Shown here piece after piece: positions 1-64,000 of a stretch of 64,000 nt of DNA. The notes below the pieces were generated by a model. That model was given only the letters and a program-made list of their open reading frames with translations, was not told the DNA's origin and did no database searches. A program made the translations under genes and the position numbers. Where the stretch lies: contig JBMNMW010000004.1 in assembly GCA_050953525.1 (NCBI GenBank), positions 1,539 to 65,538 of the forward strand, written 5' to 3'. Positions within the stretch are counted from its first letter, which is position 1. Every line of letters begins with the position of its first letter. This DNA comes from Candidatus Brevefilum sp. (GTDB lineage: Bacteria; Chloroflexota; Anaerolineae; Anaerolineales; Anaerolineaceae).

Positions 1-5
1 GACGG

Positions 6-91
6 GGGACATAAGCTACCTCGACAGGAATACTGAGTATTGATTTGATCCTGACCTGGTAACCCAAGATATTGCGGAAGGCTACTGTCCC
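6..91 (-). ncRNA. SRP (4.5S/ffs)-like RNA hairpin, apparently lacking the apical part of helix 8
   Basis: The minus strand folds into one long hairpin (GGGACA...UGUCCC). It contains CCGCAA and UUACCAGGUCAGG, as in E. coli 4.5S RNA, but the conserved GNRA loop and AGCAG strand are absent. It starts 5 nt after tRNA-Gly. Confidence 0.5.
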
Positions 92-96
92 AATAA

Positions 97-168
97 AGCG
101 GGCGATGGGATTCGAACCCACGAGTGGTAGCTTGGGAAGCTACTGCCTTACCACTTGGCGACGCCCGC
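97..168 (-). tRNA. tRNA-Gly (anticodon CCC), CCA not encoded
   Basis: Reverse complement is GCGGGCGTCGCCAAGTGGTAAGGCAGTAGCTTCCCAAGCTACCACTCGTGGGTTCGAATCCCATCGCCCGCT: 7-bp acceptor stem, GTAGC/GCTAC anticodon stem around TTCCCAA, GGTTCGAATCC T-arm, U73 discriminator. Confidence 0.97.
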
Positions 169-182
169 ATTTACAATTTTCT

Positions 183-210
183 ATTTTACCGCGAACCCTT
201 CTTTTTGCAA
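183..210 (-). promoter_or_regulatory. sigma70-type promoter for tRNA-Gly
   Basis: Minus-strand TTGCAA-16 bp-TAAAAT, 14 nt upstream of the tRNA 5' end. Confidence 0.65.
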
Positions 211-358
211 ATACCGCAAACTCGTGTGGGGAGGTGAAATTTTAGAATCACATGAATTTATTCCAGCTCAAACACTTACCTGAGAGTGGACGATAAAGAA
301 AAAAGCTCTCAATTATTTTTCCAAAATGTATGTATTATAAGAATATCTCTTAAAATAG

Positions 359-387
359 TTGACAAATTAGGTAACATTAGGTATATA
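359..387 (+). promoter_or_regulatory. sigma70-type promoter for the OsmC-family gene
   Basis: TTGACA-17 bp-TATATA, about 50 nt upstream of an AGGAG RBS and ATG. Confidence 0.7.
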
Positions 388-392
388 TTAAC

Positions 393-410
393 TTGTGAAA
401 ATTTACACAA
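393..410. promoter_or_regulatory. Rex-like operator (TTGTGAA-N4-TTCACAA, one mismatch)
   Basis: TTGTGAAAATTTACACAA overlaps the predicted transcription start. Confidence 0.6.
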
Positions 411-437
411 TATATGTTCTCTACATAAGGAGTAATA

Positions 438-881
438 ATGGCAATTACAACATTCAAAGCTGAAAGTCGATGGGCAGGTGGGTTGCAAGTTGATAATACT
501 GCACGAGATTTTTCAATTCGCATTGATGAACCGGTCAACATCGGGGGTGCAGACACAGGGATGACGCCAATGGAAGCTCAGTTGACAGCATTCGGGTCAT
601 GTTTAACGATTGTTGCAGCTGCTTTTGCAAAGGATCATCAAATCGATCTTCAGGAATTTTGGCTTGAGTTAGAAGGCGATATTGACACGGATGGTTTTTT
701 CTTTGGAAAACCCGGTGTCAGAAATGGATTTCAAGAGATACGGGTTATTCCGCATCTTAAAACTTCTTCTTCGAATGAAGACGTGGATAAATTCATGGAA
801 TTTATTGAGTCCAGATGCCCTGTATCAGACAACCTTTCAAACGATACAAAGATTTCTCGGGCTAAGCCTGTCTATCTCTAA
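438..881 (+). CDS. OsmC/Ohr/YhfA-family protein
   Basis: 147 aa with IDEP..GG.DTG.TP.E...AFGSC and a second Cys in ESRCPVSDNL; AGGAG RBS. Confidence 0.9.
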   Translation: MAITTFKAESRWAGGLQVDNTARDFSIRIDEPVNIGGADTGMTPMEAQLTAFGSCLTIVAAAFAKDHQIDLQEFWLELEGDIDTDGFFFGKPGVRNGFQEIRVIPHLKTSSSNEDVDKFMEFIESRCPVSDNLSNDTKISRAKPVYL

Positions 882-903
882 CTCGGATTCCATTACAAAA
901 GCG

Positions 904-934
904 AAGAGCTGTGTTCACAACACAGCTCTTTTGC
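904..934 (+). terminator. Intrinsic terminator after the OsmC gene
   Basis: 12-bp perfect stem AAGAGCTGTGTT-cac-AACACAGCTCTT running into a T tract. Confidence 0.8.
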
Positions 935-1077
935 TATCTATGATTTAAAAAACAGAAAACAAGCCCAATAAAAACTGGAACAATTACTCTTATGTTAGAA
1001 TTCAAACTGGAAATAGATACTGTTGGCGGATAAAAAATTGATGAACAGTTGATCAGAGCATGGAAAGGATAGCGGCA

Positions 1078-1968
1078 ATGTCATTAAAAATTGGATATAT
1101 CGGTTTGGGGCTGATGGGAAAACCAATGGCGAGGAATATTCTCAAAGCGGGTTTTGAAGTTGTGGTTCACAACCGCAGTCAACAAAGCGTGCAGGAATTG
1201 GTAGTTGAAGGGGCAATTGCTGCTCATTCACCCGCCGAAGTGGCAAAACAGGTCGATGTGGTTTTTACAAATCTGCCGGATTCGCCTGATGTGGAACAGG
1301 TCGCGCTCGGTGAGGATGGGATCATCGAGGGGGCTCACGAAGGTTTGATTTATATTGACAATTCCACAATTAAACCGCTTACTGCCCGTTTGGTCGGGAA
1401 ACAGCTGGCAGATGCAGGGATCACCATGCTGGATGCACCGGTCAGTGGGGGCGATGTGGGCGCCATCCAGGGCACACTGTCGATCATGGTGGGGGGCCCA
1501 GAGGATGCATTGAAAAAAGTGATGCCTGTCCTGGAGGCTATTGGAAAGACGATCACTCATGTTGGTAACCTGGGGGACGGACAAATTGCCAAGGCAGCCA
1601 ACCAGATCATGGTCGCCGCCCAGATGGTGGCGCTGGGTGAACTGCTGATACTGGCGCAAAAATCAGGCGCGGATCCCCGTAAGATTGTTCGGGCGATCAA
1701 AGGCGGTGCAGCCAGCTGCTGGACTCTTGACAACAAACCTCAGCGGCTGTTTGAGGGAAACAGGCAGCCAGGGTTTAAAGCCTATATGCAGGCAAAGGAT
1801 CTGGGAATTGTGATGGATACAGCACGCGAATACGGCGTTTCTCTGCCAACAACGGCTGTCAATACGCAATTGTTCAATGCAATGCTTGAAATGGGAATGC
1901 GCGAACTCGACAATTCCGCAGTACTGGGTGTGATTGAAAGGCTGTCAGGCGTTGAACTAGAGCTGTGA
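1078..1968 (+). CDS. garR: 2-hydroxy-3-oxopropionate reductase / 3-hydroxyisobutyrate dehydrogenase family NAD(P)-dependent oxidoreductase
   Basis: GYIGLGLMG Rossmann motif, LDAPVSGGDVGA, catalytic Lys in GQIAKAANQ. The start was moved to the ATG at 1078, which has an RBS. Family is certain; exact substrate is not. Confidence 0.75.
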   Translation: MSLKIGYIGLGLMGKPMARNILKAGFEVVVHNRSQQSVQELVVEGAIAAHSPAEVAKQVDVVFTNLPDSPDVEQVALGEDGIIEGAHEGLIYIDNSTIKPLTARLVGKQLADAGITMLDAPVSGGDVGAIQGTLSIMVGGPEDALKKVMPVLEAIGKTITHVGNLGDGQIAKAANQIMVAAQMVALGELLILAQKSGADPRKIVRAIKGGAASCWTLDNKPQRLFEGNRQPGFKAYMQAKDLGIVMDTAREYGVSLPTTAVNTQLFNAMLEMGMRELDNSAVLGVIERLSGVELEL

Positions 1969-2003
1969 TGGTTTTTTGCCTGTTTTGAGGGAGGTGAGGA
2001 AAA

Positions 2004-3809
2004 TCACAATTCTCGTTCTTGCGTCGCAGACGATGCTTCGGGATTATTCAGATAGAACTGCTTGCGTGTTTCAATTTGTGCAGAACGTTCTGAGTAAGAT
2101 CTCGCTTCGCGAACACACTTTGGAATCCGTGTATAGGTGAGGTTTGGTGAATAGTAGGGGTCATCTTCGAGCAGGTAAGGTGTAAATTCCTGGTAGCCTT
2201 TCAGGGTATCATCCACAGGCGTGAGATATCCTCTGGTTTGCCCTTCGTAATGATAGAGCCTGGCAAAGGGCGTAACCATGTTACGAAATCCCAGTTCAAA
2301 AATCCTTCTGCAAAAATCTATGTCACCGAAAGCGATTCGGTAATCGGGATTGTAACCACCAACCCGATCAAAGACCTCGCGCCGCATCATCTGGCAGGCG
2401 CCGGTGATTGCGATCACATTCCGATACCAATCTGACGAGCCCCAAAGCCCATGATAATGCTCTGGAGCATTCAAATAAATATGGCCGACGAAGCCCACCA
2501 ATCCCATGACAATGCCCATATGCTGGATAACATGGTTTTTGCGGATCAGTTTGGCGCCCACCACGCCGATCTCCGGAAGCATTGCCCACCGGGAAAGTTC
2601 CGAGAGCCAGCCGGGTGAAGCCACTTGCATGTCATCATTTAATAAGAGAATCAGCTCGTGGTTCGAATGGTGAACCCCCAGGTTGATCGCCTCTGAATAA
2701 TTAAAGGGCTTTGCATAGTTTATGATGTGCAGGTAGGATTCTTTTTCCAGTTCCCGGTAATAATTCAGAACTTTTTCGTCATCGCTAGCGTTATCGACAA
2801 GGATGATCTCATATTCCTGATCATAATCCTGTGACTGAATGGAGGTAAGAAGCGCTTTTAGCATCCTGTAATGATTCTTTGTCAGGATGATGATCGAAAC
2901 GGGCACCCTGGGAGCTGGCCATTGAAGTTGGGTGCTGTGTTCATGTTCAATGGTCGTCAGGTCGTGAATCCCCAAATGTTGAAACCGATCCTTCAAAACA
3001 TCCATGCTTGGTTCGTGATTTAAAGGGAGAGACCAATCCTTTTGAAATAATAATTGATAGGGCAAATGTCGATATTTCCCGTTGTTTTCGCATAGATTTG
3101 TCAGGATGCTGTACTCTTGAGATGGTAAATCAACATGGGATGCGATGTCCCGGGTAGTAGACCTTACCGCGTCCACCTTGATCACCGCACGAGAAAGATA
3201 ATTAACTGAAATCATCAATTCCGGTGCATAGACTGCAGGCTTAAATAATGGTTTTCGTGAACCCAAGTTCCCTTGCTTGATTTCACAATCATAGTAAATC
3301 AGATCTGGCTCTTCGCCTTCAGCAATAACTTCATAAAACTTTCCAAGCAGCGAAGTTGAAAAAACGTCACCGGATTTACAAAACACAAGGTATTCACCGC
3401 TTATTCCATCCAAAAGGTTAGCAGGTTGATCCACGGTTTTTATCCGGGGATCAGGTTCAGCATCGACGTTCCTGTGACTTTCGGGCGCGATGATCAAGAT
3501 TTCCCAGTTTTCAGTATTTTGCGCCAGGATTGAATCAAGGGTCTGTTGCAACTGGGTTGGGCTTTCCTGTGAATAATCGATCAGGAAGGAGATGAGAGGC
3601 TGCCTGGAAGATGTATGGGTTACTGGAGGAATCTGTTTTTTCTGCAACGTTTTCCACCGCCGATAGGAAGTTTGCACCATCTTCTCCTGCACCCAAAAAA
3701 AAGCTTTTGATGCAGCCGCGCGGTGATACAGCGTACGGACAAAAAGCTCCAATCTTGATTCAGGTGAGAAGAGAGTTGATCTAATTTTGTGTAAGAATTG
3801 GGTGCTCAT
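2004..3809 (-). CDS. Two-domain GT2 glycosyltransferase (rhamnosyltransferase-like); N-terminal domain degenerate
   Basis: The C-terminal GT2 has IIILTK, LVDNAS, PFNYSEAIN, LLLNDD, GACQM, DIDFC and LYHYEG. It is paralogous to the ORFs at 34456 and 37974. Confidence 0.9.
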   Translation of the reverse strand: MSTQFLHKIRSTLFSPESRLELFVRTLYHRAAASKAFFWVQEKMVQTSYRRWKTLQKKQIPPVTHTSSRQPLISFLIDYSQESPTQLQQTLDSILAQNTENWEILIIAPESHRNVDAEPDPRIKTVDQPANLLDGISGEYLVFCKSGDVFSTSLLGKFYEVIAEGEEPDLIYYDCEIKQGNLGSRKPLFKPAVYAPELMISVNYLSRAVIKVDAVRSTTRDIASHVDLPSQEYSILTNLCENNGKYRHLPYQLLFQKDWSLPLNHEPSMDVLKDRFQHLGIHDLTTIEHEHSTQLQWPAPRVPVSIIILTKNHYRMLKALLTSIQSQDYDQEYEIILVDNASDDEKVLNYYRELEKESYLHIINYAKPFNYSEAINLGVHHSNHELILLLNDDMQVASPGWLSELSRWAMLPEIGVVGAKLIRKNHVIQHMGIVMGLVGFVGHIYLNAPEHYHGLWGSSDWYRNVIAITGACQMMRREVFDRVGGYNPDYRIAFGDIDFCRRIFELGFRNMVTPFARLYHYEGQTRGYLTPVDDTLKGYQEFTPYLLEDDPYYSPNLTYTRIPKCVREARSYSERSAQIETRKQFYLNNPEASSATQEREL

Positions 3810-4069
3810 CAGCGGTAGTCGAGTTTTTGTGGATAATCCAGTTTACATAAATGGAAGTATGATTCAATAACAAAAAAAATCTTTCTGAACAATGAGGATT
3901 TTACCATAGTCTTGTGTCTGCTTTCTTCGCATCGAGAAATGAGACCTCTATGGATTAATAATGATTGAACTGGATAAAATCTGGTAAAATTGACAGGGTT
4001 GAAATCGGGTTTCTGAAGGATTAATCAATAGAAGATTGTTTTCAACTCTGATTTCCAAAGGTGCTAAAT

Positions 4070-4708
4070 ATGACCATTGATTATTATGTTCACCCATCAT
4101 CCGTAGTATCGTCCGGCGCCAGGATCGGCGAGGGAACAAAGATCTGGCAAAACTCACAGGTTCGGGAAGATGTTGTGATTGGGTCTCACTGTATTATCAG
4201 CATGGGTGTTTACATCGATGCAGGTGTGCAGATCGGTTCAAATGTCAAAATCCAAAATGGGATCTCGATCTATCACGGGGTTACCCTGGAAGATGGCGTT
4301 TTTTGCGGTCCGCATTGCGTTTTTACCAATGACAAATTGCCGCGTGCGATCAATCCAGATGGCTCTCTCAAAGGTGGTGAGGATTGGGCTGTCAGTGAAA
4401 CGCTTGTGCGGCGCGGTGCTTCGATCGGTGCAAACGCAACGATTGTGTGTGGCGTTGAAATTGGCGAATGGGCGATGGTCGCAGCCGGCGCGGTTGTTAC
4501 AAAAAATGTCCCTGATCATGGATTGGTCGTCGGAAACCCCGCCAGACTTTTTGGATTTGTGTGTTATTGTGGGCATAAGCTGACATTGGCAGGGGAGGGT
4601 CAAAATGGCCTGGAAGAAGGGTTTGCTGTCTCTTTCGTACGTATGGCTTGTCCGGTTTGTGGGTCAGTGATTGCAATCCCCAAAAGTATTTATCAAAAAA
4701 TTAAATGA
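4070..4708 (+). CDS. wbpD: Hexapeptide-repeat N-acetyltransferase, WbpD/WlbB-like, with C-terminal Cys-rich (zinc-ribbon-like) tail
   Basis: Left-handed beta-helix repeats, [32 protein letters not shown], tail CYCG...CPVC. Adjacent to wbpE/B/A-like genes. Confidence 0.75.
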
Positions 4709-4736
4709 AAGACAATAAAAATTAGGAGAAAAAATA

Positions 4737-5807
4737 ATGATCCCGATAGCAAAACCCTTTATTGGTGAAAGAGAAAAACAGCTTGTCATGGAAGTGCTTG
4801 ATTCAGGCATGCTGGTTCAGGGACCCAGGGTGGAAACATTGGAAAAAATGTTTGCTGAATTGTGCGAAGTTAAGCATGCCATTGCCACAACATCTGGCAC
4901 AACCGCGCTTCATATTGCGCTCCTTGCAAACGGTATTGGCGAAGGCGACGAGGTGATCACAACGCCCTTCACCTTTATTGCTTCAGCAAACAGCATCCTT
5001 TACGCTGGCGCGACACCTGTTTTTGTTGATATTGACGAGGAAACCTTCAATATCGACCCCAACTTGATTGAAGCAGCCATCACTCCTAAAACAAAAGCGA
5101 TTCTACCGGTACACCTTTACGGCTATGTTTGCAATATGGATGCAATTATGGATATTGCCAGACGACATAACCTAGTTGTGATCGAAGATGCCTGTCAGGC
5201 TGTTGACGCATCCTTCAAAGGGAAAAAAGCAGGATCTTTTGGGACCGGTGTCTTTTCTCTCTATGCCACCAAGAATGTGATGTCCGGTGAAGGGGGTATG
5301 ATCACAACCGATGATGATGATATTGCAGATTTATGCCGGCTCATTCGCAGCCACGGCATGAGGGTACGCTATTATCATGATATGCTGGGTTACAACTTCA
5401 GGTTGAGCGACCTGCACGCAGCCATTGGGATCGGTCAGATGGAGCGGATTGATGAGTTGAACCGAATTCGAAGAGCGAATGCGCAGTATTTTAATGAACA
5501 TCTCACATCTGTGATCACACCCAAAGTGAAACCTGAATATGATCATGTATGGCATCAATATACAATTCGCGTGGATGGCGGGCGAGACCGTGATGCGGCC
5601 GTCAAACAGCTGAATGACGCGGGCGTTGGCACCGGGATTTTCTATCCGGTTCCCGCTCATATGCAGGGCTACATGAAGGATTTGGTTGGTGACTACAGCA
5701 TGCCAGTTTCTGAAAAGCTGGCGAAAGAAGTAATTTCTATCCCGGTTCATCCTCAGGTGAGCCAGGCCGATCTTGAAAAGATTGTAGAAGAGGTCAACAA
5801 ACTATGA
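4737..5807 (+). CDS. wbpE: DegT/DnrJ/EryC1/StrS PLP aminotransferase, WbpE-like
   Basis: SGTTALH, VIEDACQA, FSLYATKNVMSGEGG (PLP lysine), GYNFRL. Confidence 0.75.
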   Translation: MIPIAKPFIGEREKQLVMEVLDSGMLVQGPRVETLEKMFAELCEVKHAIATTSGTTALHIALLANGIGEGDEVITTPFTFIASANSILYAGATPVFVDIDEETFNIDPNLIEAAITPKTKAILPVHLYGYVCNMDAIMDIARRHNLVVIEDACQAVDASFKGKKAGSFGTGVFSLYATKNVMSGEGGMITTDDDDIADLCRLIRSHGMRVRYYHDMLGYNFRLSDLHAAIGIGQMERIDELNRIRRANAQYFNEHLTSVITPKVKPEYDHVWHQYTIRVDGGRDRDAAVKQLNDAGVGTGIFYPVPAHMQGYMKDLVGDYSMPVSEKLAKEVISIPVHPQVSQADLEKIVEEVNKL

Positions 5808-6802
5808 GTATTCGAACAGCCGTCATTGGTGTTGGTTCGATGGGGGTCAACCATGCCCGCATCAATTGGGAATTGCCCCACGTGGACCTGGTGGGCGTGG
5901 CTGATTTCAATGAAGAAACAGCTCAGCGTGTGGCGATGAAGTACGGTGCAAAAGCCTATGTAAACCATGAAGATTTGCTGGATGAAATCAAACCTGATGC
6001 GGTTACTCTGGCAGTTCCGACGATTTATCATCATAAAATTGCGCTGGATGTGATCGAACGCGGTATTCCGCTCCTTATTGAAAAACCGATCGCTTTCACG
6101 ATTGAAGAAGGCAAGGATATTATTGCTGCTGCAAAGCGGAAGAATGTGAAGTTAATGATCGGGCACATTGAAAGATTTAATCCAGCGATCACAACTTTAA
6201 AACATCTGATTGCTGAGGGCGAATTGGGCAGGATCTTTCAGATGGATGCCCATCGGCAGGGCCCTTTCCCTGCCCGAATCTCTGATGTGGGCGTGGTTGT
6301 CGATCTCGCTGTCCATGATCTGGATGTGATGCGATTCGTGTCTCAGAGCGAGGTGACAAGGGTCTATGCTGAAACTGAGAAACACATCCACAGTAAATAT
6401 GAAGACTTGCTGACAGGACTTGTTCGTTTCGATGATGGAATTGTTGGTACTCTGACGATCAACTGGCTGACCCCAACCAAAATCAGAGAGTTTATCGTCA
6501 CGGGTGAGAGAGGACTTTATCGCTGTGACTATCTGACCCAGGATTTGTTTTTCTATGAAAATCCCGATTCAACAGGCAGTGAATGGGAGAACTTGAGACA
6601 TTTGCGGGGTGTTCGGGAGGGCAAGATGGTTCGGCATGTCGTGGCAAAGAAAGAGCCGCTGCGTGCAGAGCAGGAAGCTTTCATCGATTGTGTCCGGAAT
6701 GACACCCCCGTGCCTGTGAGCGGCGAAGATGGCTTGAAGGTGCTTGAAATTGCTTCACTTATCGTGCAATCCGGAACTGAGCACCGGATCATCGAACTCT
6801 AA
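5804..6802 (+). CDS. wbpB: Gfo/Idh/MocA oxidoreductase, WbpB-like (UDP-GlcNAcA 3-dehydrogenase)
   Basis: VIGVGSMG, LIEKP, GHIERFNPA, DLAVHDLD. ATGA overlap with the aminotransferase. Confidence 0.72.
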   Translation: MSIRTAVIGVGSMGVNHARINWELPHVDLVGVADFNEETAQRVAMKYGAKAYVNHEDLLDEIKPDAVTLAVPTIYHHKIALDVIERGIPLLIEKPIAFTIEEGKDIIAAAKRKNVKLMIGHIERFNPAITTLKHLIAEGELGRIFQMDAHRQGPFPARISDVGVVVDLAVHDLDVMRFVSQSEVTRVYAETEKHIHSKYEDLLTGLVRFDDGIVGTLTINWLTPTKIREFIVTGERGLYRCDYLTQDLFFYENPDSTGSEWENLRHLRGVREGKMVRHVVAKKEPLRAEQEAFIDCVRNDTPVPVSGEDGLKVLEIASLIVQSGTEHRIIEL

Positions 6803-6818
6803 TCCAATCATACATCTT

Positions 6819-8156
6819 ATGACTTATTATCTGGAAACACTTAAAAAATTAATCAGCGAAAAAAGCGCCAATGTTGGTGTCATTGGTTTGGGTTATGTGG
6901 GATTACCGGTCGCCTGTATGCTGGCTGATGCTGGTTTCAGCGTGACAGGACTGGACATTAAACAAGATAGAATTGACAAAATCAATGCCGGGGCTAACCC
7001 CATCGAAGGGAAAGAACCAGGTCTGGCAGAAATTTTATCCCGGGTTGTTCGGAATGGTAAATTGATCGCTACAACGGATTATGATGCTTTGTCCGATGTT
7101 GACATCGTGTTGATCGATGTGGAAACACCGATCGATGAAAATAATATTCCTCAATATCATGCACTCAAAGCCGCATGCAGCAGTTTGGGTGCTGTGATCA
7201 AGGATGGCGCTCTGGTGATTGTCGAATCGACAATTGCACCGGGAACCATGAACTCCGTTGTTCGTCCCTTGCTGGAAAATACAAGCGGGAAAAAATCCAA
7301 CCAGGATTTTTTCCTTGGCGCATGCCCTGAACGGGTGATGCCGGGAAAGTTGCTTACAAATTTGCAAACGATGAGCCGGGTATGCGGCGGGGATACTGCT
7401 GAAGTCTCAGACACACTGATCGCCTTTTACAGACATATCGTGCAGGCTGATCTTGACCCGGCTGATCTAATCACGGCTGAGTTGACCAAGACCGCGGAAA
7501 ATGCCTATCGTGATGTGAACATCGCATTTGCCAACGAATTGGCTTTGATTTGCCAGTCTGTGGGGGCAGATTTTTTGAAGGTGCGAACCCTGGTGAACAA
7601 ATCGCCCGGAAGAAACGTATTGTTTGCTGGCGCCGGAGTAGGTGGGCATTGCATTCCTAAAGACCCATGGTTGCTGGCTTACAGTGCAAAAGACGACGTG
7701 GATTTGCGACTGATCCCCACCGCTCGCTTTGTGAACGACTCAATGCCCGGACATATTGTCACCATGCTTGAGGCTGGCTTGGGAACGTATGGCAAATCTT
7801 TAGAAGAAACAAGGGTTGCTATCCTGGGTTACGCTTATCTTGAAGAGAGTGACGATACTCGCAACAGTCCCAGCGAAGCACTAAGGGTTTTGCTTGATGA
7901 AAAAAATGTTGATGTCGTTATCCAGGACCCCTATGTACCGGAATACCAGCAGCCAATACTTGAGACCATTGATGGTTGTGATGCGATCATCGTGATGGTT
8001 GCGCATCAGGCATATCGGGATTTGGATTTGAACGCGGTCAGCAAACGGTTGCGATCCCCTCTCATTATCGATGGGCGGCGCGTGATTGACCCACAAAAAG
8101 CCTTGGATGCAGGCTTCAGGTACTACGGATTGGGATTGGGCTCAATCCATCAATAG
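6819..8156 (+). CDS. wbpA: UDP-N-acetylhexosamine 6-dehydrogenase (WbpA/WecC family)
   Basis: GVIGLGYVGLP, CPERVMPG, KTAENAYRDVNIAFANE, GVGGHCIPKDP. The start was placed at Met26 of the track ORF. Confidence 0.75.
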   Translation: MTYYLETLKKLISEKSANVGVIGLGYVGLPVACMLADAGFSVTGLDIKQDRIDKINAGANPIEGKEPGLAEILSRVVRNGKLIATTDYDALSDVDIVLIDVETPIDENNIPQYHALKAACSSLGAVIKDGALVIVESTIAPGTMNSVVRPLLENTSGKKSNQDFFLGACPERVMPGKLLTNLQTMSRVCGGDTAEVSDTLIAFYRHIVQADLDPADLITAELTKTAENAYRDVNIAFANELALICQSVGADFLKVRTLVNKSPGRNVLFAGAGVGGHCIPKDPWLLAYSAKDDVDLRLIPTARFVNDSMPGHIVTMLEAGLGTYGKSLEETRVAILGYAYLEESDDTRNSPSEALRVLLDEKNVDVVIQDPYVPEYQQPILETIDGCDAIIVMVAHQAYRDLDLNAVSKRLRSPLIIDGRRVIDPQKALDAGFRYYGLGLGSIHQ

Positions 8157-8174
8157 AGACGAAAAAGGTGAGGG

Positions 8175-9125
8175 ATGTATAAAGACAAAACGGTTGCTGT
8201 TGTTGTCCCGGCTTACAATGAAGGGAAACTGATCAGCAAAGTCATCGAGACGACGCCTGATTATGTTGATTTTCTGGTCATTGTTGATGATCTCAGCACC
8301 GATAATACGGTTGAGGTTGTTGAAGAATATATCAATAAGGGACATGGCAGGATCGTTCTGATTAAATTAGAAGAAAATTCGGGTGTTGGTGGAGCGATTG
8401 CGGAGGGGTATAAATGGTGCCGTGATCATCAAATTCAGGCAACAGCGGTCATGGCTGGCGATGCCCAGATGGACCCCGATGATTTGCCTGCCTTGCTGGA
8501 CCCTATTGTGAATGGTGAGGTGGACTACACCAAGGGGAACCGCCTTTTCACGGGTGAAGCCTGGCGTAAGATTCCCAAAACGCGCTACATGGGCAATGCC
8601 GCGCTGTCTTTGATGACGAAAATTGCCTCAGGCTACTGGCACGTTGCCGATTCGCAGACAGGTTACACCGTGGCAAATCACAAAGTTTTATCAACGCTTG
8701 ATTTGGGTGGGATTTACAAGCGGTATGGGATGCCCAATGATATGCTGGTGAAATTAAACATTTATAACTTTAAAGTGCGCGATGTTGAAATTCAACCGAT
8801 CTACGGAATTGGTGAAAAATCCGGGATCAAACCCTTGCTGGTCATTCCGAAATTTATGTACTTGTTGACGAAGTTATTCTTTTATCGCATGATTCAGAAG
8901 TACATTATCAGAGACTTTCACCCACTGATCTTTTTCTACTCATCGGGGATTGCCTTCTCACTTGCTGGCTGGTTGTTTGGTCTGTACTTGCTTTATATTC
9001 GCCTCAGAGTTGGCCCTGTGGCGGCGACCAGCTCAATTGCAGCGATGTTCCTGATCATTACAGGGCTGCAATCGCTCTTTTTTGCGATGTGGTTTGATAT
9101 GGATTCAAATAAGTATTTAAAATAA
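8175..9125 (+). CDS. GT2, polyprenyl-phosphate sugar synthase (DPM1/ArnC-like) with C-terminal TM helices
   Basis: VVPAYNE, IVDDLSTD, MAGDAQMDP, KGNR and DSQTGY motifs, plus two hydrophobic C-terminal segments. Confidence 0.8.
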   Translation: MYKDKTVAVVVPAYNEGKLISKVIETTPDYVDFLVIVDDLSTDNTVEVVEEYINKGHGRIVLIKLEENSGVGGAIAEGYKWCRDHQIQATAVMAGDAQMDPDDLPALLDPIVNGEVDYTKGNRLFTGEAWRKIPKTRYMGNAALSLMTKIASGYWHVADSQTGYTVANHKVLSTLDLGGIYKRYGMPNDMLVKLNIYNFKVRDVEIQPIYGIGEKSGIKPLLVIPKFMYLLTKLFFYRMIQKYIIRDFHPLIFFYSSGIAFSLAGWLFGLYLLYIRLRVGPVAATSSIAAMFLIITGLQSLFFAMWFDMDSNKYLK

Positions 9126-9172
9126 CGTCTGGTTTATAAAATTTAATGAATCAAGAAATAAGGACTGGTTAA

Positions 9173-10255
9173 GTGAGGAAGGGTTTGAAGGTCGTAACGG
9201 TAGTTGGCGCGCGTCCTCAATTCATTAAAGCCGCTTCTGTCAGCCGTTTACTCAAGACAGTTGCGAATGAGGTCATCCTTCACACCGGTCAGCACTATGA
9301 TATCAACCTCTCACAGGTGTTTTTCGAGGAATTAGATATTCCTGAGCCGGACTACAACCTTGGTGTGGGATCAGGACCGCATGGCGCTCAGACGGGCGAA
9401 ATGCTGGCAAAGATTGAAGCTGTGCTGCAGAAAGAAAGCCCCGATAGGGTTTTAGTTTATGGGGACACCAATTCAACCCTTGCCGGTGCGCTGGCTGCGG
9501 TAAAAACAGGAATTCGGATTGCTCATGTTGAAGCCGGCTTACGGAGCTACAATCGCCGGATGCCTGAAGAGATCAACCGTGTATTGACTGATCACATTTC
9601 GGATTTGCTGTTCTGTCCTGGTGATGCTGCTGTCGAGAACCTTCGTAAGGAGGGAATCACTAAATCTGTTTATGTTGTTGGGGATGTGATGGCAGATTCA
9701 CTTGCCTATGCGGTTGAAAAGGCGGAGGGTTCATCAACGATACTGGGTCACCTGGGGATTAAACCTGGCGAGTTTTACCTCGCAACCGTTCACCGGGCTG
9801 AAAACACGGATGACCCTGAACGACTTGAGAATATTTTAAAAGCGCTTACCGGTTTAGATTTACCGGTGGTTTTTCCGCTTCACCCCAGAACCAAACAGGC
9901 GATTGAAACCTTCAAAATGACGGCGTATCTCGATCAACCCGGTATGGTCGTCATCACGCCTGTGGGTTATCTTGACATGATTCACCTTGAAATGTCGGCA
10001 AAAATGATTCTCACAGATTCGGGTGGAATCCAAAAAGAAGCCTATTGGCTATCGGTTCCCTGCGTGACTTTGCGAGATGAAACCGAATGGATTGAGACAG
10101 TGCAATTGGGCTGGAACGTCCTTGCCGGGGGAAATGATCGATCAATTGTTGAAAAAGTCCTTGGTTTTTCTATCCCTCTGGAACATCCTGAATTGTATGG
10201 ATCCGGGCAGGCAAGTCAGAAAATCGTTGACCACCTCTTGTCTGCGAATTGCTGA
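9173..10255 (+). CDS. wecB: UDP-N-acetylhexosamine 2-epimerase (non-hydrolysing; WecB/WbpI)
   Basis: VGARPQFIK, HTGQHYD, VYGDTNSTLAG, HVEAGLRS, TDSGGIQKEA, LRDETEW. GTG start. Confidence 0.9.
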   Translation: MRKGLKVVTVVGARPQFIKAASVSRLLKTVANEVILHTGQHYDINLSQVFFEELDIPEPDYNLGVGSGPHGAQTGEMLAKIEAVLQKESPDRVLVYGDTNSTLAGALAAVKTGIRIAHVEAGLRSYNRRMPEEINRVLTDHISDLLFCPGDAAVENLRKEGITKSVYVVGDVMADSLAYAVEKAEGSSTILGHLGIKPGEFYLATVHRAENTDDPERLENILKALTGLDLPVVFPLHPRTKQAIETFKMTAYLDQPGMVVITPVGYLDMIHLEMSAKMILTDSGGIQKEAYWLSVPCVTLRDETEWIETVQLGWNVLAGGNDRSIVEKVLGFSIPLEHPELYGSGQASQKIVDHLLSANC

Positions 10256-10299
10256 GATGGAATTTAAACCTTTGACGCCTGGAGTATTCTGAAATTCTG

Positions 10300-11352
10300 A
10301 TGGCTAAACCACCTAAACGCATCCTTGTCGATATCGGACATCCAGCCCATGTGCATTTATTTCGCAATGCCATCAAAATCTGGCAGGCGCATGGTCATGA
10401 TGTGACCATCACATCCCGTGAAAAGGATATTACAGGCACATTGCTGTCTGCCTATGGGTTATCCTATGAAGTTGCCTCAAAAGCCAGGAAGGGCGCCCTG
10501 GGCCTTGCCTATGAGATGCTCGAACATGATTACGGCGTGCTCAAAGCAGCAATTCAACACCAAAGCCAGATATTGATCGGTACCTCTGTCGCCATCAGCC
10601 ATGTGGCGCCCCTGATTGGCGCAAAGTCGGTGGTGTTTAATGAGGATGATGCGTCTGTTGCAAAAGCATTTGTGCGATTGTCCTATCCTATGGCGCACAG
10701 GATTGTAACGCCCTCTGTACTGAATGAAGACCACGGGAAGAAACATATCACGTATGATGGCTACCAAAAATTAGCCTACTTGCATCCCAATTATTTTTCC
10801 CCTGACCCTGCCATAAAATGCAAGTTAGGAGTGGAACAGGATGAAGACTATTTTTTGTTGAGATTTGTCACCCATCAGGCTGCCCATGACGTGGGGGAAT
10901 TTGGCATAGGCAAGGATTTGCAGCTCCGGTTGATCGACCTGTTAAGCAAGTATGGCAAGGTATTCATCACCAGCGAGGGAGAACTTCCCAGGGAATTATT
11001 GCCCTATAAGATCCAAATAGCGCCTGTTGATATTCACCACGCGCTGGCTTTTGCAAAAATATTTATTGGGGACAGCCAATCGATGAATGTTGAAGCAGCC
11101 ATCCTGGGCGTGCCATCCTTACGGATCAATTCTTTTGCGGATCGATGTTCCGTCTTACAGGAATTGCAGAATAAATATAACCTTACCCAGGCTTTCTTTC
11201 CATCACAGGAAGACAGGATTTTTGGCGCCATCAGGGAATGGCTCAAAGATGAAAACCTGAACATCAGGTGGCGAAAAAAGCAAGAAATGATGCTCAATGA
11301 AAAAATCGACGTCACACCCTGGATGGTGGCGTTCATTGAGAATTTAGAATAG
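10300..11352 (+). CDS. DUF354 family protein (putative GT-B fold)
   Basis: N-terminal ILVDIGHPAHVHLF, YQKLAYLHPNYF.PD, FIGDSQSM..EAAILGVP. Confidence 0.85.
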   Translation: MAKPPKRILVDIGHPAHVHLFRNAIKIWQAHGHDVTITSREKDITGTLLSAYGLSYEVASKARKGALGLAYEMLEHDYGVLKAAIQHQSQILIGTSVAISHVAPLIGAKSVVFNEDDASVAKAFVRLSYPMAHRIVTPSVLNEDHGKKHITYDGYQKLAYLHPNYFSPDPAIKCKLGVEQDEDYFLLRFVTHQAAHDVGEFGIGKDLQLRLIDLLSKYGKVFITSEGELPRELLPYKIQIAPVDIHHALAFAKIFIGDSQSMNVEAAILGVPSLRINSFADRCSVLQELQNKYNLTQAFFPSQEDRIFGAIREWLKDENLNIRWRKKQEMMLNEKIDVTPWMVAFIENLE

Positions 11353-11367
11353 GGTTATCAGGAAACG

Positions 11368-12426
11368 ATGAAACTGATTGTGATCTGCGGGATGAGCGAT
11401 GACAAGGTGAGAGCAAGTCTTTTACCTTTGGTATCACTTGAACAGGTTGAAAAAATTCTGCTGATCAGGCGTTCGCCCCTGGCAATGGAAAAGGTCAAAA
11501 GCTACAGTCCGCCCGCGGTGATGCGATGGTCGTTAATCCTGGCTGAGATCTATCGCTTTTTTGCATTGTTCATTCTGTCCATTAAAGAACAACCGACGTC
11601 TATTTACGCGATTTACTTTGTGCCCCATGGCATTTACGCGGGTCTGGTTGGCAGGTTTTTACAAATCCCGGTTATCCATGAATTGATTGGAACAGATCGC
11701 CCAAAGGTCACCAAGAGAAAATGTTTTCAAAAATTGTTATCTCAGGGCAAACGAATTGGTGTGAGGGGCACCGTTTCACGGGATCAACTTGTGTCTTTGG
11801 GGATCCCGAAAGAAAAGTTTTTTATCTCCAATGCGGTTAATATTCTGGATTTTGAATTGTTTGCCCCCGGCTCAGGTGAGAAGAAGTTTGATCTGATTTA
11901 CTGCGGATATATGGATCACAACAAACGGGTTGACATCATCATCGATGCTTTTATTGAACTCCAAAAATCACACCCGGAGCTGTCCATCCTGCTGATCGGA
12001 GATGGACCCGAACGGCAGAAACTTGAAAGCCGGGTGGCGCAGGCAGGATTACAAAACCAGGCTATTTTCGTGGGCAAACAGCCCCCTGAAACGATCTCTG
12101 GTTTTCTCAATCAAGCACGTATATTCGTGATGGCATCCATGTTTGAAGGGCTGCCGGTCGCCATGATCGAGGCTTTGAGTTGCGGCTTGCCCGTTGTGAT
12201 GCCGGATGTGGGCGATATTAAAGATATTACTATCCACGACTTTAATGGCTTGCTTTTCGATCAGAACAATTCAAGTGGAATGTATGATGCCTTATCTCGT
12301 CTGGTGGGTTGTGAAGACCTTTACCATAAACTTCGAGAGGGCGCATTGAAAACGAGAGAGAGGTTTATTGAGGATTTCACGATTGCAGGCGTTCAAAAAA
12401 CCTGGAATGAGATTCTTAATCATTGA
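11368..12426 (+). CDS. GT4 glycosyltransferase
   Basis: LIGDGPER, FVMASMFEGLPVAMIEALSCGLPVV (EX7E). Confidence 0.9.
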   Translation: MKLIVICGMSDDKVRASLLPLVSLEQVEKILLIRRSPLAMEKVKSYSPPAVMRWSLILAEIYRFFALFILSIKEQPTSIYAIYFVPHGIYAGLVGRFLQIPVIHELIGTDRPKVTKRKCFQKLLSQGKRIGVRGTVSRDQLVSLGIPKEKFFISNAVNILDFELFAPGSGEKKFDLIYCGYMDHNKRVDIIIDAFIELQKSHPELSILLIGDGPERQKLESRVAQAGLQNQAIFVGKQPPETISGFLNQARIFVMASMFEGLPVAMIEALSCGLPVVMPDVGDIKDITIHDFNGLLFDQNNSSGMYDALSRLVGCEDLYHKLREGALKTRERFIEDFTIAGVQKTWNEILNH

Positions 12427-12459
12427 TATGAACTGTCCTTTCCCAAGAAAACATAGAAC

Positions 12460-13563
12460 ATGGTGAACCATAACCCAGAGAAACGTCCCGTGATACTGAT
12501 CGTGATTGGCAGCCTTGGCGCCGGGGGGAAGGAAAGACAATTGATCGGTCTTCTGAAGTCACTGCAATTACAGAAAAAATACCATACTGTATTGGCTGTG
12601 ATGAATCCCGACGGGTTGAGAGAAAAAGAAGCATCTGAGTTTGCTGATGAACTGATCAATATCTCCTGGAAACCAGGGATAGGAATTCTATCTTCAATTT
12701 CTGCTTTGATCAGGATTGTAAAAAAGTCCAGCGTAAAAATTATTCACAGTTGGGGTAGTGGAAGCTGGGATATGGTCAGCCTGATTGTGGCAAAATGGTG
12801 CCGTATCCCATTTTTGCACAACGGCATTCGATCTGCGCCGGGCAGGTTGAAGGGGTCTGACCAGTTGACCAGAATCAGCGCCATCTTTGCGGATAGGATT
12901 GTTGCTAATTCAAATGCCGGTTTGAAAGCACACAAACTGGATAAGCATCCTGAGGCAAAGGTCATTTATAACGGGATGGACACAGAGCGTTTTACTCCCT
13001 ACAGGTCAATTGCAGAGGATAATAATCTGTGTATGGTCGCAAATTTTCGCGTTGAAAAAGATCATCAAACGATGATCATGGCGCTTGATTGCATAAGGAA
13101 GTCGATCCCATCGGTAATGCTCTATCTTGTGGGTCACGACTTTGGTACCTTATCAGCCATTCAAAGCATGGTAAATAATCTTAACCTTCAAGACAATGTT
13201 ACTTTTATTACGGATACACTTCACCCTGAACCCTATATTGCAAAAAGTAAAATCGGTATTCTGGCGACGCATGGCGAAGGCATTTCAAATGTTTTGCTGG
13301 AGTACATGGGCTTGTGCAAACCGGTTATCGTGTCTGATAACAGTGGGAACCCGGAGGTCGTTGAAGATGGGGTCAACGGATATCTAATCTCACCAGGATC
13401 AGCTGAAGAATTGTGTGAAAGCGTGGTAGAACTTTCCACGCATCCTGAGCTTTTGAAAAAGATGGGAATGGAAGGAAGGAGAATCCTTGAGGAAAAGTTC
13501 TCCATTCCCAAAATGCTGAATGCTTATGATGAAACCTATATGGAATTAATCAATCAAGAATGA
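12460..13563 (+). CDS. GT4 glycosyltransferase
   Basis: SLGAGGKERQL, VIYNG, EGISNVLLEYMGLCKPVIVSD..GNPE. Confidence 0.9.
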   Translation: MVNHNPEKRPVILIVIGSLGAGGKERQLIGLLKSLQLQKKYHTVLAVMNPDGLREKEASEFADELINISWKPGIGILSSISALIRIVKKSSVKIIHSWGSGSWDMVSLIVAKWCRIPFLHNGIRSAPGRLKGSDQLTRISAIFADRIVANSNAGLKAHKLDKHPEAKVIYNGMDTERFTPYRSIAEDNNLCMVANFRVEKDHQTMIMALDCIRKSIPSVMLYLVGHDFGTLSAIQSMVNNLNLQDNVTFITDTLHPEPYIAKSKIGILATHGEGISNVLLEYMGLCKPVIVSDNSGNPEVVEDGVNGYLISPGSAEELCESVVELSTHPELLKKMGMEGRRILEEKFSIPKMLNAYDETYMELINQE

Positions 13564-13688
13564 AAGACTGCCTGGCGATTCTGGATTGAAACTCACCTGC
13601 AACCCGGAAATTTGAACAGAAAAGCCTGTCCGAGTCTTTTGTGGCTTATGGACGGGTTTGAAGTCGAACTTACTTTTTAGCCTTAAAT

Positions 13689-14648
13689 TTAGAAACCGGT
13701 TACCACCCTTTTGTTGTGCCGGTGGATCTCCCACAGCTTGAAGATGCCTAAACGTTTGAAGAAATGATATTCAAGCCTTGGTAACAATGGAAGGCGGTCG
13801 TACAATTCTTTGAAATCCGGATCCTGCTCATTTATGAGAAGCAAGATCTCAACGAGGATCGGGTTATGTTTTTTCTGAATGAGTTTATGATATTGATAAT
13901 TTGTTTCCTGGTCGAAACCGTCGGTTACTCTGATTGATCTCTTCAGGTTGTTTACCCTGCGTTCATAGCTCTTGACATTTCTGTTCGTCCATGAGCCAGG
14001 CACATTGTACCGATATACGGAAGTGACCCGATCAAGATATTGGATCTTACCGTGAATTATGGCTAACAAAGGAACAGTCAGATCCCAGATTTGAGAATAA
14101 TGATACCAATCCGGTGTGTTCTGGTAAATGGATCGCTGAACCACTGCCGACCCCATATCGACCATACGCCCACCCATTGCGATCACATCTTTCATGTTGG
14201 CCACCGCATCGTGTTTCCGATACCGATGGATTTGAGGTTCCCGGTTGTCAGAGAAAATTCGTTTGGATGCGGCAAAGCACATGGATACGTCAGGATGCGC
14301 TTCCATAAAATCTACCTGGGTTTGCAGTTTCATTGGGTCGATCCAGTAATCGTCAGCCTCAAGATATGCGATATATTTCCCTTTTGCCCTGGGAATGTTA
14401 AAACAGGCATTGACTTCAAACCCCTGTGAAAATTGATTTTCTACCTGGAGGACCGGGAAGATCAAGTCGGGGTATTTTTGAGCATATTCTCGAATGATCT
14501 CTTGCGTACCATCACTTGATGCGTCATCATGGATGAGGATTTCATATTTGAAATCAACTTGCTGCATCAGGCAGCTCTCGAGAGCTTCCCGGATGAAAGG
14601 TTCCTGGTTAAAGGCAACAAGGCTGATACTGACTAACGGTTTTTCCAT
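13689..14648 (-). CDS. GT2 glycosyltransferase
   Basis: LVSISLVAFNQ, ILIHDDASSDGT, YIAYLEADDYW.DP.KLQ.Q. Confidence 0.9.
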   Translation of the reverse strand: MEKPLVSISLVAFNQEPFIREALESCLMQQVDFKYEILIHDDASSDGTQEIIREYAQKYPDLIFPVLQVENQFSQGFEVNACFNIPRAKGKYIAYLEADDYWIDPMKLQTQVDFMEAHPDVSMCFAASKRIFSDNREPQIHRYRKHDAVANMKDVIAMGGRMVDMGSAVVQRSIYQNTPDWYHYSQIWDLTVPLLAIIHGKIQYLDRVTSVYRYNVPGSWTNRNVKSYERRVNNLKRSIRVTDGFDQETNYQYHKLIQKKHNPILVEILLLINEQDPDFKELYDRLPLLPRLEYHFFKRLGIFKLWEIHRHNKRVVTGF

Positions 14649-16114
14649 AATATTCCCTTAATTTTCAATGTCAGGCTTGCGAAAAAATGTTTCAGAATGG
14701 ATAAGACTTCTTCCAGGTCCGGCGATTTCATAATCTTATTGACCAGGTAATAAGTTAATATACCCATAAAAACCTGAACAATTAATCGGATGAAGATAAT
14801 TTCGATGTTTAATTTCCCAATCAAGAAAACCACAATCCCCATGACCAGTGAGGCAAAAACAGGCATGAGAATATCCATAAACTGATCTCTCAGGCTGTAA
14901 TCAACGAGTTTTCCAGCAAAATAGCTGGCAGCGATGTGGGAAATATATGCAACAGCGATTTGTCCGTAAATCAATGCGAGGATTCCATGCTTGTAGGTTA
15001 GCAGGATCGCAATAGCAGTCATTGAATATTTGAATACTTCCAATCTGAGATGGTAATCTGAACGTCCTTTGATGCGAAGCATATTGTAATTTTGAACAAC
15101 CATTGGGAACAAAACCCCAATCGTACAAAGCAATTGGAAATAGGGGACGCTTGGTGCCCATTTTTCAGTCAGGAGAAATAGAAATAACGGTTTGGCTATA
15201 ACAATCAAGCCGATCATGATCGGAAGAATGATAAATGTAGATAATCGAATGGCTTTACTGTGGACTTTCTTCAGGGTGTCATTCTGATCCTGATAGGGTG
15301 AAAAAGATGAAAAGATGACCTGACCAAGCGCCATGCTTCCTGCCACTGAAACCGCTGATTCCATGGTTTGCGCCCTTGAATAGTAGCCGAGATCAGCCGC
15401 GGAATAGGTTTTGCCAATAAAAGTTTGATAAACGTTTTTAAATATCGTTTCGATGATACCGGCGATAAACAACCTTGAGCCGAATGAATACATGGATCGT
15501 AAAGATTGATATGAGAATTCGAGGGTTGGACGCCATTTGCTCAGAAACCACAATAACGCAACCTGTGCCAGGCTGAAAGTCAGACTCTGGACCACAAGGC
15601 TCCACACGCCCAGGCCGGCATAAGCTGCAATTATTCCGCCCACCCCGGAAAAAAGAACGGCGAAGATGCTCACAGTAAAATGCTTTTTGAAGTCAAGATT
15701 TTTCTTCAAAAGTGAGAGCTGAACAAGACTGAATGCATTGATGATCAGGGTCAGTGAAAGGACGCGGGTCAGAGATGTGAGGATTGGTTGATTGAAGAAT
15801 TTGGCAATGTAAGGAGCAAAAACGAAAAGGATGCCAAACAAAAAAATACCAATCAACAAATTAAAATAAAATATTGAGGATGAATCGGTTTCGGTTGCAT
15901 CCTTTTTCTGAATGAGGGCGCTTCCAAAGCCGCTATCGGATATGGATTGGGCAATGCTGGTAAATATGGCAAGCATTCCGATAAGTCCGAACTGAGAAGG
16001 CTCAAGAAGTCTGGCGAGGATAATCGAAATCACCATATGAATGACCTGTAAACTCAGGCGTTCGGTAACCGACCATGCCATATTGTTAATCGTTTTTTGT
16101 TTAATATTTGACAT
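14633..16114 (-). CDS. wzx: Wzx/MOP polysaccharide flippase (WzxC-like)
   Basis: 493 aa, many TM segments, ARLL.P..FGLIGML, DSGFGSALIQKK, LGYYSRAQ. Confidence 0.85.
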   Translation of the reverse strand: MSNIKQKTINNMAWSVTERLSLQVIHMVISIILARLLEPSQFGLIGMLAIFTSIAQSISDSGFGSALIQKKDATETDSSSIFYFNLLIGIFLFGILFVFAPYIAKFFNQPILTSLTRVLSLTLIINAFSLVQLSLLKKNLDFKKHFTVSIFAVLFSGVGGIIAAYAGLGVWSLVVQSLTFSLAQVALLWFLSKWRPTLEFSYQSLRSMYSFGSRLFIAGIIETIFKNVYQTFIGKTYSAADLGYYSRAQTMESAVSVAGSMALGQVIFSSFSPYQDQNDTLKKVHSKAIRLSTFIILPIMIGLIVIAKPLFLFLLTEKWAPSVPYFQLLCTIGVLFPMVVQNYNMLRIKGRSDYHLRLEVFKYSMTAIAILLTYKHGILALIYGQIAVAYISHIAASYFAGKLVDYSLRDQFMDILMPVFASLVMGIVVFLIGKLNIEIIFIRLIVQVFMGILTYYLVNKIMKSPDLEEVLSILKHFFASLTLKIKGILWKNR

Positions 16115-16162
16115 TAATTATCTAAAGTGTTGTCCTCTCAAAGTCTGATTGCGAGGGATAGT

Positions 16163-16403
16163 ATACCATTAACCAAAATTTAGCTGCTTAACATCGATGC
16201 GTTTTTTGTCATTTTTCTCTTTGACGGAAAACCGCGTGCAGAAATAATCCGATCTCTTTGAAGTGTTATTGGCTGTTCATGACCTGAAATGTGACCATTC
16301 GCTGGCGCTGATCATTATTTACCCCATACCAGCGCGACTCTCCATGACATGATGTTGGCGAACAAGGTGATATGATTATTTCGCCAATACCATTAACCAA
16401 AAT
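16163..16403. repeat. 17-bp exact direct repeat ATACCATTAACCAAAAT at 16163-16179 and 16387-16403
   Basis: Read directly. One copy is in the wzx upstream region; the other is in the last codons of the methyltransferase. Confidence 0.9.
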
Positions 16404-17056
16404 CCGCCAATTAATTTCGCTGCAAAATCTTGATTGATCGCATAAAGCGTTTTCCAGAGATAATCCCGCAGACCAGGATCTGGTTTGTCTACGTATCGGC
16501 TGACATAAGAATAGTTCACAATCTGATAGCCTGTGCCCTGTAAGGTGCCTAAGGCTGTTTCTTTATTGAAATGATGGAGATGACTGCGTATATATTCTTT
16601 ATTTTGCATGGTGCGGCTGCGCAGCAAGTAGTAGATGGTGATCTGCAGGGGGATGTAAAACACTTTATATTCCCCTTTGAGGCGCAATTTGCTCAGGAAA
16701 CCTAAATGGTCTCGAACGTGTGTAAACACATTAATGGCCATGACCACATCAAAATATTCATCCAATTTCAGGAGATCTTGCTGGTAATAATGGAGATTTT
16801 CCTTTTCGCGTAACTTGCAAAGAGAAAACCCCTCATCCTCTGTTTCGTACCCGGAAAAGATAACATTTTGGTCATAATGATTGGCTAAATTCGAAAGAAC
16901 GCTTCCATCTCCACAACCTATTTCGCCGATGGTTTTGGGGTTGACACGGTTTTCACTCAAAATATTGAAAATTTTCTCCGCTTTCCAGGGCGAATCTTCT
17001 TCGTGCCAATGACGTTTTTTAGGCATTACTGGTTCGTTTTCAATGTAATCTGTCAT
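16376..17056 (-). CDS. Class I SAM-dependent methyltransferase
   Basis: Motif I IGEIGCGDG, FDVVMAINVFTHV.DHL.FL. Confidence 0.85.
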   Translation of the reverse strand: MTDYIENEPVMPKKRHWHEEDSPWKAEKIFNILSENRVNPKTIGEIGCGDGSVLSNLANHYDQNVIFSGYETEDEGFSLCKLREKENLHYYQQDLLKLDEYFDVVMAINVFTHVRDHLGFLSKLRLKGEYKVFYIPLQITIYYLLRSRTMQNKEYIRSHLHHFNKETALGTLQGTGYQIVNYSYVSRYVDKPDPGLRDYLWKTLYAINQDFAAKLIGGFWLMVLAK

Positions 17057-17100
17057 TTTTATTAAATCCTTAACAGCCCGTATTGAACAGGAAATTCATC

Positions 17101-18306
17101 TTAATATTTCTTGATATCCGGGAACATGACAATAAACTCACCATCGTACTGTCCCTTCAGTGACTCGATAATGTAATCTTTGAAGTTGTGGGCAAGGATG
17201 AGAATGTAGTCAACTTTGTTTTGTTGGAGGTGTTCCCGAGAAACCACCTCAATGCCTGTTCCTGGAATGAACATACCCTGTTTATAAGGCGTATCATCCA
17301 CAACGAATTCGATCATTGAATCATCAATGCCGACCGAATTTAAAAATACACATCCTTTTGCTGCCGCGCCAAAACCTGCAATTCTCTTATGGTTGGAAAC
17401 GAGGTCGGAAATGTAATTTTTGAACTCATTGATCTTTTCAAGGGTTCGCCTGCCCCACCTGACGCAAAATTCCTCGGTTATTGTTTTTTCAAGGTTCAAA
17501 AATGATGGCAAGGTGATGTCAGGTTTTCTGCTCGCGGATTTCTTTGTCATCAAGACACGCAGTGTGCCGGCATGCATATCATGGTATGAAACGTTGACAA
17601 CCTTCAGCCCTTCCTGGTCGGAAAGGTCAAGGAGGTTTTGCAAACAGAAATAATAGACATGCTCATGATAAATCTGATCGTAATTGTCATTAAGTAGGGT
17701 GGTTAGAATGTATGGAAATTCGAGACACCAAACCCCATCATTGGCGAGGTTGCGAAAAACTCCCTTCACAAAGGATCGGATGGGCTCGGTATGCTGAAAG
17801 ACGTTGGTTGATGTGATCAGTTTTGCTGGTTGAGGAAAATCGGTGTTTTCGCCAAAATACTCATTGAAATAATCGATTCCAGCGGCATCGTTCATTTCTT
17901 TGAAACTTTGACTGGCATCCACATTGACAAATTTTAAATTGGGATTTTTCTTTTTAAATTCCAGAAGCAAAGAGCCATCATTACCGCCAATGTCTGCGAC
18001 AACATCTCCGGATTGAAGATCAACAAAATCCGTAAGATAATCGTACATCTGAGAACAATGCTGAAGATAGGGCTTATTAACGCTGGAGCGATACAGGTAG
18101 TTCCGGAACAATTTATCTTTATCAACAATATCAGTTAGACAGGTAAGCTTGCTTTCAGAAAATAGCTGGATCGCGAGTGGAAATTTTTCAACATTAAGCG
18201 ATTCTTCTTTTGTTGCGCTCAGATTGTTGACGAGGGGGACAGGTCCGAGGTTGAGGTATTCAACACTTCTTGAGCTGCCACTGATAGGGCAATTTGTTAT
18301 CTTCAT
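17101..18306 (-). CDS. NDP-sugar C-methyltransferase family protein (TcaB9/EryBIII-like architecture)
   Basis: LG..PL.NN, Y.Y.SS, DIGGNDGSLL, NVFQH, YDQIYHEHVYYF, C-terminal GFGAAAKG...VDDTPYKQG.FIPGTGI. The start was placed at the second ATG because the first lies too close to the -10 box. Confidence 0.8.
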   Translation of the reverse strand: MKITNCPISGSSRSVEYLNLGPVPLVNNLSATKEESLNVEKFPLAIQLFSESKLTCLTDIVDKDKLFRNYLYRSSVNKPYLQHCSQMYDYLTDFVDLQSGDVVADIGGNDGSLLLEFKKKNPNLKFVNVDASQSFKEMNDAAGIDYFNEYFGENTDFPQPAKLITSTNVFQHTEPIRSFVKGVFRNLANDGVWCLEFPYILTTLLNDNYDQIYHEHVYYFCLQNLLDLSDQEGLKVVNVSYHDMHAGTLRVLMTKKSASRKPDITLPSFLNLEKTITEEFCVRWGRRTLEKINEFKNYISDLVSNHKRIAGFGAAAKGCVFLNSVGIDDSMIEFVVDDTPYKQGMFIPGTGIEVVSREHLQQNKVDYILILAHNFKDYIIESLKGQYDGEFIVMFPDIKKY

Positions 18307-18317
18307 AGCAGGCATTT

Positions 18318-18345
18318 ATTATAACCATCCATAAGTCATTGTCAA
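18318..18345 (-). promoter_or_regulatory. Consensus sigma70 promoter for the C-methyltransferase
   Basis: Minus-strand TTGACA-16 bp-TATAAT, ending 11 nt before the ATG at 18306. Confidence 0.75.
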
Positions 18346-18774
18346 ACCTCAGATTTAGCGTCAAAATGCAGGTCATGATCTTGCATGATCTTTTTTAGGG
18401 AGAAAGATAATCGTTGAAAAATGATTATCGGGCACCAAATTCATGTGTTTATTATACCAATAAAACTGAATACCTTTAGCCAAGGAAACCCAGTCATCTT
18501 TCCACATGAATGATTTGTCTGACAAACTCATAAACTTCTCCGTGGTAAAAAATACGAATTGGTACTGCTCATTTCTCGTCAACGAAGTCATTTTGTATGA
18601 TTTTTTCAGGCATCTGTTCAATCATCTCCTTTGACAAGGGAAACACTATTTCTTTATGTTCACTGTCAATCTCAGTTATAATAACTTTGACCGAAATGAA
18701 TGTTCAATGGACAGAACATTGTTTTTTCCAACACCGTACAAAGGTCGTTGTTTGCAGCAATTCGAGGTGTTTTT

Positions 18775-19935
18775 ATGAAATCACGTCAATCATGGAAAAT
18801 TGGGATTATCGGCACAGGTTTTATTGGTAGTGGTTTGAAAAGAACGATTGACTCACTGCCAGATATGGATGTTTCAGCGATATTGACTCGGAGAGACTTG
18901 CAGGAATTCCCTGGTGAGTGCGTGTATACTCATTCCGTCCAGCAACTGATTGATAAAAGCGATCTGATCGTGGAGTGTAACGGGAATCCAATTTATGCAA
19001 CCGATGTCCTGTGCAGTGTTTTGGATGCTGGTCTTCCCGTGGTCACAAGTGATGCGGAGCTGCACGTCACGACAGGGAGCTACCTGGCATCCAAAGGCTT
19101 GATCACTGAGGCAGAAGGGGATCAGCCTGGCGCTTTGGCTGCTCTAAACAGAAGGCTTGTCGCAGTAGGTTTTAAGCCGCTTGTTTATGGTAATTTGAAG
19201 GGTTTTCTGAATCCCGATCCCACACAAGCGGAGATGAGGCACTGGTCAAAGGTTCAAGGAATATCGATTGAACAGGTCACAGAAGCTACAGATGGAACCA
19301 AAATTCAGATCGAACAGGTATTTGTTGCAAATGGACTGGGAGCAGTGATTCCAAAGCAAGGATTATATGGGTTGGAAAGCAAGGAAATAAATGAGGGCGC
19401 TCAGAAACTTGCGGCAATTGCAAAGCAAATTGGAAGTCCCATCAGCGACTATTTACTGTGCAGCCCAAAAGCAAAGGAACGATTCCCGGCAGGAGTTTTT
19501 ATTGTCGGAGAACATGAAAAAACTGAATCAGAAACCATGAATTATTTGAAGTTGGGGGAGGGGCCTTTTTACACACTGCTTCAAAATTTCCATTTTATTT
19601 ATTTGGATATACCATTGACCATCCGGGAGGTTCTTGATGGGAGGGGAGTTTTACTCAACAATGGCGCTCATCCAACTGCAAGCGTCGCGGCGGTCGCAAA
19701 ATGTGAACTGCCCTCCGGATCACCTATCACGCGCGAGGATCGACATTTTAAAGTCCGGGGAGAAGCGGTGCGTATCAAGGAAGCGCCCGGGCATGTTCCG
19801 ATAGGATTGCTTTATAACACAATTCTCAAACGCAAGGTTGAGCGGGGGCAGATGCTGCATTTTGACGATATCGAAATGGACTCATCGAAAGCGCTGGATG
19901 CCTGGTTGTTTACCCAATCACAGGCTGGATACTGA
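18775..19935 (+). CDS. NAD(P)-binding homoserine-dehydrogenase-like oxidoreductase with C-terminal SAF domain (COG4091-like)
   Basis: IGIIGTGFIG, ELHVTTG..L, EGDQPG, DGTK.QIEQ..VANG, GHVPIGLL, VERGQML.FDD. GAGGTG RBS before the ATG at 18775. Confidence 0.75.
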   Translation: MKSRQSWKIGIIGTGFIGSGLKRTIDSLPDMDVSAILTRRDLQEFPGECVYTHSVQQLIDKSDLIVECNGNPIYATDVLCSVLDAGLPVVTSDAELHVTTGSYLASKGLITEAEGDQPGALAALNRRLVAVGFKPLVYGNLKGFLNPDPTQAEMRHWSKVQGISIEQVTEATDGTKIQIEQVFVANGLGAVIPKQGLYGLESKEINEGAQKLAAIAKQIGSPISDYLLCSPKAKERFPAGVFIVGEHEKTESETMNYLKLGEGPFYTLLQNFHFIYLDIPLTIREVLDGRGVLLNNGAHPTASVAAVAKCELPSGSPITREDRHFKVRGEAVRIKEAPGHVPIGLLYNTILKRKVERGQMLHFDDIEMDSSKALDAWLFTQSQAGY

Positions 19936-19966
19936 TCTTATGGTCTTGGGTAGCCGTTGATGACCA

Positions 19967-20203
19967 TTAGTTTTCCAGTTTGCTTTCAATGCTTTTTCTC
20001 AGTTCTCCAACGTTGGAAAAATTCTGGATTTCGTTCTGTTGAAATTCGATATCAAATGCCAGCTCAATTGCAATCATCAGGTTGACATGAGAGAGTGAAT
20101 CCCATTCGTCGACATCATCCGCTGTCATTTCATCAAACAACTCGATGTCTTCATCGTCAAAAACCTCACGAAATACTTCTGTTAATTTTTCTGTTATAGC
20201 CAT
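19967..20203 (-). CDS. Acyl carrier protein
   Basis: 78 aa, acidic, phosphopantetheine site WDSLSHV. GGAG RBS lies inside the upstream gene's stop region. Confidence 0.92.
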   Translation of the reverse strand: MAITEKLTEVFREVFDDEDIELFDEMTADDVDEWDSLSHVNLMIAIELAFDIEFQQNEIQNFSNVGELRKSIESKLEN

Positions 20204-20206
20204 TAT

Positions 20207-21817
20207 TTACTCCATGGTGGATAGGTCGCCCGGGTCTGATCCTTCATATTGGGCACGTAAAACTCGGCGAAGGATTTTCCCGCTTTGATTTTTCGGAATA
20301 CGATCCGTGATAATAAATTCTGTCGGAGTGGCCGCAGTAGACACCTTGTTGGAAACATAGAGCCGGCATTTGAGTTCCAGGGCTTTGTCCCATACTTTAT
20401 TATCATGTAAAACAATAAAAGCGACGATCTTTTTATGCAAGAGGGTGTCATCCACGCCGATGACTGCTGTGTCGCCGATTTCCTCAATTTCAAGCAATGC
20501 GCTTTCAACCTCGAAGGGACCCACAAGGTGACCTGCGGTGTTGATCACATCGTCATAGCGGCTTACATACCAGAAATAGCCATCTTCGTCCATGAATGCC
20601 AAATCCCCGGTGAAGTAATAATCGCCATGAAATTTTTCTTCGTAAGCCTTTTTGTTAAAATAATATGTCCGGAACATCGAGTTCCAGCTCTTGCGCAGGG
20701 TTAAATAGCCCTGCGAACCTGCTGGCTGTTCTTGGTCATGATCATCAAGGATGAAAGGTTTAATCCCGGATCTTGGCTTTCCCATGGATCCAGGTTTAAC
20801 GTCCATACCCGGTCTGTTGGCAATCATGATACTGCCGGTTTCTGATTGCCACCAATTATCATATACTTCCGTCCCAAAGATTCTTTTACCCCAATGATAA
20901 ATCTCTGGATTTAAAGGCTCGCCAACGCTGTAAATACGTTTGAGGCTGTTTGAGCGCACAATGTCAAATTTATTCTCATCTTCCTGCATTAACATTCTTA
21001 ATGCGGTTGGTGCAGTATACCAGACCGTGACACCTTTTTCTTTAAGGATCTTCATCCAATTATCTGCATTGTACGAACCACCAAACTGGATGCTGGTTGC
21101 ATTCGTGCTCAATGGGGCAATGATGCCGTAAGAAAGACCGGTGATCCAGGCAGGGTCCGCTGTACACCAATACAGGTCATCAGGCTCAAGCACCATCACT
21201 TCTTTGAAGGATTGAACGATATCCAGGATAGCGGCATGAACGTGCAGTGCGCCTTTGGGTTTGCCGGTTGAACCCGATGTGTATTGTAAAAAGGCAGGTG
21301 TTTCTGCGTCCACCCGGTGATCATACTCAAAATTCCTGTCTGCCTGATGGGTTAACTTGATCAGACTCACCACAAATTCACTTGTGTGTTCTTCCTGATC
21401 GACTGTTAAAATTGCCTGTAAATGCGGCAATTGCTCTTTAATCGCCAATAATTTTCTGACCAGGCTCTTTTTTGTAATCACTATTTTTGCGTGACTATCT
21501 CCCAATCGATCGATAAGCGCTTCTGCACCCAGAGATGAAAACAAGATGCATGAAATTGCCTGGAGCTTCAATATGCCAAAAAAACTGGTGAACAAAATTG
21601 GACTGCGGGGCAGAAAAATGCTGACAACATCTTTTGCTTTAATGCCAAGATTTTTCAAGACATTTGCAATCTGATTTGATTCGGTTTCCAAATACTCGTA
21701 TGAATATTCAATTTCAGTCAGATCGTTTTGAATCCAGCGGATGACATTTTTATCGCAGCTCTCATTTTGGCAGTGTTTGGTAACTGCTTCAAATGCTATA
21801 TGATTTACTAACGTCAT
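20207..21817 (-). CDS. Acetate-CoA-ligase-like adenylating enzyme (AcsA short form)
   Basis: YTSGSTGKPKG, WCTADPAWITG, SVGEPLNPE, DNWWQSETG, TGD, PKNQSGKILRR. Confidence 0.85.
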   Translation of the reverse strand: MTLVNHIAFEAVTKHCQNESCDKNVIRWIQNDLTEIEYSYEYLETESNQIANVLKNLGIKAKDVVSIFLPRSPILFTSFFGILKLQAISCILFSSLGAEALIDRLGDSHAKIVITKKSLVRKLLAIKEQLPHLQAILTVDQEEHTSEFVVSLIKLTHQADRNFEYDHRVDAETPAFLQYTSGSTGKPKGALHVHAAILDIVQSFKEVMVLEPDDLYWCTADPAWITGLSYGIIAPLSTNATSIQFGGSYNADNWMKILKEKGVTVWYTAPTALRMLMQEDENKFDIVRSNSLKRIYSVGEPLNPEIYHWGKRIFGTEVYDNWWQSETGSIMIANRPGMDVKPGSMGKPRSGIKPFILDDHDQEQPAGSQGYLTLRKSWNSMFRTYYFNKKAYEEKFHGDYYFTGDLAFMDEDGYFWYVSRYDDVINTAGHLVGPFEVESALLEIEEIGDTAVIGVDDTLLHKKIVAFIVLHDNKVWDKALELKCRLYVSNKVSTAATPTEFIITDRIPKNQSGKILRRVLRAQYEGSDPGDLSTME

Positions 21818-21820
21818 TTT

Positions 21821-23098
21821 TTATTCTCCAATTTTCCAATAAGCGATATCATGAAATGCGACGACATTGTCTCCAACAATCAGGATATCATCAACTTTGT
21901 GGTTTGCAAGGAAATCTGATAAAGAAAAATTTCGAAAATACCTGAGGTCGATGCAATAAGTTTTGTGATAATGGGAAGCCAAAAGAGGATCCAAAGCATT
22001 CCGGAAAGAAGAACCAATAATTAACAGGTTTCGATCTGAGTCGTTTTCATAAGTGTATTCGATGAGGTCCGTTACATTTCCATAAAACGCATTAAAGTGA
22101 TTGGTGTACGGGATTGTGGCATATTCACCATCGAAATAGGCTTTCCTTGGATCGTTTTTCACAATCTGATCGCTCCACAGCATATCGTGAGGTGGAAAAT
22201 CAACAAGTTCGACTTTGAATACGTCCCCTTTGACGGGGTAAAAGGTTTTTCTTGCCATATACCCTAAAAAATTGATATCAGGAAACTCAATTATTTTTTG
22301 ATAATTTAGTTTCTCGGTGATGTCGGGATAATTTTCTGCAAGCATCTCATAAATCTCATCGTATGCTCGAAAGATACCATTCACATTCCAGTGATGATCG
22401 ACGCGATAATAATAATCTAAATGATCCTGCATGCCTGAAAGCATGAACTTTTTCAAAACCAAACCCTCCGGCAGATTGTCTTCAAAATACCTGATGCCCT
22501 GTCCATTGTCAGCGTCCGGAAAGAAGGGCGCCATGGGATGGTACTGAGAGTTGTGGAGGGTTTGGTGGTAATAAAGATAGAAATTTTGTTCAGGATGCGC
22601 CTGAATGAGGGCATTATAGTTATCAATTCGTTCGTCGATTATTTCTTGTGCTGAATCGTTGAATCGCGTCACCGGTTGGAGTAGTTGATTGTTTTCTGAG
22701 TCAAAATAAATACCAGTCACCATATCTGCAGGAAAAACCGGATCAGAAACAAAAGCATAGGGCAGGCTGATTATTTTTCGTTCAAGAGCTTTTGAAAATT
22801 CAATAATGGGCATGCGAAGAGGAAATTGATCACTTGCAGCGGTCTCAAATTTGCTCACAAAAGATGCATTGACATAAAGATCAATTAATCCTCTCACCCC
22901 TTCCCAAAGCGCACCTTTTTGTATGAGTTCAATCGATCGCTTCAGATTTGGGGCGCCAGTTGGACCCAACGCCACCAGTTGTCTGGCTTCGACCACAGAT
23001 GTTTCAGAGGAGGTTTTACCTTTTAGAAGCCAGTAACCAGGGACGGCTAACAATATGAGAAAAAAAAGGGTCAATAAATATTTTTGTAATTTACTCAA
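21821..23098 (-). CDS. DHHW-family (AlgJ/AlgX/DltD-like) membrane-anchored O-acyltransferase
   Basis: N-terminal TM, YYRVDHHWN (D-x-H) and IIGSSF (G-x-S). TTG start. Confidence 0.82.
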   Translation of the reverse strand: MSKLQKYLLTLFFLILLAVPGYWLLKGKTSSETSVVEARQLVALGPTGAPNLKRSIELIQKGALWEGVRGLIDLYVNASFVSKFETAASDQFPLRMPIIEFSKALERKIISLPYAFVSDPVFPADMVTGIYFDSENNQLLQPVTRFNDSAQEIIDERIDNYNALIQAHPEQNFYLYYHQTLHNSQYHPMAPFFPDADNGQGIRYFEDNLPEGLVLKKFMLSGMQDHLDYYYRVDHHWNVNGIFRAYDEIYEMLAENYPDITEKLNYQKIIEFPDINFLGYMARKTFYPVKGDVFKVELVDFPPHDMLWSDQIVKNDPRKAYFDGEYATIPYTNHFNAFYGNVTDLIEYTYENDSDRNLLIIGSSFRNALDPLLASHYHKTYCIDLRYFRNFSLSDFLANHKVDDILIVGDNVVAFHDIAYWKIGE

Positions 23099-23197
23099 GA
23101 AAAATAACCTTTGATTAGTAAAGAGATTGGTTAATTTCCATCATCTTTTACTTTCGATGGGTGCAAAAAACTCAAAACCGAATCGCCTCCAATATGG

Positions 23198-24475
23198 TCA
23201 GGGCTTGATCATCCACAGCTCTGCATCCAGATAAACAATGTCCGCGTCACCAACAATCAGAATGTCTTCAATTTGATATTCATCCAAAAAGTTTGATAAG
23301 GCGAAATCTGGTACCTGCCTGAGATCGACAAAGTATGTGTGTTGATACTGGGTGGCGATCAATGCGACAAGCGGTCTGGCGTAAGAATTTCCTATGATGA
23401 GGATGTTCCTGTCCGCGCCTGTCTGACATTCATACTCTAACAGGGCATTTTGAGTGCCGAAATAGTTCCCATAGTGGCTGGTATAGGGAAGTGTTGAATA
23501 ATTGCCAGCCAGGTAATCATCGCGATCATCATATTTTCCTTCAACGCCACCATCTTTGACGACACATTCTGGGAATTCAGCTTCAAATCCGATGAATTGA
23601 TCTCCAGGGATGGGATACAGCGTTTGGCGCCCGAGCGTGCCGATGAATTCAATCCCCGGGAAGGTAACCATCAATTCAGGCTCAAGTTTTTCTGGCATAC
23701 CAGGATAGTTTTCAGATAGCATTTCATAGATATCGCGATAACCAGTTAATATACCGTCCGTGTTCCAGTGGTGATCCGTTCGATAAAAATAGGTGAGATG
23801 GTCATTGAAACTTTCTAATGTTAGTTTACCCAATTTGATTTTCTTGGGTAAGTGGCCCTGAAGGTATTCAAAAGTTTTTCCCTGATCCGCATTTGCAAAA
23901 ATAGCATTCAACGGATTGGTTTGAGAAAACGCCACGGTCTCAATATAATAGATATAAAACGATTTATCCGGGTATTTAGAAATAAGTTCATGGTAATTTG
24001 CAAGGCGCTGGTCAATGGTTAAAAAATCGTTTTCACTCAAAGTGTGCGGCGGGTTTATCAGTGCGTTTTCTTTGAGGGCGATATAAAGATCTGATGTCAT
24101 GTCCGCAGGGATAAAATTATCCGGGGTGAAACCATAGACAGCGCCAATGATTCGGCGGTCCAACGATTTGGAAAAGTCAATTAAGGGCATTCGTAGAGGA
24201 AATTGATCGGTTGCGGCACCATCAACTTTCCTTTGTAAAGAACCCCCGGTGAACAGGTCCCAAACCAGGGATGCCGCCATTTTTATTTTGCCTTGTTGAA
24301 TAAAACTCATCGCAATTTTAAGGGTGGGATAGTTTTTTTCGGGCAAACCCAGCACCCGACCTTCAACGAGGGACATCTGTGGAGATGGCTTTCCCCTAAA
24401 TGCCCAGAATGCGGGAACTGAGAGAAGGATGAGGAAGAAAAATATTAACACAAACGATTGGAATTTTTTCAACAT
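23198..24475 (-). CDS. DHHW-family (AlgJ/AlgX/DltD-like) O-acyltransferase, paralog 2
   Basis: N-terminal TM, FYRTDHHWN, IIGNSY. Shares DQFPLRMP and FPADM segments with its neighbour; TGATG-coupled to the MBOAT. Confidence 0.82.
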   Translation of the reverse strand: MLKKFQSFVLIFFFLILLSVPAFWAFRGKPSPQMSLVEGRVLGLPEKNYPTLKIAMSFIQQGKIKMAASLVWDLFTGGSLQRKVDGAATDQFPLRMPLIDFSKSLDRRIIGAVYGFTPDNFIPADMTSDLYIALKENALINPPHTLSENDFLTIDQRLANYHELISKYPDKSFYIYYIETVAFSQTNPLNAIFANADQGKTFEYLQGHLPKKIKLGKLTLESFNDHLTYFYRTDHHWNTDGILTGYRDIYEMLSENYPGMPEKLEPELMVTFPGIEFIGTLGRQTLYPIPGDQFIGFEAEFPECVVKDGGVEGKYDDRDDYLAGNYSTLPYTSHYGNYFGTQNALLEYECQTGADRNILIIGNSYARPLVALIATQYQHTYFVDLRQVPDFALSNFLDEYQIEDILIVGDADIVYLDAELWMIKP

Positions 24476-25893
24476 CAGAATTCAGCGTACATAAAGGCGG
24501 TGAAACCTTTGGAGACAATAAAGGTCAGGGTGAAAATGAACAATGCGATATAAGCAACATCTAATATGACCAGTGAAATCCCCCCCTTTTTCTTTGCTTT
24601 TTCCGCAAGGTTGTGCATCAGGGGCAGGCTGAACAATACTGCTGGGATGATGAAAGGTATGTAAAAAAGGATATTGAGGGATCTAAAAGTGACAGAATTG
24701 CTCCAGCCATTCATGCCAAACAAAGCGCCTAAGAAGGGTCCCCAGGAGCGGATGTCGGTAATCCTGAAGAACACCCAACCGATGATGATTAATACCAAAG
24801 AATAGATATGCTGGATGATCGGGTTGATTTTCTTTAACTTTTTCCCAAAGCCGGAGGCTTCAATTGCAAGGATAAAGCCATAATATGCCCCCCAAATCAC
24901 ATAGTTCCAGCTAGTGCCATGCCAGAGTCCCGTTAAAAGGAAAACGATCAGGAGGTTGGATTGCTGCCGAAGAAACCTCTCTTTCTTTCGAGCAAATTCA
25001 AGAGGAATGAACAGATAGGTGCGAAACCATGCCCCCAACGTGATATGCCAACGGCGCCAAAAATCCGAGATACTCCGACTGATGTAGGGAAAATTGAAAT
25101 TTTCAGGCAGATTGAACCCTAGCATTTGACCAACACCAATCGCCATATCGGTATAGCCTGAGAAATCCAAATAAAGCTGCAAGGTGTAGGCGATAATGCC
25201 AAACCAGGCTACACCGGCACCCATTTCACGATAATTTGCAGAAAAAACCTGGCTTGTCGCCAAATGCAAGCTGTCCGCTAAGATAACTTTTTTTGCCAGA
25301 CCCCCAATAAACCTTCTGGCGCCTTGCATAATATCCAGAGGGATGAATTTTCTGGTGATTAAGTCGTCCTTGACCTGGGTAAACCGGGTGATTGGACCTT
25401 GCAGTAACTTGGGAAACATGATCAGATAAGCGCTAAAATTGATCAGGTTGTTCTCAGCATCGTTGACCTGATTATAAATATCGAGAATGTAGGAGATGCC
25501 GGAAAAAGTGAAGAAAGAAATACCTAACGGGAGTGCAGGTTCCGAATAATTGATTGAGATAGAAAAAATAGCTTCGATGATATCAAAGAAAAAGCCTGTA
25601 TATTTATAAAACCCTAAAAGTAATAAATTCAGGATCACCCCGGTCCACATGAGCGATTTTGCTGATTTTTCTTCCTTTGTGCTGTAAACCTTTCCTATTT
25701 TTCGACCGATAAAGTAATTCAGAAGGATCGAAAGAAGCAATACATGGATGTGAGTAGGGTCTGACCAGGCAAAAAATGCAAAAGATAAAATGACGAGCAA
25801 GGCGTTTTGCCAGGCTCTTTTTGGAAGGACATAAAAAAGTATCAGGGTAATTGGAAGGAATAAAAATATGAAGGTGATGCTTGAAAATGGCAT
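24475..25893 (-). CDS. MBOAT O-acyltransferase, AlgI/DltB family
   Basis: LPLGISFFTF, FPKLLQGPI.R, YLDFSGYTDMA, ENFNFPY, FWRRWHITL, catalytic His in TGLWHG, C-terminal FMYAEF. Confidence 0.93.
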   Translation of the reverse strand: MPFSSITFIFLFLPITLILFYVLPKRAWQNALLVILSFAFFAWSDPTHIHVLLLSILLNYFIGRKIGKVYSTKEEKSAKSLMWTGVILNLLLLGFYKYTGFFFDIIEAIFSISINYSEPALPLGISFFTFSGISYILDIYNQVNDAENNLINFSAYLIMFPKLLQGPITRFTQVKDDLITRKFIPLDIMQGARRFIGGLAKKVILADSLHLATSQVFSANYREMGAGVAWFGIIAYTLQLYLDFSGYTDMAIGVGQMLGFNLPENFNFPYISRSISDFWRRWHITLGAWFRTYLFIPLEFARKKERFLRQQSNLLIVFLLTGLWHGTSWNYVIWGAYYGFILAIEASGFGKKLKKINPIIQHIYSLVLIIIGWVFFRITDIRSWGPFLGALFGMNGWSNSVTFRSLNILFYIPFIIPAVLFSLPLMHNLAEKAKKKGGISLVILDVAYIALFIFTLTFIVSKGFTAFMYAEF

Positions 25894-26037
25894 TTATCCT
25901 CTTTCTGAACAAAAATCCCTTTTCTGGTTTACAGCAAGTTGATATTATACCCAAAACGACGCGAATTGGTCACTTCGCCTGGTTTTGCGCTTCCAGAACT
26001 TCTTTTATTTAAAGGATTTAATTCGATTGAAGAGTAA

Positions 26038-28044
26038 TTAATATCCCAACCAGTTCAGAGCACTTTTGACGTAATTTCTCCACACACTTGGATAGTGGGT
26101 GCCATACCAGTTGTCGACAAATTTGACGTTCGCACCCTTGGTCTGCATTGGTTTACGGATCGCGTTGGCGCCACTCTGATAAGCCAGGGGCATTGTCAAT
26201 TGTGTACCATCACGCAAAAGCACAAAGGGATAAGGAGATCCTGGCCCCGAATCTTCCTGCCTTCCGATATAAAGATAAAATTTAACATTTTTTGGAATGG
26301 TAGAGCTGGTAAAGGATCCAATGTATTTCACGAATTGATTGGTTTCCAGCCAGTAAGGTAGATATGGAGGCAAAATTCCGCCGCCTTCTGCCAGCCAAAC
26401 GGCTGGTGACATTGCCATTATCTTCGAAAAAACATCCGGTCGTTTGAGCCCTGCATAAAGCGAAAACAAAGCAACTCGACTTCCACCTCCGATGCCGGTA
26501 TGTTCTCGACCAGGCAGGGTGCGGTAGTTGGAATCAATGATAGGCTTCAGATCATCAATAATGAAGCTCAATAGTTGGTTTCCTTTTCCATTTACGACGT
26601 CGGTTGTGTTGTTGAGCCAATTATCCATATTATAGTTGGTCCAGGGCATATACTCATCGTAGGGATGAAAGGAATCAAATTCAATTGCGACTGCTATAAT
26701 TCCCTTACCAGTTGTCTCGTAAATCGTATTGAGAGTTTCATCAAATTTCCAATCAAGAAGGTCTGAAATGTTGGCACCAGCTTCTGCACCGAAAACATGC
26801 TGTGCATCAAGAAGGTAAATAACCGGATAGGATTGCGTTGTTCTAAAGTAATCCGGCGGCAAATAGACCCAAATCCGTCTTGCCCTGTTGTGGAATGGAA
26901 TTGTAATATCAAAATGATCCAAACCCTTATTAAAAAATATTGGGAAGTAAGTTTCATAATCCAAGGACCGGGTCAATAAAGGCTGTGGCAGGTTCTGCGC
27001 CCAGGCGTCAAGGTTGAAATTCCCGTTATTAATAGCCTTTTCTGGTAAACCATTTGCTAACAATGCTTCTACCAATGCTCGGATGCCCTCAAGGTAGGCT
27101 TGCGGAAATGATATCTTGTTCCCACGACTATCATTGACGACAGGTCGGACATCTACTTCCATTGTTCGTCGCGCATCATCCACCTCAATCGCAAAGGACA
27201 CACCCTCGGGCAGACTCCGCTCATTGATCAGGTTAAGCAAATGATTATTGGACAGCCAGGTGCCTCCCCTTTCGGCAAACCAGATTGTGGGTGATAGCGC
27301 ACCGACCTTTGAATAGACATCAGGCCTCATCAAGCCGGCGTAAAGAGAGAAAAGCCCCCCCATCTCATAGCCGCCAATAGTCGTGTTTTCTCGACTCTGT
27401 AAGGTCCGATAGCGTTGATCGATCTCCGGCTTGAGTGTATCCACCATAAAATCAAGGTAAGCATCGGCGTCTCCGCCTGCACTGCGATTTGCCTCATAGG
27501 GATCCACCCACAGGTACATATGATTGTTCTCCCAGGGTCCGTACTCTTCCCAATGATGAATGGGGTCAGAGAACAACCCCACGATGATGGCATTTGATGC
27601 AGCTACGTCTGTAAAGAATGGGTACAGGCTCTCGTCTAAAAACCAGGACTCTCCATCAATCCTATTTTTTATGAAGAACTCTTCTGCCCCCTGAAGGTAG
27701 AAGACAGGATAAGCCTGTTGCGAGGTGAAATAATCAGGCGGAAGTAAGATGACCACAGATTTATCTCGCCCATCAAACTGGGGCATTTGGATCGAAAATA
27801 ATTCAATCTGATTGTTTTCAATCGGGTGCAGCTCATCACGCTGTGATGTGAGCATACTCAAACTGCTGCCTGTGTCAGACTCGTTTATGTATTGAAAGAG
27901 CTGATCAAACTCGGCTGATGGGTCGGCTGGATCATCCCCCGCCTGAACCGCATTTGGAACAAGCGAAAAACACAAAACAAACAATAGCAAACCAGTAAAA
28001 ATTTTTCTGAAATATTTATTTTCTTGATGAGGTATTAAACGCAT
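26038..28044 (-). CDS. Secreted tandem alpha/beta-hydrolase (two PF00756-type esterase domains)
   Basis: Signal peptide ending AVQA. Two copies of (V/W)..LPPDY.....YPV.Y...LKP.ID..YRT...RE.T.IGG....LFSLYAGL.RPDV.SK...SP. Confidence 0.8.
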   Translation of the reverse strand: MRLIPHQENKYFRKIFTGLLLFVLCFSLVPNAVQAGDDPADPSAEFDQLFQYINESDTGSSLSMLTSQRDELHPIENNQIELFSIQMPQFDGRDKSVVILLPPDYFTSQQAYPVFYLQGAEEFFIKNRIDGESWFLDESLYPFFTDVAASNAIIVGLFSDPIHHWEEYGPWENNHMYLWVDPYEANRSAGGDADAYLDFMVDTLKPEIDQRYRTLQSRENTTIGGYEMGGLFSLYAGLMRPDVYSKVGALSPTIWFAERGGTWLSNNHLLNLINERSLPEGVSFAIEVDDARRTMEVDVRPVVNDSRGNKISFPQAYLEGIRALVEALLANGLPEKAINNGNFNLDAWAQNLPQPLLTRSLDYETYFPIFFNKGLDHFDITIPFHNRARRIWVYLPPDYFRTTQSYPVIYLLDAQHVFGAEAGANISDLLDWKFDETLNTIYETTGKGIIAVAIEFDSFHPYDEYMPWTNYNMDNWLNNTTDVVNGKGNQLLSFIIDDLKPIIDSNYRTLPGREHTGIGGGSRVALFSLYAGLKRPDVFSKIMAMSPAVWLAEGGGILPPYLPYWLETNQFVKYIGSFTSSTIPKNVKFYLYIGRQEDSGPGSPYPFVLLRDGTQLTMPLAYQSGANAIRKPMQTKGANVKFVDNWYGTHYPSVWRNYVKSALNWLGY

Positions 28045-28287
28045 AAAATTCCCTCTGATTCAGGATCAGTATATTCGTTTTTTAGATCAATCATTTTACC
28101 ACAATGGGAAAGGGAAGCCCTGTTATTTAAGATTGTTTTATAAAGAATTAACACCATTGTCAGCCAGTGATCAATCGATAGCAAACATGGAAAATAAAAT
28201 TTTTAAAAATCCATGAAGAAAAGGCTTGGAAAAATGAACGCTATCTAACAAGACCGCCTTGCTTTTGTAAGGCGAATATTAATTGCA

Positions 28288-30468
28288 TTATTGGTAATAA
28301 AATATTCTCCAGTGGATAAAGACTTCCGAGTACCTTGAAAGATACATCCACAAACCCCCGCTAAAATAGATTATTATCGCCAGAATGATCGTGATCCGCC
28401 GCAAAACGAAATTGCGCAGTTTAAGAAAATAATAGACCATCAGGGTGATGAGTGCACCTATGACTGGTAAATGGTACCTTCCTGAGACCGCGTAGTGACG
28501 AAAACCATATTCCAAATCCTGTTTGTAGTTGAATACAAACATGAAGCCCATAAAACCGACCAGGATGTAAATTAACAGGTTTGCAACCGGGTCTTTGAGC
28601 TTCCAGTAGCGAACCAAACACACAAACCACCAGAACAGCAAGAGACTGTGGAGCGCAGTAGCCAAAACTGGCACAAAAGTTTTGTGTGAGAAGATCCCCC
28701 AGATTGATTGAATGTTAAATGCAATCCAAAAGTCAAAGGCATAATTGATGGGATTCTGAAGGCTGTCACGCTTGAACCATAACCCCGGCAAACTGACTTG
28801 ATTGTAAAATTCGCTTCTGTAGGAAAAGGATGGACAATTTCCAATCCCCTTTATTTGATTGCATGTGGGGGTTGGCCTTGAATAGCGGATGAGATTGACC
28901 CCGTATAGCCCTATAAAAAGCGACAATGCGATGACAAACACGATCGAGAGCAGGATATTGGTCCGATTAAAGTCGAGTTTGATCTTCCGGAAATTTGTTA
29001 AACTAAAAAATAGCCAGGCTAAAAATATGATCAGGGTCATCAACAGGAATTGTTCTTTCGCAAGAGAGCCCACGATGACCCAAAAGCCAGTCAGAGTGGA
29101 ATGACGGACGAAATCCTCTTTTTTATAGAGGGAGACCAGATGGTAGATTGTTGCTGCACCTGCCAGGTTCATCAAGTTGTCGTAGCTGATTCCACCGCTG
29201 ATGAACACAAAAGTTATGATATTGGAGAGGAGAAACGCAGCCAAAACTCCGGCATAGGGGTTGTTTGTCGCTTTTTTTGCCAGCTTGTACATATATATGA
29301 TGGTGAAAGACGAAATAAAGACGGAGGTAAAACGCCACAGGTGATCTGACCGCATTGGGCTGGATGGAAATGCAAATCTGAATATCTTGTGAACTGCACC
29401 GTAGATCCAATATGCCAGGTAGGGCTGGTCTGTGACGACATAAGACGTGCCCGATTGCTCTTCAGGTATGCCCCAGGTCTCGCTATATCTGTATGCATAA
29501 TGCCTGTGAGGAGCCTGATCGGGTTGCCCGGAGGTGTACACCATAAACAGGCTAAAGGTGATAAAGTACAGGATCGTTAAGGTTAATAAGATAATGTATA
29601 AGGGCGGCTTTGTAATTTGAATTTGTTTAAAAAACGGCAACTGAATTTTTTTGTGCAGATTCCTTTTAGGGGAGTAGGTGAAGAGGAGTTCGGTGAACCC
29701 GAATAAGAAAAGGGCGAGAAAGGCTGCAGAAAAAGCAACACTCAATACCTTAAGTCCCAAAAACCATGTTTGATCCCAGGGTGAGGTGATCCTGACGCCA
29801 GCATCAAAACCATCGGTAATATTGATTTCATTGCCAATTTGATCTTCTGCAGCCTGGTCAAATTGGATAACTGATGGAACGCCATTGACCGTTACGCCAA
29901 GCCTGCCATCGGGCACAGGCTCCCGGATAAAGATCGTCATGCCTGGAACATTCCAGTAACGCATCACCCGTCTGTAAAACGATAGGATTGTTCCGCTTTT
30001 ACATTCGCCCGAATTGATCACAATAGGATAGTGGTCTTGTTCAAACCCTTCAGGAGAAAATAAATGATTTGTCATCGAATGACTCAGCTGGGGGACGACA
30101 AGTGGGGTTTCTCCGTCATCAGCGTCGAAACAGATCTCAACTTGATGGGTTGTGGGAACAGACCAAAAGTAATTGGAGCTGACAGTGATGGCCACGACTA
30201 AAAAAGCACTTAAAAGAAGAACAAAAACAAGATTCCGGGTCTTTTTAAGCTTTTTCCAAAAGGGAAGGATAATTGATTTCAGCGCAAATAAGGCCAAAAT
30301 GAAAAGAACAACACATGAAATGGAAAAAGCAAGGAGCTTTGCTTCCCGATCTTGTTGATAGAAGGATGGGAAATTTAATAAAGCAACCGCAGACAGCCCC
30401 ATGGCAAACAATAAGGATGCTAAAGCCGATAGAAAATTATTTAAAAACTTGGATTTGTTGGTGCTCAT
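28288..30468 (-). CDS. GT-C (PMT_2/DUF2142-like) membrane glycosyltransferase, type A, fused to an N-terminal extracytoplasmic domain
   Basis: SGQPDQAPH after a TM helix, GGISYDNL, SLAKEQ, SGRYHLP. The N-terminal ~260 aa is homologous to ORF 33607..34452. Confidence 0.7.
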   Translation of the reverse strand: MSTNKSKFLNNFLSALASLLFAMGLSAVALLNFPSFYQQDREAKLLAFSISCVVLFILALFALKSIILPFWKKLKKTRNLVFVLLLSAFLVVAITVSSNYFWSVPTTHQVEICFDADDGETPLVVPQLSHSMTNHLFSPEGFEQDHYPIVINSGECKSGTILSFYRRVMRYWNVPGMTIFIREPVPDGRLGVTVNGVPSVIQFDQAAEDQIGNEINITDGFDAGVRITSPWDQTWFLGLKVLSVAFSAAFLALFLFGFTELLFTYSPKRNLHKKIQLPFFKQIQITKPPLYIILLTLTILYFITFSLFMVYTSGQPDQAPHRHYAYRYSETWGIPEEQSGTSYVVTDQPYLAYWIYGAVHKIFRFAFPSSPMRSDHLWRFTSVFISSFTIIYMYKLAKKATNNPYAGVLAAFLLSNIITFVFISGGISYDNLMNLAGAATIYHLVSLYKKEDFVRHSTLTGFWVIVGSLAKEQFLLMTLIIFLAWLFFSLTNFRKIKLDFNRTNILLSIVFVIALSLFIGLYGVNLIRYSRPTPTCNQIKGIGNCPSFSYRSEFYNQVSLPGLWFKRDSLQNPINYAFDFWIAFNIQSIWGIFSHKTFVPVLATALHSLLLFWWFVCLVRYWKLKDPVANLLIYILVGFMGFMFVFNYKQDLEYGFRHYAVSGRYHLPVIGALITLMVYYFLKLRNFVLRRITIILAIIIYFSGGLWMYLSRYSEVFIHWRIFYYQ

Positions 30469-30672
30469 GAATGAATCTCCATGAAAAAAGAAAAAAAGAA
30501 CAGTGCAAAAACCTGAATTTTATACAAGTTTCTTGCTTAATTGCTGAATGTGTTGGTGGTTATTGTAATGGGTATCAATTTGGTTGTAAAGCAAACAGGA
30601 GGGGTATTATTTTTCGGCAGGCGTCAATAATATTAAATATTGAAGGTGATGAAAGTCAGGAATTTGTGTATC

Positions 30673-32070
30673 TCAATAAAACCAGTCAATCAGAAATGAG
30701 TTGTATTCGCGCAAAATTGTGATCGGACCACCATATAAAAATAACCCGATAGTGAATGCCAGGGTTGCCCAGCGTAGACTTCGAAAGGGGACATGCTCGA
30801 GGACTTTCGTAAACAAAATGTAGATCGCTCCAATCACCGGAAAAATATAACGCCCTTGCAGCATAATTTGTTTGAACCCATAGATTAACTCAGTGTTGTA
30901 GTTTTGAATAAACAGAACAACAGAATAAAAAATGGTGATCCACACTAGGGTCAGCGTGATATGCGAAAGCCTTTGATAATACATCAGGTTGAAAATGCTC
31001 AACAGAGCCATCCAGTAAAACAATAATCGTAAAAAGAGAATGATATCGCGAGGAAAATAGGCTTCATGGCTGATCATGCCAAAGGTCCGCATGAGCATAT
31101 GTTCTACCCAATCGACTGATAAATATCGCAGGAGAGATGGATAACCTTCGGCGACACTTTCTTTGATGGTCAATTTTTTCTCTAAACCCACTTCACGCAG
31201 ACGTCGTTCAAAACCACTCAATTCACACTGAGATTCTAACAATATTTCTTCACAGGGAGGTAAGATCGATTTGAATCGAAGGATGTTAATCCCGTAAATT
31301 GCGAAGTTGCCGATGATCAGCACAGCTAAAAACAGGATCAGAAGGGCTGTTTTTAGCCCTTTCAATGGGGCAGGGAATATGATTTTTCTATTTCTGACCA
31401 TGTAAGCAATCCAGGCAATACCCATCGCCAGAGCTAAGGGCAGCAATGTGTACTTTGTCAATGTGCCGATCGCGACAAATATCATCCATTTCAAACTGTC
31501 TTTAACAAATTGATCACCTTTGAGCGATTTTACTAAATAAAACAGGCTGATCATGCTGAGCATATTTGCCAGATTATCATAATTAACGCCCCCGGCAAGA
31601 AAAACAAACATCAAGGTGTGGGTTAGAAGGAAGACAGGCAAGAGCTGCCACCATTTATGCTGGATGACCTGTTTTGAGAGCAAAAAACAAAAGACGACCG
31701 TTGTGAATGCATACAGGACATTAACAACCCGCAATGTGATTAAAAGCTGGAGATCGGTTATGTTCGGTTTGATCCACTCCAGCAGGTTGATGATTCGAGC
31801 ATTGATCCAGTAGTAAAGAAATGGATTTTGTTTGATATACCAGCCCCAGACGTAAGTTTCTGCGGTGTCTGGTGGGATGCCTGCTGTCGTCGAGAAATGT
31901 TTTGAAAAAATAAAATGCGCCGATTCATCCGGAATGATCCCCGTCAGGGTCGACCGTAATCTCAAAGCAATGAAAAGGGATGAGACGATAAAAATGAGTA
32001 AAACTGCCGCGAGGACGATCTTTGTGTCATACGCCCGCCACAGATTTTGAAATGGACTTGTGTTTTTCAT
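30673..32070 (-). CDS. GT-C (PMT_2/DUF2142-like) membrane glycosyltransferase, type B
   Basis: GIIPDESAH, GGVNYDNLAN, TLTKYT, QGRYIFP; many hydrophobic segments. Confidence 0.72.
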   Translation of the reverse strand: MKNTSPFQNLWRAYDTKIVLAAVLLIFIVSSLFIALRLRSTLTGIIPDESAHFIFSKHFSTTAGIPPDTAETYVWGWYIKQNPFLYYWINARIINLLEWIKPNITDLQLLITLRVVNVLYAFTTVVFCFLLSKQVIQHKWWQLLPVFLLTHTLMFVFLAGGVNYDNLANMLSMISLFYLVKSLKGDQFVKDSLKWMIFVAIGTLTKYTLLPLALAMGIAWIAYMVRNRKIIFPAPLKGLKTALLILFLAVLIIGNFAIYGINILRFKSILPPCEEILLESQCELSGFERRLREVGLEKKLTIKESVAEGYPSLLRYLSVDWVEHMLMRTFGMISHEAYFPRDIILFLRLLFYWMALLSIFNLMYYQRLSHITLTLVWITIFYSVVLFIQNYNTELIYGFKQIMLQGRYIFPVIGAIYILFTKVLEHVPFRSLRWATLAFTIGLFLYGGPITILREYNSFLIDWFY

Positions 32071-32270
32071 AGACTTATTTCCTAATGATTTCGATTCTCA
32101 GAGAGGTGACAAAACCATTCTGATCAATGAGATCGTAAAAAACCCGACCTTCTGACAATTCGTTTTGATCCCTCTTCAATCAACTCTTTTATCTTCTTTG
32201 TGCTCAGAAAAATAATCAGATCCCCACTTTCGTGCTATGAAAATGATTCGGTGTTGTCCGGTTTTGAGGG

Positions 32271-33617
32271 TTAATTAAAGTATAAACGCCAGTGTGAAAA
32301 AACATTAGCATACCTTGAGATAAACATTCCCAGCCCACCCATGAAATAGATTAAGATGGCAATTGCGACCGTGAACCGCTTTGCCAGGGCTGACCGAATC
32401 TTCATAAAAGCATAAGACATGAAAACAGCAAGAATGCTGAGAATGGGGGATAGATATCGACCTGTGACAACGTAATGTTGAAAATTAAATTCAACTTCGT
32501 TCTTGTAATTCCAAAAGAAAACGAACCCCACATAACTGATCAAAATCATTAACAGGAGTGTTGCTATCCTGTCGCGAGGTTTCCAATGAAGGAAGAAATT
32601 AAAAATTGCCCAAATCAATAAGGTGAGGTGCAAGCTAATGGAAAGTGTTGGGACAAACGTCTGATGTGACAAAATTCCCCAGACCGACTCAGCCATTTTG
32701 TAGATCCAAAATTTCATTGCATATTTTATGGGGTCAGTGAGATGGTCGCGCACAAACCACATCCATTGGAGGTTGAAAGGTTGGTAGTGTTCGTATCGGT
32801 AATCATACGTTCTGCATGATGCGATCGCTTTAATCTGCGAGCAAGAAGCTGTTATTCGACCATAACGTACCAGGTTGACGCCATAGAGCCCAAGAAAGAG
32901 TCCTAAAAAGACAACAAAAAGAACACTCAAAACGACATTTGCCTTGCAGAATTTAAATGAAAGTGATTTGAAGTTGCGGAGGGTAAAGAATAACCAAGCA
33001 AGAAATATGATGAGTGTTAACAGTAGAAATTGATCTTTTGCAAGCGAACCAATGATCACCCAGAAGCCAACAAGTGCAGTATGACGAACATAATCATCTT
33101 TTTTATAGACCATGACAAGGTGATAAATACTGGCAATGGCTGCCAGGTTCATTAAATTGTCATAACTGATGCCTCCGCTTACAAAGACAAACATCAGGGT
33201 GTTTGAGAGGAAAAACGCAGCAAGGATTCCATAATAAGGATTGCCAGTAACCTTTTTTCCCAGTTGATAGGTGAAAAATACGGTTAATGTTGCATAGAAA
33301 AGAGATATCAGCCGCCATAATAAACCCGGTACGATATTGACGGACGGCAGAAGAAAACGGAGGATCTTATAAACTGCGCCATTGATCCAGTAATACAGGT
33401 AGGGTTGTCCCTTGATCAAATACTGGATATTGGGGTCGTCTTCAGGAATACGCCAGGTTTCGGAAAATTTGCGAGAAAAATAAGCGTGCGGTCCCTGATC
33501 GGGCTGACCGGATGTGTGAACCATCAGCAGTCCAAAAGCAATAAAATAGAGCAGCGTGAACGCTAATAGGACTTTGTAGCCCGTTAATTGAGACAGGTGC
33601 GACTCTTTAATTTTCAT
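32271..33617 (-). CDS. GT-C membrane glycosyltransferase, type A (stand-alone)
   Basis: SGQPDQGPH, GGISYDNLMN, SLAKDQ, TGRYLSP. Probable ATG at 33617 overlaps the upstream stop (ATGAAAATTAA). Confidence 0.7.
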   Translation of the reverse strand: MKIKESHLSQLTGYKVLLAFTLLYFIAFGLLMVHTSGQPDQGPHAYFSRKFSETWRIPEDDPNIQYLIKGQPYLYYWINGAVYKILRFLLPSVNIVPGLLWRLISLFYATLTVFFTYQLGKKVTGNPYYGILAAFFLSNTLMFVFVSGGISYDNLMNLAAIASIYHLVMVYKKDDYVRHTALVGFWVIIGSLAKDQFLLLTLIIFLAWLFFTLRNFKSLSFKFCKANVVLSVLFVVFLGLFLGLYGVNLVRYGRITASCSQIKAIASCRTYDYRYEHYQPFNLQWMWFVRDHLTDPIKYAMKFWIYKMAESVWGILSHQTFVPTLSISLHLTLLIWAIFNFFLHWKPRDRIATLLLMILISYVGFVFFWNYKNEVEFNFQHYVVTGRYLSPILSILAVFMSYAFMKIRSALAKRFTVAIAILIYFMGGLGMFISRYANVFSHWRLYFN

Positions 33618-34452
33618 TTCCGGCTCTTTCATGCGAATGGGGGTTGTTTTCAACAGGAAATGTAAAGAAGGTTTCAGTTAACCCAAAAAGGAACAGGGAA
33701 ATAAAGAGCGCGCTGATCAGAACAATCAGAAGTTTTAAACCCTGAAACCAGCGCTGACCCCAGGGCATGCCCACCCTTTTGCCCTGATCAAAGCCGTCCT
33801 TCACTACAATTGGGTCCGGCGTTTGCTCATCTGATTCGCGATCAAAAACAACCACTGCAGGAGCTTCATTAATTGAAATAAAGAACCTGCCATCGGGCGG
33901 GTTGTTTTGAACCGTGACATCCACCTGATTGCCGATCAGCGCAAGGGTGAGGCGCGAGAGAAGGTTGGTCAATTCGCCCTCAATACATTCACCCGACCCA
34001 ATGCTTATTGGATAGCGATCGAAACCAAAACTGTTCGGTGAATACAACCTGTTCGTGTTTGGGTCAACCAGTTTTTCTATTGCCAGGCTGCCACGCTCAT
34101 TGGAAGCATCAAAACAAAGTTTGACCTGGTGTAGCTGCGGCACCCCCCAGTAATTGGCTGAAGATAGGGTCAGCACACCGGTCAGGAGGAGAAATAGCAT
34201 GATCATAAATATCAGGCTGGATTTTCTTGTTACTTGTTTGATATGGGGCAGGATAAAAAAGATGGATGCCAACATAATCAGGGCACAATAGAAGACCCCA
34301 AGAATAATGATGCTGATGATTTTCTTTCCGGCTGTTTGTTCGTAAAAACCAACCAATCTGAAAAGTGTGAGCGCGCTCAGACTGGCGGCTATCATTCCTG
34401 CAACCAGGGTGATAAGTATGATATTTCGCGTTTTATCCTTAATTTTCACCAA
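33607..34452 (-). CDS. Membrane protein of unknown function (3 N-terminal TM, extracytoplasmic domain, C-terminal TM); partner of type-A GT-C
   Basis: Homologous to the N-terminus of 28288..30468 (HQV.(I/L)CFDA, SGEC, PDGR, I...DGFD.G, PW.Q.WF.GLK). TTG start with GGAG RBS. Confidence 0.8.
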   Translation of the reverse strand: MVKIKDKTRNIILITLVAGMIAASLSALTLFRLVGFYEQTAGKKIISIIILGVFYCALIMLASIFFILPHIKQVTRKSSLIFMIMLFLLLTGVLTLSSANYWGVPQLHQVKLCFDASNERGSLAIEKLVDPNTNRLYSPNSFGFDRYPISIGSGECIEGELTNLLSRLTLALIGNQVDVTVQNNPPDGRFFISINEAPAVVVFDRESDEQTPDPIVVKDGFDQGKRVGMPWGQRWFQGLKLLIVLISALFISLFLFGLTETFFTFPVENNPHSHERAGNEN

Positions 34453-34455
34453 AAC

Positions 34456-36366
34456 TTATTCTCCGTGCGGTTTGATATCTGGCGTAAGATTTACAAGCAT
34501 TTTGCCGACCTCGGTGAAAAACAGGTTTGGATTGAAAACGGGATCTCTGTCAACCCAATCACACCAGCGCTCAATGAAAATTTGTTTGTCGGATTGAAAA
34601 GCAGGATTTGATTTTTCCAGGTGATCAATTCGATTGGTCTTGCCCGGGATATAAAGCTCGATCGATGGGATAAGGATGTTTCGATACTCCCCATTTCGAA
34701 GTTTTAAACAAAAATCTGCGCCACAAAATATCGGGAGTTGAAAAGCCTCCTCAAATCCTCCAAAGTCATCAAAATACGACTTTCTGAACAACAAACATTT
34801 CTCTGAAATTGCAGAATAGCCCCGCACAAGTTTTGACCAACCGAAATAACCGTTCAAATCCTGCTCTTCACCCTGAGAGAGGTGCTGAAAAATCTTATCA
34901 GGGACGAGGATGATCCCATTGCTGTAAACCCTGCGGCTCTGATTGATCAAACGCGGTGCCACAGCGCCAATTCCTTTCTGGGTGGCCTGTGACATAAGCG
35001 CTTTTAACCAATCAGGTTGATACCCGGTCAGCGTTCCATCGAGAAGGCAAACAAAATCCGAGGTGGTTGCATGGATCGTTTGATTGACTCTGGATGCATA
35101 AGTGCTGTCGTCAGCAAAGGTTACAATCCTCGCTCTGGGACTTAATTCCGCTAATTCCTCTGAAAATTCATGAGCACTGTTTTCAGGGCAACCAAGAACG
35201 ACATCAAAATCCGGGTATTCTGTCGTTTCAATGATACTTTTGATATTTTTAAGGATAGGGTTAGAAAGGGTTTCGACAGGTATCACGATGGAAACACTGG
35301 GCGGAGGGTCAGCGAGGGTGTAGGATACACCATAGGCGGCTACTTCTGGCAGAAAGGTGACCTCTGCCTGGATGTTTTGGCGTGCAAGGTGATCCGTCAA
35401 AGCTCGTTGTGCAGATGTGACCGCGTAGGGCTTAACATTGAGGTCGCTCGCCGCGCTTGATTTGATGATGCGCCAGTGATACAGCGGTCTGGGAATGTGT
35501 TGAATTTGATCAGGGGTTGATTGGTCCAAAACTCTCAGCGCCAGATCGTAATCCTGTGAACCCTCAAGCCCAACCCTGAAGCCGCCAATCTTGCGCAGGA
35601 TCTCCGTGCGATAGACCCCTAGGTGAGAGATCATATTCTGGCTGAGAAAAAGCTCATAATTGAAGTCGGGTTTGAAATAGGGATCAAGCCGACGACCTTT
35701 GGCTGTGAGTTTGTCCTCATCGGAATAGATGAGGTTGCATTTTGGATGCTCCAAAATGCATTGAGCAACGTAAAAAAGCGCCAGGGGGTGCAGCAGATCA
35801 TCATGATCAAGGAGGGCGACAAAGTCGCTGCTTACCAATTCAAGGGCAGAATTACTGGCAGCTGAAATGTGACCGTTTTCTTCTCTCAGCACGATCTTTA
35901 TGCGCTGATCTTGCTGTGCAAATTCCCTGAGCAGGTCCAAAACACGGGGGTCCGTAGATGCATCATCTGCGATGCAAAGTTCCCAAAAAGGATAGATCTG
36001 GCTGATAACCGATTGAATGGCTTGATCAAGAAGTTCGAGCGGCGGATTGTAAACGGGCATAAGCACAGAAATTACAGGGTGGTGGTCCATGCTTTGGATT
36101 TGATGTTTCATCTTCTTGATGGTCTCTTCGGTCAGGGTATCATTTCGGCGGACCCATTCCTGATAGTAGATATTGAGTAGATGAAGTCGCTTCAGGAAAA
36201 TCCGCAGAAAACCGTAGGTGACATCATAAGCCTTGCTGCCTTTTGGAATAATGGCGAAATATAGTTTCCGTAAATTGGTATAAATGTTGATAGGATGAAA
36301 GAACTTGTTCATATCTATTTTGATTTTCATCGGTGTTTCACCATCAAAAGGTTCTGATGATGGCAC
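34456..36366 (-). CDS. Two-domain GT2 glycosyltransferase; C-terminal domain degenerate
   Basis: ISVLMPVYNP, CIADDAST, NGHISAASN, ALLDHDD, YSDEDK, FKPDFN, GSQDYDL, LYHWR. Confidence 0.9.
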   Translation of the reverse strand: MPSSEPFDGETPMKIKIDMNKFFHPINIYTNLRKLYFAIIPKGSKAYDVTYGFLRIFLKRLHLLNIYYQEWVRRNDTLTEETIKKMKHQIQSMDHHPVISVLMPVYNPPLELLDQAIQSVISQIYPFWELCIADDASTDPRVLDLLREFAQQDQRIKIVLREENGHISAASNSALELVSSDFVALLDHDDLLHPLALFYVAQCILEHPKCNLIYSDEDKLTAKGRRLDPYFKPDFNYELFLSQNMISHLGVYRTEILRKIGGFRVGLEGSQDYDLALRVLDQSTPDQIQHIPRPLYHWRIIKSSAASDLNVKPYAVTSAQRALTDHLARQNIQAEVTFLPEVAAYGVSYTLADPPPSVSIVIPVETLSNPILKNIKSIIETTEYPDFDVVLGCPENSAHEFSEELAELSPRARIVTFADDSTYASRVNQTIHATTSDFVCLLDGTLTGYQPDWLKALMSQATQKGIGAVAPRLINQSRRVYSNGIILVPDKIFQHLSQGEEQDLNGYFGWSKLVRGYSAISEKCLLFRKSYFDDFGGFEEAFQLPIFCGADFCLKLRNGEYRNILIPSIELYIPGKTNRIDHLEKSNPAFQSDKQIFIERWCDWVDRDPVFNPNLFFTEVGKMLVNLTPDIKPHGE

Positions 36367-36396
36367 AACGTTTGATGATTTACGTATTGGTGTGGA

Positions 36397-37797
36397 TTAA
36401 TAAAACCACGTTTGAAAAATCTCCTGATATTTCATAATGAGGATGATCGGCCCTCCGTAAAAAAGCAAACCGATCAAGGCGACCAGCGTCAGGTATTTGA
36501 CAGGTTTGAAGGGGGTGTTTTTAATGACCAGTGTCAACAATACGAAATTTGCTCCGATCACAGGGAAAAAATACCTTCCCTGGAGAGCAACCTGCTTAAA
36601 ACCATAAACAAGTTCAGATTCGTAGTTTTCAAGAAAAAGGACAAGACTGTAAAAAGCAGCAATCGCGAGCAGGTAAATAACAGGCGCGGACACAGATCGT
36701 TGGAAAAGGAGGTTCAGAACACCTAAAAAGAACAACCCGTAGAACAGGATCTGATAAAAACTGATCAACTGGAAAGGAAAATAAGCCTGATGTCCGCTGA
36801 TCCCAAAGGTTCGAAGTAGCGTGTGATAGCCCCAATCGACGAGAATGTAACGCAAAGGCGTGGGATAACCCTGGGCGATGCTCTCTCGGACGGTAAGTTT
36901 TTCGTCGAGCGCCAGCTTCCAGTGTCTCTCTTCGAATTTACTGATCTCACATTGTGATGCAAGTAATATTTGTCTGCATTTTGGTTTGATAGATTGGTAA
37001 CGGATCAGGTTGACGCCATAAAGTGCAAAATTTCCAACCAACAACAGGGATAGAACGATGATGAGGACGACCGCTTTCGCATTATTGAGGTGGATTGGAA
37101 AAAGATCTTTTCGATGAAGCGCAAGGTAGACGATCCAGCAAATCGCCATGATCAGGGCTAAGGGAAGCAGGGTGTATTTCACAAGGGTACCAAGCGCGAT
37201 GAGGATCATCCAGCCAAGGCTATTGAATAAAAAATTCTTCCCCTGGACCACGTTGATGAAGCAGTAAATCCCAGCCATGCTCAACAGATTAGCGAGGCTG
37301 TCATAATGAACGCCTGGCGCCATAAAGACGAACATGAGCGTGTTGGTCAATATAAAAACGGGTAAGAGCTGCCACCATTGGTGTTGAATGACCGCCTTGG
37401 ATAACAAAAAACAAAAATAAACCGTTCCAATGGCGTACAGGAGGCTGACAAAGCGTAATAAAACCAATAGATTGTGATCTGTTAAATTTGGGGCAATCAG
37501 GTTGAATAAATTGATAATTCTGCCTGTAACCCAGTAATAGAGGAAGGGATGTTGTTCAATATACCATCCCCAGGCAATGGTTTCGTCTGTGTCGGGGGGG
37601 ATCCCTGGAGTTGTGGAAAAATGTTTGGCAAACACAAAATGGGCGGGTTCGTCCGGGATGATGCCCGGCTTCAGGTTGATTGCGAGAAAGGCGCTGTAAC
37701 CAACAAAGACAAGGATTAGCACCAGCAACACCAGGTTTGCACCATTTGTTTGCCAAAATGATTTCGTTTTTTGATTATTTGCGAGGTTTGATATCAT
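36397..37797 (-). CDS. GT-C membrane glycosyltransferase, type B
   Basis: GIIPDEPAH, GVHYDSLAN, TLVKYT, QGRYFFP; clear paralog of 30673..32070. Confidence 0.72.
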   Translation of the reverse strand: MISNLANNQKTKSFWQTNGANLVLLVLILVFVGYSAFLAINLKPGIIPDEPAHFVFAKHFSTTPGIPPDTDETIAWGWYIEQHPFLYYWVTGRIINLFNLIAPNLTDHNLLVLLRFVSLLYAIGTVYFCFLLSKAVIQHQWWQLLPVFILTNTLMFVFMAPGVHYDSLANLLSMAGIYCFINVVQGKNFLFNSLGWMILIALGTLVKYTLLPLALIMAICWIVYLALHRKDLFPIHLNNAKAVVLIIVLSLLLVGNFALYGVNLIRYQSIKPKCRQILLASQCEISKFEERHWKLALDEKLTVRESIAQGYPTPLRYILVDWGYHTLLRTFGISGHQAYFPFQLISFYQILFYGLFFLGVLNLLFQRSVSAPVIYLLAIAAFYSLVLFLENYESELVYGFKQVALQGRYFFPVIGANFVLLTLVIKNTPFKPVKYLTLVALIGLLFYGGPIILIMKYQEIFQTWFY

Positions 37798-37973
37798 TCG
37801 TCGAATAAATTCTAATTCAGTGTCTATTATTAAAATTGATTATAGCTCAATACCGGATTGACCGTTTGTGGTTCGCCTTGTTGTGGCACATCAAGGGTGC
37901 TGCCCCGGCTTGGTGATTTTTCGTTTGCTCACCGCAGATTTCTGATACGGGTAGGCGATTAAAGCCCAATTGT

Positions 37974-40010
37974 TCAGACATCTCGCCAGGGTTGGATGAC
38001 GCGAGGCGGGAAGGCAAGAGAAAAATTGGGGATGGTCAGGGACAGGTTGAGATTGTACGTGGGATCATCGGCAATATACGCCGGCCATGTGTTGATGAGA
38101 TAATCTGCCTCCTCCTTCACCCGTGCAATTTTTTCGGGGGTGTCCTCATAAGCACGTGACATGGATTCGTGATGATAAAGCTCTGCGTGCGGCGTCCACA
38201 GATTGCGGTATCCCGCTTCCATCAAGCGAATGCAGAGATCGATATCATTGTAGGCTACCGGTAAATCATGTTCGTTAAAACCTTTGATTTTTAGAAATTT
38301 TTCTTTTTGAATAGCCATGCACGCACCGGTTACTGCTGAATAATTTTGCGCCAGACGCACACGCCCCCGTTGCCCGAGCGTACCTCGTGGGCTTCCATAA
38401 TAAATATGTCCTGCAATCCCCCGCATGCCCAGAATAACACCGGCGTGCTGGATGGTGTCGTTGGGGTAATACAGCATTGCACCCACAGCGCCAATTTCCG
38501 GTCTGAGGGCGTGCCCGATCAGTTCGTCCAACCAATCTGGAGAGATCACCTCGGTATCGTTGTTCAAAAGCACGAAGACTTCTCCACCCGCTTCACTTGC
38601 CGCAAAATTGTTGATGGCGGAGTAATTGAAGGGCAGGTCATAAGGGATGATTTTTATATTTTCGACTTTTCGAATCTCCGAAAAATAGGCAAGAGTCTCT
38701 TCATCATCCGATTGGTTATCGACCACAATCATTTCGTAATGTGAGTAGCGACTTAACTTCTGGATGCTGTCGATGCATCTTTTTAGGAGGGGCGCCTGAT
38801 TTCTGGTAGGGATGACGATGCTCACCAGGGGCTTGGGATCGGGAATGAGATGTCTGATCTTCCAGAACTCTCCATCGATTTCCGTAATGTCTATACGACG
38901 ATCTGTTCGATTAAAATGCTCCTGCAACACCATAAATTGCGCTTTTTTCGCATAGCCCTTGTAAGCCAGGGATAGGGCGGTTGATCCAATCACGGCGCGC
39001 CAGTGGTAAAGGATAAAGGGAATGTGGCGGATTGCCGAAGGGGGGATATGCTCACTGATCCGCATGGCAAGGTCCCAATCCTGTGCGCCTTCGTAACCCT
39101 CCCTAAACCCTCCGGCCTGGACGACTTTGTCACGTCGATAGACTCCAAAATGGGTGATCAGGTTGTGCCCGTAAAACAAATCAGGATTCCAGGCGGGTTT
39201 GAAGTAAGGGTCATAACGCACGCCGAATTCATCAATCAGGTCTTCGTCGCTGTAGATGATGATTGCATCTGGATGTTGATTGATTTCATGGGCCACCATG
39301 TACAGTGCATGCTCTCTGAGGATATCATCATGATCGAGCAAACCAACGTATTCACCGGCTGCCATGCTGAGCGCCGTGTTGGAGGCTGCTGAGATGTGTC
39401 CGTTTGTTTCTCGAAACGCAACCTTGAATCGACTATCTTTTTCGATAAATTCGTGTAGTATTGCGCGAATGTGAGGCTCGGTGGAAGCGTCATCGGCAAT
39501 ACAGCATTCCCAATTGGGGTAATTTTGCGCCAGAACTGACTCGAGCGCTTCCCGCAGAAATTGCTCTGGCGTGTTGTAAACAGGCATGATGATTGAGATC
39601 AGCGGCGTGTGTGCAAAGGTCTCCATATGGGAGCGCATCAAGATGCGATCCTCCGCGATAAGCGTATCGTATTGCTCAATCCAGCTGTAGTAGGTGAAAG
39701 GATCTGTGGATTGCGAACGGTTGGCTGGGCGGTCCTCTGCCATCCCAAACTGGATATAGTGCAGCAGGGGATTGATCCTGCTCAATCGGATGTCCTTATT
39801 CTCACGGAGGTAATAGGCTGTGTCAAAAACGGGGGAGGGATTTTTCCCCTCATGCCAACCGTGTTTTATGTAGTGCATGATAGGAGGAAGCTTTTGCTGC
39901 TTAATTTCAGGATAGGTTTGGAGATAATATGACTCGTCAAACAACCCGCTTTTTTTAATGCGGTAATATTCTTTTAAGGTTTTTATCTGACTGAACAAAT
40001 TGCGTTTCAT
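37974..40010 (-). CDS. Two-domain GT2 glycosyltransferase with N-terminal FD..YY...YP../HY...G..EG..P repeat module
   Basis: GLLDHDD in domain 1, VLLNNDT in domain 2, PFNYSAINN, AVTGAC, YNDIDLC, LYHHES. Confidence 0.9.
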   Translation of the reverse strand: MKRNLFSQIKTLKEYYRIKKSGLFDESYYLQTYPEIKQQKLPPIMHYIKHGWHEGKNPSPVFDTAYYLRENKDIRLSRINPLLHYIQFGMAEDRPANRSQSTDPFTYYSWIEQYDTLIAEDRILMRSHMETFAHTPLISIIMPVYNTPEQFLREALESVLAQNYPNWECCIADDASTEPHIRAILHEFIEKDSRFKVAFRETNGHISAASNTALSMAAGEYVGLLDHDDILREHALYMVAHEINQHPDAIIIYSDEDLIDEFGVRYDPYFKPAWNPDLFYGHNLITHFGVYRRDKVVQAGGFREGYEGAQDWDLAMRISEHIPPSAIRHIPFILYHWRAVIGSTALSLAYKGYAKKAQFMVLQEHFNRTDRRIDITEIDGEFWKIRHLIPDPKPLVSIVIPTRNQAPLLKRCIDSIQKLSRYSHYEMIVVDNQSDDEETLAYFSEIRKVENIKIIPYDLPFNYSAINNFAASEAGGEVFVLLNNDTEVISPDWLDELIGHALRPEIGAVGAMLYYPNDTIQHAGVILGMRGIAGHIYYGSPRGTLGQRGRVRLAQNYSAVTGACMAIQKEKFLKIKGFNEHDLPVAYNDIDLCIRLMEAGYRNLWTPHAELYHHESMSRAYEDTPEKIARVKEEADYLINTWPAYIADDPTYNLNLSLTIPNFSLAFPPRVIQPWRDV

Positions 40011-40277
40011 AGATCGTGTATTTGCATCAAAGACGGTAACATATAAAAATTGAAAAAACAGATCATTTGATTTATTATATCTGAAAGATGAAAAGGAAAG
40101 AGTAGTTCGATCAATTGCCGATGACCGAAAAATTGTTGATCTGTGGGATGGAGAAAAAACAGTATATTACAGAAACTACTTTCCGGGAAATCTAAGTCTC
40201 TGTTTGACTTTTTTGACTGATTTGAGTTTTTACGATGCAAAACATATTAATCAATAATAGCAAGGAATACATATCCA

Positions 40278-41291
40278 ATGAAGGCAACGATTTATCTTCA
40301 TATCGGTCCGCATAAAACGGGCACTACGACGATCCAGAAAGGATTGTTGCTCAATGAGGACACCTTGAGGAACAAAGGCGTTTTAGTCCCCAGGGCTGGT
40401 CGTTCGATGACCGAAACGGCTGGTCATCATAACCTTGCCTGGGAGCTTCTGGGCAATTCAAGATTTAATCCTGCCTATGGTACATGGGAGGGGCTGGTTA
40501 GGGAGATTGATAAAAATAGCGGGATCCAAAAAGTGATCCTTTCAGCGGAAGGTTTTTGTTTGTTAGGTGATCAAGAAATCGGCAGAATTAAGGAAGCATT
40601 AAAGGAATTTCCTGTTCAAATTGTGATGTATTTACGTGACCAAGATGAAGCGCTGCAATCTTCCTGGGTATCGCAGGTTCGGAATGCTTTTGTGATGCCC
40701 CCTGTCGGCTCGTTTCGCGAATGGCTGAAAGGAAATAATTACAAATCAAAGAATACAGATTATTTTGCCATGATCAAGCGTTGGGAAAACATATTTTCAA
40801 AAGAGGCTTTGATTTTATCGGGTTTCTCGCAAAGATTTACGGGAGATAACTTATTTGAACATTTTCTTTTGCAGTGCGGGGTCAGCTGGAATCAGATGAC
40901 AGTACCTGAAAATTTGAATTTATCGCCGGGAGCGAAAACGATTGAAGCGATGCGGTTGCTAAAAAATTCAATCAGATTTTCCGAAATGGACAGCCAATCT
41001 TGGGGTTTGATAGCGAAAAGTATCATGTCCTACGGGGATCAAATGGGTTGGAATCAGTGCAAATTGAATTACCTTGATCGCAAACTATCAAGGAAAATCA
41101 TGAAGCACCACCAACAATCAAACGCGGAGATAGAAAGAGAGTATTTTCAGAACCAGGTTGTATTTGAGAGTAAAAGGCGAGAGCAAGCGCGGGTTGATAA
41201 ATTCACCTATGATCAGTTTTCAAAACAGGAAACCGTGGACTTACTCTCCTTCATCCTTTATCAATTTGAGCAGGCGTACAGAAATCAGTAA
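40278..41291 (+). CDS. Sulfotransferase-like P-loop protein (HIGxHKTGTT family)
   Basis: YLHIGPHKTGTTTIQ, ILSAE, IVMYLR.Q. Function is inferred at family level only. Confidence 0.6.
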   Translation: MKATIYLHIGPHKTGTTTIQKGLLLNEDTLRNKGVLVPRAGRSMTETAGHHNLAWELLGNSRFNPAYGTWEGLVREIDKNSGIQKVILSAEGFCLLGDQEIGRIKEALKEFPVQIVMYLRDQDEALQSSWVSQVRNAFVMPPVGSFREWLKGNNYKSKNTDYFAMIKRWENIFSKEALILSGFSQRFTGDNLFEHFLLQCGVSWNQMTVPENLNLSPGAKTIEAMRLLKNSIRFSEMDSQSWGLIAKSIMSYGDQMGWNQCKLNYLDRKLSRKIMKHHQQSNAEIEREYFQNQVVFESKRREQARVDKFTYDQFSKQETVDLLSFILYQFEQAYRNQ

Positions 41292-41319
41292 AGAAAAAGA
41301 TAAAAAGTTGGAAAAAGCA

Positions 41320-42720
41320 TCAACCCTGATCTTTTTCGATGTGATCAAGGCGATCCCTGTTCTTCAGTGTTAACTGATAAATCTCATCCAGCATTTTCAC
41401 CATCATGGGCACCGCTTTTTCAAGCACCAAGCCCGGATAAGGTTCCCAGGGCATATCAGGATCAGGCAAAGGGTCATAAAAGATACGCCCGTCTTCCCGA
41501 TTCATGAATTTATGGGCAATTTGCTTTTCATAGGGCATGTTTTCTTGTATAAGCGTCAATTTCTGCCGGGGAGACAGCAAGGCGTAATCCTCGAAGGGTT
41601 TTTTCTGGAACTTCTCACCAAGCAAGTTGTAGAACAGATCGAAAACATGATTATCGTGGGTGCCGGTAAACAAATCTTTGCAATGGTAAATCATTTCCAA
41701 CACATCCCGGTTAAAACCCTGATTTAAAGCAAGGTTGGTCGGTTCAATCGGATCCCATTCAACGTCCTGATAATTTATGTTTACAATTGAAAGAAAATCC
41801 TGCAACAACCCCCCGGGCAATTGACCCTTTTCATAGGGTCGTACGATGATGTTCTCATTGCTGATAATTTCTTCCCACTGTTCCAGGTGTTTCAAAATTT
41901 TTCTGTAACGATCTTTGATCACCGAAGATTGAGTATATTCGTCAACACTTTCAAAATTCTTCAACCCCCATTGTTTCCAGGCTGATTCAAGCCATGAATC
42001 GACTCTTCTTAAATAGCTGATGGTCACCAACCGAAAATCTTTGCAAATATCAGCAATCTGTTTAAGAAGTTCAACATCCTTCTCCTGCATGAACCAGGCT
42101 TCATTGCTCAAAATGATCTTTTCAACGTTGTTATAGCGTGCAAAATTTGCCAGAGATTGAATGTCATTTCTAAACTTTTGGGGATTTTTCTCAACTTCTT
42201 GATACCACGGGGCGTGGTTGTGACATCTGCCATCAAGAAAATCTTCCATAGCAAAATTGGGGTAAAGGCAGTTTTGCTCAGTGAATAATTTCGTCCTGTT
42301 CACATCCAGGAAGTTTTGAATCAGTGATGTGCCTGTTTTTGAGTCGCCCGTATGCAGATAAAATGTGATTGTCCCTGGATCAACACTTACGGAGATGTCG
42401 GAATGGGCAGGAAATTTATTTTCGCTCAACGCCTCTTTATAATTTTGAGCATCGTTACTTTGTCCAGTTTTCTTGTTTTCCTGAAGAAAATGAATGAGGG
42501 GGTTCACGGAATCTTTGTCAATTTCAGAATGCTTAATGAAATATACCCTTGTATTGAATTGCTCAGAAGGATTTCTCCCTTCTTTCCATCCTAAACGAAC
42601 AAAATGCCACAGCGGATTTATGTCCGCTTTACGAACATCAGGATATCTAGCCAGATAATAATCTCGATCAAAAAGATCGCTTCTGGCAATTGTAATGAAT
42701 TCAATGATTGATTTAAACAT
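41320..42720 (-). CDS. Repeat module plus sulfotransferase-like P-loop protein
   Basis: N-terminal FDRDYYLARYPDV...NPLWHF...GWKEGRNP, then YLHTGDSKTGTSLIQ, IILSNE, YLRR.D.WLESAW.Q. Confidence 0.6.
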   Translation of the reverse strand: MFKSIIEFITIARSDLFDRDYYLARYPDVRKADINPLWHFVRLGWKEGRNPSEQFNTRVYFIKHSEIDKDSVNPLIHFLQENKKTGQSNDAQNYKEALSENKFPAHSDISVSVDPGTITFYLHTGDSKTGTSLIQNFLDVNRTKLFTEQNCLYPNFAMEDFLDGRCHNHAPWYQEVEKNPQKFRNDIQSLANFARYNNVEKIILSNEAWFMQEKDVELLKQIADICKDFRLVTISYLRRVDSWLESAWKQWGLKNFESVDEYTQSSVIKDRYRKILKHLEQWEEIISNENIIVRPYEKGQLPGGLLQDFLSIVNINYQDVEWDPIEPTNLALNQGFNRDVLEMIYHCKDLFTGTHDNHVFDLFYNLLGEKFQKKPFEDYALLSPRQKLTLIQENMPYEKQIAHKFMNREDGRIFYDPLPDPDMPWEPYPGLVLEKAVPMMVKMLDEIYQLTLKNRDRLDHIEKDQG

Positions 42721-42744
42721 CGTTTTTCTTTCTAAAAAGATTCA

Positions 42745-43911
42745 TTATTTTCGAAAAGGCCTGGTTAATCGCCAACTTTTACTTAAAGTATATGATAATA
42801 CTTCTTGCTGTAAATCTGCAATAACTTGATGGTGGGTCATTGAATCATAAGGATCAGACAATTTTCCTGACAGCTGCTCTTCCAGCCTGATTTGATATGT
42901 CAATCTCTCTAAAAAATCTTGATGATGCCTTTTTGTCAGGGCGTAGTCTTTGCAAATTTTAGACAGGTCAATTTTTTCCTGCTTTGAAAGCAACCCAAGC
43001 AGATTTTCGATGTTCTTTTCAAGCATAAAATGCTTCTCTGCGTGTTGATAAAGAAAAGTCAGATTCGATTGAGCTTTTGGATACAGTTCGGAAATCTCTT
43101 TAAAAAGCTCGGTTCCTGATAATTTGCGACCAATTGCCCTGCCTGAAAAATTGTAATACTGCGATGTTTCGATATTATCTTGCGTAATAAAACCCGGCCC
43201 ACCGAAATGATCATAACAATAGACCGGTATTTTCAGTGCAAAACAATACTGAACGGTCTTCCCAATTGAAATAATCAGATCATAGTTTTTTAGAAGCGCT
43301 GGCGTTACCAAAACCTGCTGTCCTTCAAAACCAATAAAATCCACCAGATATCCATTTTTGGTTGCGATTTTAGAAAAATCACGCAGCTCTTCTGGTGGAT
43401 GGTTTGAAACCACGCCAATCTTTCTAAGAATTGTCGATGGTTGTGTCCTGTGCTGTGAAAAGAATTCTTCTGGCGCAAAGTTTGGGAAATAATGAACCTT
43501 GTTGCCAGCAACCCCTTCTTCGAGAAGGACGGAGGTGTTGCCCTCGCTATTCGAAAGGATGTAATTCAATTCATTATGGTAGTAAGGTGGAACTGACAGT
43601 GGAGAAAAAGGTCCCAGACAACTGTAAATAATATGGGCTTGTTGAGGTTCGAAGCCGAAGATTAAATGATTGATGGTATGGATATGGTGCGCCCAGAAAA
43701 GATCATATTTATCCAATTCGAGGTCATTGTCGAGCAGGTTGTAAACTCTTATGCCATTGTCTTCGAAAAAATGTCTCAGGGGCTGATCAAAAAAGAAGGT
43801 CGCTACATCTGCGCTGATTCCCAAATTTCTTAAAGCCATACAAAGCTGCAAAGCGTTAATTTCCGAGCCCGTGAAATTCTTGATAAAATAGTTGGTTATT
43901 AAGACATTCAT
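42745..43911 (-). CDS. Putative GT-B glycosyltransferase with C-terminal coiled coil and S.SWRLT.P.R amphipathic motif
   Basis: GT4-like N-terminus (VLITN....FTGSE...L.L), IGKTVQY.FAL..PV; tail LQQEVLSYTLSKSWRLTRPFRK. Confidence 0.55.
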   Translation of the reverse strand: MNVLITNYFIKNFTGSEINALQLCMALRNLGISADVATFFFDQPLRHFFEDNGIRVYNLLDNDLELDKYDLFWAHHIHTINHLIFGFEPQQAHIIYSCLGPFSPLSVPPYYHNELNYILSNSEGNTSVLLEEGVAGNKVHYFPNFAPEEFFSQHRTQPSTILRKIGVVSNHPPEELRDFSKIATKNGYLVDFIGFEGQQVLVTPALLKNYDLIISIGKTVQYCFALKIPVYCYDHFGGPGFITQDNIETSQYYNFSGRAIGRKLSGTELFKEISELYPKAQSNLTFLYQHAEKHFMLEKNIENLLGLLSKQEKIDLSKICKDYALTKRHHQDFLERLTYQIRLEEQLSGKLSDPYDSMTHHQVIADLQQEVLSYTLSKSWRLTRPFRK

Positions 43912-44040
43912 TCAGATTGGGAAAACTCTATTTCATAATAGGATGATATTCGAATTCTTTATTAATAGCGGTTATTGTGTTGCTGACACACTTTTGACAA
44001 AATCGTCAATTTAAATTAACAAATTCGATCCATCGCTTAC

Positions 44041-44916
44041 TTATTCCATGGACAAGCGCAGGGCAACATCCCATGGAGGGGTTGGGATGCTGAATGTGTC
44101 CTGAAATTTTTTACAGGACAGGATGGAGTGCAGTGGCCTGGTTGCCGGCGCAGGGAATTCGATTGTTTTTGCTGGCTGAAGCGATTTAACGATCTGGGTT
44201 TCCTTATCCGGATCCAGCTGAAGGATCATTTTCGCCCATTCGAACCGACTGCAAGAACCCTGATCGGTCAGATGATAGAGGCCAGCCCTTTCAGCAATAT
44301 ATCCGACGGCATTGCCGCGTCCTTGCGCGATCACCTGTGCGGTGATCTCAGCCAGGTCTCGCGCCCAGGTCGGTGTACTGATCTGGTCATCAACAACGCG
44401 CAGGGTCTCATATTGCCTTGCCCATTGCAGGACCTTGGTCACAAAAGATTGCCTGCGAAGGGAATACACCCAGCTGGTGCGGAAAATTAAATATGCGCCG
44501 CCGATTGCCTCGACAGATTTCTCGCCAGCCAGCTTGCTTTCACCATAAACACCGAGCGGATTGGGCTGATCTTCTTCCAGATAGGGTTCAGTTGCTGTGC
44601 CATCAAAGACATAATCGGTGGAAAAATGGATTAAGCCAGCGTTCAATCTGAGGGCTTCCTCCGCAAGGACACCGGGTCCTGTGTCATTAATCGCCATCGC
44701 TAATTCATTTAAGCTTTCAGATTTATCAACATCCGTATAGGCGGTCGCATTAATAATTAAATCAGGGCGGTGTTCTCTGACGATTGACCGAATTTGATCC
44801 GGATTGGACATGTCGATTTGGGGGTAATCCATAGCGACAAGATCTCCAAGCGGGAGCAGCGTCCGATTCAGTTCCCAACCAACCTGTCCAGTTGTGCCAA
44901 GCAGTAATGTTTTCAT
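44041..44916 (-). CDS. rfbD: dTDP-4-dehydrorhamnose reductase
   Basis: GTTGQVGWEL, NATAYTDVD, STDYVFDG, YGESKLAGE, VVDDQISTPT. Confidence 0.95.
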   Translation of the reverse strand: MKTLLLGTTGQVGWELNRTLLPLGDLVAMDYPQIDMSNPDQIRSIVREHRPDLIINATAYTDVDKSESLNELAMAINDTGPGVLAEEALRLNAGLIHFSTDYVFDGTATEPYLEEDQPNPLGVYGESKLAGEKSVEAIGGAYLIFRTSWVYSLRRQSFVTKVLQWARQYETLRVVDDQISTPTWARDLAEITAQVIAQGRGNAVGYIAERAGLYHLTDQGSCSRFEWAKMILQLDPDKETQIVKSLQPAKTIEFPAPATRPLHSILSCKKFQDTFSIPTPPWDVALRLSME

Positions 44917-45021
44917 ATTTTTGTTGTACCATGCTACAAATTAATAAATTTAAAAAGCATTCGAGACCGACAAACGACTCATCGAGTGCAAAGAGTTCGT
45001 TAAAACATATTTTTAATGAGG

Positions 45022-45897
45022 CTATTGGATCTTCCCCTCAGCTAAGCTGAGAAGATACTCTCCATATTGATTTCCGTTGAAGGTTTTTGCCAGTTCTTTT
45101 AACTGTTCCCTGTTGATAAAACCCATGCGATAGGCGATCTCTTCCGGACAGGAGATCATCATACCCTGCCGGTCTTCAATTGCCTGGACAAAATTTGAGG
45201 CTTGCAGCAGTGAATGATGCGTGCCGGCATCCAACCAGGCGACTCCTCGCCCAAGAACTTCTACTCGCAGTTCGCCCTTTTCTAAATAAATTCTATTGAG
45301 ATCAGTGATCTCAATTTCACCTCTTGCTGAGGGTTTAAGGTTTTTTGCGAACTCAACCACGCGGTTGTCATAAAAATAGATGCCCGGAACAGCATAATTT
45401 GAGCGCGGTTTCAAGGGTTTTTCCTCAAGGCTAAGTGCATTCCCCTGTTTATCAAATTCGACAACCCCATACCGCTCTGGATCATGGACCGGATAAGCAA
45501 AGATAGTTGCGCCCTGGGTCAGGCTTGCTGCTTGCCGTAAGGTTGCAGGCATACCCTGTCCATAAAAGATATTATCGCCAAGGATAAGCGCTGCAGGTTG
45601 GTCTTGAATAAAATCCTCGCCCACGATAAAGGCATCTGCCAGACCTCGCGGGCTTGCCTGGGTCGTAAATGATAAATCCAACCCCCATTGTTTACCGTCC
45701 TGTAACAATCTTTTGTACTGGTCCGAATCCTCCGGGGTTGTGATGATCAGAATTTCCCGAATGCCAGCCAGCATTAACATGGACAGGGGGTAGAAGATCA
45801 TCGGTTTATCGTAAACGGGCAAAAGCTGTTTGCTGATCCCCATGGTGAGTGGATAAAGGCGGGTTCCTTTGCCGCCAGCAAGAATCAATCCTTTCAT
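45022..45897 (-). CDS. rfbA: Glucose-1-phosphate thymidylyltransferase
   Basis: [56 protein letters not shown]. The start overlaps the rmlB stop (ATGA). Confidence 0.95.
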
Positions 45898-46979
45898 GTT
45901 GTTCCTCTCTGTTGATAATTGAGTTGAACCCATTGCTGGTAATCTTTTTCTTTCAGGAGGGCATCCATCCAGTCCATATTGGCAAGATACCAATCAACCG
46001 TATCCCTGAGCCCTGATTGAAGGTCATGTTTAGGCTGCCAGTTCAAAGTTTTACGAATCTTTTCGATGTTCATCGCATATCGTCGGTCGTGGCCAGGTCG
46101 GTCCTTAACGTATGTGATTAATTGTTCGTGAGGCGCAAACCCATTGGGCAAATCCTTTTCGTCCAGCAGTTGACAAATGGTCTTAACTATTTCGATATTC
46201 GGCGGTTGATTATCACCACCAATGTTATAGCATTCCCCTTCTTCGCCCTTTTCAATGATCGTCCAGATGGCTTCACAATGGTCCTCCACATACAGCCAAT
46301 CACGGATTTGCATCCCATCGCCATAAATAGGAAGTGGTTTACCATTGAGTGCGTTGAGGATGATTAACGGAATCAATTTTTCGGGAAATTGATAAGGGCC
46401 ATAATTGTTTGAACAATTGGATATTGTGATCGGCAGCCCGAATGAATGGTCGTAGGAGCGCACCAGATGGTCGCTGCTAGCTTTTGAGGCTGAATAAGGG
46501 GATGTGGGTGCATAAGGGGTGGTTTCTTCAAATGCCGGGTCATCAGGCTCCAATGTGCCGTAGACCTCGTCGGTAGATATATGATGGAAGCGAACCTGAT
46601 CACCAGTGAAATGATTTTCATTCAGCCAAACTTTGCGTGCTGCTTCAAGGAGCGAAAAGGTGCCGACGATGTTGGTTTGGACGAAAGCGGCTGGGCCCAG
46701 CAAGGAGCGGTCCACGTGGGATTCTGCGGCAAAATGAACGATGGTGTCAATTTCTTTTTCACGCAAAAGGCTTTCAACCAGGTTTTGATCGCAGATATCA
46801 CCTTCGATAAATTCGTGATCGTTTGGACGTGGTAAATCCTGCAAATTTTGAAGGCTGCCCGCGTAAGTCAGGATGTCCAGGTTGACAATTTTTGTTTCGG
46901 GAGCGTGAGTTTGAACATAGCGGACAAAATTTGATCCAATAAAACCCGCGCCTCCTGTGACAAGCAATTTACGACTCAT
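45894..46979 (-). CDS. rfbB: dTDP-glucose 4,6-dehydratase
   Basis: [59 protein letters not shown]. Confidence 0.96.
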
Positions 46980-47524
46980 GAAAAAACCTCCGCATCTCTA
47001 AACAAAGGAGCGCTTGCATCCTTTGGTGAAACAATTGGATTTATCCCTTCAGTCAAAGGCCAATCAATAGCCAGTTCCGGGTCGTCCCAACGGATACAGC
47101 GCTCACTCTGTGGGTCAAAATAATCAGTGGTTTTGTAAACCACATCAGTTTGATCTGAAAGCGCGATAAAACCATGCGCAAAACCTTCTGGGATCCATAG
47201 CTGGTATTTGTTTTTGTCCGAAAGGACAGCGCCGACATATTGACCAAAAAATGGTGAACTCCGGCGCAGGTCAACAGCCACATCATAGATTTCACCGATC
47301 ACAACCCTGACAAGTTTGCCCTGGGTGTGCCGGATTTGATAATGTAAACCGCGAAGTGTGTGTTTACATGATGAAGAGTGGTTATCCTGAATAAAATCAC
47401 ATGGGATGCCGGCATTGGAAAACCTTTCTTTCTGATAGGTTTCCATGAAAAATCCCCGGCTGTCCTCATATAATTTGGGTTTAATAAGAAGGACGTCTGG
47501 GATACTGGTTGTAATAAAATTCAT
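46976..47524 (-). CDS. rfbC: dTDP-4-dehydrorhamnose 3,5-epimerase
   Basis: DSRGFFME, QDNHS, LRGLHYQ, QGKLVRV, VAVDLR..SP.FG, WIPEGFAHGF. The start was placed at Met24 of the track ORF. Confidence 0.95.
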   Translation of the reverse strand: MNFITTSIPDVLLIKPKLYEDSRGFFMETYQKERFSNAGIPCDFIQDNHSSSCKHTLRGLHYQIRHTQGKLVRVVIGEIYDVAVDLRRSSPFFGQYVGAVLSDKNKYQLWIPEGFAHGFIALSDQTDVVYKTTDYFDPQSERCIRWDDPELAIDWPLTEGINPIVSPKDASAPLFRDAEVFS

Positions 47525-47627
47525 AAGGTTCGTTTTGATAGTGAAAAGACGATGAATATTATAACAGAGATAAACAGATTGTGAATGACACATCTGCGAA
47601 GTCCGGACATTATATTGAGTGTGTAAA

Positions 47628-48398
47628 TTATTTGCCTATGAGGGCTGTCTTATAAACGTCACAAACGCTGTTGGCATCGCTCAGCAATTTGATTTCCCCG
47701 CGATCCAACCACATGGCCCGGCTGCAAATTGATCTGATCTGTTCGACGGAATGTGTCACCATAATCACCGTTGCGCCGCCATCCCTGAAGTTTGCCATGC
47801 GGTTGATGCATTTTTGTTGAAAGGCAACGTCGCCAACCGAGAGAACCTCGTCCAAAATAAGAATATCTGGCTTCCAGGCCGTTGCGACGGCAAAACCCAG
47901 TCGGGATTGCATGCCTGATGAATAGGTTCGCAAAGGGGCTTCGATGAACTTGCCGACTTCTGAAAAATCAATAATTTCCTCAACCTTGTTTTCGATTTCA
48001 TCATGGGAATGACCCAGCAAAGTCGCATTTAAAAAGATATTTTCGCGGCCGGTCAATTCTGGGTGAAAGCCTGCGCCAAGCTGAAGCATTGGGCTGATCT
48101 GCCCTTTAACCCACACCCGACCCTCCGAAGGGACCAGAACCCGGGAGATGACCTTTAGCAGGGTAGATTTTCCAGCGCCATTGCGTCCCAATACTCCAAA
48201 AATTTCACCTTTTTTAATTTCGAGGTTAATATTTTTAAGCGCTGAAAACAACGCATGTTTTATCTGACCCTTGATTAATTTTATGACATATTCTTTAAAT
48301 GTTCCAATGTTTTCATTAGGCAAACGATAATGAACAGATACATCTCTCAAAAAGACAGAATTATTGGTTTGGGGTTCATCAACGATCAAATTAGACAT
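47628..48398 (-). CDS. wzt: Polysaccharide ABC transporter ATPase without C-terminal carbohydrate-binding module
   Basis: GRNGAGKST, GAGFHPELTGREN, YSSGM..RLGF, LILDEVLSVGD..FQQKC. About 256 aa, ending right after the NBD. Confidence 0.9.
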   Translation of the reverse strand: MSNLIVDEPQTNNSVFLRDVSVHYRLPNENIGTFKEYVIKLIKGQIKHALFSALKNINLEIKKGEIFGVLGRNGAGKSTLLKVISRVLVPSEGRVWVKGQISPMLQLGAGFHPELTGRENIFLNATLLGHSHDEIENKVEEIIDFSEVGKFIEAPLRTYSSGMQSRLGFAVATAWKPDILILDEVLSVGDVAFQQKCINRMANFRDGGATVIMVTHSVEQIRSICSRAMWLDRGEIKLLSDANSVCDVYKTALIGK

Positions 48399-49206
48399 GA
48401 TATGCAAATTTATCTGCTCGAATACAGAAAAAGATCCAGCCAATGATCAAAATACCAAAGGAGGATACTCCAGTTGCAATCCATGTTTGCAGGTGGGGCA
48501 CAAAACCATCCAGCATGAGGATGCGGAAAAAATTGACAATGTAATAGAAGGGATTGATGTATAAAAGCAACCCGTTTAATATTTTTTTATAAAAATCGAG
48601 CGGCATGATAATCGGCGTGAGATACATCCAGGCTGTCAGGACAACAGGATATAAATCTGCAACATCAGGAAAAAAAACAGCCAGGGATGATACCAGCAGT
48701 CCTATCCCCAAAGAAAATGCAAATAAGAAAAGCATTGACACAGGAAAAAGCAATGCAGATGTTTTTAAGGTAACTCCCGTAATTATGTAAACAATTGCGA
48801 GCGGGACCAGGGAAATGACAAAATTGACCATGCTTGCCATGATGGTTGATACCACGAAGGCAGTGCGGGGAACATAAATTTGCTTAAATAAGGCGCTGCC
48901 CCACACCATTGAGCTCATCGCCATCGTTGTGGATTGCGAAAACATTGTCCAGCAAATCACACCCGTAAGAACGTAAGCTGCATAATTGTCTGCGCGGTCA
49001 AAAACCTGTGAAAACACAATCACCATGATCAGCATCGTTCCCAGGGGATTGAGCATCGTCCAGGCGACGCCGAGAAAAGAACGTTTATATCTTGCAACGA
49101 TGTCGCGACGCACCAATTGATAAATCAGATCGCGATATTTCCATAAAGCAATTAACTCTTCAATTGCAGGATGTTTTCTTTTTGCGCTGTCGTAAATGTC
49201 GGTCAT
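48391..49206 (-). CDS. wzm: Polysaccharide ABC transporter permease
   Basis: LVRRDIVARYKRSFLGVAW..LNPL, WMYLTPI, NP...I...FR; six TM segments. Confidence 0.92.
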   Translation of the reverse strand: MTDIYDSAKRKHPAIEELIALWKYRDLIYQLVRRDIVARYKRSFLGVAWTMLNPLGTMLIMVIVFSQVFDRADNYAAYVLTGVICWTMFSQSTTMAMSSMVWGSALFKQIYVPRTAFVVSTIMASMVNFVISLVPLAIVYIITGVTLKTSALLFPVSMLFLFAFSLGIGLLVSSLAVFFPDVADLYPVVLTAWMYLTPIIMPLDFYKKILNGLLLYINPFYYIVNFFRILMLDGFVPHLQTWIATGVSSFGILIIGWIFFCIRADKFAYHV

Positions 49207-49301
49207 AAATGAAAAATAAGGGCATGATTGAATGCCCAAAGGTTACCTTAAAAGGTGTGCGCTGTCAATGAACGCGATGTGATGCGATCTTGCAAAAAAT
49301 G

Positions 49302-50114
49302 TTAAGTATCCTGAATGGTCATTCTGATCACATATCGATAGTAAGTATATCTCCCCGCATCTAAGGATTCAGGCCCCCAACCGCAAAACCCAAGATAGAT
49401 GAAATTTTCAAAAGAAGGCTTCATGGTCCCCACCCATTCCGAGCGATCACCTTTTCTTTCAATGAGAATATTTTCGATTTCTTCCGGCTCCAACCATAAC
49501 TTTTCCGATGCCTGGTGAGACAACCGAGCAATGCTGTTGATCTTTGTGGTGAGCAAATATTCGCCGTTACATAGCCATTCAATCTCAGATCCGATTAATT
49601 GATCGATTTGTTGCTGGATGTAATCATTGTCTTTTTTCCCCCAATGCTCCAGGTATTTGCGAATAAATTCTGCCTCCATGGGTTTAAGTATGTTGCCGTT
49701 TAAAAATGAAGAATGAAGGATCAAATAGGGCGTTTTCTCGTAAAAGACCGCTGTTCCTTTGCCTAACGCAAATTTATCGCCTTTATCTTCAAAATAGTCC
49801 CTGTCAAGGACAGTAAACTTACTTATCTGATTTTTCAAAGGACCCGACGTGAAGGTAATGATCGTCTCACAACCATATAAACTTGCCAAATTATCGGGAG
49901 TTGGAATAGTCGTTGATTGTGGGAAAAAAGGTTCGGGCGCTTCAGTTGTGATTGTTTTTTCCGGAAGAGATAACACCGATTGTTCATCAAAGCTTGATGT
50001 CGGTGCGAATGGGCGTTGCAACGCTTCTCCAACAGAAACATTGGGAGTCTTTGATGAACAGCTGACCAGGATGATCAAGAACAGCTGAGTGATGAAGCTC
50101 AAGCGCTTTTTCAT
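49302..50114 (-). CDS. Divergent sortase-like lipoprotein (class F-like)
   Basis: Lipobox LVSC. His in AVFY...LILHS, Cys in IYLGFCG and Arg in YYRYVI occur in sortase order and spacing. Pattern match by eye only. Confidence 0.6.
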   Translation of the reverse strand: MKKRLSFITQLFLIILVSCSSKTPNVSVGEALQRPFAPTSSFDEQSVLSLPEKTITTEAPEPFFPQSTTIPTPDNLASLYGCETIITFTSGPLKNQISKFTVLDRDYFEDKGDKFALGKGTAVFYEKTPYLILHSSFLNGNILKPMEAEFIRKYLEHWGKKDNDYIQQQIDQLIGSEIEWLCNGEYLLTTKINSIARLSHQASEKLWLEPEEIENILIERKGDRSEWVGTMKPSFENFIYLGFCGWGPESLDAGRYTYYRYVIRMTIQDT

Positions 50115-50129
50115 AATTGAGAAAGAAGT

Positions 50130-50163
50130 CAGCATTCAGATACCCATGGGTATCTGAATGCTG
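50130..50163. repeat. Perfect 34-bp palindrome between the surface-protein gene and the sortase-like gene
   Basis: CAGCATTCAGATACCCA|TGGGTATCTGAATGCTG, read directly. Confidence 0.95.
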
Positions 50164-50184
50164 TTGGTGACCTAAATCTGAGGA

Positions 50185-51054
50185 TTAGTTATTCAATGTT
50201 TCCCTTTTCTTCATTTTCAAAAAGCCGGCGGCGATCGATCCAAGGCCAAGAATTCCGAAAACGAAGGGCGCTACACTACGAGTAAACGACGGACCACTTC
50301 CACCTGCTGGTTGATCTGGTGCCGGGTCAACAACCACTTTGGGTTCTTCTTCTGGAACAACAACAGCAACTGTTGTGGGTGGCTTGGTGGGCTGCTCAAG
50401 CGGACATGGTATGACAGTTTCAGCGACAACAAAAGATTCTTCGTTGTAGGAATAATCAATTGAGACGAGATTCCCTTCGCGGGCAGTTGTGAAGCTTGCC
50501 GATCCGTTTGCCGGGGCAATCCCGGTGCCGGTTTCACTATTATTTGCACTCCAGGCGAACGCAACTGCAAACGGATTATCATTAATGACCTCCCAAGAAA
50601 TGCTCATTGCTTCGGTTTCTGTCGTTGGGATGCCAGAACAGATTCCTGATAGAACAAGCGGTATGAATTCATCATCCGGGGTTGTTTCAGTGGGGGTTAT
50701 AGATGGTGCTGCAGTTGGTGTGAAAGAAGGAATATCGGTAGGCGTGTTTGTGGGCTTCGATGTGGGTGTATTCGTTGGAACTGATGTTGGTGTATTCGAC
50801 GGTAGGGACGTTGGCGTATTGGTGGGCGCGGTTGTTGGGGTGTAAGTGTATGTGGGATAAGCTGTTGGCGTTTTGGGGGAATGTTTGGTTTTTGTGGGCG
50901 TTGCCGTAGGATTGATCTTGGTTTTAGTTGGTTTCTTGCCTTCAAGTCCACTGGCAGCAACATTTCCATCAATTAAAGACGGAGTTGACAGAAGTATGGC
51001 TAAAATTAGGAAAATTCCTCCCAAAACAAAAAGGATTTTTGAGTTTTTATTCAT
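50185..51054 (-). CDS. Thr/Pro-rich (mucin-like) surface protein with signal peptide and C-terminal sorting signal QPAGG + TM + KMKKR
   Basis: Hydrophobic N-terminus, seven xTPTxxP[T/S] repeats, a Cys-flanked ~85-aa domain, then QPAGG, a hydrophobic helix and a basic tail. Confidence 0.8.
   Translation of the reverse strand: MNKNSKILFVLGGIFLILAILLSTPSLIDGNVAASGLEGKKPTKTKINPTATPTKTKHSPKTPTAYPTYTYTPTTAPTNTPTSLPSNTPTSVPTNTPTSKPTNTPTDIPSFTPTAAPSITPTETTPDDEFIPLVLSGICSGIPTTETEAMSISWEVINDNPFAVAFAWSANNSETGTGIAPANGSASFTTAREGNLVSIDYSYNEESFVVAETVIPCPLEQPTKPPTTVAVVVPEEEPKVVVDPAPDQPAGGSGPSFTRSVAPFVFGILGLGSIAAGFLKMKKRETLNN
50677..50844 (-). repeat. Seven degenerate 24-nt (8-aa) tandem repeats xTPTxxP[T/S]
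   Basis: YTPTTAPT NTPTSLPS NTPTSVPT NTPTSKPT NTPTDIPS FTPTAAPS ITPTETTP. Confidence 0.9.
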
Positions 51055-51201
51055 GATGTTTTCTCCATTTCTTAAAATTTATTTGTGATCCAAATTCTTT
51101 TGTTCTTAGAGAATAATGTAAGCTCCAAAATATTTTTGCAGCAATGGCTTGATAAAAAACTCAAATTTTAATCAAGCCTTAATCAGATAAATACGACCAT
51201 T

Positions 51202-51230
51202 ATTATACATAATATCCAAATACATGTCAA
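51202..51230 (-). promoter_or_regulatory. Perfect-consensus sigma70 promoter for the TP-rich surface protein
   Basis: Minus-strand TTGACA-17 bp-TATAAT, about 140 nt upstream of a GGAG RBS and ATG. Confidence 0.8.
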
Positions 51231-51293
51231 TATGCAATTTTCCAAATTAAGCCATTTTTAATTTGCCTGTTGGAAACGATTTTTCTTGGATAA

Positions 51294-51323
51294 TTGTCAA
51301 AAAGATTGAATTCAGCCTATAAT
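51294..51323 (+). promoter_or_regulatory. sigma70-type promoter for apgM
   Basis: TTGTCA-18 bp-TATAAT. Confidence 0.6.
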
Positions 51324-51361
51324 AATGTTATTCTTTGATGAATTTTTTAAATTTGTGATGA

Positions 51362-52585
51362 TTGGAGATAAATATGGAATTAGATTTGATCAAGTCTCTT
51401 TTGACGAGTGGAAAGAAGTCTAAAATTGTGCTGCTCGTGATGGATGGGTTGGGGGGGCTTCCCTTTGGAGAGGGAAGTTTGACAGAATTGGAAGCTGCAA
51501 AAACGCCCAATATGGATGCGCTGGCAGCAAAAAGCACGCTGGGATTGCACCAGTCAATTCGAGCTGGCATTACCCCGGGCAGCGGTCCTGCCCATTTGGC
51601 GTTGTTTGGTTATGACCCGGTAAAATATTTTGTTGGTCGCGGCGTTCTTTCCGCTTTGGGGACTGATTTTGATCTCCAGGAAAGTGATCTTGCGGCAAGA
51701 GGAAATTTTTGCACGGTTGATTCGGAAGGGCGGGTAACCGATCGACGTGCGGGGCGAATCCCAACGGAGACCGCTGAGCGGCTGTGCCAATTACTCAATG
51801 AAAAAGTAAAAATCCCGGGTGTGGAAGTCTTTTTGCAGCCCGAGAAAGAATACCGCTTTCTGCTGGTTATTAGGGGACAGGGTCTGGCGGCTAACATCGA
51901 GGAAACCGATCCGCAAATGACAGGACAAAAGCCATTGGTGGCAGCAGCCATTGACTCGCAATCAGAAAAAGCTGCAGGCATTGTACAGGAGTTCATACGA
52001 CAAGCCCAGGAGATACTAAAGGATGAAAGCCCAGCAAATATGCTGCTTTTACGAGGTTTTGCGCAGCTTCCAGATTGGCCAAAATTTCCTGAGGTATTTG
52101 GATTAAAATCCTTGGCGATCGCGATGTATCCGATGTATCGGGGCGTGGCAAAACTTGTTGGAATGGAAAGCCCGGTCGCAGCAAATTCTTATGAAGAGGA
52201 AATCGATATGCTTGAAAAATTTTGGGATGATTATGATTTCTTCTTTGTTCACATAAAGAAAACGGATAGTTATGGCGAAGATGGAAACTTTGAGAAAAAA
52301 GTTGAAGAAATTGAAAAGGTTGATGCCCTCTTACCAAGGATTATGGCTCTTGACCCATCTGTCCTGATTATCACCGGTGACCACAGCACCCCGTGCGAAA
52401 TGAAGACGCACAGCTGGCACCCGGTGCCGGTATTGTTGTATGCGAAGCAATGCCGACCCGATGGGATTGCCAGCTTTGGTGAAAGCGCATGCCGACAGGG
52501 AGGCCTGGGAGTTCGCTTTCCTTCCTATGAGCTGATGCCCCTGGTCCTGGCACATGCCGGAAGATTGGAGAAATTCGGCGCCTAA
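51362..52585 (+). CDS. apgM: 2,3-bisphosphoglycerate-independent phosphoglycerate mutase, archaeal type
   Basis: LLVMDGLGG, TELEAAKTPNMD, ITPGSGPAHL, VHIKKTD..GEDG, ITGDHSTP, HSWHPVP. Confidence 0.92.
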   Translation: MEINMELDLIKSLLTSGKKSKIVLLVMDGLGGLPFGEGSLTELEAAKTPNMDALAAKSTLGLHQSIRAGITPGSGPAHLALFGYDPVKYFVGRGVLSALGTDFDLQESDLAARGNFCTVDSEGRVTDRRAGRIPTETAERLCQLLNEKVKIPGVEVFLQPEKEYRFLLVIRGQGLAANIEETDPQMTGQKPLVAAAIDSQSEKAAGIVQEFIRQAQEILKDESPANMLLLRGFAQLPDWPKFPEVFGLKSLAIAMYPMYRGVAKLVGMESPVAANSYEEEIDMLEKFWDDYDFFFVHIKKTDSYGEDGNFEKKVEEIEKVDALLPRIMALDPSVLIITGDHSTPCEMKTHSWHPVPVLLYAKQCRPDGIASFGESACRQGGLGVRFPSYELMPLVLAHAGRLEKFGA

Positions 52586-52605
52586 CAAACATTTTTTTGA
52601 ATTTT

Positions 52606-52640
52606 AAAAGAGCCAGTGTAAAGTCGTCTGGCTCTTTTTT
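52606..52640. terminator. Intrinsic terminator after apgM
   Basis: AAAAGAGCCAG-loop-CTGGCTCTTTTTT. Confidence 0.8.
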
Positions 52641-52726
52641 ATTCGATCTGCGCTTTTTTGAAGGAAGTTGAGTTTACGGATGCTATCGATTATGATTGAA
52701 ACATACGTACAAGCTTATGAGGTGAT

Positions 52727-53749
52727 ATGAAATTTAAAGCTTTGTTGTATGACCAGCTTGAGGGCAATGATGTCCGATGTAAACTTTGCGCTCATCGTTG
52801 TACTATTCGCGATGGAAACCTTGGTATATGCCAGGTTAGGGAGAACATCGGAGGTGAATTATTCACGCTGGCTTATGGAAATTTGATTGCCCAGCATGTC
52901 GACCCCATTGAAAAAAAGCCCCTTTTTCATGTGATGCCTGGATCGAAAGCCTATTCAATTGCCACGCCGGGTTGCAATTTCCGCTGTGAATGGTGTCAAA
53001 ACTGGGAAATCTCACAAATGCCTCGCATCATGACCTTGCCTGAATCAGAACGTGTCATGCCTGAAAGCATCGTCCATGCTGCGCTAAGAACTGAATGTGA
53101 GATCATTGCCTATACCTATACAGAACCAACCATTTTTTTTGAATACAGCCTCAATGTGGCAAAACTGGCCAAAGAAAATGGATTAAAAAATGTCTATATT
53201 ACGAATGGGTTTATGACCCCGGAAGCGCTCGATATGATTTCGCCCTATCTTGATGCAGCCAATGTTGATATCAAGACATTTAAAGATGAGACTTACCGGC
53301 ACTTAATGGGAGGGAAATTAGAACCGGTTCTGGAAACCTGCCGAAAAATGAAAGAGCTTGGGATCTGGCTTGAAGTGACGACCTTGATCGTGCCGGGAAT
53401 TAATGATGATCAGATGGAACTTCAGGCTCTGGCAAGCTTTATTGTTAATGAGCTCGGTTCGGAGACACCCTGGCATCTGAGCCGTTTTTATCCGCAATAT
53501 AAGATGAATGACAGGCAACCAACCCCAGATTCGATCCTTTATGAGACAAAAGCGAAGGGTGAAGATCTGGGCTTGCATTACATCTATACTGGGAATATTG
53601 GTGGGGAAAATGACACAAAATGCAAGCAATGTGGAAATGTGTTAATCTACAGAACGTGGTATGACCTGCATATGAACGGGATTAATCATGAAGGTCGTTG
53701 TACGCAATGTGGTACGATTCTTGATGGATTGGGGATTAATAGACAATAA
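52727..53749 (+). CDS. amrS: AmmeMemoRadiSam-system radical SAM enzyme
   Basis: N-terminal C.LCAH.C, DPIEKKPLFH, GCNFRCEWCQNWEISQ, AYTYTEPTI, WLEVTTL, WHLSRFYP.Y.M. Confidence 0.88.
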   Translation: MKFKALLYDQLEGNDVRCKLCAHRCTIRDGNLGICQVRENIGGELFTLAYGNLIAQHVDPIEKKPLFHVMPGSKAYSIATPGCNFRCEWCQNWEISQMPRIMTLPESERVMPESIVHAALRTECEIIAYTYTEPTIFFEYSLNVAKLAKENGLKNVYITNGFMTPEALDMISPYLDAANVDIKTFKDETYRHLMGGKLEPVLETCRKMKELGIWLEVTTLIVPGINDDQMELQALASFIVNELGSETPWHLSRFYPQYKMNDRQPTPDSILYETKAKGEDLGLHYIYTGNIGGENDTKCKQCGNVLIYRTWYDLHMNGINHEGRCTQCGTILDGLGINRQ

Positions 53750-53923
53750 ACCGAATATCGTGCTTGAAAATAATAAAATATTCGTTTATACTAAAAATTG
53801 AGTTATCTTTTCAAAAAATGTTTATCAAATATTAACATTAAATTGTTATATTGGATTTGAAATTAAGTTATAATGGGCGTGAAAGAACGCGTAGGACTGC
53901 TTTGTTGAGTCAAATGCTTACAT

Positions 53924-53964
53924 AAAGCCCATTGACGCTGAAAATTTATGTCAATGGCTTTTTT
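53924..53964 (+). terminator. Terminator-like hairpin between amrS and the sigma gene
   Basis: AAAGC(C)CATTGAC-13 nt-GTCAATGGCTTT followed by a T run. Confidence 0.55.
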
Positions 53965-54015
53965 ATCGTCTAAAATAGAAAAGACAGAAAGACAAAGAAA
54001 TAAAAACAACAGGAG

Positions 54016-55059
54016 TTGATTGAAGTAATGACAACCGTTAAAGAAGTACCAAACGATGCCATTTCAGATGAGAACCTCGAATCATTATTTGAAGAACATG
54101 ATGCGTTGGAAGAAGAAATGGTATATGAAGAATATATCTCTGACCACACCGGGATCACCTCGGATGATTCAGTAAGCCTGTACTTAAACGAGATGAGCAG
54201 AGTCCCACTGCTCACACGCGAAGAAGAGATTACACTGGCCAAAAAAATGGAAATCGGGCATCAGGCTCGTCTGACCCTGCTTGAATCTGATGGCGACCTT
54301 GTTAACCTGGAAGAGATTAAAGAATTGATCAGAGAAGGGAAAGAAGCACGTGAATATTTGATCAAAGCAAATATTCGTCTGGTGGTCAGTATTGCCAAAA
54401 AATACCGTCGTTATGGATCTTCGTTCCTGGATCTGATACAGGCAGGAAATGTGGGTTTGATCCGTGCGGTTGATAAATTTGATTATAAACGTGGAAACCG
54501 TTTCAGCACCTACGCGACATGGTGGATTCGGCGTTCAGTTTTGCGCTTTTTGAACCAGAAAGAACGCACCATTCGTTTGCCAAATTACCTCAGCAACCGC
54601 TTGCGCAAGGTTCGCACGGTTACCCGCGATCTTGCCCAGGAATTGGGGCGTCAGCCTACGCTGGAAGAAATTTCTGAACATGTGGATCAGGATCCAGAAG
54701 AGCTGCGACAATTGATCCATTACGCTCGGCTTCCAATTTCTTTGGATGAGCCTGTGGGCGAAGACGGTGAGAGCGAGCTGTTGAATTTTGTTGAAAACGA
54801 GAATGCTGTTGTCCCATTCAATTCGGTACAGCAACGTTTGCTTGAAGAGGATATTGAAAATGCCCTATCCGAACTGTCTGAACGAGAAGCAAGCATCATC
54901 AAGCTTCGGTTCGGACTTGATGGCAATCGCAGCCATACCCTCAAAGAACTGGGAGAAATCTTTGGCGTAACCCGTGAGCGGATTCGCCAGATTCAACAAA
55001 AGGCATTACGAAAACTGCGAAGCCCGCAGAATCAAGTTCGTTTACGCAACTATCTTTAG
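54016..55059 (+). CDS. RpoD/RpoS-family sigma70 factor lacking region 1.1 (probable alternative sigma)
   Basis: Region 1.2 DSVSLYLNEM..VPLLTREEE, region 2 ANIRLVVSIAKKY...FSTYATWWIR, region 4 TLKELG..FGVTRERIRQI. Confidence 0.9.
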   Translation: MIEVMTTVKEVPNDAISDENLESLFEEHDALEEEMVYEEYISDHTGITSDDSVSLYLNEMSRVPLLTREEEITLAKKMEIGHQARLTLLESDGDLVNLEEIKELIREGKEAREYLIKANIRLVVSIAKKYRRYGSSFLDLIQAGNVGLIRAVDKFDYKRGNRFSTYATWWIRRSVLRFLNQKERTIRLPNYLSNRLRKVRTVTRDLAQELGRQPTLEEISEHVDQDPEELRQLIHYARLPISLDEPVGEDGESELLNFVENENAVVPFNSVQQRLLEEDIENALSELSEREASIIKLRFGLDGNRSHTLKELGEIFGVTRERIRQIQQKALRKLRSPQNQVRLRNYL

Positions 55060-55082
55060 GACGGATCTTAGAAAACAAATTG

Positions 55083-55117
55083 AAATAAAGACCAATCGAT
55101 TGGTCTTTATTTTTTTA
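55083..55117. terminator. Intrinsic terminator after the sigma gene
   Basis: Perfect 30-bp palindrome AAATAAAGACCAATCGATTGGTCTTTATTT plus a T tract. Confidence 0.8.
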
Positions 55118-55175
55118 TCCCATCAAATTGACATATAATCATATCGATTATCTGATTTATTGGATTGGAAGGGAT

Positions 55176-56000
55176 ATGATTTTACAAACAGCGTTACAGG
55201 ATTGGCTGACTTCATTCCTCGTGTTTTTACCGAAACTATTGACAGGAATCATCATCTTTGTTGCAACCTTATTTATCTCTAATTATGCGGGGAAATGGGT
55301 ACAAAAGATTGTTAAGAAAAAAATTGTCAATGAAGAAGCGGCGCACCTTACTTTCACCATATTAAAATGGTTGATCTTGATTACAGGGTTGACCCTTGCT
55401 TTAGAGCAGGTTGATTTTAATGTGACCAGCTTTATCGCCGGTCTCGGCGTGGTTGGTTTTACAGTAGGTTTTGCCTTGCAAGACATCGCAAAAAATTTTG
55501 TTTCGGGTTTAATGCTCCTTGCCAGACAGCCATTTAGCCTTCAAGATGCAGTAAAAATTGCGGAATACACCGGAAAAGTAAAGGAGATCACTGTCCGGGA
55601 TACCGTTATCGAAACCTTTGATGGGGAATTGGTGATCATCCCAAATCAAAAAGTCTTTGAAAATCCCATTGTTAATTTCACTGCTTCACAATTCCGGAGA
55701 AGGAACATCACGTTTGGATTGGGGTATGAAGTGGGTGCTGAAAAGGCTGTAGAATTGTTTCTTGAGACCATTCAGAAGGTAAGCGGCGTTGCAAAGGAAC
55801 CTGCACCGACCATCCGTGCGGAATATCTGGGCGAATCAGCGATGATGTTTTCTGCGACGTTCTGGGTAGATCAGGTGGAATACAATTTGCTCGACGTTCA
55901 TTCAAAGGTCGTTAATGCGATTAAGGCAGCATCAGATCAGCACGGAATCCGACTCCCATATCCTGTTCAAACCCTACTCGTTAAAAATCATGATTTATAG
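55176..56000 (+). CDS. mscS: Small-conductance mechanosensitive channel
   Basis: AGLGVVG..VGFALQD...NFVSG, TVIETFDGE.V.IPN, I.LPYP. The start was placed at Met17. Confidence 0.85.
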   Translation: MILQTALQDWLTSFLVFLPKLLTGIIIFVATLFISNYAGKWVQKIVKKKIVNEEAAHLTFTILKWLILITGLTLALEQVDFNVTSFIAGLGVVGFTVGFALQDIAKNFVSGLMLLARQPFSLQDAVKIAEYTGKVKEITVRDTVIETFDGELVIIPNQKVFENPIVNFTASQFRRRNITFGLGYEVGAEKAVELFLETIQKVSGVAKEPAPTIRAEYLGESAMMFSATFWVDQVEYNLLDVHSKVVNAIKAASDQHGIRLPYPVQTLLVKNHDL

Positions 56001-56057
56001 GAATGATGATTAAAATGGGCGTCCACAAAATCCACTCTTTTTAATCAGGGATCTAAC

Positions 56058-56816
56058 ATGCCTTGTATTTCATTACAACAGAGAATCGTTTATGGCCCGG
56101 TGCTTTCCCGACGGTTGGGTCGGTCTTTTGGGATTAACCTCCTGCCAACTTCGCTGAAGGTATGTTCCTTTGACTGCCGCTACTGTCAGTATGGAAAGAC
56201 CAATTTGCTCACCAGGCAGCCATCTATAAAAACACTTCCCGAAAAGGACTTGATCCTTGAAGAGGTTGAGGATGCGCTTAAAAAGCCGCGCACAATCGAC
56301 ACCCTTACCTTTTCAGGTAATGGTGAACCAACTTTACATCCTGATATCTTTGAGATCGTTCAAGGCGTAGAAAAACTTCGAAACAAATATCGCAAAGAAG
56401 TAAAAATTGCAATGCTCTCCAATTCAACCTGTTTGGCACGCCCCGAAGTTATGGATGCCCTGCAATTGGTGGACCTGCCCATGATGAAATTGGATGCGGG
56501 GGATAATAATACCTTCATAGAGATCAATCGGCCTGCTGAAGGGATCACGTTTGATAAAATCCTACAGAACCTGGCAAAAATACCAAAACTGATGATCCAA
56601 ACGATTGTCATTGGTGGAGAAACGAGCAACAGCCATGGGCAGCCTTTTCGTTCCCTGGTCGAAGTGCTTGCTAGTTTGCGCCCTGAATTGATACAGATTT
56701 ATACTCTGGAACGCCCAGCTGCCTACGGCGGATTGGCACCTGTTTCTCGTCAGCGACTTCAGCAAATAAAAACGCAATTAAGGGATCAATTTGCTTTGAA
56801 TGTGGAAGCTTATTAG
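56058..56816 (+). CDS. Radical SAM protein (COG0731-like Fe-S oxidoreductase)
   Basis: VYGPVLSRRLGRS.GINL, CSFDCRYCQ, TFSGNGEPTLHP, KLDA. Confidence 0.85.
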   Translation: MPCISLQQRIVYGPVLSRRLGRSFGINLLPTSLKVCSFDCRYCQYGKTNLLTRQPSIKTLPEKDLILEEVEDALKKPRTIDTLTFSGNGEPTLHPDIFEIVQGVEKLRNKYRKEVKIAMLSNSTCLARPEVMDALQLVDLPMMKLDAGDNNTFIEINRPAEGITFDKILQNLAKIPKLMIQTIVIGGETSNSHGQPFRSLVEVLASLRPELIQIYTLERPAAYGGLAPVSRQRLQQIKTQLRDQFALNVEAY

Positions 56817-57018
56817 CGAGTCCAATAATTTTTCATAAAAGGGCGTCGCGTGATAAAGTGAGGAAAGCTGTGAAAATGGTAATGAAATCCAAGCGTAAAT
56901 CTTTGTGCATGGTACAGGTTTTCAGCAACCAGGTTGTTCGAGAGAATTAAACACAAAACGGATTTATCTTAAATAAGCCGACAGCCCCTTCCCGATTGAT
57001 TAGAGATGAGGAATTACT

Positions 57019-57294
57019 CTATTCCCCGAAATTATCGTTAATCAGTTCTTCAAGTGCGAGAATGGCAGCCTCAGCGTCTTCGCCTTCTGCGGTGATGTTG
57101 ATTTCATGATCCTGGCATACGCCCAGGGTCAGGATACTTAAAATGCTTTTCGCATTAACCGCCCCTCTTGAATCTGTCAAATTCTCAACTTGAATAGTGC
57201 TTTTAAATTGGTTTGCTGTTTTTACGAATAACGATGCAGGTCTTGCATGCAGACCGGCTGGGTGGGTAACAGTAATTGTGAGTGTAGATTCCAT
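57019..57294 (-). CDS. ptsH: PTS phosphocarrier HPr
   Basis: GLHARPA (His15), NAKSILSIL (Ser46). GAGGAG RBS before the ATG at 57294. Confidence 0.95.
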   Translation of the reverse strand: MESTLTITVTHPAGLHARPASLFVKTANQFKSTIQVENLTDSRGAVNAKSILSILTLGVCQDHEINITAEGEDAEAAILALEELINDNFGE

Positions 57295-57520
57295 TGGCTC
57301 CTCAAATAAATCTAGCTTGTTTTCTGTTTCGCGTAATTGCGGGTGTGAATGAATTTTCGTCGATTTTACCATACCTCCGAAAGATTATCCAGTGTAAAGG
57401 TCAGCTAATGTTATGTTTCTCAGGCAGGTTGTCAGCAGATCTCAAGATGGAATTATAATACTGTTTTGTGGAACAATTTATCGAGACATGGCAGAAAATT
57501 AGTTAATTTTGGAGGTGTAG

Positions 57521-58450
57521 ATGAAGCAGATCGTTATAGATTGTGATCCGGGCATTGATGATGCTCAGGCCATTATGATGGCTGGTATGCACCCTGATGT
57601 AAGGATCAGGGCGATCACAGCGGTTGCTGGAAATGTCGATGTTGACAGGACGACGGCGAATGTCTTGAAAATCTTAGATGTTCTTGAAAGCGATCCGATC
57701 CCTGTATACCAGGGGGCAGCCAGTGCATTGGTTGAAACAAGACGCGATGCGAGCCTTTATCATGGCGAGGATGGTCTGGGAGGCGCAGGATTGCCTCAAT
57801 CTACCCGTTCGGTGGAACCCATACCGGCAGCGTTGGGCTTAATCGAAATGGGGAAGCGTCATCCCGGTGAATTGGAATTGATTGCCCTTGGACCTCTCAC
57901 CAATCTTGCACTGGCGCTCAGACTCGATCCCGATTTGCCAACAAGGTATAAAAACTTGATCATCATGGGCGGTGCCTATCTTGCTCAGGGAAACACACCC
58001 AATTTCCCGGCTGAATTCAATATTTTTGCTGATCCCGATGCCGCCGCGGTTGTGTTTGAATGTTGGCATGGTTTGACGATGGTCTCGTGGGAGTTAACGG
58101 TGGACAACGCAATCCCCTTTGCTGACATTCTGAAATTTACAGAAAAACCAAATCTCCGCAGTAAATTTCTAAAACAAACCATGGATTATTCCTACGAAGT
58201 GCTGATGGAAACTTTCAGTCGTGAAGTTTTTTATTCTGCCGATGCAATTGCGATGGCTGTGATGATCGAGCCAGATATCGTCGAATACGCTGAAGAACGA
58301 TATGTGCAAATTGAACGATGTGGACTTTTGACCCGAGGGATGACCGTCGTTGATTGGACAGAGCGGGCAGGGCAAGCAGCCAATGTCAATATTGTGAGGA
58401 AAATTAATTATCAACAGTTTTTCCGATTGTTTTCCAACGCTTATTTATGA
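57521..58450 (+). CDS. Nucleoside hydrolase (IU-NH family)
   Basis: IDCDPGIDDA, VAGN, HG.DGLG, LIALGPLTNLA, AEFNIFADP.AA. Confidence 0.92.
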   Translation: MKQIVIDCDPGIDDAQAIMMAGMHPDVRIRAITAVAGNVDVDRTTANVLKILDVLESDPIPVYQGAASALVETRRDASLYHGEDGLGGAGLPQSTRSVEPIPAALGLIEMGKRHPGELELIALGPLTNLALALRLDPDLPTRYKNLIIMGGAYLAQGNTPNFPAEFNIFADPDAAAVVFECWHGLTMVSWELTVDNAIPFADILKFTEKPNLRSKFLKQTMDYSYEVLMETFSREVFYSADAIAMAVMIEPDIVEYAEERYVQIERCGLLTRGMTVVDWTERAGQAANVNIVRKINYQQFFRLFSNAYL

Positions 58451-58627
58451 GCGCTGAATTGATTGAAAGTCCAGAATAATGAGGTAAATGATATCAATAG
58501 CGATGTAAGCAATAAATTGGACTGATGTGAAATTGATTTCTTAGTATAATTGAACCTTAATAGCAATCACATGGCCTTCCTGTGATCGAAAATTAACAGT
58601 ATCTGATTGGTGAGAGATTAGGAGGAT

Positions 58628-60373
58628 ATGTTGGGCATTCAGCAAAAAACAATATATGGAATTCCTGCAGCGCCCGGATTAACCCATGGTAAAACCGTTA
58701 TATTAAAAAAGGTAGAACTGGTCGTACCTGAATATGGTGTAAAAGACATCAGCAAAGAGATTGAACGGCTTGATCGTGCGATTGAAATCAGCCAAGACGA
58801 AATTCATGCATTGAAAGCTACGCTGATTGATGAGGTCAAAGGGAATGAAGCTGAAATATTTGAGGCGCATTGGATGTTTCTGGAAGATGAGGCGCTGGTC
58901 GGGATGGCAAAACAAGCCATAGAGCAAGGCGTTAATGCTGAAAAGGGGTGGATGGATGCCGTAGATTATTATGCCCAGATGATGGAGCAGATCCCGGATG
59001 AAACGCTGAGCGCCAGAGCAGCTGATATTCGTGATGTGGGTCAGCGAGTGTTAAGTCATTTGTTAGGTGTTAAGCTCAAACAAAAAGAACTGTCTGAGCC
59101 ATCTATCGTTGTTGCTGTGGATTTGTTGCCCTCCGACACCGTGAGCCTGAACAAAGACTTTGTGCTTGCCTTCTGTACAGCGGAAGGCGGACCGACCTCG
59201 CACACTGCTGTCCTTGCCAAAACTTTTGGTTTTCCAGCCGTTGTCGGATTGGGTCAGGACATTCTTGAGCTGCCTGAAGGAACCATGGTGCTGGTTGATG
59301 GAACCAAAGGCGTGGTTGTCGTTAATCCAGACGAAGAAACCCAAATAACTTTCATCACACAAGAAACTTCGCAAAAAAACCATCAGGAAGAAGCCCGGTT
59401 AGCGGCTCAGGAACCTGCATTAACGGCTGATAATGAGCGTGTGGAAATCGCTGCAAACATTGGAGGTGAACAGGACGCACCATTTGGGATCAAGTATGGC
59501 GCTGAAGGTGTGGGGCTTTTCCGAACAGAATTTCTTTACCTTGACCGGAAATCATTGCCCACAGAAGAAGAGCAGGTTGAAGCATACGTGTCGGTTTTCA
59601 AGCACTATCCAAATATGCCCGTGGTCGTGAGAACACTGGATATTGGTGGGGATAAGGTCATTCCATATCTGAAATTCCCGCAAGAAATGAACCCTTTCCT
59701 GGGTTGGCGTGGCATTCGTATGATGGATGGCGAAGAAGAATTGTTTTTGAATCAATTTCGGACGCTTTTGCAGGCAGGGGAACTTGCGGACGTTGATTTA
59801 CGGATTATGATGCCGATGGTCGCTTGTATCAGAGAAGTCCGTGAAGGAAAGGCGCTTCTTGAAAAGGCAAAAACCCAATTAATCCAGGAAGGAAAACCCT
59901 GCAAACAAACGGTTCAACTTGGCATCATGGTTGAAGTGCCCTCCGCCGCGTTGTTGGCAGACCAGCTAGCTAAAGAAGTGGATTTTTTCAGCATTGGAAC
60001 CAATGATTTAACACAATATACCATGGCGGTTGACCGGACGAACAGCAAAGTCGCACATATTGGCAATCCTTTTAACCCTGCTGTACTGCGGTTGATCAAA
60101 ATGACGATTGATAACGCTCATGCACAGGCCAAATGGGTTGGTATGTGCGGTGAAATGGCTGGTGAACCGATTGCTGCTCCCATATTGCTTGGGCTTGGGC
60201 TGGATGAATTCAGTATGGCGCCCACAAGGATCCCCGAGATTAAAATGATTATGCGGGCTTTGCACAAGGAGGATTGTCAGCAATTAGCAAAGGATGTCCT
60301 GGAAAGCTGTGAAGCGAATGAAGTTATTGCACTGAGTAAAGCGTTTTTAAGCAACCTGGGTTTTGATTATTAA
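58628..60373 (+). CDS. ptsI: PEP-protein phosphotransferase (Enzyme I)
   Basis: GGPTSHTAV (phospho-His), GVGLFRTEFL, VRTLDIGGDK, NPFLGWRGIR, FFSIGTNDLTQY, GMCGEMAG. Confidence 0.96.
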   Translation: MLGIQQKTIYGIPAAPGLTHGKTVILKKVELVVPEYGVKDISKEIERLDRAIEISQDEIHALKATLIDEVKGNEAEIFEAHWMFLEDEALVGMAKQAIEQGVNAEKGWMDAVDYYAQMMEQIPDETLSARAADIRDVGQRVLSHLLGVKLKQKELSEPSIVVAVDLLPSDTVSLNKDFVLAFCTAEGGPTSHTAVLAKTFGFPAVVGLGQDILELPEGTMVLVDGTKGVVVVNPDEETQITFITQETSQKNHQEEARLAAQEPALTADNERVEIAANIGGEQDAPFGIKYGAEGVGLFRTEFLYLDRKSLPTEEEQVEAYVSVFKHYPNMPVVVRTLDIGGDKVIPYLKFPQEMNPFLGWRGIRMMDGEEELFLNQFRTLLQAGELADVDLRIMMPMVACIREVREGKALLEKAKTQLIQEGKPCKQTVQLGIMVEVPSAALLADQLAKEVDFFSIGTNDLTQYTMAVDRTNSKVAHIGNPFNPAVLRLIKMTIDNAHAQAKWVGMCGEMAGEPIAAPILLGLGLDEFSMAPTRIPEIKMIMRALHKEDCQQLAKDVLESCEANEVIALSKAFLSNLGFDY

Positions 60374-60638
60374 CAGCTGATCAAACATTTTAATAAAAAA
60401 GTCAGCAAGCCCGGATACTATGTGTAAACAAAACAGAAGTTGTTTGAAACGATTGAAATAAAATAGACAATCAATTGCAGAACTGAGGACTTTTTTAAAT
60501 AATCTAAAATTAAGTTAAAATAGGGTAAATAAACAGAAAGTGGTCTTTTTTATGATGGTCCACCTGGTTGGTCAGTGAGAAATTTGGTTGAACGCTTTGG
60601 CGAGCTCAATCAATTTGGAACTTTCTAATTTAGTTGAC

Positions 60639-60659
60639 CATTTGATCAAATGATATACT
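60639..60659 (+). promoter_or_regulatory. 14-bp palindrome CATTTGATCAAATG abutting an extended -10 (TGaTATACT) upstream of the sugar ABC operon
   Basis: Read directly; the operator role is inferred. Confidence 0.4.
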
Positions 60660-60700
60660 GGAACTTGTTCGATTAATAATTTTGGGATGGTGGAGAGATA

Positions 60701-62221
60701 ATGAGTGTTCCAATCCTCGAAATGAAGAACATCACAAAGCGTTTCCCAGGTGTCACTGCCCTTGACGACGTTAGCTTTAAAGTGGAACGCGAACAAATTC
60801 ACTGCCTGGTAGGGGAAAATGGAGCCGGCAAGTCAACATTGATGAAGGTGTTGAGCGGGGTACATCCGTATGGATCTTATGAAGGGGAAATTTACATCGA
60901 CAGTGAATTACAGCAATATAAGAGCACCCGTGACAGCGAAGAAGCGGGAATTGCAGTCATCTACCAGGAATTAGCCCTTGTCCCCGAAATGACTGTGTAT
61001 GAAAATGTCTTTTTGGGGCATGAGATCCGTAAAGGGATTAATGTTGACATCAATGAAACCATCAAACAAACCATTGATGTCCTGGAACGGGTCGGGCTTG
61101 ATGTAAACCCCTCAACAAAGATTAAACACCTTGGCATTGGTAAACAGCAGCTTGTTGAAATTGCAAAAGCGCTCAGCCGCAAAGCCAAATTGCTGGTTTT
61201 GGATGAGCCAACGTCAGCTTTGAATGAAACAGACAGTGAAAATTTGTTGGAATTGCTCCGGTCTCTGAAGAAACGGGGCGTCACTTCAATCCTGATCTCT
61301 CATAAACTGCAGGAAGTGATCGCCATTGCGGATAAGGTGACCATTCTGAGAGATGGTCAGAGCGTGACCACATTGGACTCAACTAACGGCGAGGTCAACG
61401 AAGACGTGTTGATTAAACACATGGTCGGGCGTTCTATTGAGAACATTTACCCGCCAAGACCCGAAAACCCTCGCGATGAAGTGATATTTGAGGTTCGAAA
61501 TTGGAATGCTTATGACCCGGTAAGAGAAAGAAAAATTCTTGATAATATCTCAATCAAATTGAAAAAGGGCGAAGTTCTGGGAATAACAGGCCTGATGGGT
61601 GCTGGGCGTACGGAGCTGGCATTAAGCCTGTTTGGCAACCCGACTGAATTTCAAATTGATGGGGAGATGCTCTTGCACGGGACTCCTGTCAGGTTTGCAC
61701 ATCCACAAGACGCGATCAAGGCTGGTTTGGTTTACGCAACAGAGGATCGGAAAGGTGATGGGTTAATTCTGATTCAGGATGTGAAATCAAACATCACGAT
61801 TGCCAACCTGAAACAGATTGTCGAATACGGCGTCATTGATGCCAATGCTGAAATTCGAGATGCTCGTGAATATGTCGATTCCCTTGATATTCGAACCCCA
61901 AGCATTGAGCAGAAAGTTTTATATTTGAGTGGGGGTAATCAGCAGAAAGTCTCGCTTGCGAAGTGTTTGTACGTTCAACCGGAGATTATGATCCTGGATG
62001 AACCAACGCGAGGGATTGATGTGGGAGCAAAATACGAGATATTTACAATTATGAATCGTTTGGTAGAACAAGGTAAGAGCATCATTATGATTTCTTCGGA
62101 ATTGCCCGAGATTCTCGGTATGGCAGATCGGATCTATGTCGTTTCATCCGGGCGGATCACAGGGGAATTGATTGCCTCCGAGGCTGATCAGGAATCAATC
62201 ATGAGATATGCAACAATGTGA
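60701..62221 (+). CDS. gguA: Monosaccharide ABC transporter tandem ATPase (GguA/XylG type)
   Basis: GENGAGKSTLMKVLSGV.P.GSYEGEI, LDEPT twice, LSGGNQQKV. Confidence 0.8.
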   Translation: MSVPILEMKNITKRFPGVTALDDVSFKVEREQIHCLVGENGAGKSTLMKVLSGVHPYGSYEGEIYIDSELQQYKSTRDSEEAGIAVIYQELALVPEMTVYENVFLGHEIRKGINVDINETIKQTIDVLERVGLDVNPSTKIKHLGIGKQQLVEIAKALSRKAKLLVLDEPTSALNETDSENLLELLRSLKKRGVTSILISHKLQEVIAIADKVTILRDGQSVTTLDSTNGEVNEDVLIKHMVGRSIENIYPPRPENPRDEVIFEVRNWNAYDPVRERKILDNISIKLKKGEVLGITGLMGAGRTELALSLFGNPTEFQIDGEMLLHGTPVRFAHPQDAIKAGLVYATEDRKGDGLILIQDVKSNITIANLKQIVEYGVIDANAEIRDAREYVDSLDIRTPSIEQKVLYLSGGNQQKVSLAKCLYVQPEIMILDEPTRGIDVGAKYEIFTIMNRLVEQGKSIIMISSELPEILGMADRIYVVSSGRITGELIASEADQESIMRYATM

Positions 62222-62231
62222 GGAAAATAAG

Positions 62232-63416
62232 ATGTCATTCTTTAAAGAACTATTCAAACTGCTTAAGAATAATATTCGCGATTATGGGATGTTTATTGCC
62301 TTGTTTGTGATCATGACTTATTTTTCAATTGCAACGAAAGGTATTTTTATTTCATCTCGTAATATCAGCAACCTGATGAACCAGATGGGTTACATTGCTG
62401 TCCTTTCAATTGGCGTCACACTGGTAATCGTTATCCGTCACATCGACCTTTCTGTTGGATACCTTGCTGGATTTCTTGGCGCTGTGGCAGCAATTGCGCT
62501 GACGGCGTGGGGATTAAATATTTGGCTGGTCATTCCTCTTGTCTTGATGATTGGTGTTCTGGCGGGACTTATCTCTGCCGTAACGATTGCCCGGTTCGGG
62601 ATCCCTTCTTTTGTGGCAACGCTGGCGGGTTGGTTGATCTATCGAGGGGCTCTTCTTCAAGCGACTTTGAAAACCGGGACGATTGTGATCCCAAATAAAG
62701 CATTTAATGCGATTGGAAATGGTTACATTCCCGATATATCCCTTGGAGGATTCCTTCCCGGAATTCATAAATTAACCTTGTTGCTTGGCTTTATTGCCAC
62801 AATTTTGATGGTTGCTTCAGAGATAAGCAGTCGCAAAAAAAAGATGTCGTATAACTTTGAAGTTTTATCCCGAAACATGTTTGCTGTCACATTGTTATTT
62901 ACCATTGTTCTGATTGGCGTTATCACATATATCCTTGCTGGCTACAATGGCCTTTCATGGACAACCGTGATTGTTTTGGGGGTAACCTTGATTTATCACT
63001 TCCTAACAACTCAAACCTTTTTGGGCCGGCATATCTATGCTGTCGGAGGTAATCCGGAAGCAGCAGAATTAAGCGGAATCAGCGTTAACAAGATCACTTA
63101 TGTCGTGTTTGGCTCGATGGGGATGCTCACCGCTTTGTCGGGGATGTTGTATGCCTCACGTTTGCAATCGGCAACCACTACTGCCGGAATGGGATTTGAA
63201 CTGGATGCAATTGCTGCGGCTTATGTAGGTGGCGTCTCTTCAGCAGGCGGCGTTGGTAAAGTCACCGGTTCCTTGATTGGTGCGATTGTGATGGCTTCCC
63301 TGACGAATGGCATGAATCTGATGGGTATCGATATATCAACCCAGTACATGGTTCGAGGGGCTGTTCTTGTCCTGGCTGTGATATTTGATGTGGCGACGAG
63401 AAAACGACGGTTATAA
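62232..63416 (+). CDS. gguB: Monosaccharide ABC transporter permease (GguB/XylH type)
   Basis: NIRDYGM.IAL, IDLSVG, GRHIYAVGGNPEAA.LSGI, FELDAIAA..VGG.S..GG.G. Confidence 0.8.
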   Translation: MSFFKELFKLLKNNIRDYGMFIALFVIMTYFSIATKGIFISSRNISNLMNQMGYIAVLSIGVTLVIVIRHIDLSVGYLAGFLGAVAAIALTAWGLNIWLVIPLVLMIGVLAGLISAVTIARFGIPSFVATLAGWLIYRGALLQATLKTGTIVIPNKAFNAIGNGYIPDISLGGFLPGIHKLTLLLGFIATILMVASEISSRKKKMSYNFEVLSRNMFAVTLLFTIVLIGVITYILAGYNGLSWTTVIVLGVTLIYHFLTTQTFLGRHIYAVGGNPEAAELSGISVNKITYVVFGSMGMLTALSGMLYASRLQSATTTAGMGFELDAIAAAYVGGVSSAGGVGKVTGSLIGAIVMASLTNGMNLMGIDISTQYMVRGAVLVLAVIFDVATRKRRL

Positions 63417-63951
63417 AATGAATTGTAAATAATTTACAGATAATGATGCTGTTTTTATCCTTATCATCCTGAGAGTTTTTTCGAAAATGACAAGGTAAGT
63501 CGACTTTTATTTTTCTCAAACACTTATTCCACACCGGTTGAGCGGTTTTAACTAAATATTTCCTGGCAACAAACTTCAAAGAAATGCTATATTCCATACC
63601 CTGATAATTTCCAGTATGGAATAAATAATTTTTTAAATCGAATTAATGCCGAGGAGTATTTCTTTTATAATCGATATTACAACGATAGAGAAAATTTATC
63701 TTTCAATCATAAATCGATATTAATTTCTGACCTTGCATAAAAATGCTTGTTTTAAATAATCTCACATAACGGGTAAAAAATTAACTGTATGAGGAGGTGA
63801 GTGAATATCGAATAGAAACTAACTCATTTAAGGTTTGAGTGCTTATCCTTTTTGGGAGAGGTAGCTCAAAAGAAGTGGTTCGAATAATTGACAAAGATGA
63901 TTTGCGATTGAAATATATTTAGACTGGGTAGTTATAAGGAGAGAATAAGAA

Positions 63952-64000
63952 ATGAAAATTAAGTTGTATGTGATTAGCGCACTGGTCATACTGAGTCTCA
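63952..64000 (+). CDS. 5' end of a probably secreted protein (possibly the sugar-binding protein), truncated by the window edge
   Basis: AAGGAG RBS; MKIKLYVISALVILSL looks like a signal peptide. Identity is inferred from context only. Confidence 0.5.
   Translation, partial: MKIKLYVISALVILSL

Follow-up and report, generated by a model that had tools for sequence, protein, structure and literature searches.

In Gram-positive bacteria, loci for rhamnose cell-wall polysaccharides (Rha-CWPS) combine an ABC-exported rhamnan with a GT-A C55-P-sugar synthase, a GtrA- or Wzx-type flippase and a GT-C, while TagO/RgpG and the LCP protein are encoded outside the locus (PMC9574508). Polymerisation and ligation are carried out by the DUF2142 GT-Cs WpsI and WpsJ, with TagO/RgpG and LCP again found elsewhere (PMC9574508, PMC12599335). 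WpsI and WpsJ of the lactococcal cwps loci are DUF2142 proteins, and the rgp loci of S. thermophilus contain a trio described as 'large multidomain GT + DUF2142' (PMC12599335, PMC9746298).

The 49-kb gene cluster considered here comes from an uncultured Anaerolineae bacterium from an anaerobic digester. Its envelope-glycan locus spans positions 2004-49239 of a 64,000-nucleotide stretch of DNA (the window), which starts some 1.6 kb from the contig end. In the best model, its product would be a rhamnose-rich surface glycan, made with the involvement of four unannotated membrane GT-Cs. The cell wall is given an even chance of being the destination of this glycan, whilst a Thr/Pro-rich (TP-rich) surface protein encoded alongside is a tentative second choice.

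Gene content of the locus

Genes were identified with Pfam and NCBIfam profiles, and the search for missing functions took in all 50 window ORFs with a length of 100 aa or more, the intergenic gaps and 10 kb past the right end. The gene inventory of the original prediction was essentially right, and each class of gene that it listed was recovered at the positions given (Table 1). The two export routes correspond to a Wzx-type flippase (PF13440) and to Wzm/Wzt (PF01061, PF00005), the best NCBIfam matches of this Wzt being TagH and the mycobacterial galactan Wzt. The two nucleotide-sugar pathways are RmlABCD and a 2,3-diacetamido(uronic) sugar set joined by WecB; within the set, NCBIfam matches are to NeuD/PglB/VioB, UDP-GlcNAc 3-dehydrogenase (331 bits, below cutoff) and TIGR03026 (above cutoff). 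The expected lipid-P-sugar synthase is represented by a GtrB-like GT2 (8175-9125) with two C-terminal TM helices (residues 257-275 and 277-295), which has AglJ and PpgS as its best NCBIfam matches, below cutoff.

There are about 12 glycosyltransferases in the locus. The Leloir enzymes comprise the GT2 proteins 8175-9125 and 13689-14648, both GT4 proteins and both double-GT2 proteins, and possibly also the DUF354 protein and the GT-B-like protein, whose gene is syntenic in two other loci (L095, L136). The 601-aa protein GT2_601 lies outside the range of the original prediction but is a member of the locus by synteny. Among the modifiers, the acyl and methyl classes are supported by Pfam. The sulfo label does not stand in the same way; the two P-loop-like proteins concerned are paralogues (26% identical, E 3e-12) with no match in Pfam, NCBIfam or PDB, and because neither a family nor a solved structure matches them, a sulfotransferase function is putative.

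The lack of an initiator, ligase and polymerase had been seen as unusual. Among the 50 window ORFs there are no matches to PF00953, PF02397, Wzy_C, Wzz or LCP. WecA/WbaP, Wzy, Wzz, WaaL and LCP are all missing from the window, and neither the intergenic gaps nor the 10 kb beyond its right end contain further candidates for these functions. Such a lack is not unusual, however, since it is the documented design of Rha-CWPS loci (PMC9574508, PMC12599335).

Table 1. Features of the locus and its flank, with positions in the window
Feature	Position	Strand	Basis
GT2_601: soluble GT2, 601 aa; N-terminal 300 aa of no recognised family, then GT2 domain	2004-3809	-	PF00535
2,3-diacetamido(uronic) UDP-sugar set: hexapeptide N-acetyltransferase, DegT aminotransferase, GFO-type 3-dehydrogenase, NDP-sugar 6-dehydrogenase	4061-8156	+	Pfam, NCBIfam
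GtrB/ArnC-type GT2, putative polyprenyl-phosphate sugar synthase	8175-9125	+	PF00535; two C-terminal TM helices
WecB, non-hydrolysing UDP-GlcNAc 2-epimerase	9173-10255	+	TIGR00236, 317 bits (cutoff 210)
DUF354 protein (10300-11352), GT4 (11368-12426), GT4 (12460-13563)	10300-13563	+	Pfam
GT2, 319 aa	13689-14648	-	PF00535
Wzx-type MOP flippase	14633-16114	-	PF13440, E 6e-92; NCBIfam MOP flippase families below cutoff
Two SAM methyltransferases, second with C-methyltransferase C-terminal domain	16376-18315	-	Pfam
Dlt-like O-acylation module: ACP (19970-20206), acetyl-CoA-synthetase-like AMP-ligase, two DHHW proteins, DltB-like MBOAT	19970-25893	-	Pfam, NCBIfam, PDB
Secreted or anchored protein, two PF00756 esterase domains, N-terminal TM	26038-28044	-	Pfam
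B-type GT-C fused to 4-TM domain with extracytoplasmic loop, 726 aa, 12 TM segments	28288-30468	-	Sequence comparison
A-type GT-C, 465 aa	30673-32070	-	53% identical to 36397-37797
Split form of fused protein: B-type GT-C (32271-33653), 281-aa 4-TM/loop protein (33607-34452)	32271-34452	-	
Soluble double-GT2 protein, 636 aa	34456-36366	-	Two PF00535 stretches
A-type GT-C, 466 aa, modelled family member	36397-37797	-	AF2, Foldseek
Soluble double-GT2 protein, 678 aa	37974-40010	-	Two PF00535 stretches, E 7e-50
P-loop-like paralogue, 337 aa	40278-41291	+	PKxGTT-like loop
P-loop-like paralogue, 466 aa	41320-42720	-	PKxGTT-like loop
GT-B-like protein, 388 aa, Rossmann-like N-terminus	42745-43911	-	No significant family or PDB match
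RmlD, RmlA, RmlB, RmlC (dTDP-L-rhamnose synthesis)	44041-47593	-	Pfam, E 1e-71 to 1e-92
Wzt, short, without C-terminal glycan-binding domain	47628-48443	-	PF00005
Wzm	48391-49239	-	PF01061
Sortase-fold lipoprotein, 277 aa, unannotated Anaerolineae family	49302-50135	-	Lipobox LVSC; AF2 pLDDT 82
15-bp hairpin between TP-rich and sortase-like genes, terminator or attenuator	50130-50163	-	
TP-rich surface protein, 289 aa: signal peptide, NTPTS/TPT-rich stretch, ~90-aa folded domain, C-terminal PAGGSGPS + TM + KMKKR	50185-51054	-	Sequence
Sigma-70 consensus promoter TTGACA-17-TATAAT upstream of TP-rich gene	51202-51230	-	12/12 matches

The GT-C family and its partner genes

The four GT-Cs have no Pfam or NCBIfam matches. 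The fused B-type protein is 52% identical to the GT-C and 38% identical to the 4-TM/loop protein of the split form, an arrangement that is kept in L008, L009 and L011-L013. An AF2 model of the A-type protein 36397-37797 (pLDDT 89.3, pTM 0.90) has STT3, AglB, ArnT, Pmt4, EmbB, PglB, ALG9 and AftA as its best Foldseek matches, the top ones all being GT-Cs. Its residues P48-D49-(E50)-H53 after TM1, R115, D166, K207 and R408 are invariant, with an invariant Asp in the first outer loop. The modelled fold confirms the original view of the four orphan membrane proteins as GT-Cs; they belong to an unannotated family. Distant members match PMT_2 (43 of 60) and DUF2142 (30 of 60), and PMT is also matched; neither PMT_2/PMT nor DUF2142 is the closer of the two to the family. 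For the transfer and polymerisation steps that are missing outside the membrane, the four proteins are the obvious candidates.

Across 57 loci, the genes directly beside GT-C homologues encode chiefly GT2 proteins (23 of 107) and flippase-like proteins of PF03706 (15 of 107), a pattern which is that of a three-component glycosylation system. GT2_601 is a recurrent partner of A-type GT-Cs, being encoded directly after them in L007, L027-L029, L031, L105, L118 and L127; it also adjoins sortase-like clusters in L092, L093, L109 and L111. A module of double-GT2, A-type GT-C, double-GT2, 4-TM protein, B-type GT-C, esterase, MBOAT and two DHHW proteins occurs in five other Anaerolineae loci, and its GT-C/double-GT2 core is better conserved than any other part of the locus. 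Within it, the 636-aa double-GT2 is a conserved flank of the A-type GT-C and a candidate cytoplasmic polymerising enzyme, whilst the double esterase is kept beside B-type homologues.

In L008, L009, L011 and L013 the acylation module shows synteny with the GT-Cs. Its acyl carrier protein, missed originally, matches PDB 2lml (E 8.7e-19), the AMP-ligase has an AMP-binding domain (PRK04319, 625 bits) and the MBOAT protein matches TIGR04091 (168 bits). Such a Dlt-like module, tightly linked here to the GT-Cs, is typical of wall polymers rather than glycoproteins. To our knowledge, the targets of ACP-dependent Dlt-like systems are wall polymers, not proteins, and we know of no glycoprotein glycan O-acylated by such a system, a point against the TP-rich protein as acceptor.

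Least probable, and distinctly improbable, is that the locus makes two products with no relation to each other. Separate exopolysaccharides or capsules, free or lipid-anchored, would then come from the Wzx part (4061-18315) and from the Wzm/Wzt part (34456-49239), neither product being linked to wall or protein, with the GT-Cs adding only minor side-branch sugars. The two halves of the locus do run in opposite directions and have different G+C contents, and L093 and L109 have the wbp-like set with GT2_601 but lack the right-hand part. However, Wza, Wzc and PCP for a capsule/EPS route are, like Wzy, absent from the window, mere side-branching would hardly call for four GT-Cs with accessory domains, and it is the GT-C/double-GT2 core that is best conserved.

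The sortase-like pair and its association with glycan genes

The 277-aa lipoprotein matches neither PF04203 nor any other sortase model and is detectable by fold alone. Its top 21 Foldseek matches are all sortases, H141, C251, R262 and R267 are invariant in the family, and it is predicted to be a previously unrecognised sortase-like enzyme. The Thr-rich sortase substrate that had been proposed is the TP-rich protein. Its sortase-fold neighbour and tripartite C-terminal signal fit that role; the LPXTG motif is absent, a PAGGSGPS-type signal being present instead. The neighbours of such sortase-like genes usually carry this new, conserved tripartite signal, [PA][AG]GGxGPS + TM + basic tail, which is found in about 35 proteins encoded beside them. 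The TP-rich gene is the sole part of a 14-kb stretch to be assembled in three metatranscriptomes, in RNA contigs that stop at 50202, one of them extending to 51160. This exclusive recovery, the promoter and the hairpin indicate that it is very highly transcribed and encodes a major surface protein.

The predicted adjacency of the sortase pair and wzm/wzt is conserved: the order substrate, sortase-like gene, wzm/wzt, rml is kept in nine other loci, with identities of about 52-58%. In these wzm/wzt-adjacent loci, each of the eight readable substrates is TP-rich, as against 2 of 20 elsewhere. In L031, L105, L118 and L127 a unit of an A-type GT-C and GT2_601 is found immediately upstream of a sortase-like substrate, and in 11 loci an A-type GT-C adjoins a TP-rich CAP-LysM anchored protein, these being the sole TP-rich ORFs among 940. 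Such recurrences point to a functional link with surface proteins, which a wall-polymer model leaves as coincidence or hot-spot co-location.

They speak for a refined form of the original prediction, held here with less than even confidence, that the machinery glycosylates the TP-rich protein and perhaps other AGGxGPS-signal proteins. The A-type GT-Cs and their soluble GT2 partners would add a polyprenyl-P sugar to Thr of the TP repeats outside the membrane, in the manner of Pmt/Ppm1 or TfpW, or else would transfer a monophosphate-linked rhamnan en bloc; the sortase-fold lipoprotein would then cleave the C-terminal signal and anchor the glycoprotein, giving a mucin-like coat. The resemblance of the GT-Cs to PMT_2 and PMT agrees with this, as do the protein's apparent abundance and its make-up, mostly an N-terminal TP-rich 'brush' before the anchor, and with initiation on polyprenyl-P by the GtrB-like GT2 no PGT would be required. 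However, the loci with adjacent wzm/wzt are a single clade, in which adjacency and TP-richness may therefore each go back to one inherited event, and a single variable envelope hot-spot, between apgM and OsmC, may account for all of the arrangements. The substrates beside GT-C and GT2_601 units are not TP-rich, and no glycan genes lie near the TP-rich substrates of L091 and L106. The same apgM/OsmC backbone in L089 and L090 carries the sortase-like pair but lacks the entire glycan locus; the pair is therefore independent of the locus. The GT-C family is also present in Patescibacteria, in whose loci no adjoining sortase-like homologue was found, and the size and two-route design of the locus fit wall polysaccharides. 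Taken as a whole, the original interpretation is partly supported.

It is very unlikely that the sortase-fold enzyme joins its substrates to an amine on the locus polymer, such as an aminoacyl ester from the Dlt-like module or an amino sugar, instead of to lipid II. The polysaccharide would then anchor AGGxGPS-signal proteins, a logic analogous to that of PEP-CTERM/exosortase systems, which co-occur with EPS loci. Sortase-like clusters are repeatedly linked with glycan genes in several gene orders, the locus has both a carrier-protein-dependent acylation module and an amino-sugar pathway, and as the sorting signal is not LPXTG the nucleophile may differ too. Nevertheless, in L089, L090 and eleven further loci the available flanks of the sortase-like pair are free of glycan genes, the AMP-ligase is more like acetyl-CoA synthetase than like an amino-acid-activating DltA, and biochemical precedent is nil.

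Proposed wall-polymer assembly and its known counterparts

Our favoured reading, for which the balance is even, is that the locus may be a strain-variable assembly line for an envelope glycopolymer. It draws on the GT-C fold with its invariant Asp, the DUF2142/PMT_2 kinship and the Rha-CWPS precedent (PMC9574508), on the GtrB-like GT2, the TagH/galactan Wzt matches, the conserved GT-C module and its GT2/PF03706 neighbours, and on the Dlt-like module, the Patescibacteria GT-Cs and L089/L090. Against it count the nine-locus order with its TP-rich substrates, the GT-C and GT2_601 units upstream of substrates, the CAP-LysM neighbours and the closeness to PMT_2/PMT.

Whereas the gene identities, the GT-C and sortase folds, the synteny and the expression of the TP-rich gene are shown here, we infer the donor, the acceptor, the order of steps and the attachment to the wall as follows. 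RmlABCD would supply dTDP-rhamnose. In the cytoplasm, soluble single- and double-GT2 enzymes would assemble a chain that contains rhamnose on a polyprenyl carrier, for export via Wzm/Wzt. In parallel, the GtrB-like GT2 would load a sugar, probably an acetamido or uronic one from the adjacent pathway, on polyprenyl-phosphate; this may be extended by GT4 and GT2 enzymes and moved outward by the Wzx-type flippase. Outside the membrane, the two A-type GT-Cs and the two B-type GT-Cs with their 4-TM/loop accessory domain would use such polyprenyl-P-linked donors to polymerise a second glycan, graft it onto the exported chain, or both, filling the roles of Wzy and ligase as WpsI/WpsJ do. The ACP-dependent Dlt-like module and the esterase would afterwards carry out O-acylation of the polymer. 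The phosphoglycosyl initiator and the final LCP-type wall-anchoring transferase would be encoded elsewhere in the genome, as in Firmicute systems, and the TP-rich protein and sortase-fold lipoprotein would be a separate, abundant surface-protein sorting pair in a shared variable envelope region.

The proposed pathway is likened to the 'dual-chain' Rha-CWPS pathway of lactococci and streptococci. The GT-C family at its centre is akin to DUF2142, the family of WpsI and WpsJ, and likewise to PMT_2.

Gene content of the locus and a model for its product

All 50 non-overlapping ORFs that reach 100 aa were translated and scanned against Pfam; those left unassigned were rescanned permissively and against NCBIfam. 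These scans confirm the inventory of the original prediction, which listed two export routes, two nucleotide-sugar pathways, glycosyltransferases and modifying enzymes. Seven to nine Leloir glycosyltransferase proteins are encoded in the window, two of them soluble double-GT2 enzymes. The soluble 601-aa GT2 protein, GT2_601, and the 636-aa double-GT2 protein match the rhamnosyltransferase model TIGR01556 weakly (E 1e-8 and 2e-5), far below its cutoff. The modifiers are two methyltransferases, an AMP-ligase, an MBOAT protein with two DHHW proteins, and a double esterase. Two P-loop proteins, first read as sulfotransferases, are paralogues of each other and have no Pfam, NCBIfam or PDB sequence match to a sulfotransferase or to anything else; their sole resemblance to that class, seen by eye, is a PKxGTT-like loop and a 'YLRxxDxxxxSxW' motif. 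For ten unannotated window proteins nothing usable was returned by Pfam at E<=5 or NCBIfam at E<=0.1, and PDB sequence searches were also empty for a 388-aa protein and the sortase-like protein. On its 624-kb metagenome contig the window begins some 1.6 kb from one end, and the 10 kb past its right end hold housekeeping genes. Metagenomes of anaerobic digesters and bioreactors often contain near-identical sequence, the source organism being common in digester biomass, and homologues indicate Anaerolineaceae of Brevefilum type.

Features of the window and of loci around GT-C or sortase-like homologues in other genomes (L-numbers); positions are those of the sequence named
Sequence	Position	Feature	Remarks
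Window	97-168 (-)	tRNA-Gly(CCC)	left edge of the window
Window	2004-3809 (-)	GT2_601
Window	4061-10255	acetyltransferase, aminotransferase, 3-dehydrogenase, 6-dehydrogenase set and WecB
Window	8175-9125	GT2, candidate polyprenyl-P-sugar synthase
Window	14633-16114	Wzx-type flippase	Pfam
Window	19970-20206 (-)	acyl carrier protein	78 aa; PDB 2lml, E 8.7e-19; overlooked by Pfam
Window	28288-30468	B-type GT-C, fused form	726 aa; 4-TM/loop part 28288-29100
Window	30673-32070	A-type GT-C
Window	32271-33653	B-type GT-C
Window	33607-34452	4-TM/loop protein, split form	281 aa
Window	34456-36366; 37974-40010	double-GT2 proteins
Window	36397-37797	A-type GT-C
Window	40278-41291; 41320-42720	P-loop proteins
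Window	44041-47593	RmlDABC	Pfam
Window	47628-49239	Wzm/Wzt	Wzt short; best matches TagH and mycobacterial galactan exporter
Window	49302-50135	sortase-fold lipoprotein	277 aa; lipobox
Window	50130-50163	hairpin	15 bp
Window	50185-51054	TP-rich protein	289 aa
Window	51202-51230	promoter	perfect sigma-70 consensus
L007	8953-9936	PF03706 (MprF flippase-like) membrane protein
L010, L020, L022-L025, L034, L037, L038, L042, L044	e.g. L020 11406-12887	CAP-LysM protein near A-type GT-C
L085	8613-9575	phage integrase
L089	1-1097	PF04203 sortase with fn3 domains	1362 aa
L089	6072-11703	pair(s) without glycan locus	complete genome
L090	6544-9842	pair(s) without glycan locus

The predicted absence of an initiator, a polymerase and an LCP protein from the window also held, as no ORF matches PF00953, PF02397, Wzy_C, Wzz or LCP, and the intergenic gaps yielded no further candidate. 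Thus a Wzx is present but the Wzy, Wzz, PF02397 and PF00953 matches of a Wzx/Wzy-dependent pathway are missing, and no ORF has the PF02397 or PF04932 match of an S-layer glycosylation (slg) locus. These gaps had been taken as unusual. They are not anomalous, since the rhamnose-rich cell-wall polysaccharide (Rha-CWPS) loci of lactococci and streptococci show the same. There, the rhamnan is exported by an ABC route, while a GT-A enzyme forms C55-P-sugar; the lipid-linked unit reaches the outside through a flippase of the GtrA or Wzx type; the DUF2142 GT-C WpsI then polymerises and WpsJ grafts onto the rhamnan, with TagO/RgpG and LCP encoded outside the locus (PMC9574508, PMC9746298, PMC12599335). 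The window contains the components that this type of pathway combines in one locus, namely rmlABCD, an ABC exporter, a putative GT-A lipid-P-sugar synthase, a flippase and GT-C enzymes (PMC9574508).

The acyl carrier protein, together with the AMP-ligase, the MBOAT protein and the DHHW proteins, makes a Dlt-like, carrier-protein-dependent O-acylation module, in which the two DHHW proteins would be the DltD-like partners. Both are weak matches, each with an N-terminal TM helix. The sole NCBIfam match of the MBOAT protein is TIGR04091 DltB (168 bits; cutoff 375), and the AMP-ligase resembles acetyl-CoA synthetase, not DltA. Such a module fits a wall polymer. In view of this and of the gene-for-gene fit to the Rha-CWPS design, a wall-type, dual-chain glycopolymer is taken as the best model for the product of the locus, with about an even chance of being correct. 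That the locus instead makes two unrelated free polysaccharides is given a very small probability.

A divergent GT-C family

The four multi-TM ORFs belong to a single family that divides into two subfamilies. The two A-type proteins share 53% identity and the two B-type proteins (one of them the C-terminal part of the 726-aa protein) 52%, with 29% between subfamilies. The 281-aa ORF corresponds by homology to the first 270 residues of the 726-aa protein; B-type GT-Cs therefore have a 4-TM/loop accessory domain, which one copy has as a separate protein and the other as a fusion. It carries a 140-aa outer loop and may be a co-polymerase or acceptor-binding module comparable to WpsH/Wzz.

The original prediction that these orphan membrane proteins are GT-Cs is supported by fold, TM count and a loop aspartate. 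Each of the four has 8-12 hydropathy segments, within the 8-13 TM helices typical of GT-Cs. An AlphaFold (AF2) model of the A-type protein, built from a 45-sequence alignment, is all-helical (pLDDT 89, pTM 0.90). When it was compared with the PDB using Foldseek, GT-Cs made up 14 of the top 15 matches and most of the top 27, among them STT3, AglB, ArnT, Pmt4, EmbB, PglB, ALG9, AftA, PimE and AftB; probability was about 1.0 and E 8e-4 to 0.1, and the TM-scores were moderate (TMq 0.42-0.46). Across 45 close and 60 distant members P48-D49 is invariant and E50 nearly so. This places acidic residues right after TM1, in the first extracytoplasmic loop, as in the modified DxD of GT-Cs, and further invariant Arg, Asp, Lys and Arg residues lie downstream.

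In sequence, the window proteins stand apart from described families. None of the four matches PF09913 (DUF2142) or PF13231 (PMT_2) even at E<=5, nor PF02366, the mark of GT39, and searches of PDB sequences with sequence and profile gave no match. Among the 60 distant members, 43 match PMT_2 (best E 1.6e-11), 30 match DUF2142 (best E 2.2e-11) and 12 match PMT, weakly. On these profile matches, the window GT-Cs are divergent relatives of DUF2142/PMT_2 proteins and not members by threshold. The family comprises about 2,370 clusters at 50% identity and is unannotated, its members being labelled hypothetical by current annotation pipelines.

Two other readings of the membrane proteins were rejected. 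They are not oligosaccharyltransferases of the PglB/AglB/STT3 kind, because at 460-466 aa they have no soluble domain, and no WW[DE]/WWDxG motif occurs in any of the four. A Wzy or O-antigen ligase identity was discarded, there being no Pfam match and a fold that matches GT-C.

Two C-terminal TM helices, with AglJ and PpgS as best matches, make the GT2 at 8175-9125 a candidate GtrB-type polyprenyl-P-sugar synthase. Its presence in the locus provides no more than a context for a possible use of polyprenyl-P donors, as do the GT2 and PF03706 neighbours found in 57 GT-C loci, where GT2 proteins account for 23 and PF03706 flippase-like proteins for 15 of 107 immediate neighbours. This neighbourhood matches the layout of three-component glycosylation systems. 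None of the 25 most frequent families around the GT-Cs of these loci is a sortase, LCP or PGT family. In Saccharibacteria and Dojkabacteria (L045-L083), and in L007, a PF03706 protein of some 325 aa is typically encoded just ahead of the GT-C, an arrangement that suggests a flippase partner other than Wzx or GtrA.

In close Anaerolineae there is a conserved core, running double-GT2, A-type GT-C, double-GT2, 4-TM protein, B-type GT-C, esterase, MBOAT and two DHHW genes. Wzt-like or Wzm-like matches lie within 10 kb of a GT-C in about a dozen loci, and Rml proteins in slightly more, some Patescibacteria included.

The sortase-fold lipoprotein, its substrates and their neighbourhoods

The TP-rich protein had been called a sortase substrate. 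A tripartite signal and a sortase fold encoded next door uphold this, but LPXTG and PF04203 do not apply: the signal is new and so is the family. The C-terminus of the TP-rich protein reads PDQPAGGSGPS, followed by about five residues, a TM helix and KMKKR. About 35 proteins whose genes adjoin a sortase-like gene, in most of the readable related loci, end in the same way, with [PA][AG]GGxGPS, a TM helix and a basic tail; the signal was not found in L093, L107 and L109. Some loci have tandem substrate/enzyme pairs.

The neighbouring lipoprotein has no Pfam match, PF04203 included, at E<=5 and no NCBIfam sortase match at E<=0.1. Its model (pLDDT 82) nevertheless retrieves sortases as all of the top 21 Foldseek matches in the PDB (E 3e-4, TMt about 0.5). 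H141, C251, R262 and R267 are invariant in the family alignment of 43 sequences, and in the predicted model C251 closes strand 245-251 and R267 opens strand 267-276, as in sortases. The family comprises 119 proteins, the named ones coming from Anaerolineaceae, Brevefilum and Chloroflexota, and like the GT-C family it is unannotated and its members are called hypothetical. Loci encoding it are the window, L031, L088-L094 and L096-L137, and a 399-aa paralogue has an additional N-terminal domain. In L089, from a complete Chloroflexota genome, a protein with a canonical PF04203 sortase and fn3 domains is encoded 7 kb from the pair of substrate and sortase-like genes; classical sortases therefore coexist with the sortase-fold family. 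A literature search brought up no relevant paper on a sortase or sorting signal of Anaerolineae. The lipoproteins and their [PA][AG]GGxGPS substrates seem to constitute a protein-sorting system that is new and restricted to Anaerolineae, for which PDQPAGGSGPSF is a candidate substrate peptide. That the enzyme anchors the protein onto the glycan itself is considered quite improbable.

The TP-rich gene is bracketed by the perfect sigma-70 consensus promoter and the hairpin. Out of a 14-kb stretch, only 50202-51160 was assembled in three small biofilm metatranscriptomes, along with two short housekeeping-gene fragments. The gene is transcribed very strongly as a monocistronic message, in line with a role as a major surface protein.

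Such a protein could itself carry the glycan, as the original prediction has it. In this alternative, A-type GT-Cs would O-glycosylate the abundant TP-rich protein with a rhamnose-containing glycan fed by rml and Wzm-Wzt, and the lipoprotein, of a new sortase-fold class, would anchor it via the AGGxGPS signal; this is judged a serious rival, with the chances somewhat against it. Three separate neighbourhood patterns, in which anchored surface proteins go with A-type GT-Cs or with the rml/wzm operon, argue in its favour. In the first, the order sortase-like, wzm, wzt, rml recurs in nine loci besides the window's own, preceded by a substrate gene wherever upstream sequence is readable; all eight readable substrates (the window's own copy counted) are TP-rich, compared with two of 20 outside the wzm group, so that TP-richness follows wzm adjacency. 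In the second, GT2_601 lies beside sortase-like clusters in eight loci, four of which have an A-type GT-C directly upstream, but these substrates are not TP-rich, which counts against the alternative. In the third, 11 loci encode a TP-rich, anchored CAP-LysM protein next to an A-type GT-C or four genes away, with immediate adjacency in eight. The CAP-LysM proteins, of about 495 aa, have a CAP domain, three to four LysM domains, TP-rich linkers and a C-terminal TM anchor, and are the only TP-rich ORFs among 940. The GT-C family, moreover, stands equally close to PMT and DUF2142. The patterns may, however, reflect clade inheritance, and a shared hot-spot could account for the co-location.

The synteny expected from the original prediction, in which the sortase pair, wzm/wzt and the GT-Cs travel together across Chloroflexota, survived only in part. 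The order substrate, sortase-like, wzm, wzt, rml is kept in one clade. Neighbourhoods centred on GT-C homologues in 77 species genomes (10-kb flanks) contained one sortase-like homologue and no homologue of the TP-rich protein, whereas a scan centred on sortase-like genes recovered the adjacency in that clade; the two differ because the pair sits 13-25 kb from the GT-Cs there. Thirteen sortase-like loci have no glycan gene in the available flanks. In L089 and L090, the pair(s) lie between apgM and NAD_binding_2/OsmC, flanks that are the window's own backbone, and the entire glycan locus is missing. The 47-kb glycan locus thus behaves as an insertion between conserved flanks, and is on this comparison apparently a variable insertion in an envelope hot-spot. 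In another strain (L085), phage genes including an integrase lie immediately left of OsmC, and in a third (L084) other sugar genes (GT2, FdtA, DegT) occupy the same place.

Chloroflexota envelopes are multilayered and lack an outer membrane, and the composition of the extra layers, polysaccharide versus protein, is still debated (PMC13319060). The locus supplies candidates for both layer types: for polysaccharide, a polymer of rhamnose and diacetamido sugar; for protein, the very highly expressed, anchored TP-rich product. Under the wall-polymer model, the dual-chain design built on GT-Cs, which until now has been worked out in Firmicutes, would extend to Anaerolineae and probably to Patescibacteria. 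If the TP-rich protein is instead the acceptor, Anaerolineae would have a glycoprotein surface layer made without WbaP/WecA, Wzy_C-type oligosaccharyltransferases or LPXTG sortases.

Relation to known systems

The assembly logic is already known; what is new is the phylum, the GT-C family and the sortase-fold lipoprotein with its AGGxGPS signal. With the Rha-CWPS loci of Lactococcus and Streptococcus (cwps, rgp, gac) the window shares rmlABCD with a Wzm/Wzt-type exporter, a GT-A polyprenyl-P-sugar synthase, a Wzx-type flippase, polytopic GT-Cs (there DUF2142 WpsI/WpsJ and GacL) instead of Wzy and ligase, a large multidomain glycosyltransferase beside a GT-C (there a DUF2142 protein), strain-variable content, and an initiator (TagO/RgpG) and LCP that are not in the locus. 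It differs in coming from another phylum (Chloroflexota, Anaerolineae), and its GT-Cs fall below Pfam thresholds and form two subfamilies, one with the 4-TM/loop accessory domain. No RgpA/B/F orthologues were identified in the window, which has a GtrB-type synthase with two TM helices, not a WpsA/WpsB pair, and contains an ACP-dependent Dlt-like module, a double esterase and, at its head, the sortase-like/substrate pair.

Mycobacterial and corynebacterial arabinogalactan assembly shares the Rha-CWPS logic. There too, a cytoplasmic polymer is made by processive GT2s and exported by Wzm/Wzt, and the window Wzt matches the galactan-exporter family; several GT-C paralogues (AftA, EmbB and AftB, all among the Foldseek matches) use polyprenyl-P-sugar outside the membrane, and PF00756 esterase-family proteins (the Ag85 family) act on the product. 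The window, in contrast, has no UbiA/DprE-type donor pathway and the sugars differ; its GT-Cs are half the size and lack C-terminal carbohydrate-binding domains, and mycolate-like lipids find no support.

In the slg loci of Geobacillus and Paenibacillus, a surface-protein gene lies beside a wzm/wzt, rml and glycosyltransferase cluster, as it does in the window. The slg glycan is a methylated poly-rhamnan made by multidomain GT2 enzymes and O-linked to Thr, Ser or Tyr. These loci lack GT-Cs and encode WsaP, an initiator of the WbaP family, together with WsaB, an O-oligosaccharyltransferase of Wzy_C type. The window has GT-Cs and nothing of the WsaP/WsaB type, and its protein is small, TP-rich and anchored, not a lattice-forming S-layer protein.

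In the Pmt/Ppm1 system of actinobacteria (GT39) and in TfpW, the Pseudomonas pilin arabinosyltransferase, a GT-C with an Asp-Glu pair in its first outer loop uses a GT2-made polyprenyl-P-sugar to modify Thr/Pro-rich acceptor regions. The window GT-Cs have the same Asp-Glu in the first outer loop, and their distant relatives match PMT and PMT_2; they are themselves below PMT thresholds, however, and occur as four paralogues inside a polysaccharide operon.

The lipoprotein family, finally, differs from classical sortases in having no PF04203 or NCBIfam match, a lipoprotein anchor in place of the N-terminal TM helix, a His-Cys spacing of about 110 residues with inserted helices, the signal [PA][AG]GGxGPS in place of LPXTG, and a distribution limited to Anaerolineae-type genomes. 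With sortases of classes A-F it shares the predicted beta-barrel fold, the invariant His, Cys and Arg, with Cys at a strand end and Arg at the start of the next, an extracellular membrane tether, and a gene that usually adjoins one for a protein with motif, TM helix and basic tail.

Follow-up and report, generated by a model that had tools for sequence, protein, structure and literature searches.

Inspection of the open reading frames in the window (the whole stretch of DNA that was analysed, 64,000 nucleotides in length) identified five co-directional ORFs on the minus strand which encode, in this order, an MBOAT, two DHHW proteins (DHHW1 and DHHW2), an Acs-like ligase and an ACP. Coordinates and supporting matches are presented in Table 1, and both the gene order and the positions agree with those given in the first-pass annotation of this DNA. 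That annotation had also described the genes as tightly coupled. The one-base overlap between the MBOAT stop and the DHHW1 start (TGATG at 24475) and the 3-nt gaps between DHHW2 and the ligase (TAAaaaATG) and between the ligase and the ACP (TAAataATG) were present as described, but DHHW1 and DHHW2 are separated by 99 nt and DHHW2 begins with TTG, neither of which had been mentioned. The promoter candidate is a consensus match only and comparable sites were not enriched in the region. An Rfam search found no regulatory RNA near the operon. All five genes were touched by metatranscriptome contigs, a thin, contig-assembled body of RNA evidence which may include DNA. The operon is surrounded in the window by a large polysaccharide island. 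The uncultured Anaerolineae host has anaerobic digesters as its source habitat.

Table 1. Features of the operon and its immediate surroundings, by position in the window.
Feature	Position	Strand	Evidence
Dedicated ACP, 78 aa	19967..20203	-	NCBIfam ACP models, 1e-5 to 1e-6
Acs-clade adenylate-forming ligase, 536 aa; predicted acetate (short-acid):ACP ligase	20207..21817	-	AMP-binding + AMP-binding_C
DHHW2, DHHW1 paralogue, 425 aa, TTG start	21821..23098	-	PF14286, motifs
DHHW1, membrane-anchored PatB1-like (SGNH-like) O-acyltransferase, 425 aa	23198..24475	-	PF14286, Foldseek
MBOAT membrane acyltransferase, 472 aa	24475..25893	-	PF03062, 2.7e-22
Sigma-70-like promoter candidate	25944..25973	-	GTGACC-18-TATAAT, 10/12 matches; 51 nt upstream of MBOAT start
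Secreted tandem esterase-D-like protein, 668 aa	26038..28044	-	PF00756, 6.9e-41, two stretches; signal peptide

Residues 4-357 of the MBOAT aligned to the DltB structures 6BUG and 8JEM, with the conserved His283 and His325 falling on DltB His289 and His336, and the protein scored 167.8 bits against the NCBIfam DltB model TIGR04091, under its cut-off of 375. Beyond the DltB-aligned part lie approximately 115 residues which contain three hydrophobic segments and end in a fused acyl-shuttle motif, FxYxxF (F467-M-Y469-A-E-F472, FMYAEF). The same ending was found in 44 of 49 ACP-linked MBOATs. The protein therefore carries both the conserved catalytic His and the C-terminal FxYxxF that mark the MBOAT of an MBOAT-SGNH pair. 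PatA auto-acetylates the Tyr of this motif, with PatB then using the acetyl-Tyr, and takes acetyl-CoA directly as donor (PMC12148441); by analogy, the window MBOAT could use acetyl-CoA directly as well.

Matches of DHHW1 and DHHW2 to PF14286 were weak and fell just under the Pfam cut-off, yet the DHHW family assignment holds, and on the predicted structure was confirmed, because a Foldseek search with the AlphaFold2 model of DHHW1 (pLDDT 89.7) matched PatB1-type structures. The best matches were to B. cereus PatB1 (5V8D/5V8E, E 4e-16, target-length-normalised TM-score 0.74-0.77), followed by the DHHW protein 4NZK and by AlgX and AlgJ (E 2e-6 to 8e-5 for the AlgX/AlgJ family). DHHW1 has an N-terminal membrane helix (residues 2-26), and R232, D234, H235, H236, S364 and D384 were invariant across 39 DHHW sequences, with Asp234, His236 and Ser364 forming a putative triad. 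DHHW2, 41% identical to DHHW1, has DHHW at residue 234 and IIGSS at residue 360. The operon thus supplies the extracytoplasmic SGNH-like partner with a Ser-His-Asp triad that is characteristic of MBOAT-SGNH pairs. The first-pass annotation had routed the acyl group from the MBOAT through two DHHW enzymes to a glycan. The conserved His residues, the FMYAEF ending and the PatB1 fold match lend this route comparative support, but an obligatory serial relay through both proteins was down-weighted, as relatives carry one, two or three DHHW genes, a variation which argues for parallel transferases rather than a two-step relay.

The ligase gave its best NCBIfam match to the acetate--CoA ligase model NF003313 (625 bits, below the 729 cut-off) and scored 433 bits against TIGR02188 (cut-off 725), and so fails both curated acetate--CoA ligase cut-offs. 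Its best PDB match was the 572-aa AcsA 9G79 (E 5e-131, approximately 50% identity), to which it aligned from residue 44 of 9G79; the AcsA N-terminal extension of about 38 residues is missing. All core ANL motifs are present and the catalytic Lys514 is kept. The motifs by which the enzyme had originally been recognized were located at residues 219 (TADPAWITG), 297 (SVGEPLNPE) and 320 (DNWWQSETG). The ACP has a predicted phosphopantetheine site at Ser36, the DSL serine of WDSLSH, and matched best in the PDB to 2LML, the putative carrier protein GmACP3, over residues 4-76 (E 9e-19) with an identical WDSLSH. It thereby has the small four-helix build, the WDSLSH site and the 2LML similarity of a GmACP3-like specialised ACP. 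Its family comprised 372 clusters at 50% identity (E <= 1e-10).

A survey of the five-gene architecture across genomes, which the first-pass annotation had suggested, found the order MBOAT, DHHW (one to three genes), ligase and ACP in L001, L081, L084-L089, L091, L093, L094, L099, L104, L108-L110 and L115. Its recurrence at many independent loci from metagenomes and MAGs shows that the arrangement is not due to chance. Twenty-eight related loci had a close homologue of the ACP together with sufficient sequence upstream; ligase and ACP were adjacent in 24 of these, and the MBOAT with one to three DHHW genes lay directly upstream of the pair in 16 of 19 loci. The order, with junctions of 1-3 nt, was maintained across lineages whose MBOATs share 50-77% identity. 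In L086 the module stands alone, outside any glycosyltransferase cluster, and in the Bacillota MAG L002 it is rearranged to ligase, ACP, an MBOAT ending in FMYFRF and a membrane-anchored protein with a GGSN motif. Three lineages (L083, L105/L106 and L112) have ligase and ACP without an MBOAT, adjoined by other membrane proteins, and L123 has an MBOAT, two DHHW genes and an ACP without the ligase. A scan of genome contigs with the ligase was dominated by canonical AcsA of Bacillales and Dehalococcoidia; only L001 and L002 were informative and the remaining loci served as a control set. No ACP of the window type was found within 8 kb at 78 canonical AcsA loci. The translational coupling, the frequent adjacency, the survival of the pair without an MBOAT and its absence from canonical AcsA loci all support the earlier proposal that the ligase loads the ACP.

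A sister class of approximately 40 soil loci places an FkbH domain protein (TIGR01686, 300.8 bits, above cut-off) where the ligase would stand, in the order MBOAT, a 373-aa protein, ACP, optional MaoC and SDR genes, then the FkbH protein. FkbH enzymes leave their product tethered to an ACP, and with an MBOAT beside that same ACP an acyl-ACP donor is implied; this class would clearly deliver a non-acetyl, glycerate-derived acyl group. With FkbH proteins replacing the ligase at so many loci, carrier-fed MBOAT acylation looks widespread. By hhalign, the proteins next to the MBOAT in L137 (373 aa) and in L002 (362 aa) showed no homology to the DHHW profile, and neither had a Pfam or NCBIfam match. 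Their GASN and GGSN motifs hint at SGNH or DltD-like proteins.

The operon probably encodes a carrier-protein-dependent system for O-acylation of an extracytoplasmic glycan. The gene order, the conservation of that order, the motifs and the folds are directly documented, and from these we infer the acyl group, the acceptor and the chemical steps. In the cytoplasm, the Acs-like ligase would adenylate acetate (the best guess for the window protein, although another C2-C3 acid is possible) and would pass the acyl group to the phosphopantetheine thiol on Ser36 of the co-translated 78-aa ACP, not to CoA. The acyl-S-ACP would dock at the cytoplasmic face of the MBOAT, where the catalytic His325, with His283, may carry the acyl group across the membrane to Tyr469 in the protein's own FxYxxF. 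DHHW1 and DHHW2 would each accept it on Ser364 of the Asp234, His236, Ser364 triad and esterify hydroxyls of surface polysaccharide, most likely in parallel, on different positions or sugars. A hybrid pathway from acid through acyl-ACP, MBOAT and DHHW enzymes to a glycan had been put forward in the first-pass annotation; comparison with relatives lends independent support to each of its steps, and by analogy with PatA an acyl-Tyr469 intermediate should be added to it.

With respect to the acyl group, I225, T226, V298 and W323 of the ligase correspond to V310, T311, V386 and W414 of the S. enterica enzyme, the positions which line the acetate pocket. The acetate-preferring Acs of M. thermautotrophicus has this same Ile, Thr, Val, Trp pocket. 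Retention of all four positions fits the acetate-like substrate proposed earlier, and the role of Trp416/Trp414 in Acs has been confirmed (PMC10455477). The gatekeeper is, however, Phe rather than Trp in 87 of 119 clade members, so that the acyl group may not be acetate everywhere and acetate may not be the general substrate of the family. Clade-specific changes also lie near the pocket in sequence (Gly to Ala at 223, Val to Ile at 225 and Thr to Ser at 325). Together with the score under the acetate--CoA ligase cut-off and the glycerate-derived group of the FkbH class, these observations would allow the same route, from ligase through ACP, MBOAT Tyr and DHHW to glycan, to carry another small acid such as propionate, glycolate, lactate or 3-hydroxypropionate. 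We consider this unlikely for the window, as its own ligase has Trp323 in an acetate-type pocket and the Gly-to-Ala and Val-to-Ile changes would shrink that pocket, not enlarge it.

The choice of thiol acceptor bears on a second alternative, in which the ligase is a dedicated acetyl-CoA synthetase with a local supply of acetyl-CoA for an ordinary PatA/AlgI-type MBOAT, and the ACP acts in regulation or in something unrelated. The phosphopantetheine arm of a carrier protein lacks the 3'-phosphate of CoA. That phosphate is contacted by Arg584, and roles of Arg191, Arg526 and Arg584 in CoA binding and thioester formation are taken from PMC10455477. At the Arg584 position all 119 clade members have Ser, Ala or Gln (Ser489 in the window ligase), whereas 73 of the 74 canonical AcsA have Lys or Arg there. 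The equivalent of Arg526 is Leu431, with Arg replaced across the clade; the CoA-related Arg set is thus not intact in the ligase. A Leu in place of Arg526 was not accepted as a signature of carrier-protein use, because 19 of the 74 canonical enzymes have it too. Lys122 occupies a column where canonical AcsA has Arg or Lys; this column probably belongs to the Arg191/194 region, although the alignment there is uncertain. Because this residue and the pantetheine-tunnel residues Ala269 and Gly429 are kept, some formation of acyl-CoA by the ligase is possible. The close AcsA similarity, core ANL motifs and catalytic Lys of the enzyme and the use of acetyl-CoA by PatA (PMC12148441) likewise suit a CoA-dependent synthetase. 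We nevertheless regard this reading as improbable given the clade-wide loss of the 3'-phosphate-binding residue, which in sequence terms favors the bypass of CoA proposed earlier, the Leu for Arg526, the near-universal translational coupling of ligase and ACP, the absence of the ACP at canonical AcsA loci, and the FkbH class, which we take to show that this ACP family feeds MBOATs.

Pairs of ligase and ACP also serve N-acyl decoration of sugars, as with the V. cholerae O1 tetronate genes. That precedent, the pairs without an MBOAT at L083, L105 and L112 beside other membrane proteins and the setting in a polysaccharide island could mean that ligase and ACP acylate a cytoplasmic nucleotide-sugar or lipid-linked intermediate, with the MBOAT and DHHW proteins independent and co-located through one glycan island, but this is very improbable, since the four-gene-type order and its short junctions are stable across divergent lineages, the order is kept in L086 without nearby glycosyltransferases and rearranged in another phylum (L002), and the operon has no gene for a cytoplasmic acyl-ACP-dependent transferase.

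The preferred reading, carrier-fed O-acylation outside the cytoplasm, shares features with several known systems. In Dlt (DltXABCD, teichoic acid D-alanylation) an ANL ligase loads a carrier, from which the MBOAT transfers the acyl group first to the Tyr of FxYxxF and next to a protein of SGNH type (PMC12148441), a logic common to the window operon. The Dlt-like label of the first-pass annotation stands to this extent, but the individual components are not those of Dlt. The ligase is Acs-clade rather than DltA: it scored 149 bits against a cut-off of 317 for the amino-acid adenylation domain model, and no DltA model was among the best 25 of its 105 NCBIfam matches. The carrier is GmACP3-like; no DltC model was found among its NCBIfam matches, and DltC structures reached only E 0.56-0.62. 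The Tyr motif is fused to the sub-cut-off MBOAT, whereas Dlt carries it on the DltX microprotein, the transferases are DHHW/PatB1-like with no DltD model matched in Pfam or NCBIfam searches, and a short fatty acid is predicted as the acyl group where Dlt has an amino acid. With its fused Tyr shuttle, the membrane half resembles PatA1/PatB1 or AlgI and not DltB/DltX/DltD.

PatA1/PatB1 and PatA2/PatB2, which O-acetylate the secondary cell wall polysaccharide of B. cereus and B. anthracis, likewise combine an MBOAT with a membrane-anchored PatB1-type SGNH-like transferase. A monoderm-type host and a surface polysaccharide setting of the genes are further features shared with the window operon. 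PatB1 and DHHW1 match in fold, yet share just 16-18% sequence identity. To our knowledge, these systems have no dedicated ligase or carrier protein; the window operon, in contrast, has both translationally coupled to its transferases. Gram-negative PatA/PatB (peptidoglycan) and AlgI/J/F/X (alginate) share with the window MBOAT the fused FxYxxF and conserved His, and the AlgX/AlgJ fold family is common to the DHHW partners. The PatA/PatB and AlgI/AlgJ/AlgF/AlgX pathways have no carrier protein because acyl-CoA is used (PMC12148441), whereas the window operon encodes a conserved carrier and a ligase from a clade without the CoA-binding residue. We therefore read the operon as a membrane half of the PatA1/PatB1 type that a ligase and carrier in the style of Dlt would feed; it is not a Dlt member. 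The ligase has the ANL fold, core motifs, acetate pocket and catalytic Lys of short-form AcsA (NF003313, 9G79) and differs in its sub-cut-off score, missing N-terminal extension, Ser for Arg584/Lys, Leu for Arg526 and downstream ACP gene. GmACP3 of Geobacter metallireducens, the closest solved relative of the ACP, is reportedly a 'specialized ACP' proposed to act in lipopolysaccharide biosynthesis, and we know of no MBOAT link described for it. In a limited literature collection, no relevant paper turned up on ACP-linked MBOATs, on FkbH with MBOAT, on O-acetylation from acetyl-ACP or on the tetronate genes of V. cholerae.

Acyl delivery to extracytoplasmic polymers has recently been resolved for Dlt (carrier plus DltX Tyr shuttle) and for PatA/PatB (acetyl-CoA plus fused shuttle). 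The two routes are presented as alternatives, and the window operon joins the donor half of the first to the membrane half of the second. It could equally prove right or wrong that carrier-fed acylation of envelope glycans by fused-Tyr-shuttle MBOATs is a widespread, unrecognised class with interchangeable loaders, to which AT3 acyltransferases may belong and of which Dlt is one branch. Two candidate loaders have been seen, an Acs-derived acid:ACP ligase in the window that would have given up CoA and an FkbH type for glycerate-derived acyl groups in the soil loci. If this were true, the rule that only Dlt uses a carrier and other MBOAT-SGNH systems acyl-CoA would be wrong. The operon is a naturally occurring test case for whether an MBOAT of the PatA/AlgI type can draw its acyl group from a carrier protein. 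It also presents an Acs-derived enzyme in which ACP has apparently taken the place of CoA as thiol acceptor; candidate specificity features are Ser489, Leu431 and the shortened N-terminus. Together with the FkbH class it gives a handle for predicting unusual O-acyl decorations in the envelopes of uncultured Chloroflexota and soil bacteria, and it might find use as a way to place selected short acyl groups on polysaccharides without CoA.

The secreted esterase-D-like protein encoded next to the MBOAT is a possible accessory and, by analogy, a candidate de-O-acylase which may trim the modification. An esterase gene was also found beside the MBOAT in L084 and L087-L089.

Five open reading frames, all co-directional on the minus strand, occupy positions 19967-25893 of the window and are listed in the table together with neighbouring features. 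The tight coupling of these genes claimed in the first-pass annotation was confirmed, with a one-base TGATG overlap and two 3-nt gaps present at the operon junctions; a 99-nt gap separating DHHW1 from DHHW2 was absent from that account. Both DHHW paralogues gave weak matches (Pfam/NCBIfam) just under the gathering score. The MBOAT gene is preceded, at a distance of 51 nt, by a sigma-70-like site. Composition was unremarkable.

Features of the operon and its surroundings, in window positions
Feature	Position	Strand	Evidence or remark
Secreted protein, two tandem esterase-D domains	26038-28044	-	PF00756
MBOAT, 472 aa	24475-25893	-	ORF call; Pfam 2.7e-22
DHHW1, 425 aa	23198-24475	-	ORF call; weak Pfam DHHW match
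DHHW2, 425 aa, TTG start	21821-23098	-	ORF call; weak Pfam DHHW match
Adenylate-forming ligase, 536 aa	20207-21817	-	AMP-binding + AMP-binding_C
Carrier protein (ACP), 78 aa	19967-20203	-	generic ACP models, 1e-5 to 1e-6
Wzx-type flippase	14633-16114		
rmlABCD	44041-47593		
ABC exporter/transporter ATPase gene	47628-48443		adjoins rmlABCD

The three ligase motifs quoted earlier as acetyl-CoA-synthetase signatures were found at residues 219, 297 and 320. The protein was approximately 50% identical to a 572-aa AcsA (PDB 9G79) and aligned to S. enterica Acs along its whole length, and its top curated model was the acetate-CoA ligase NF003313 (NCBIfam; 625 bits versus a cut-off of 729). S. enterica numbering was mapped onto an alignment of 119 relatives of the window ligase, hereafter the clade, and 74 canonical AcsA enzymes. 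The pocket Ile, Thr and Val were invariant in the clade (n = 119), i.e. the acyl pocket is retained, and the gatekeeper equivalent to Trp414 was Trp in the window and 31 other members and Phe in 87. Top model and pocket thus bear out the Acs-like character ascribed to the enzyme. Because of the Ile, Thr, Val, Trp pocket, acetate is our best guess for the substrate of the window ligase, the main rival being that it activates another C2-C3 acid.

Arg584 of Acs touches CoA at its 3'-phosphate alone and lets the enzyme discriminate against dephospho-CoA, the conformation for thioester formation is stabilised by Arg526, and Arg191 contacts both phosphates (PMC10455477). The window ligase keeps the catalytic Lys (K514), the hinge Asp, and Ala269 and Gly429 of the pantetheine tunnel, and the Arg191/194 region still has a basic residue, Lys122. 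The Arg584 position was Ser, Ala or Gln in every clade member (119/119), while 73 of the 74 canonical enzymes have Lys or Arg there; loss of the basic residue and presence of a neighbouring ACP gene were perfectly correlated. Arg526 is likewise replaced by Leu throughout the clade (119/119), which is less telling since 19 canonical enzymes (n = 74) have Leu too. Within 8 kb of 78 canonical AcsA loci, this ACP was found at none. As a bona fide acetate-CoA ligase the enzyme fails on the model cut-off, on the CoA-binding residues and on the N-terminus, the clade being without about 38 N-terminal residues. Phosphopantetheine on a carrier protein is without the 3'-phospho-adenosine, and systematic loss of the Arg584 equivalent is therefore expected for a change of acceptor from CoA to ACP. 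From these residues we infer, short of proof, that the ligase's thiol acceptor has switched in this way.

The closest solved relative of the carrier protein was the Geobacter 'specialized ACP' 2LML (E 9e-19), which has an identical WDSLSH site; the comparison of DltC with the window ACP gave E ~0.6. The ACP family is sizeable, with 372 50%-identity clusters at E <= 1e-10 in an exhaustive search.

With respect to the membrane half, MBOAT residues 4-357 aligned to DltB structures with both conserved histidines present (His283, His325), and beyond this part some 115 further residues, containing three hydrophobic segments, end in F467-M-Y469-A-E-F472. This FxYxxF terminus was present in 44 of 49 MBOATs adjoining this ACP family. 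The motif is an 'acyl shuttle', which Dlt carries on DltX and which in PatA, AlgI and relatives is part of the MBOAT itself, borne on additional helices; PatA auto-acetylates the motif Tyr from acetyl-CoA and PatB then uses the acetyl-Tyr (PMC12148441). The top match of a DHHW1 model (pLDDT 89.7, built from 39 sequences) was B. cereus PatB1 (E 4e-16; target-length normalised TM-score 0.74-0.77), followed by the DHHW protein 4NZK and then AlgX and AlgJ. Asp234, His236 and Ser364 were invariant in the DHHW alignment and present in both paralogues, each of which has an N-terminal membrane helix. A shuttle-motif MBOAT together with a PatB1-like DHHW places the membrane half with PatA1/PatB1 or AlgI/AlgJ and apart from DltB/DltX/DltD.

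In the route we propose, the ligase would convert acid and ATP to acyl-AMP and load the acyl group onto Ser36 of the ACP; acyl-S-ACP would then acylate Tyr469 of the MBOAT via His325, from which the group would pass to Ser364 of a DHHW protein and on to a glycan hydroxyl. The cytoplasmic half would work like that of Dlt and the membrane half like PatA1/PatB1. Membership of Dlt failed on all four components. Transfer from the MBOAT through two DHHW enzymes had been envisaged in the first-pass annotation; the step from MBOAT to a PatB1-like DHHW is supported, and an obligatory two-step relay is disfavoured, copy number ranging from one to three. Because relatives have one or three, we read DHHW1 and DHHW2 as transferases that work in parallel, each on its own acceptor position. 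A literature search of incomplete coverage found no published description of an ACP-linked PatA/AlgI-type MBOAT. With such a natural hybrid of two acylation routes, the question of which donor serves fused-shuttle MBOATs can be put to a direct test.

Comparison loci (metagenomic or MAG contigs, L numbers) were gathered from contigs of ligase homologues and by a metagenome scan with the ACP, then tblastn. The five-gene arrangement proved to be conserved, with ligase, ACP, MBOAT and DHHW recurring together. The Acs-like ligase was immediately upstream of the ACP in 24 of 28 loci (ACP at least 60% identical, at least 1.7 kb of upstream sequence), and MBOAT followed by one to three DHHW genes was seen in 16 of 19 loci with at least 6.3 kb upstream; some loci are near-identical, so these amount to about ten independent lineages, across which MBOAT identity was 50-77%. 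A single DHHW gene is found in L001, L084 and L087, among others, two in the window, L085, L091, L093, L094 and L099, and three between MBOAT and ligase in L110 (997-8240).

The close relative L123 (3613-8228) has MBOAT, two DHHW genes and ACP, with approximately 316 nt at the place of the ligase, an apparent natural loss of that gene. Ligase and ACP occur without MBOAT in L083 and L105/L106/L112, where acyl-ACP may be served to other acceptor enzymes. The L083 pair (10001-11862) adjoins membrane proteins of 591 and 595 aa with weak PMT_2-like matches, and further neighbours are DUF6798, LPG_synthase_TM and ATP-grasp genes; an unannotated membrane protein of 556 aa comes after the pair in L105 and L112. 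A Bacillota MAG (UR.bin48, L002, 7457-12008) has the order ligase, ACP, MBOAT and then a different membrane-anchored protein. Its ligase belongs to the same clade, with a Phe gatekeeper and Ser at the Arg584 position, and its MBOAT ends in FMYFRF. The partner, of 362 aa with a GGSN motif, had no detectable homology to DHHW and may be DltD-like.

About 40 high-GC soil or rhizosphere contigs (L124-L167; L137:5473-11280 and L131:5425-11287 are examples) encode more distant ACP homologues (47-57% identity) within a gene set that is strictly conserved. It comprises an MBOAT with FVYRAF at its C-terminus, an unknown protein of 373 aa, a GmACP3-like ACP, an optional MaoC dehydratase and SDR, and a protein whose FkbH domain scored over its cut-off (TIGR01686, 300.8 bits). 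A variant without MaoC and SDR exists. In methoxymalonyl- and tetronate-type pathways, FkbH enzymes charge an ACP directly with a glyceryl unit derived from glycolysis. The presence of an MBOAT beside such an ACP therefore implies an acyl-ACP donor, which lends independent support to the ACP-to-MBOAT step proposed for the window, and the sister class looks like carrier-dependent glycan O-acylation with a glycerate-derived acyl group. Together the systems suggest that carrier-fed glycan acylation forms a general class whose loaders can be exchanged, and point towards a broader, so far unrecognised one. At L132:6223-11966, an FkbH-like protein and the same ACP family accompany an aldo/keto reductase, a 509-aa ORF and an AT3 (Acyl_transf_3) acyltransferase of the membrane; this ACP family may feed AT3 enzymes as well.

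The window amounts to a large island of surface-polysaccharide genes, with many glycosyltransferases and C- and O-methyltransferases, a context that points to a polysaccharide of the secondary cell wall or capsule as the putative acceptor. The module of L086 is isolated, with no glycosyltransferases around it, so that peptidoglycan or another constant polymer may instead be the acceptor. Ape1 is the de-acylase counterpart in PatA/PatB clusters, and by analogy the tandem esterase-D-like protein could be the matching de-O-acylase of the module; an esterase gene recurs adjoining MBOAT in L084 and L087-L089. The first domain of the window protein has GYEMG, with Glu at the expected nucleophile Ser position, and the second retains the nucleophile Ser (GGSRV).

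The window sequence occurs in anaerobic digester and bioreactor metagenomes, its nearest named relative being an Anaerolineaceae MAG. Metatranscriptome contigs at low depth touch all five operon genes, weak evidence of expression. Wbp-like genes at 4061-10255 (hexapeptide acetyltransferase, DegT aminotransferase, GFO oxidoreductase, UDP-sugar dehydrogenase, 2-epimerase) suggest a 2,3-diacetamido-mannuronic (uronic) acid pathway, and, counting the rmlABCD region (44041-50135), two distinct glycans may be encoded in the window. Downstream of the ACP, 16376-19935 holds a methyltransferase, a C-methyltransferase (Methyltransf_14) and a convergent DRL-like oxidoreductase (PF21135), which may belong to a pathway for a branched or methylated sugar. 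The same Pfam-annotated genes occur in L081, L084 has DRL-like genes, and L096 and L123 have ORFs in these positions matched by size and N-terminus only. A 726-aa polytopic membrane protein (28288-30468, minus strand), with no match in Pfam or NCBIfam, may be a GT-C-like or polymerase-like enzyme; proteins of 726-727 aa, matched by size alone, lie at the corresponding place upstream of esterase and MBOAT in L081 and L084, and a 672-aa ORF directly upstream of MBOAT in L123. The sole RNA gene detected in the window was a tRNA-Gly (CCC) at 97-168 on the minus strand.

Follow-up and report, generated by a model that had tools for sequence, protein, structure and literature searches.

What do four related membrane proteins do that are encoded side by side in a locus of an uncultured Anaerolineae bacterium (Candidatus Brevefilum sp.) from anaerobic digesters, and do their two subtypes work as pairs? 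The window, by which we mean the whole stretch of 64,000 nucleotides that was analysed, had been described in an earlier note as carrying an array of four GT-C membrane transferases of alternating types A and B. The open reading frames lie where this note had placed them, all on the minus strand, in the order B1, two-domain GT2, accessory gene, A1, B2 and fused accessory-A2. A further two-domain gene, GT2a, lies directly upstream of B1 and is part of the same conserved block:

37974-40010, minus strand: GT2a, cytoplasmic protein of 678 aa with two GT2 domains (Pfam Glycos_transf_2 at 139-293 and Glyco_tranf_2_3 at 394-615)
36397-37797, minus strand: B1, predicted type B GT-C-fold membrane glycosyltransferase, 466 aa, motif GIIPDEPAH
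34456-36366, minus strand: GT2b, cytoplasmic protein of 636 aa with two GT2 domains (Pfam)
33607-34452, minus strand: acc1, stand-alone accessory subunit of about 280 aa
32271-33653, minus strand: A1, predicted type A GT-C-fold glycosyltransferase, motif SGQPDQGPH
30673-32070, minus strand: B2, second predicted type B GT-C, 465 aa, motif GIIPDESAH
28288-30468, minus strand: acc-A2, 726 aa, accessory module (about 29644-30468) fused to a predicted type A GT-C core (about 28288-29643)

B1 and GT2b are separated by 30 nt and GT2b and acc1 by 6 nt, and acc1 overlaps A1, the stop codon of the former overlapping the ATG of the latter (AATGAAAATTAA). In the gene call used on other contigs A1 starts at 33632, which gives a protein of 453 aa, and on several contigs (P0237, P0121) the accessory gene is called apart from A1. 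The order GT2a-B-GT2b is kept in related loci, about 20 loci share the interleaved GT2/GT-C synteny, and a B-like gene flanked on both sides by dual GT2s is also found in the more distant L148-150. No neighbour accompanies B and acc-A more constantly than GT2b. Of the 33 A-containing loci, 16 have it immediately upstream of acc (most others are cut there); in the B-only loci L001 and L008 it comes after B, and in L071 it comes before accA.

The AF2 model of B1 reached a pLDDT of 95.1 and a pTM of 0.93, and that of acc-A2 a pLDDT of 89.2 and a pTM of 0.89. When the B1 model was compared with the PDB using Foldseek, the top 24 matches were all GT-C enzymes, with query-normalised TM-scores of 0.42-0.50 to GT-C structures, and the matches of acc-A2 were EmbB, PglB, STT3, ArnT and Pmt4. 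Over the two models a probability of 1.0 was reached to AglB, ArnT, STT3, PglB, EmbA/B, Pmt4, ALG9/12 and AftB, and the first match outside the GT-C enzymes had a probability of at most 0.41. Judged from these models, all four proteins have the GT-C fold, as had been proposed. GT-C cores have 7-13 TM helices; eleven are predicted for each paralogue, with the N-terminus inside and the C-terminus outside. This arrangement, and the way in which the conserved residues group together, were deduced from sequence and secondary structure and not from the coordinates of the models. Across 94 type A, type B and distant members, the residues P48, D49, H53, R115, Y165, D166, N263, G407, R408, Y409 and P412 (B1 numbering) are invariant, and on the helix map of the B1 model they fall on the outer face beside the conserved Cys pair. 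D49 lies within the motif PD(E/Q/S)xxH directly after helix 2-41 of the B1 model and is the acidic residue past the first TM helix that had been anticipated. The residue following it varies across the family, being Glu in type B (PDE), Gln in type A and Ser in relatives from Patescibacteria. The B1 loop 268-341 comprises 74 residues, is mostly helical in the model and contains no MIR domain.

B1 and B2 are 53% identical, types A and B share 27-29% identity, and B1 matches A1 in BLASTP with an E-value of 1e-46 over 454 residues, so that by sequence the paralogy of the four proteins is far beyond chance. The motifs listed in the earlier note were recovered, namely TSGQPDQ(G/A)PH in type A, GIIPDE(P/S)AH in type B, and YD(N/S)L, GRY..P and a Cys pair; only the spacing of the pair needed correction, since it reads C-x2-I-x5-C, with 8 residues between the cysteines and not the implied 7. 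B1, B2, A1 and A2 have no match in Pfam, NCBIfam or PDB sequences, and for PF02366 none of the four gave a match even at E<=1. Nearly all of the 246 homologues of B1 are without a name, and the Brevefilum orthologue cluster of A1 is called 'glycosyltransferase family 39 protein' by NCBI. Among the 94 family members, weak Pfam matches were obtained to PMT (30 members at E<=0.01, best 2.4e-7), PMT_2 (10) and DUF2142 (7), and also to GT22. Type A homologues are either about 450 aa long or fused forms of about 727 aa. Most occurrences of the family are in Anaerolineae, distant relatives being present in Patescibacteria, and the four paralogues are members of an uncharacterised GT-C (GT-C_A-like) family.

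What sets type A apart is its accessory module. The accessory protein shares 38% identity with the N-terminal part of A2 (E 2e-58), and in the acc-A2 model this part consists of TM helices 7-31, 41-74 and 77-101, a beta-sandwich at 104-217 and a further TM helix at 234-264, after which the GT-C core begins. Taken from this model of the fused paralogue, the predicted architecture of acc1 is three TM helices, an extracytoplasmic beta-sandwich with a conserved Cys pair and one more TM helix; its conserved features are C112/C155, PPDGR and GLTE. The whole-chain pTM of the acc-A2 fusion suggests that the module packs in a fixed way against the GT-C core. Only 38 representatives of the module were found among 1.84 billion proteins, all of them stand-alone or fused to type A. 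This orphan module of four TM helices and a beta-sandwich, ever-present whether split or fused, is what truly defines type A. The beta-sandwich has no detectable relative and a CBM-like role is therefore a guess.

Type A is monophyletic with 100% bootstrap support, which bears out the division into two subtypes. The A2 clade has 100% support and is not nested within the A1 group of the window (4%), and the B2 clade (93.5%) comprises four loci only (the window, L081, L080 and L078), B2 being a lineage-restricted extra copy. The earlier note had named constant co-occurrence of A and B as a test of its proposal that a tandem duplication of an A/B pair gave rise to heterodimers. This expectation largely failed: a B-like gene without A is present in about 77 related loci, including the same-clade B-GT2b loci L001 and L008, and A without B in two (L071/L147 and L097/L146), A being the sole family member in L147. 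Gene orders vary as well, with acc, A, accA and no B2 in L082, L084 and L086, B, GT2, accA, accA in L088, and two B genes ahead of acc, A in L090, which gives ratios of 2A:1B in the first four loci and 1A:2B in the last. Since each type occurs without the other and copy numbers vary, it is unlikely that the two are obligate heterodimers or that one duplication of an A/B pair produced the array. The unpaired copy numbers and the A2 and B2 clades fit stepwise duplication better; duplication of a pair with B2 then lost repeatedly is less likely. It could still be argued that A and B form heterodimers like Pmt1-Pmt2 or EmbA-EmbB wherever both are present, the array then representing two pairs. Among species representatives with A, five of six carry B upstream within the block, as do all A metagenome loci with enough upstream sequence except L097; B1-GT2b-acc-A1 are tightly packed, and the structural matches include the dimeric GT-Cs Pmt1-Pmt2, the Pmt4 homodimer and EmbA-EmbB (PMC12705809). 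However, the B-only loci, some with the same synteny, the loci with A alone, the unequal ratios and the differing distributions of the A2 and B2 clades all speak against such pairs, which we regard as rather improbable.

The surroundings of the array point to an exported glycopolymer and contain candidates for donor synthesis and flipping:

44041-49239, minus strand: rmlD, rmlA, rmlB and rmlC with a Wzt/Wzm ABC exporter (Pfam), for dTDP-rhamnose supply and polymer export
19967-28044, minus strand: Dlt-like acylation module downstream of the array (Pfam, NCBIfam)
14633-16114, minus strand: Wzx-like (Polysacc_synt_3) flippase (Pfam E 6e-92)
8175-9125, plus strand: candidate donor synthase, GtrB/DPM1-like GT2 of 316 aa with two C-terminal TM helices

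Wzt matches TagH and galactan-export Wzt, and the same rml and Wzt/Wzm genes precede GT2-accA in L147. The Dlt-like module consists of a secreted double esterase, an MBOAT protein, two DHHW proteins, an AMP-binding ligase and a 78-aa carrier protein with a DSL motif. Esterase, MBOAT and DHHW genes follow an A-type gene in 13-14 of the 33 A loci, compared to 0-1 of the 77 B-only loci; TagF-like and Dlt-like genes were also found near a distant B-like gene. The candidate synthase matches AglJ, PpgS, dolichyl-phosphate hexose transferase and ArnC in NCBIfam. It is the GtrB-like gene closest to the array, lying 19 kb off in another operon, and none adjoins the array itself. Of the 35 well-flanked B-only loci, 13 have a GtrB-like gene at most 10 kb from the B-like gene, and in L001, L028, L030 and L098 the two adjoin directly. 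The dual GT2s could be the true functional partners, in a manner that the reading given below misses. Pfam scans of the window gave no match to the GtrA family, which leaves the Wzx-like protein as the sole flippase candidate; it possibly flips the lipid-linked donor.

What the analysis shows is the fold, paralogy and conserved residues of the four proteins, their gene contexts and the accessory module in its split or fused state; on this basis we infer, with a probability of roughly 0.55, that the four proteins are active and independent GT-C transferases that use lipid-phosphate-sugar donors to decorate an exported wall glycopolymer outside the membrane. Each paralogue would most likely be an inverting glycosyltransferase with an outward-facing catalytic site built from the Asp of PD(E/Q)xxH in the first outer loop, R115, the YD loop, N263 and GRYxxP. 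The GtrB/DPM1-like GT2 would make a polyprenyl-phosphate-linked donor that is flipped across the membrane, and the GT-C would then move the sugar onto the exported glycopolymer. For a lipid-phosphate-linked donor at the outer face, the nearby GtrB-like synthases and the conserved Cys pairs of the outer loops are indirect evidence. Type B would be the widespread, self-sufficient form, and type A a derived form always working with its accessory module of four TM helices and a disulfide-bonded beta-sandwich, supplied either by a translationally coupled upstream gene (acc1 and A1) or by N-terminal fusion (A2). This module would probably hold the acceptor, as does the CBM in other GT-C enzymes, one of which binds the unmodified backbone (PMC11127046). 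Separate duplications of A and B would have produced the array, with paralogues differing in donor or acceptor specificity. A rhamnan locus of S. mutans provides a precedent, in that its two GT-C enzymes, SccM and SccQ, each have a specificity of their own (PMC11754754).

A parallel may be sought in three-component systems (SccN/SccM and SccP/SccQ of S. mutans, GacI/GacL of S. pyogenes, Gtr of Shigella), which combine a GtrB-type synthase, a flippase and a GT-C. As in these systems, several GT-C paralogues lie inside an ABC-transporter-dependent rhamnose-polymer locus (PMC11754754), and a candidate GtrB-like synthase is present in the window and adjacent in several relatives. However, sequence similarity to their GT-C families is undetectable, the GT-Cs of the window lack one synthase each and are interleaved with two-domain cytoplasmic GT2s, and type A is proposed to need an extra membrane subunit. 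PMTs (CAZy GT39; PF02366) share the GT-C fold, about 11 TM helices and, with type B, a D-E motif past TM1; a third of the relatives show weak Pfam matches and some A-type proteins are labelled 'glycosyltransferase family 39' by NCBI. Eukaryotic PMTs carry a luminal MIR domain (beta-trefoil) between TM7 and TM8. Unlike PMTs, the window proteins have no MIR domain, type A has D-Q, and the context is polysaccharide synthesis. Mycobacterial EmbC/EmbA/EmbB and Aft resemble the array in their tandem GT-C paralogues, ABC-exported polymer and extra beta domains, and EmbA-EmbB, found among the structural matches, is a heterodimer. In contrast to the window proteins, Emb are of another family, whose chains have 15 TM helices and themselves carry CBMs at the C-terminus, whereas here the beta-sandwich sits on a four-TM module that is N-terminal or has its own gene; with about 11 TM helices where Emb and Aft enzymes have 13-15, and no DPA-pathway genes in the window, the likeness is at fold level only. 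GT136 (ORF12 of Citrobacter/Klebsiella) likewise combines a GT-C with an added extracytoplasmic domain, which binds the unmodified backbone, and is part of a three-component system whose substrate is an ABC-exported O-polysaccharide (PMC11127046). Its sequence is unrelated and its CBM is part of the same polypeptide and has recognisable relatives, whereas the accessory module of the window is an orphan. ArnT (GT83, Pfam PMT_2) was among the best structural matches of B1, with the lowest rmsd (about 7.5 A), and the weak PMT_2 and DUF2142 matches of some relatives are absent from the window proteins; lipid A is an unlikely acceptor. The pairing of GT2b with a GT-C resembles S. thermophilus rgp loci, where a 'large multidomain glycosyltransferase' is paired with a DUF2142 membrane protein (PMC9746298).

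The main rival to decoration of a glycopolymer is that the four proteins are PMT analogues that O-glycosylate Thr/Pro-rich linkers of envelope proteins, for which the donor would be a polyprenyl-P-monosaccharide or an ABC-exported lipid-linked rhamnan as in S-layer glycosylation. PMT is the commonest weak Pfam match of the family, the deduced 11-TM topology and the DE motif in loop 1 are PMT-like (PMC12705809, PMC8698208), and an anchored Thr/Pro-rich protein is encoded in the window at 50185-51054. Moreover, in 18 B-only loci a convergent CAP+3xLysM gene with Thr/Pro-rich linkers is located within 200 nt of the B-like gene, followed by a GtrB-like GT2 in at least seven of them, and such flanking of B-like genes in a sister clade points to protein acceptors. 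Because the LysM gene is convergent, this linkage may only mirror shared descent within one clade. The constant neighbours in the window's own clade build or modify a polymer and are not Thr/Pro-rich proteins, a MIR-like domain is absent, and none of the window proteins reaches the Pfam PMT threshold, so we consider protein acceptors unlikely.

A good deal less probable is that the proteins act as extracytoplasmic polymerases, branching or en-bloc transferases that build a glycan domain on an exported primer in the manner of Emb/Aft. The structural matches include EmbB, EmbA, AftA and AftB, Wzt is like a galactan exporter, several paralogues form one array as in embCAB, and the accessory beta-sandwich has an analogue in the Emb CBMs (PMC11127046), but the sequences are not related to Emb or Aft, 11 TM helices stand against 15, and the window revealed no dedicated pathway for a pentofuranose donor (DPPR synthase, DprE-like). 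As for the suggestion that the Asp-Gln type might be non-catalytic, all A-type proteins do have Gln in place of the Glu of the DE motif, and type A could on that account be a pseudoenzyme serving only as scaffold or regulator. Yet it keeps the Asp and every other family-invariant residue, its mean column identity is high (65%), Patescibacteria relatives carry Ser at the same position, and A is the lone family member in L147; this role is very improbable. Types A and B have 51 near-invariant positions in common and only 12 fixed differences. Type A is probably catalytic because the invariant Asp and these shared residues are kept, and a specificity different from that of type B, which the earlier note had offered as its other option, is plausible.

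A bolder version of the decoration reading, which we put forward only as an improbable speculation, is that type A is a 'split' GT-C whose catalytic subunit would be inactive without its separately encoded orphan subunit. Type A, type B and the interleaved two-domain GT2s would then make up a machine spanning the membrane, possibly including A-B heterodimers, that couples cytoplasmic polymer synthesis to decoration on the outside. If true, type A would represent a new GT-C family and a new mode of acceptor recognition in trans.

The array lies on the minus strand and consists, in order of transcription, of the following genes:

37974-40010 (-), GT2a, a protein with two GT2 domains
36397-37797 (-), B1, type B, 466 aa
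34456-36366 (-), GT2b, a protein with two GT2 domains
33607-34449 (-), acc1, an accessory protein of 280 aa
32271-33632 (-), A1, type A, 453 aa
30673-32070 (-), B2, type B, 465 aa
28288-30468 (-), A2, 726 aa, a type-A core with a fused acc-like N-terminus

The open reading frames and their paralogy confirmed the four related genes and two subtypes described in an earlier note on this sequence. B1 and B2 are 53% identical, compared to 27-29% between A and B; B1 matches A1 with an E-value of 1e-46, and the N-terminus of A2 matches acc1 (38% identity, E-value 2e-58). The motifs reported there were all present, the sole error being the spacing of the Cys pair, which is 8 residues and not 7. DNA repeats within 28000-38000 merely reflect the paralogy. 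When 25800-41400 was scanned for promoters and terminators, a hairpin after A2 (28254-28275) was the only notable feature, and promoter-like sites were fewer than in shuffled controls. Low-depth contigs cover the array in runs labelled RNA-Seq, with two short contigs in one truly transcriptomic run. These weakly fit expression of the array, yet may include DNA.

Scans of the four GT-C proteins and acc1 against Pfam and NCBIfam gave no significant match, and PDB sequence searches with 4-, 94- and 14-sequence profiles no meaningful one. Confident AlphaFold2 models were obtained from family alignments for B1 (pLDDT 95.1, pTM 0.93) and A2 (pLDDT 89.2, pTM 0.89). In a Foldseek search of the PDB, the best 24 matches of B1 were all GT-C enzymes with probability 1.0, including AglB, ArnT, STT3, PglB, EmbA/B, Pmt4, ALG9/12, AftB and Pmt1/2, and the same picture was obtained for A2, so that the GT-C assignment first made from sequence was correct. 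When 94 family members were scanned singly, weak Pfam matches appeared (PMT 30, PMT_2 10, DUF2142 7, GT22 3). At NCBI some A-type orthologues are named 'glycosyltransferase family 39 protein', and the B types 'hypothetical'. Taken together, the empty profile searches, the Foldseek matches, the weak Pfam matches and the NCBI names show that the four paralogues belong to a GT-C family of their own, uncurated and only remotely akin to PMT and ArnT. The family is found mainly in Anaerolineae and also in Patescibacteria. Distant members with 30-38% identity are widespread in Patescibacteria of the same kinds of habitat (L039-L067 and others, among them Saccharibacteria and Dojkabacteria), and a few relatives occur in Deltaproteobacteria MAGs. 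Anaerolineae and CPR bacteria may have exchanged the family.

Fifteen residues (B1 numbering: P48, D49, H53, R115, M155, Y165, D166, N263, Y317, G332, G407, R408, Y409, P412 and W464) are invariant in A, B and the distant members, and C274 and C283 are nearly so. The model helices, read with the sequence, suggest about 11 TM helices with the N-terminus inside and the C-terminus outside, which would place all conserved residues at the outer face, as a GT-C active site would require. A and B have 51 near-invariant positions in common and only 12 fixed differences, one of which (E50Q) turns the motif of type A into Asp-Gln. On this ground type A had been thought possibly non-catalytic. In ArnT and PMT, the motif Asp is regarded as the key catalytic residue (PMC8698208). 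The residue after this Asp varies across the family: A carries E50Q, and the patescibacterial relatives have PDS..YH. 'DQ' is therefore no evidence of inactivity, and type A is unlikely to be a pseudoenzyme.

To follow A and B across genomes, 77 genomic and 68 metagenomic loci were fetched and each ORF was classified with HMMs for A, B and acc. The conserved core block reads GT2a-B-GT2b-acc-A-esterase-MBOAT-DHHW-DHHW-ligase. The expectation that A and B always co-occur was not borne out: about 77 loci have a B-like gene without A, including L001 and L008, which retain B-GT2b, and two have A without B, namely L147 (=L071; rmlCBAD-Wzm-Wzt-GT2-accA, with accA denoting the fused form) and L146 (=L097), where no B is present in the flanks of A. 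Other layouts are acc-A-accA (L082, L084 and L086), B-GT2-accA-accA (L088) and B-B-...-acc-A (L090), while the full B-A-B-A layout is found only in the window and L081, probably also in L080 and L078. In neighbour-joining trees (200 bootstraps), A was monophyletic (100%) and A2 formed a clade (100%) whose nesting within the A1 group of the window had a bootstrap of 4%. B2 formed a small clade (93.5%) that took no stable position among the B1 groups, which leaves the trees only partly decisive on a duplication of the pair. Given these trees and the varying copy numbers, the array does not appear to stem from one duplication of an A/B pair, as the earlier note had proposed. In the simplest history, A duplicated first, with acc fusing, and B duplicated later. 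Independent occurrence, varying copy numbers and separate duplications also make an obligate A-B heterodimer, suggested by likeness to eukaryotic PMT pairs, unlikely; a facultative heterodimer is conceivable.

An orphan accessory subunit is the defining property of type A, and in every locus examined the A-type gene comes with an acc module, split or fused. In the A2 model the module comprises TM helices at 7-31, 41-74 and 77-101, a beta-sandwich at 104-217 and a fourth TM helix at 234-264, and a Lys/Arg-rich linker joins it to the GT-C core. A Cys pair and PPDGR, GFDQG and GLTE motifs are conserved. The module has no sequence relative in the PDB. Searching 1.84 billion representative proteins with a profile of the module returned only 38 relatives, all stand-alone proteins (~270-280 aa), fusions (~700-727 aa) or fragments, with no remote relatives or fusion partners beyond these two architectures. 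In the window (33600-33640), an A-rich run (GAAAATTAAAG) holds both the stop codon of acc1 and the start of A1, which overlap. Given this overlap, and given separate calls for the two genes on several contigs, P0237 and P0121 among them, the split is genuine in the window. An apparent acc-A1 fusion on a 98%-identical contig (P0215) was not accepted as showing a frameshift or fusion: besides a difference of one A in the run, it has frame breaks at both its start and its end, and the contig is indel-ridden. A single-A deletion in the run, as on this error-prone contig, would join acc1 and A1 in frame, which illustrates how readily split and fused forms interconvert. The occurrence of the module in both states argues for physical binding of acc to the A-type core. 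A plausible role for its outward beta-sandwich would be to bind the acceptor, as CBMs do in Emb enzymes and GT136 (PMC11127046).

The sequence comes from an uncultured bacterium that recurs in bioreactor and anaerobic-digester metagenomes and has its relatives in the Anaerolineae (Brevefilum, Mesolinea, Longilinea). Its array is part of a glycopolymer super-locus:

44041-49239, rmlD/A/B/C and Wzt/Wzm exporter, upstream of the array
26038-28044 (-), secreted protein with two PF00756 esterase domains, downstream of the array
24475-25893 (-), DltB-like MBOAT protein (E-value 4e-49)
21821-24475 (-), two DHHW proteins
20207-21817 (-), AMP-binding ligase, best NCBIfam matches acetate-CoA ligases
19967-20203 (-), 78-aa carrier protein with DSL motif
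4061-10255 (+), WbpD/E/B/A/I-like operon (hexapeptide acetyltransferase, DegT aminotransferase, GFO oxidoreductase, UDP-sugar dehydrogenase, 2-epimerase)
8175-9125 (+), GtrB/DPM1-like GT2 with two C-terminal TM helices, in the middle of this operon

The stretch 19967-28044 (-) is a complete Dlt-like acylation pathway. Further on, the window encodes a Wzx-like flippase and GT2 and GT4 genes besides the WbpABDEI-like operon, a gene set typical of UDP-2,3-diacetamido-uronic acid synthesis. The GtrB-like GT2 inside this operon hints at a polyprenyl-phosphate-linked unusual sugar as extracytoplasmic donor; another GT2 (13689-14648), without C-terminal TM helices, was rejected as donor synthase. Two unannotated proteins (40278-41291, +; 41320-42720, -) contain a P-loop-like HxGxxKTGT(T/S) motif, perhaps sulfotransferase-like, and one of them has repeated N-terminal motifs (YYLxxYP(D/E)...HY/F..GW.EGRNPS) in common with GT2a. 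Several Pfam sulfotransferases are encoded in L147, the equivalent cluster, pointing to a sulfated or otherwise capped polymer. In L148-L150 (context of P0216), as in the window, a B-like GT-C gene has a dual-domain GT2 gene on either side; a TagF-like glycerophosphotransferase gene, a cytidylyltransferase gene, a 79-aa ORF and an AMP-binding ligase gene lie nearby, giving the locus a teichoic-acid-like flavour. In the cultured Longilinea arvoryzae KOME-1 (L011), a B-like gene adjoins rml and Wzm/Wzt.

We propose that each paralogue would act as an independent, outward-facing GT-C enzyme that takes a sugar from a polyprenyl-phosphate donor and adds it to the wall polymer exported by the ABC transporter, and that specificity would differ between paralogues. 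Such a donor is supported by GtrB-like synthases near B-like genes, which lie within 10 kb in 13 of 35 well-flanked B-only loci, some directly adjacent. A polymer acceptor is supported by the tight interleaving of GT-C genes with dual GT2s, by TagF-like and Dlt-like neighbours, and by the acylation module going exclusively with A: in 13-14 of 33 A loci the A-type gene is followed by esterase, MBOAT and DHHW genes, versus 0-1 of 77 B-only loci. Among working systems, the nearest parallel is the rhamnan locus of S. mutans, whose two GT-C enzymes, SccM and SccQ, attach glucose branches that differ from each other (PMC11754754).

Protein O-glycosylation by the paralogues would fit their PMT-like features and a second set of neighbours. 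In 18 B-only loci, a CAP and LysM Thr/Pro-rich protein is encoded convergent to the B-like gene at less than 200 nt, followed in at least 7 of them by a GtrB-like GT2. This protein of ~494 aa, with a CAP domain, three LysM domains, Thr/Pro-rich linkers and a C-terminal TM anchor (L015, 11403-12887, -; orthologues in 20 other loci, e.g. L004, L017-L020, L037, L113 and L118), is a candidate protein acceptor. The window also has its own Thr/Pro-rich anchored protein (50185-51054). We therefore keep protein O-glycosylation as the main alternative, at roughly one chance in six; polymerase or en-bloc roles are less likely still. The 50185-51054 protein (-, 289 aa) consists of an N-terminal signal or TM segment, ~90 PT-rich repeat residues (..PTNTPTS..), a beta-rich domain and the C-terminal TM anchor, and adjoins a 277-aa lipoprotein-like protein (49302-50135, -). 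Both are encoded just past Wzm on the same strand, and neither has a Pfam match.

GT-C enzymes decide bacterial surface chemistry, and to our knowledge those characterised so far are mostly from Proteobacteria, Firmicutes and Actinobacteria. The Anaerolineae are abundant filamentous organisms of anaerobic digesters with a poorly known envelope, and the family described here is without a curated profile or characterised member. No current concept is overturned. The family is a natural experiment in which the same catalytic core occurs alone (B), with a separate subunit (acc and A1) and with a fused one (A2). Characterising the family would add a CAZy family, reveal how GT-C enzymes recruit acceptor-binding modules and help to define the Chloroflexota wall glycopolymer, apparently a polymer that contains rhamnose and receives its acyl groups from a Dlt-like system.
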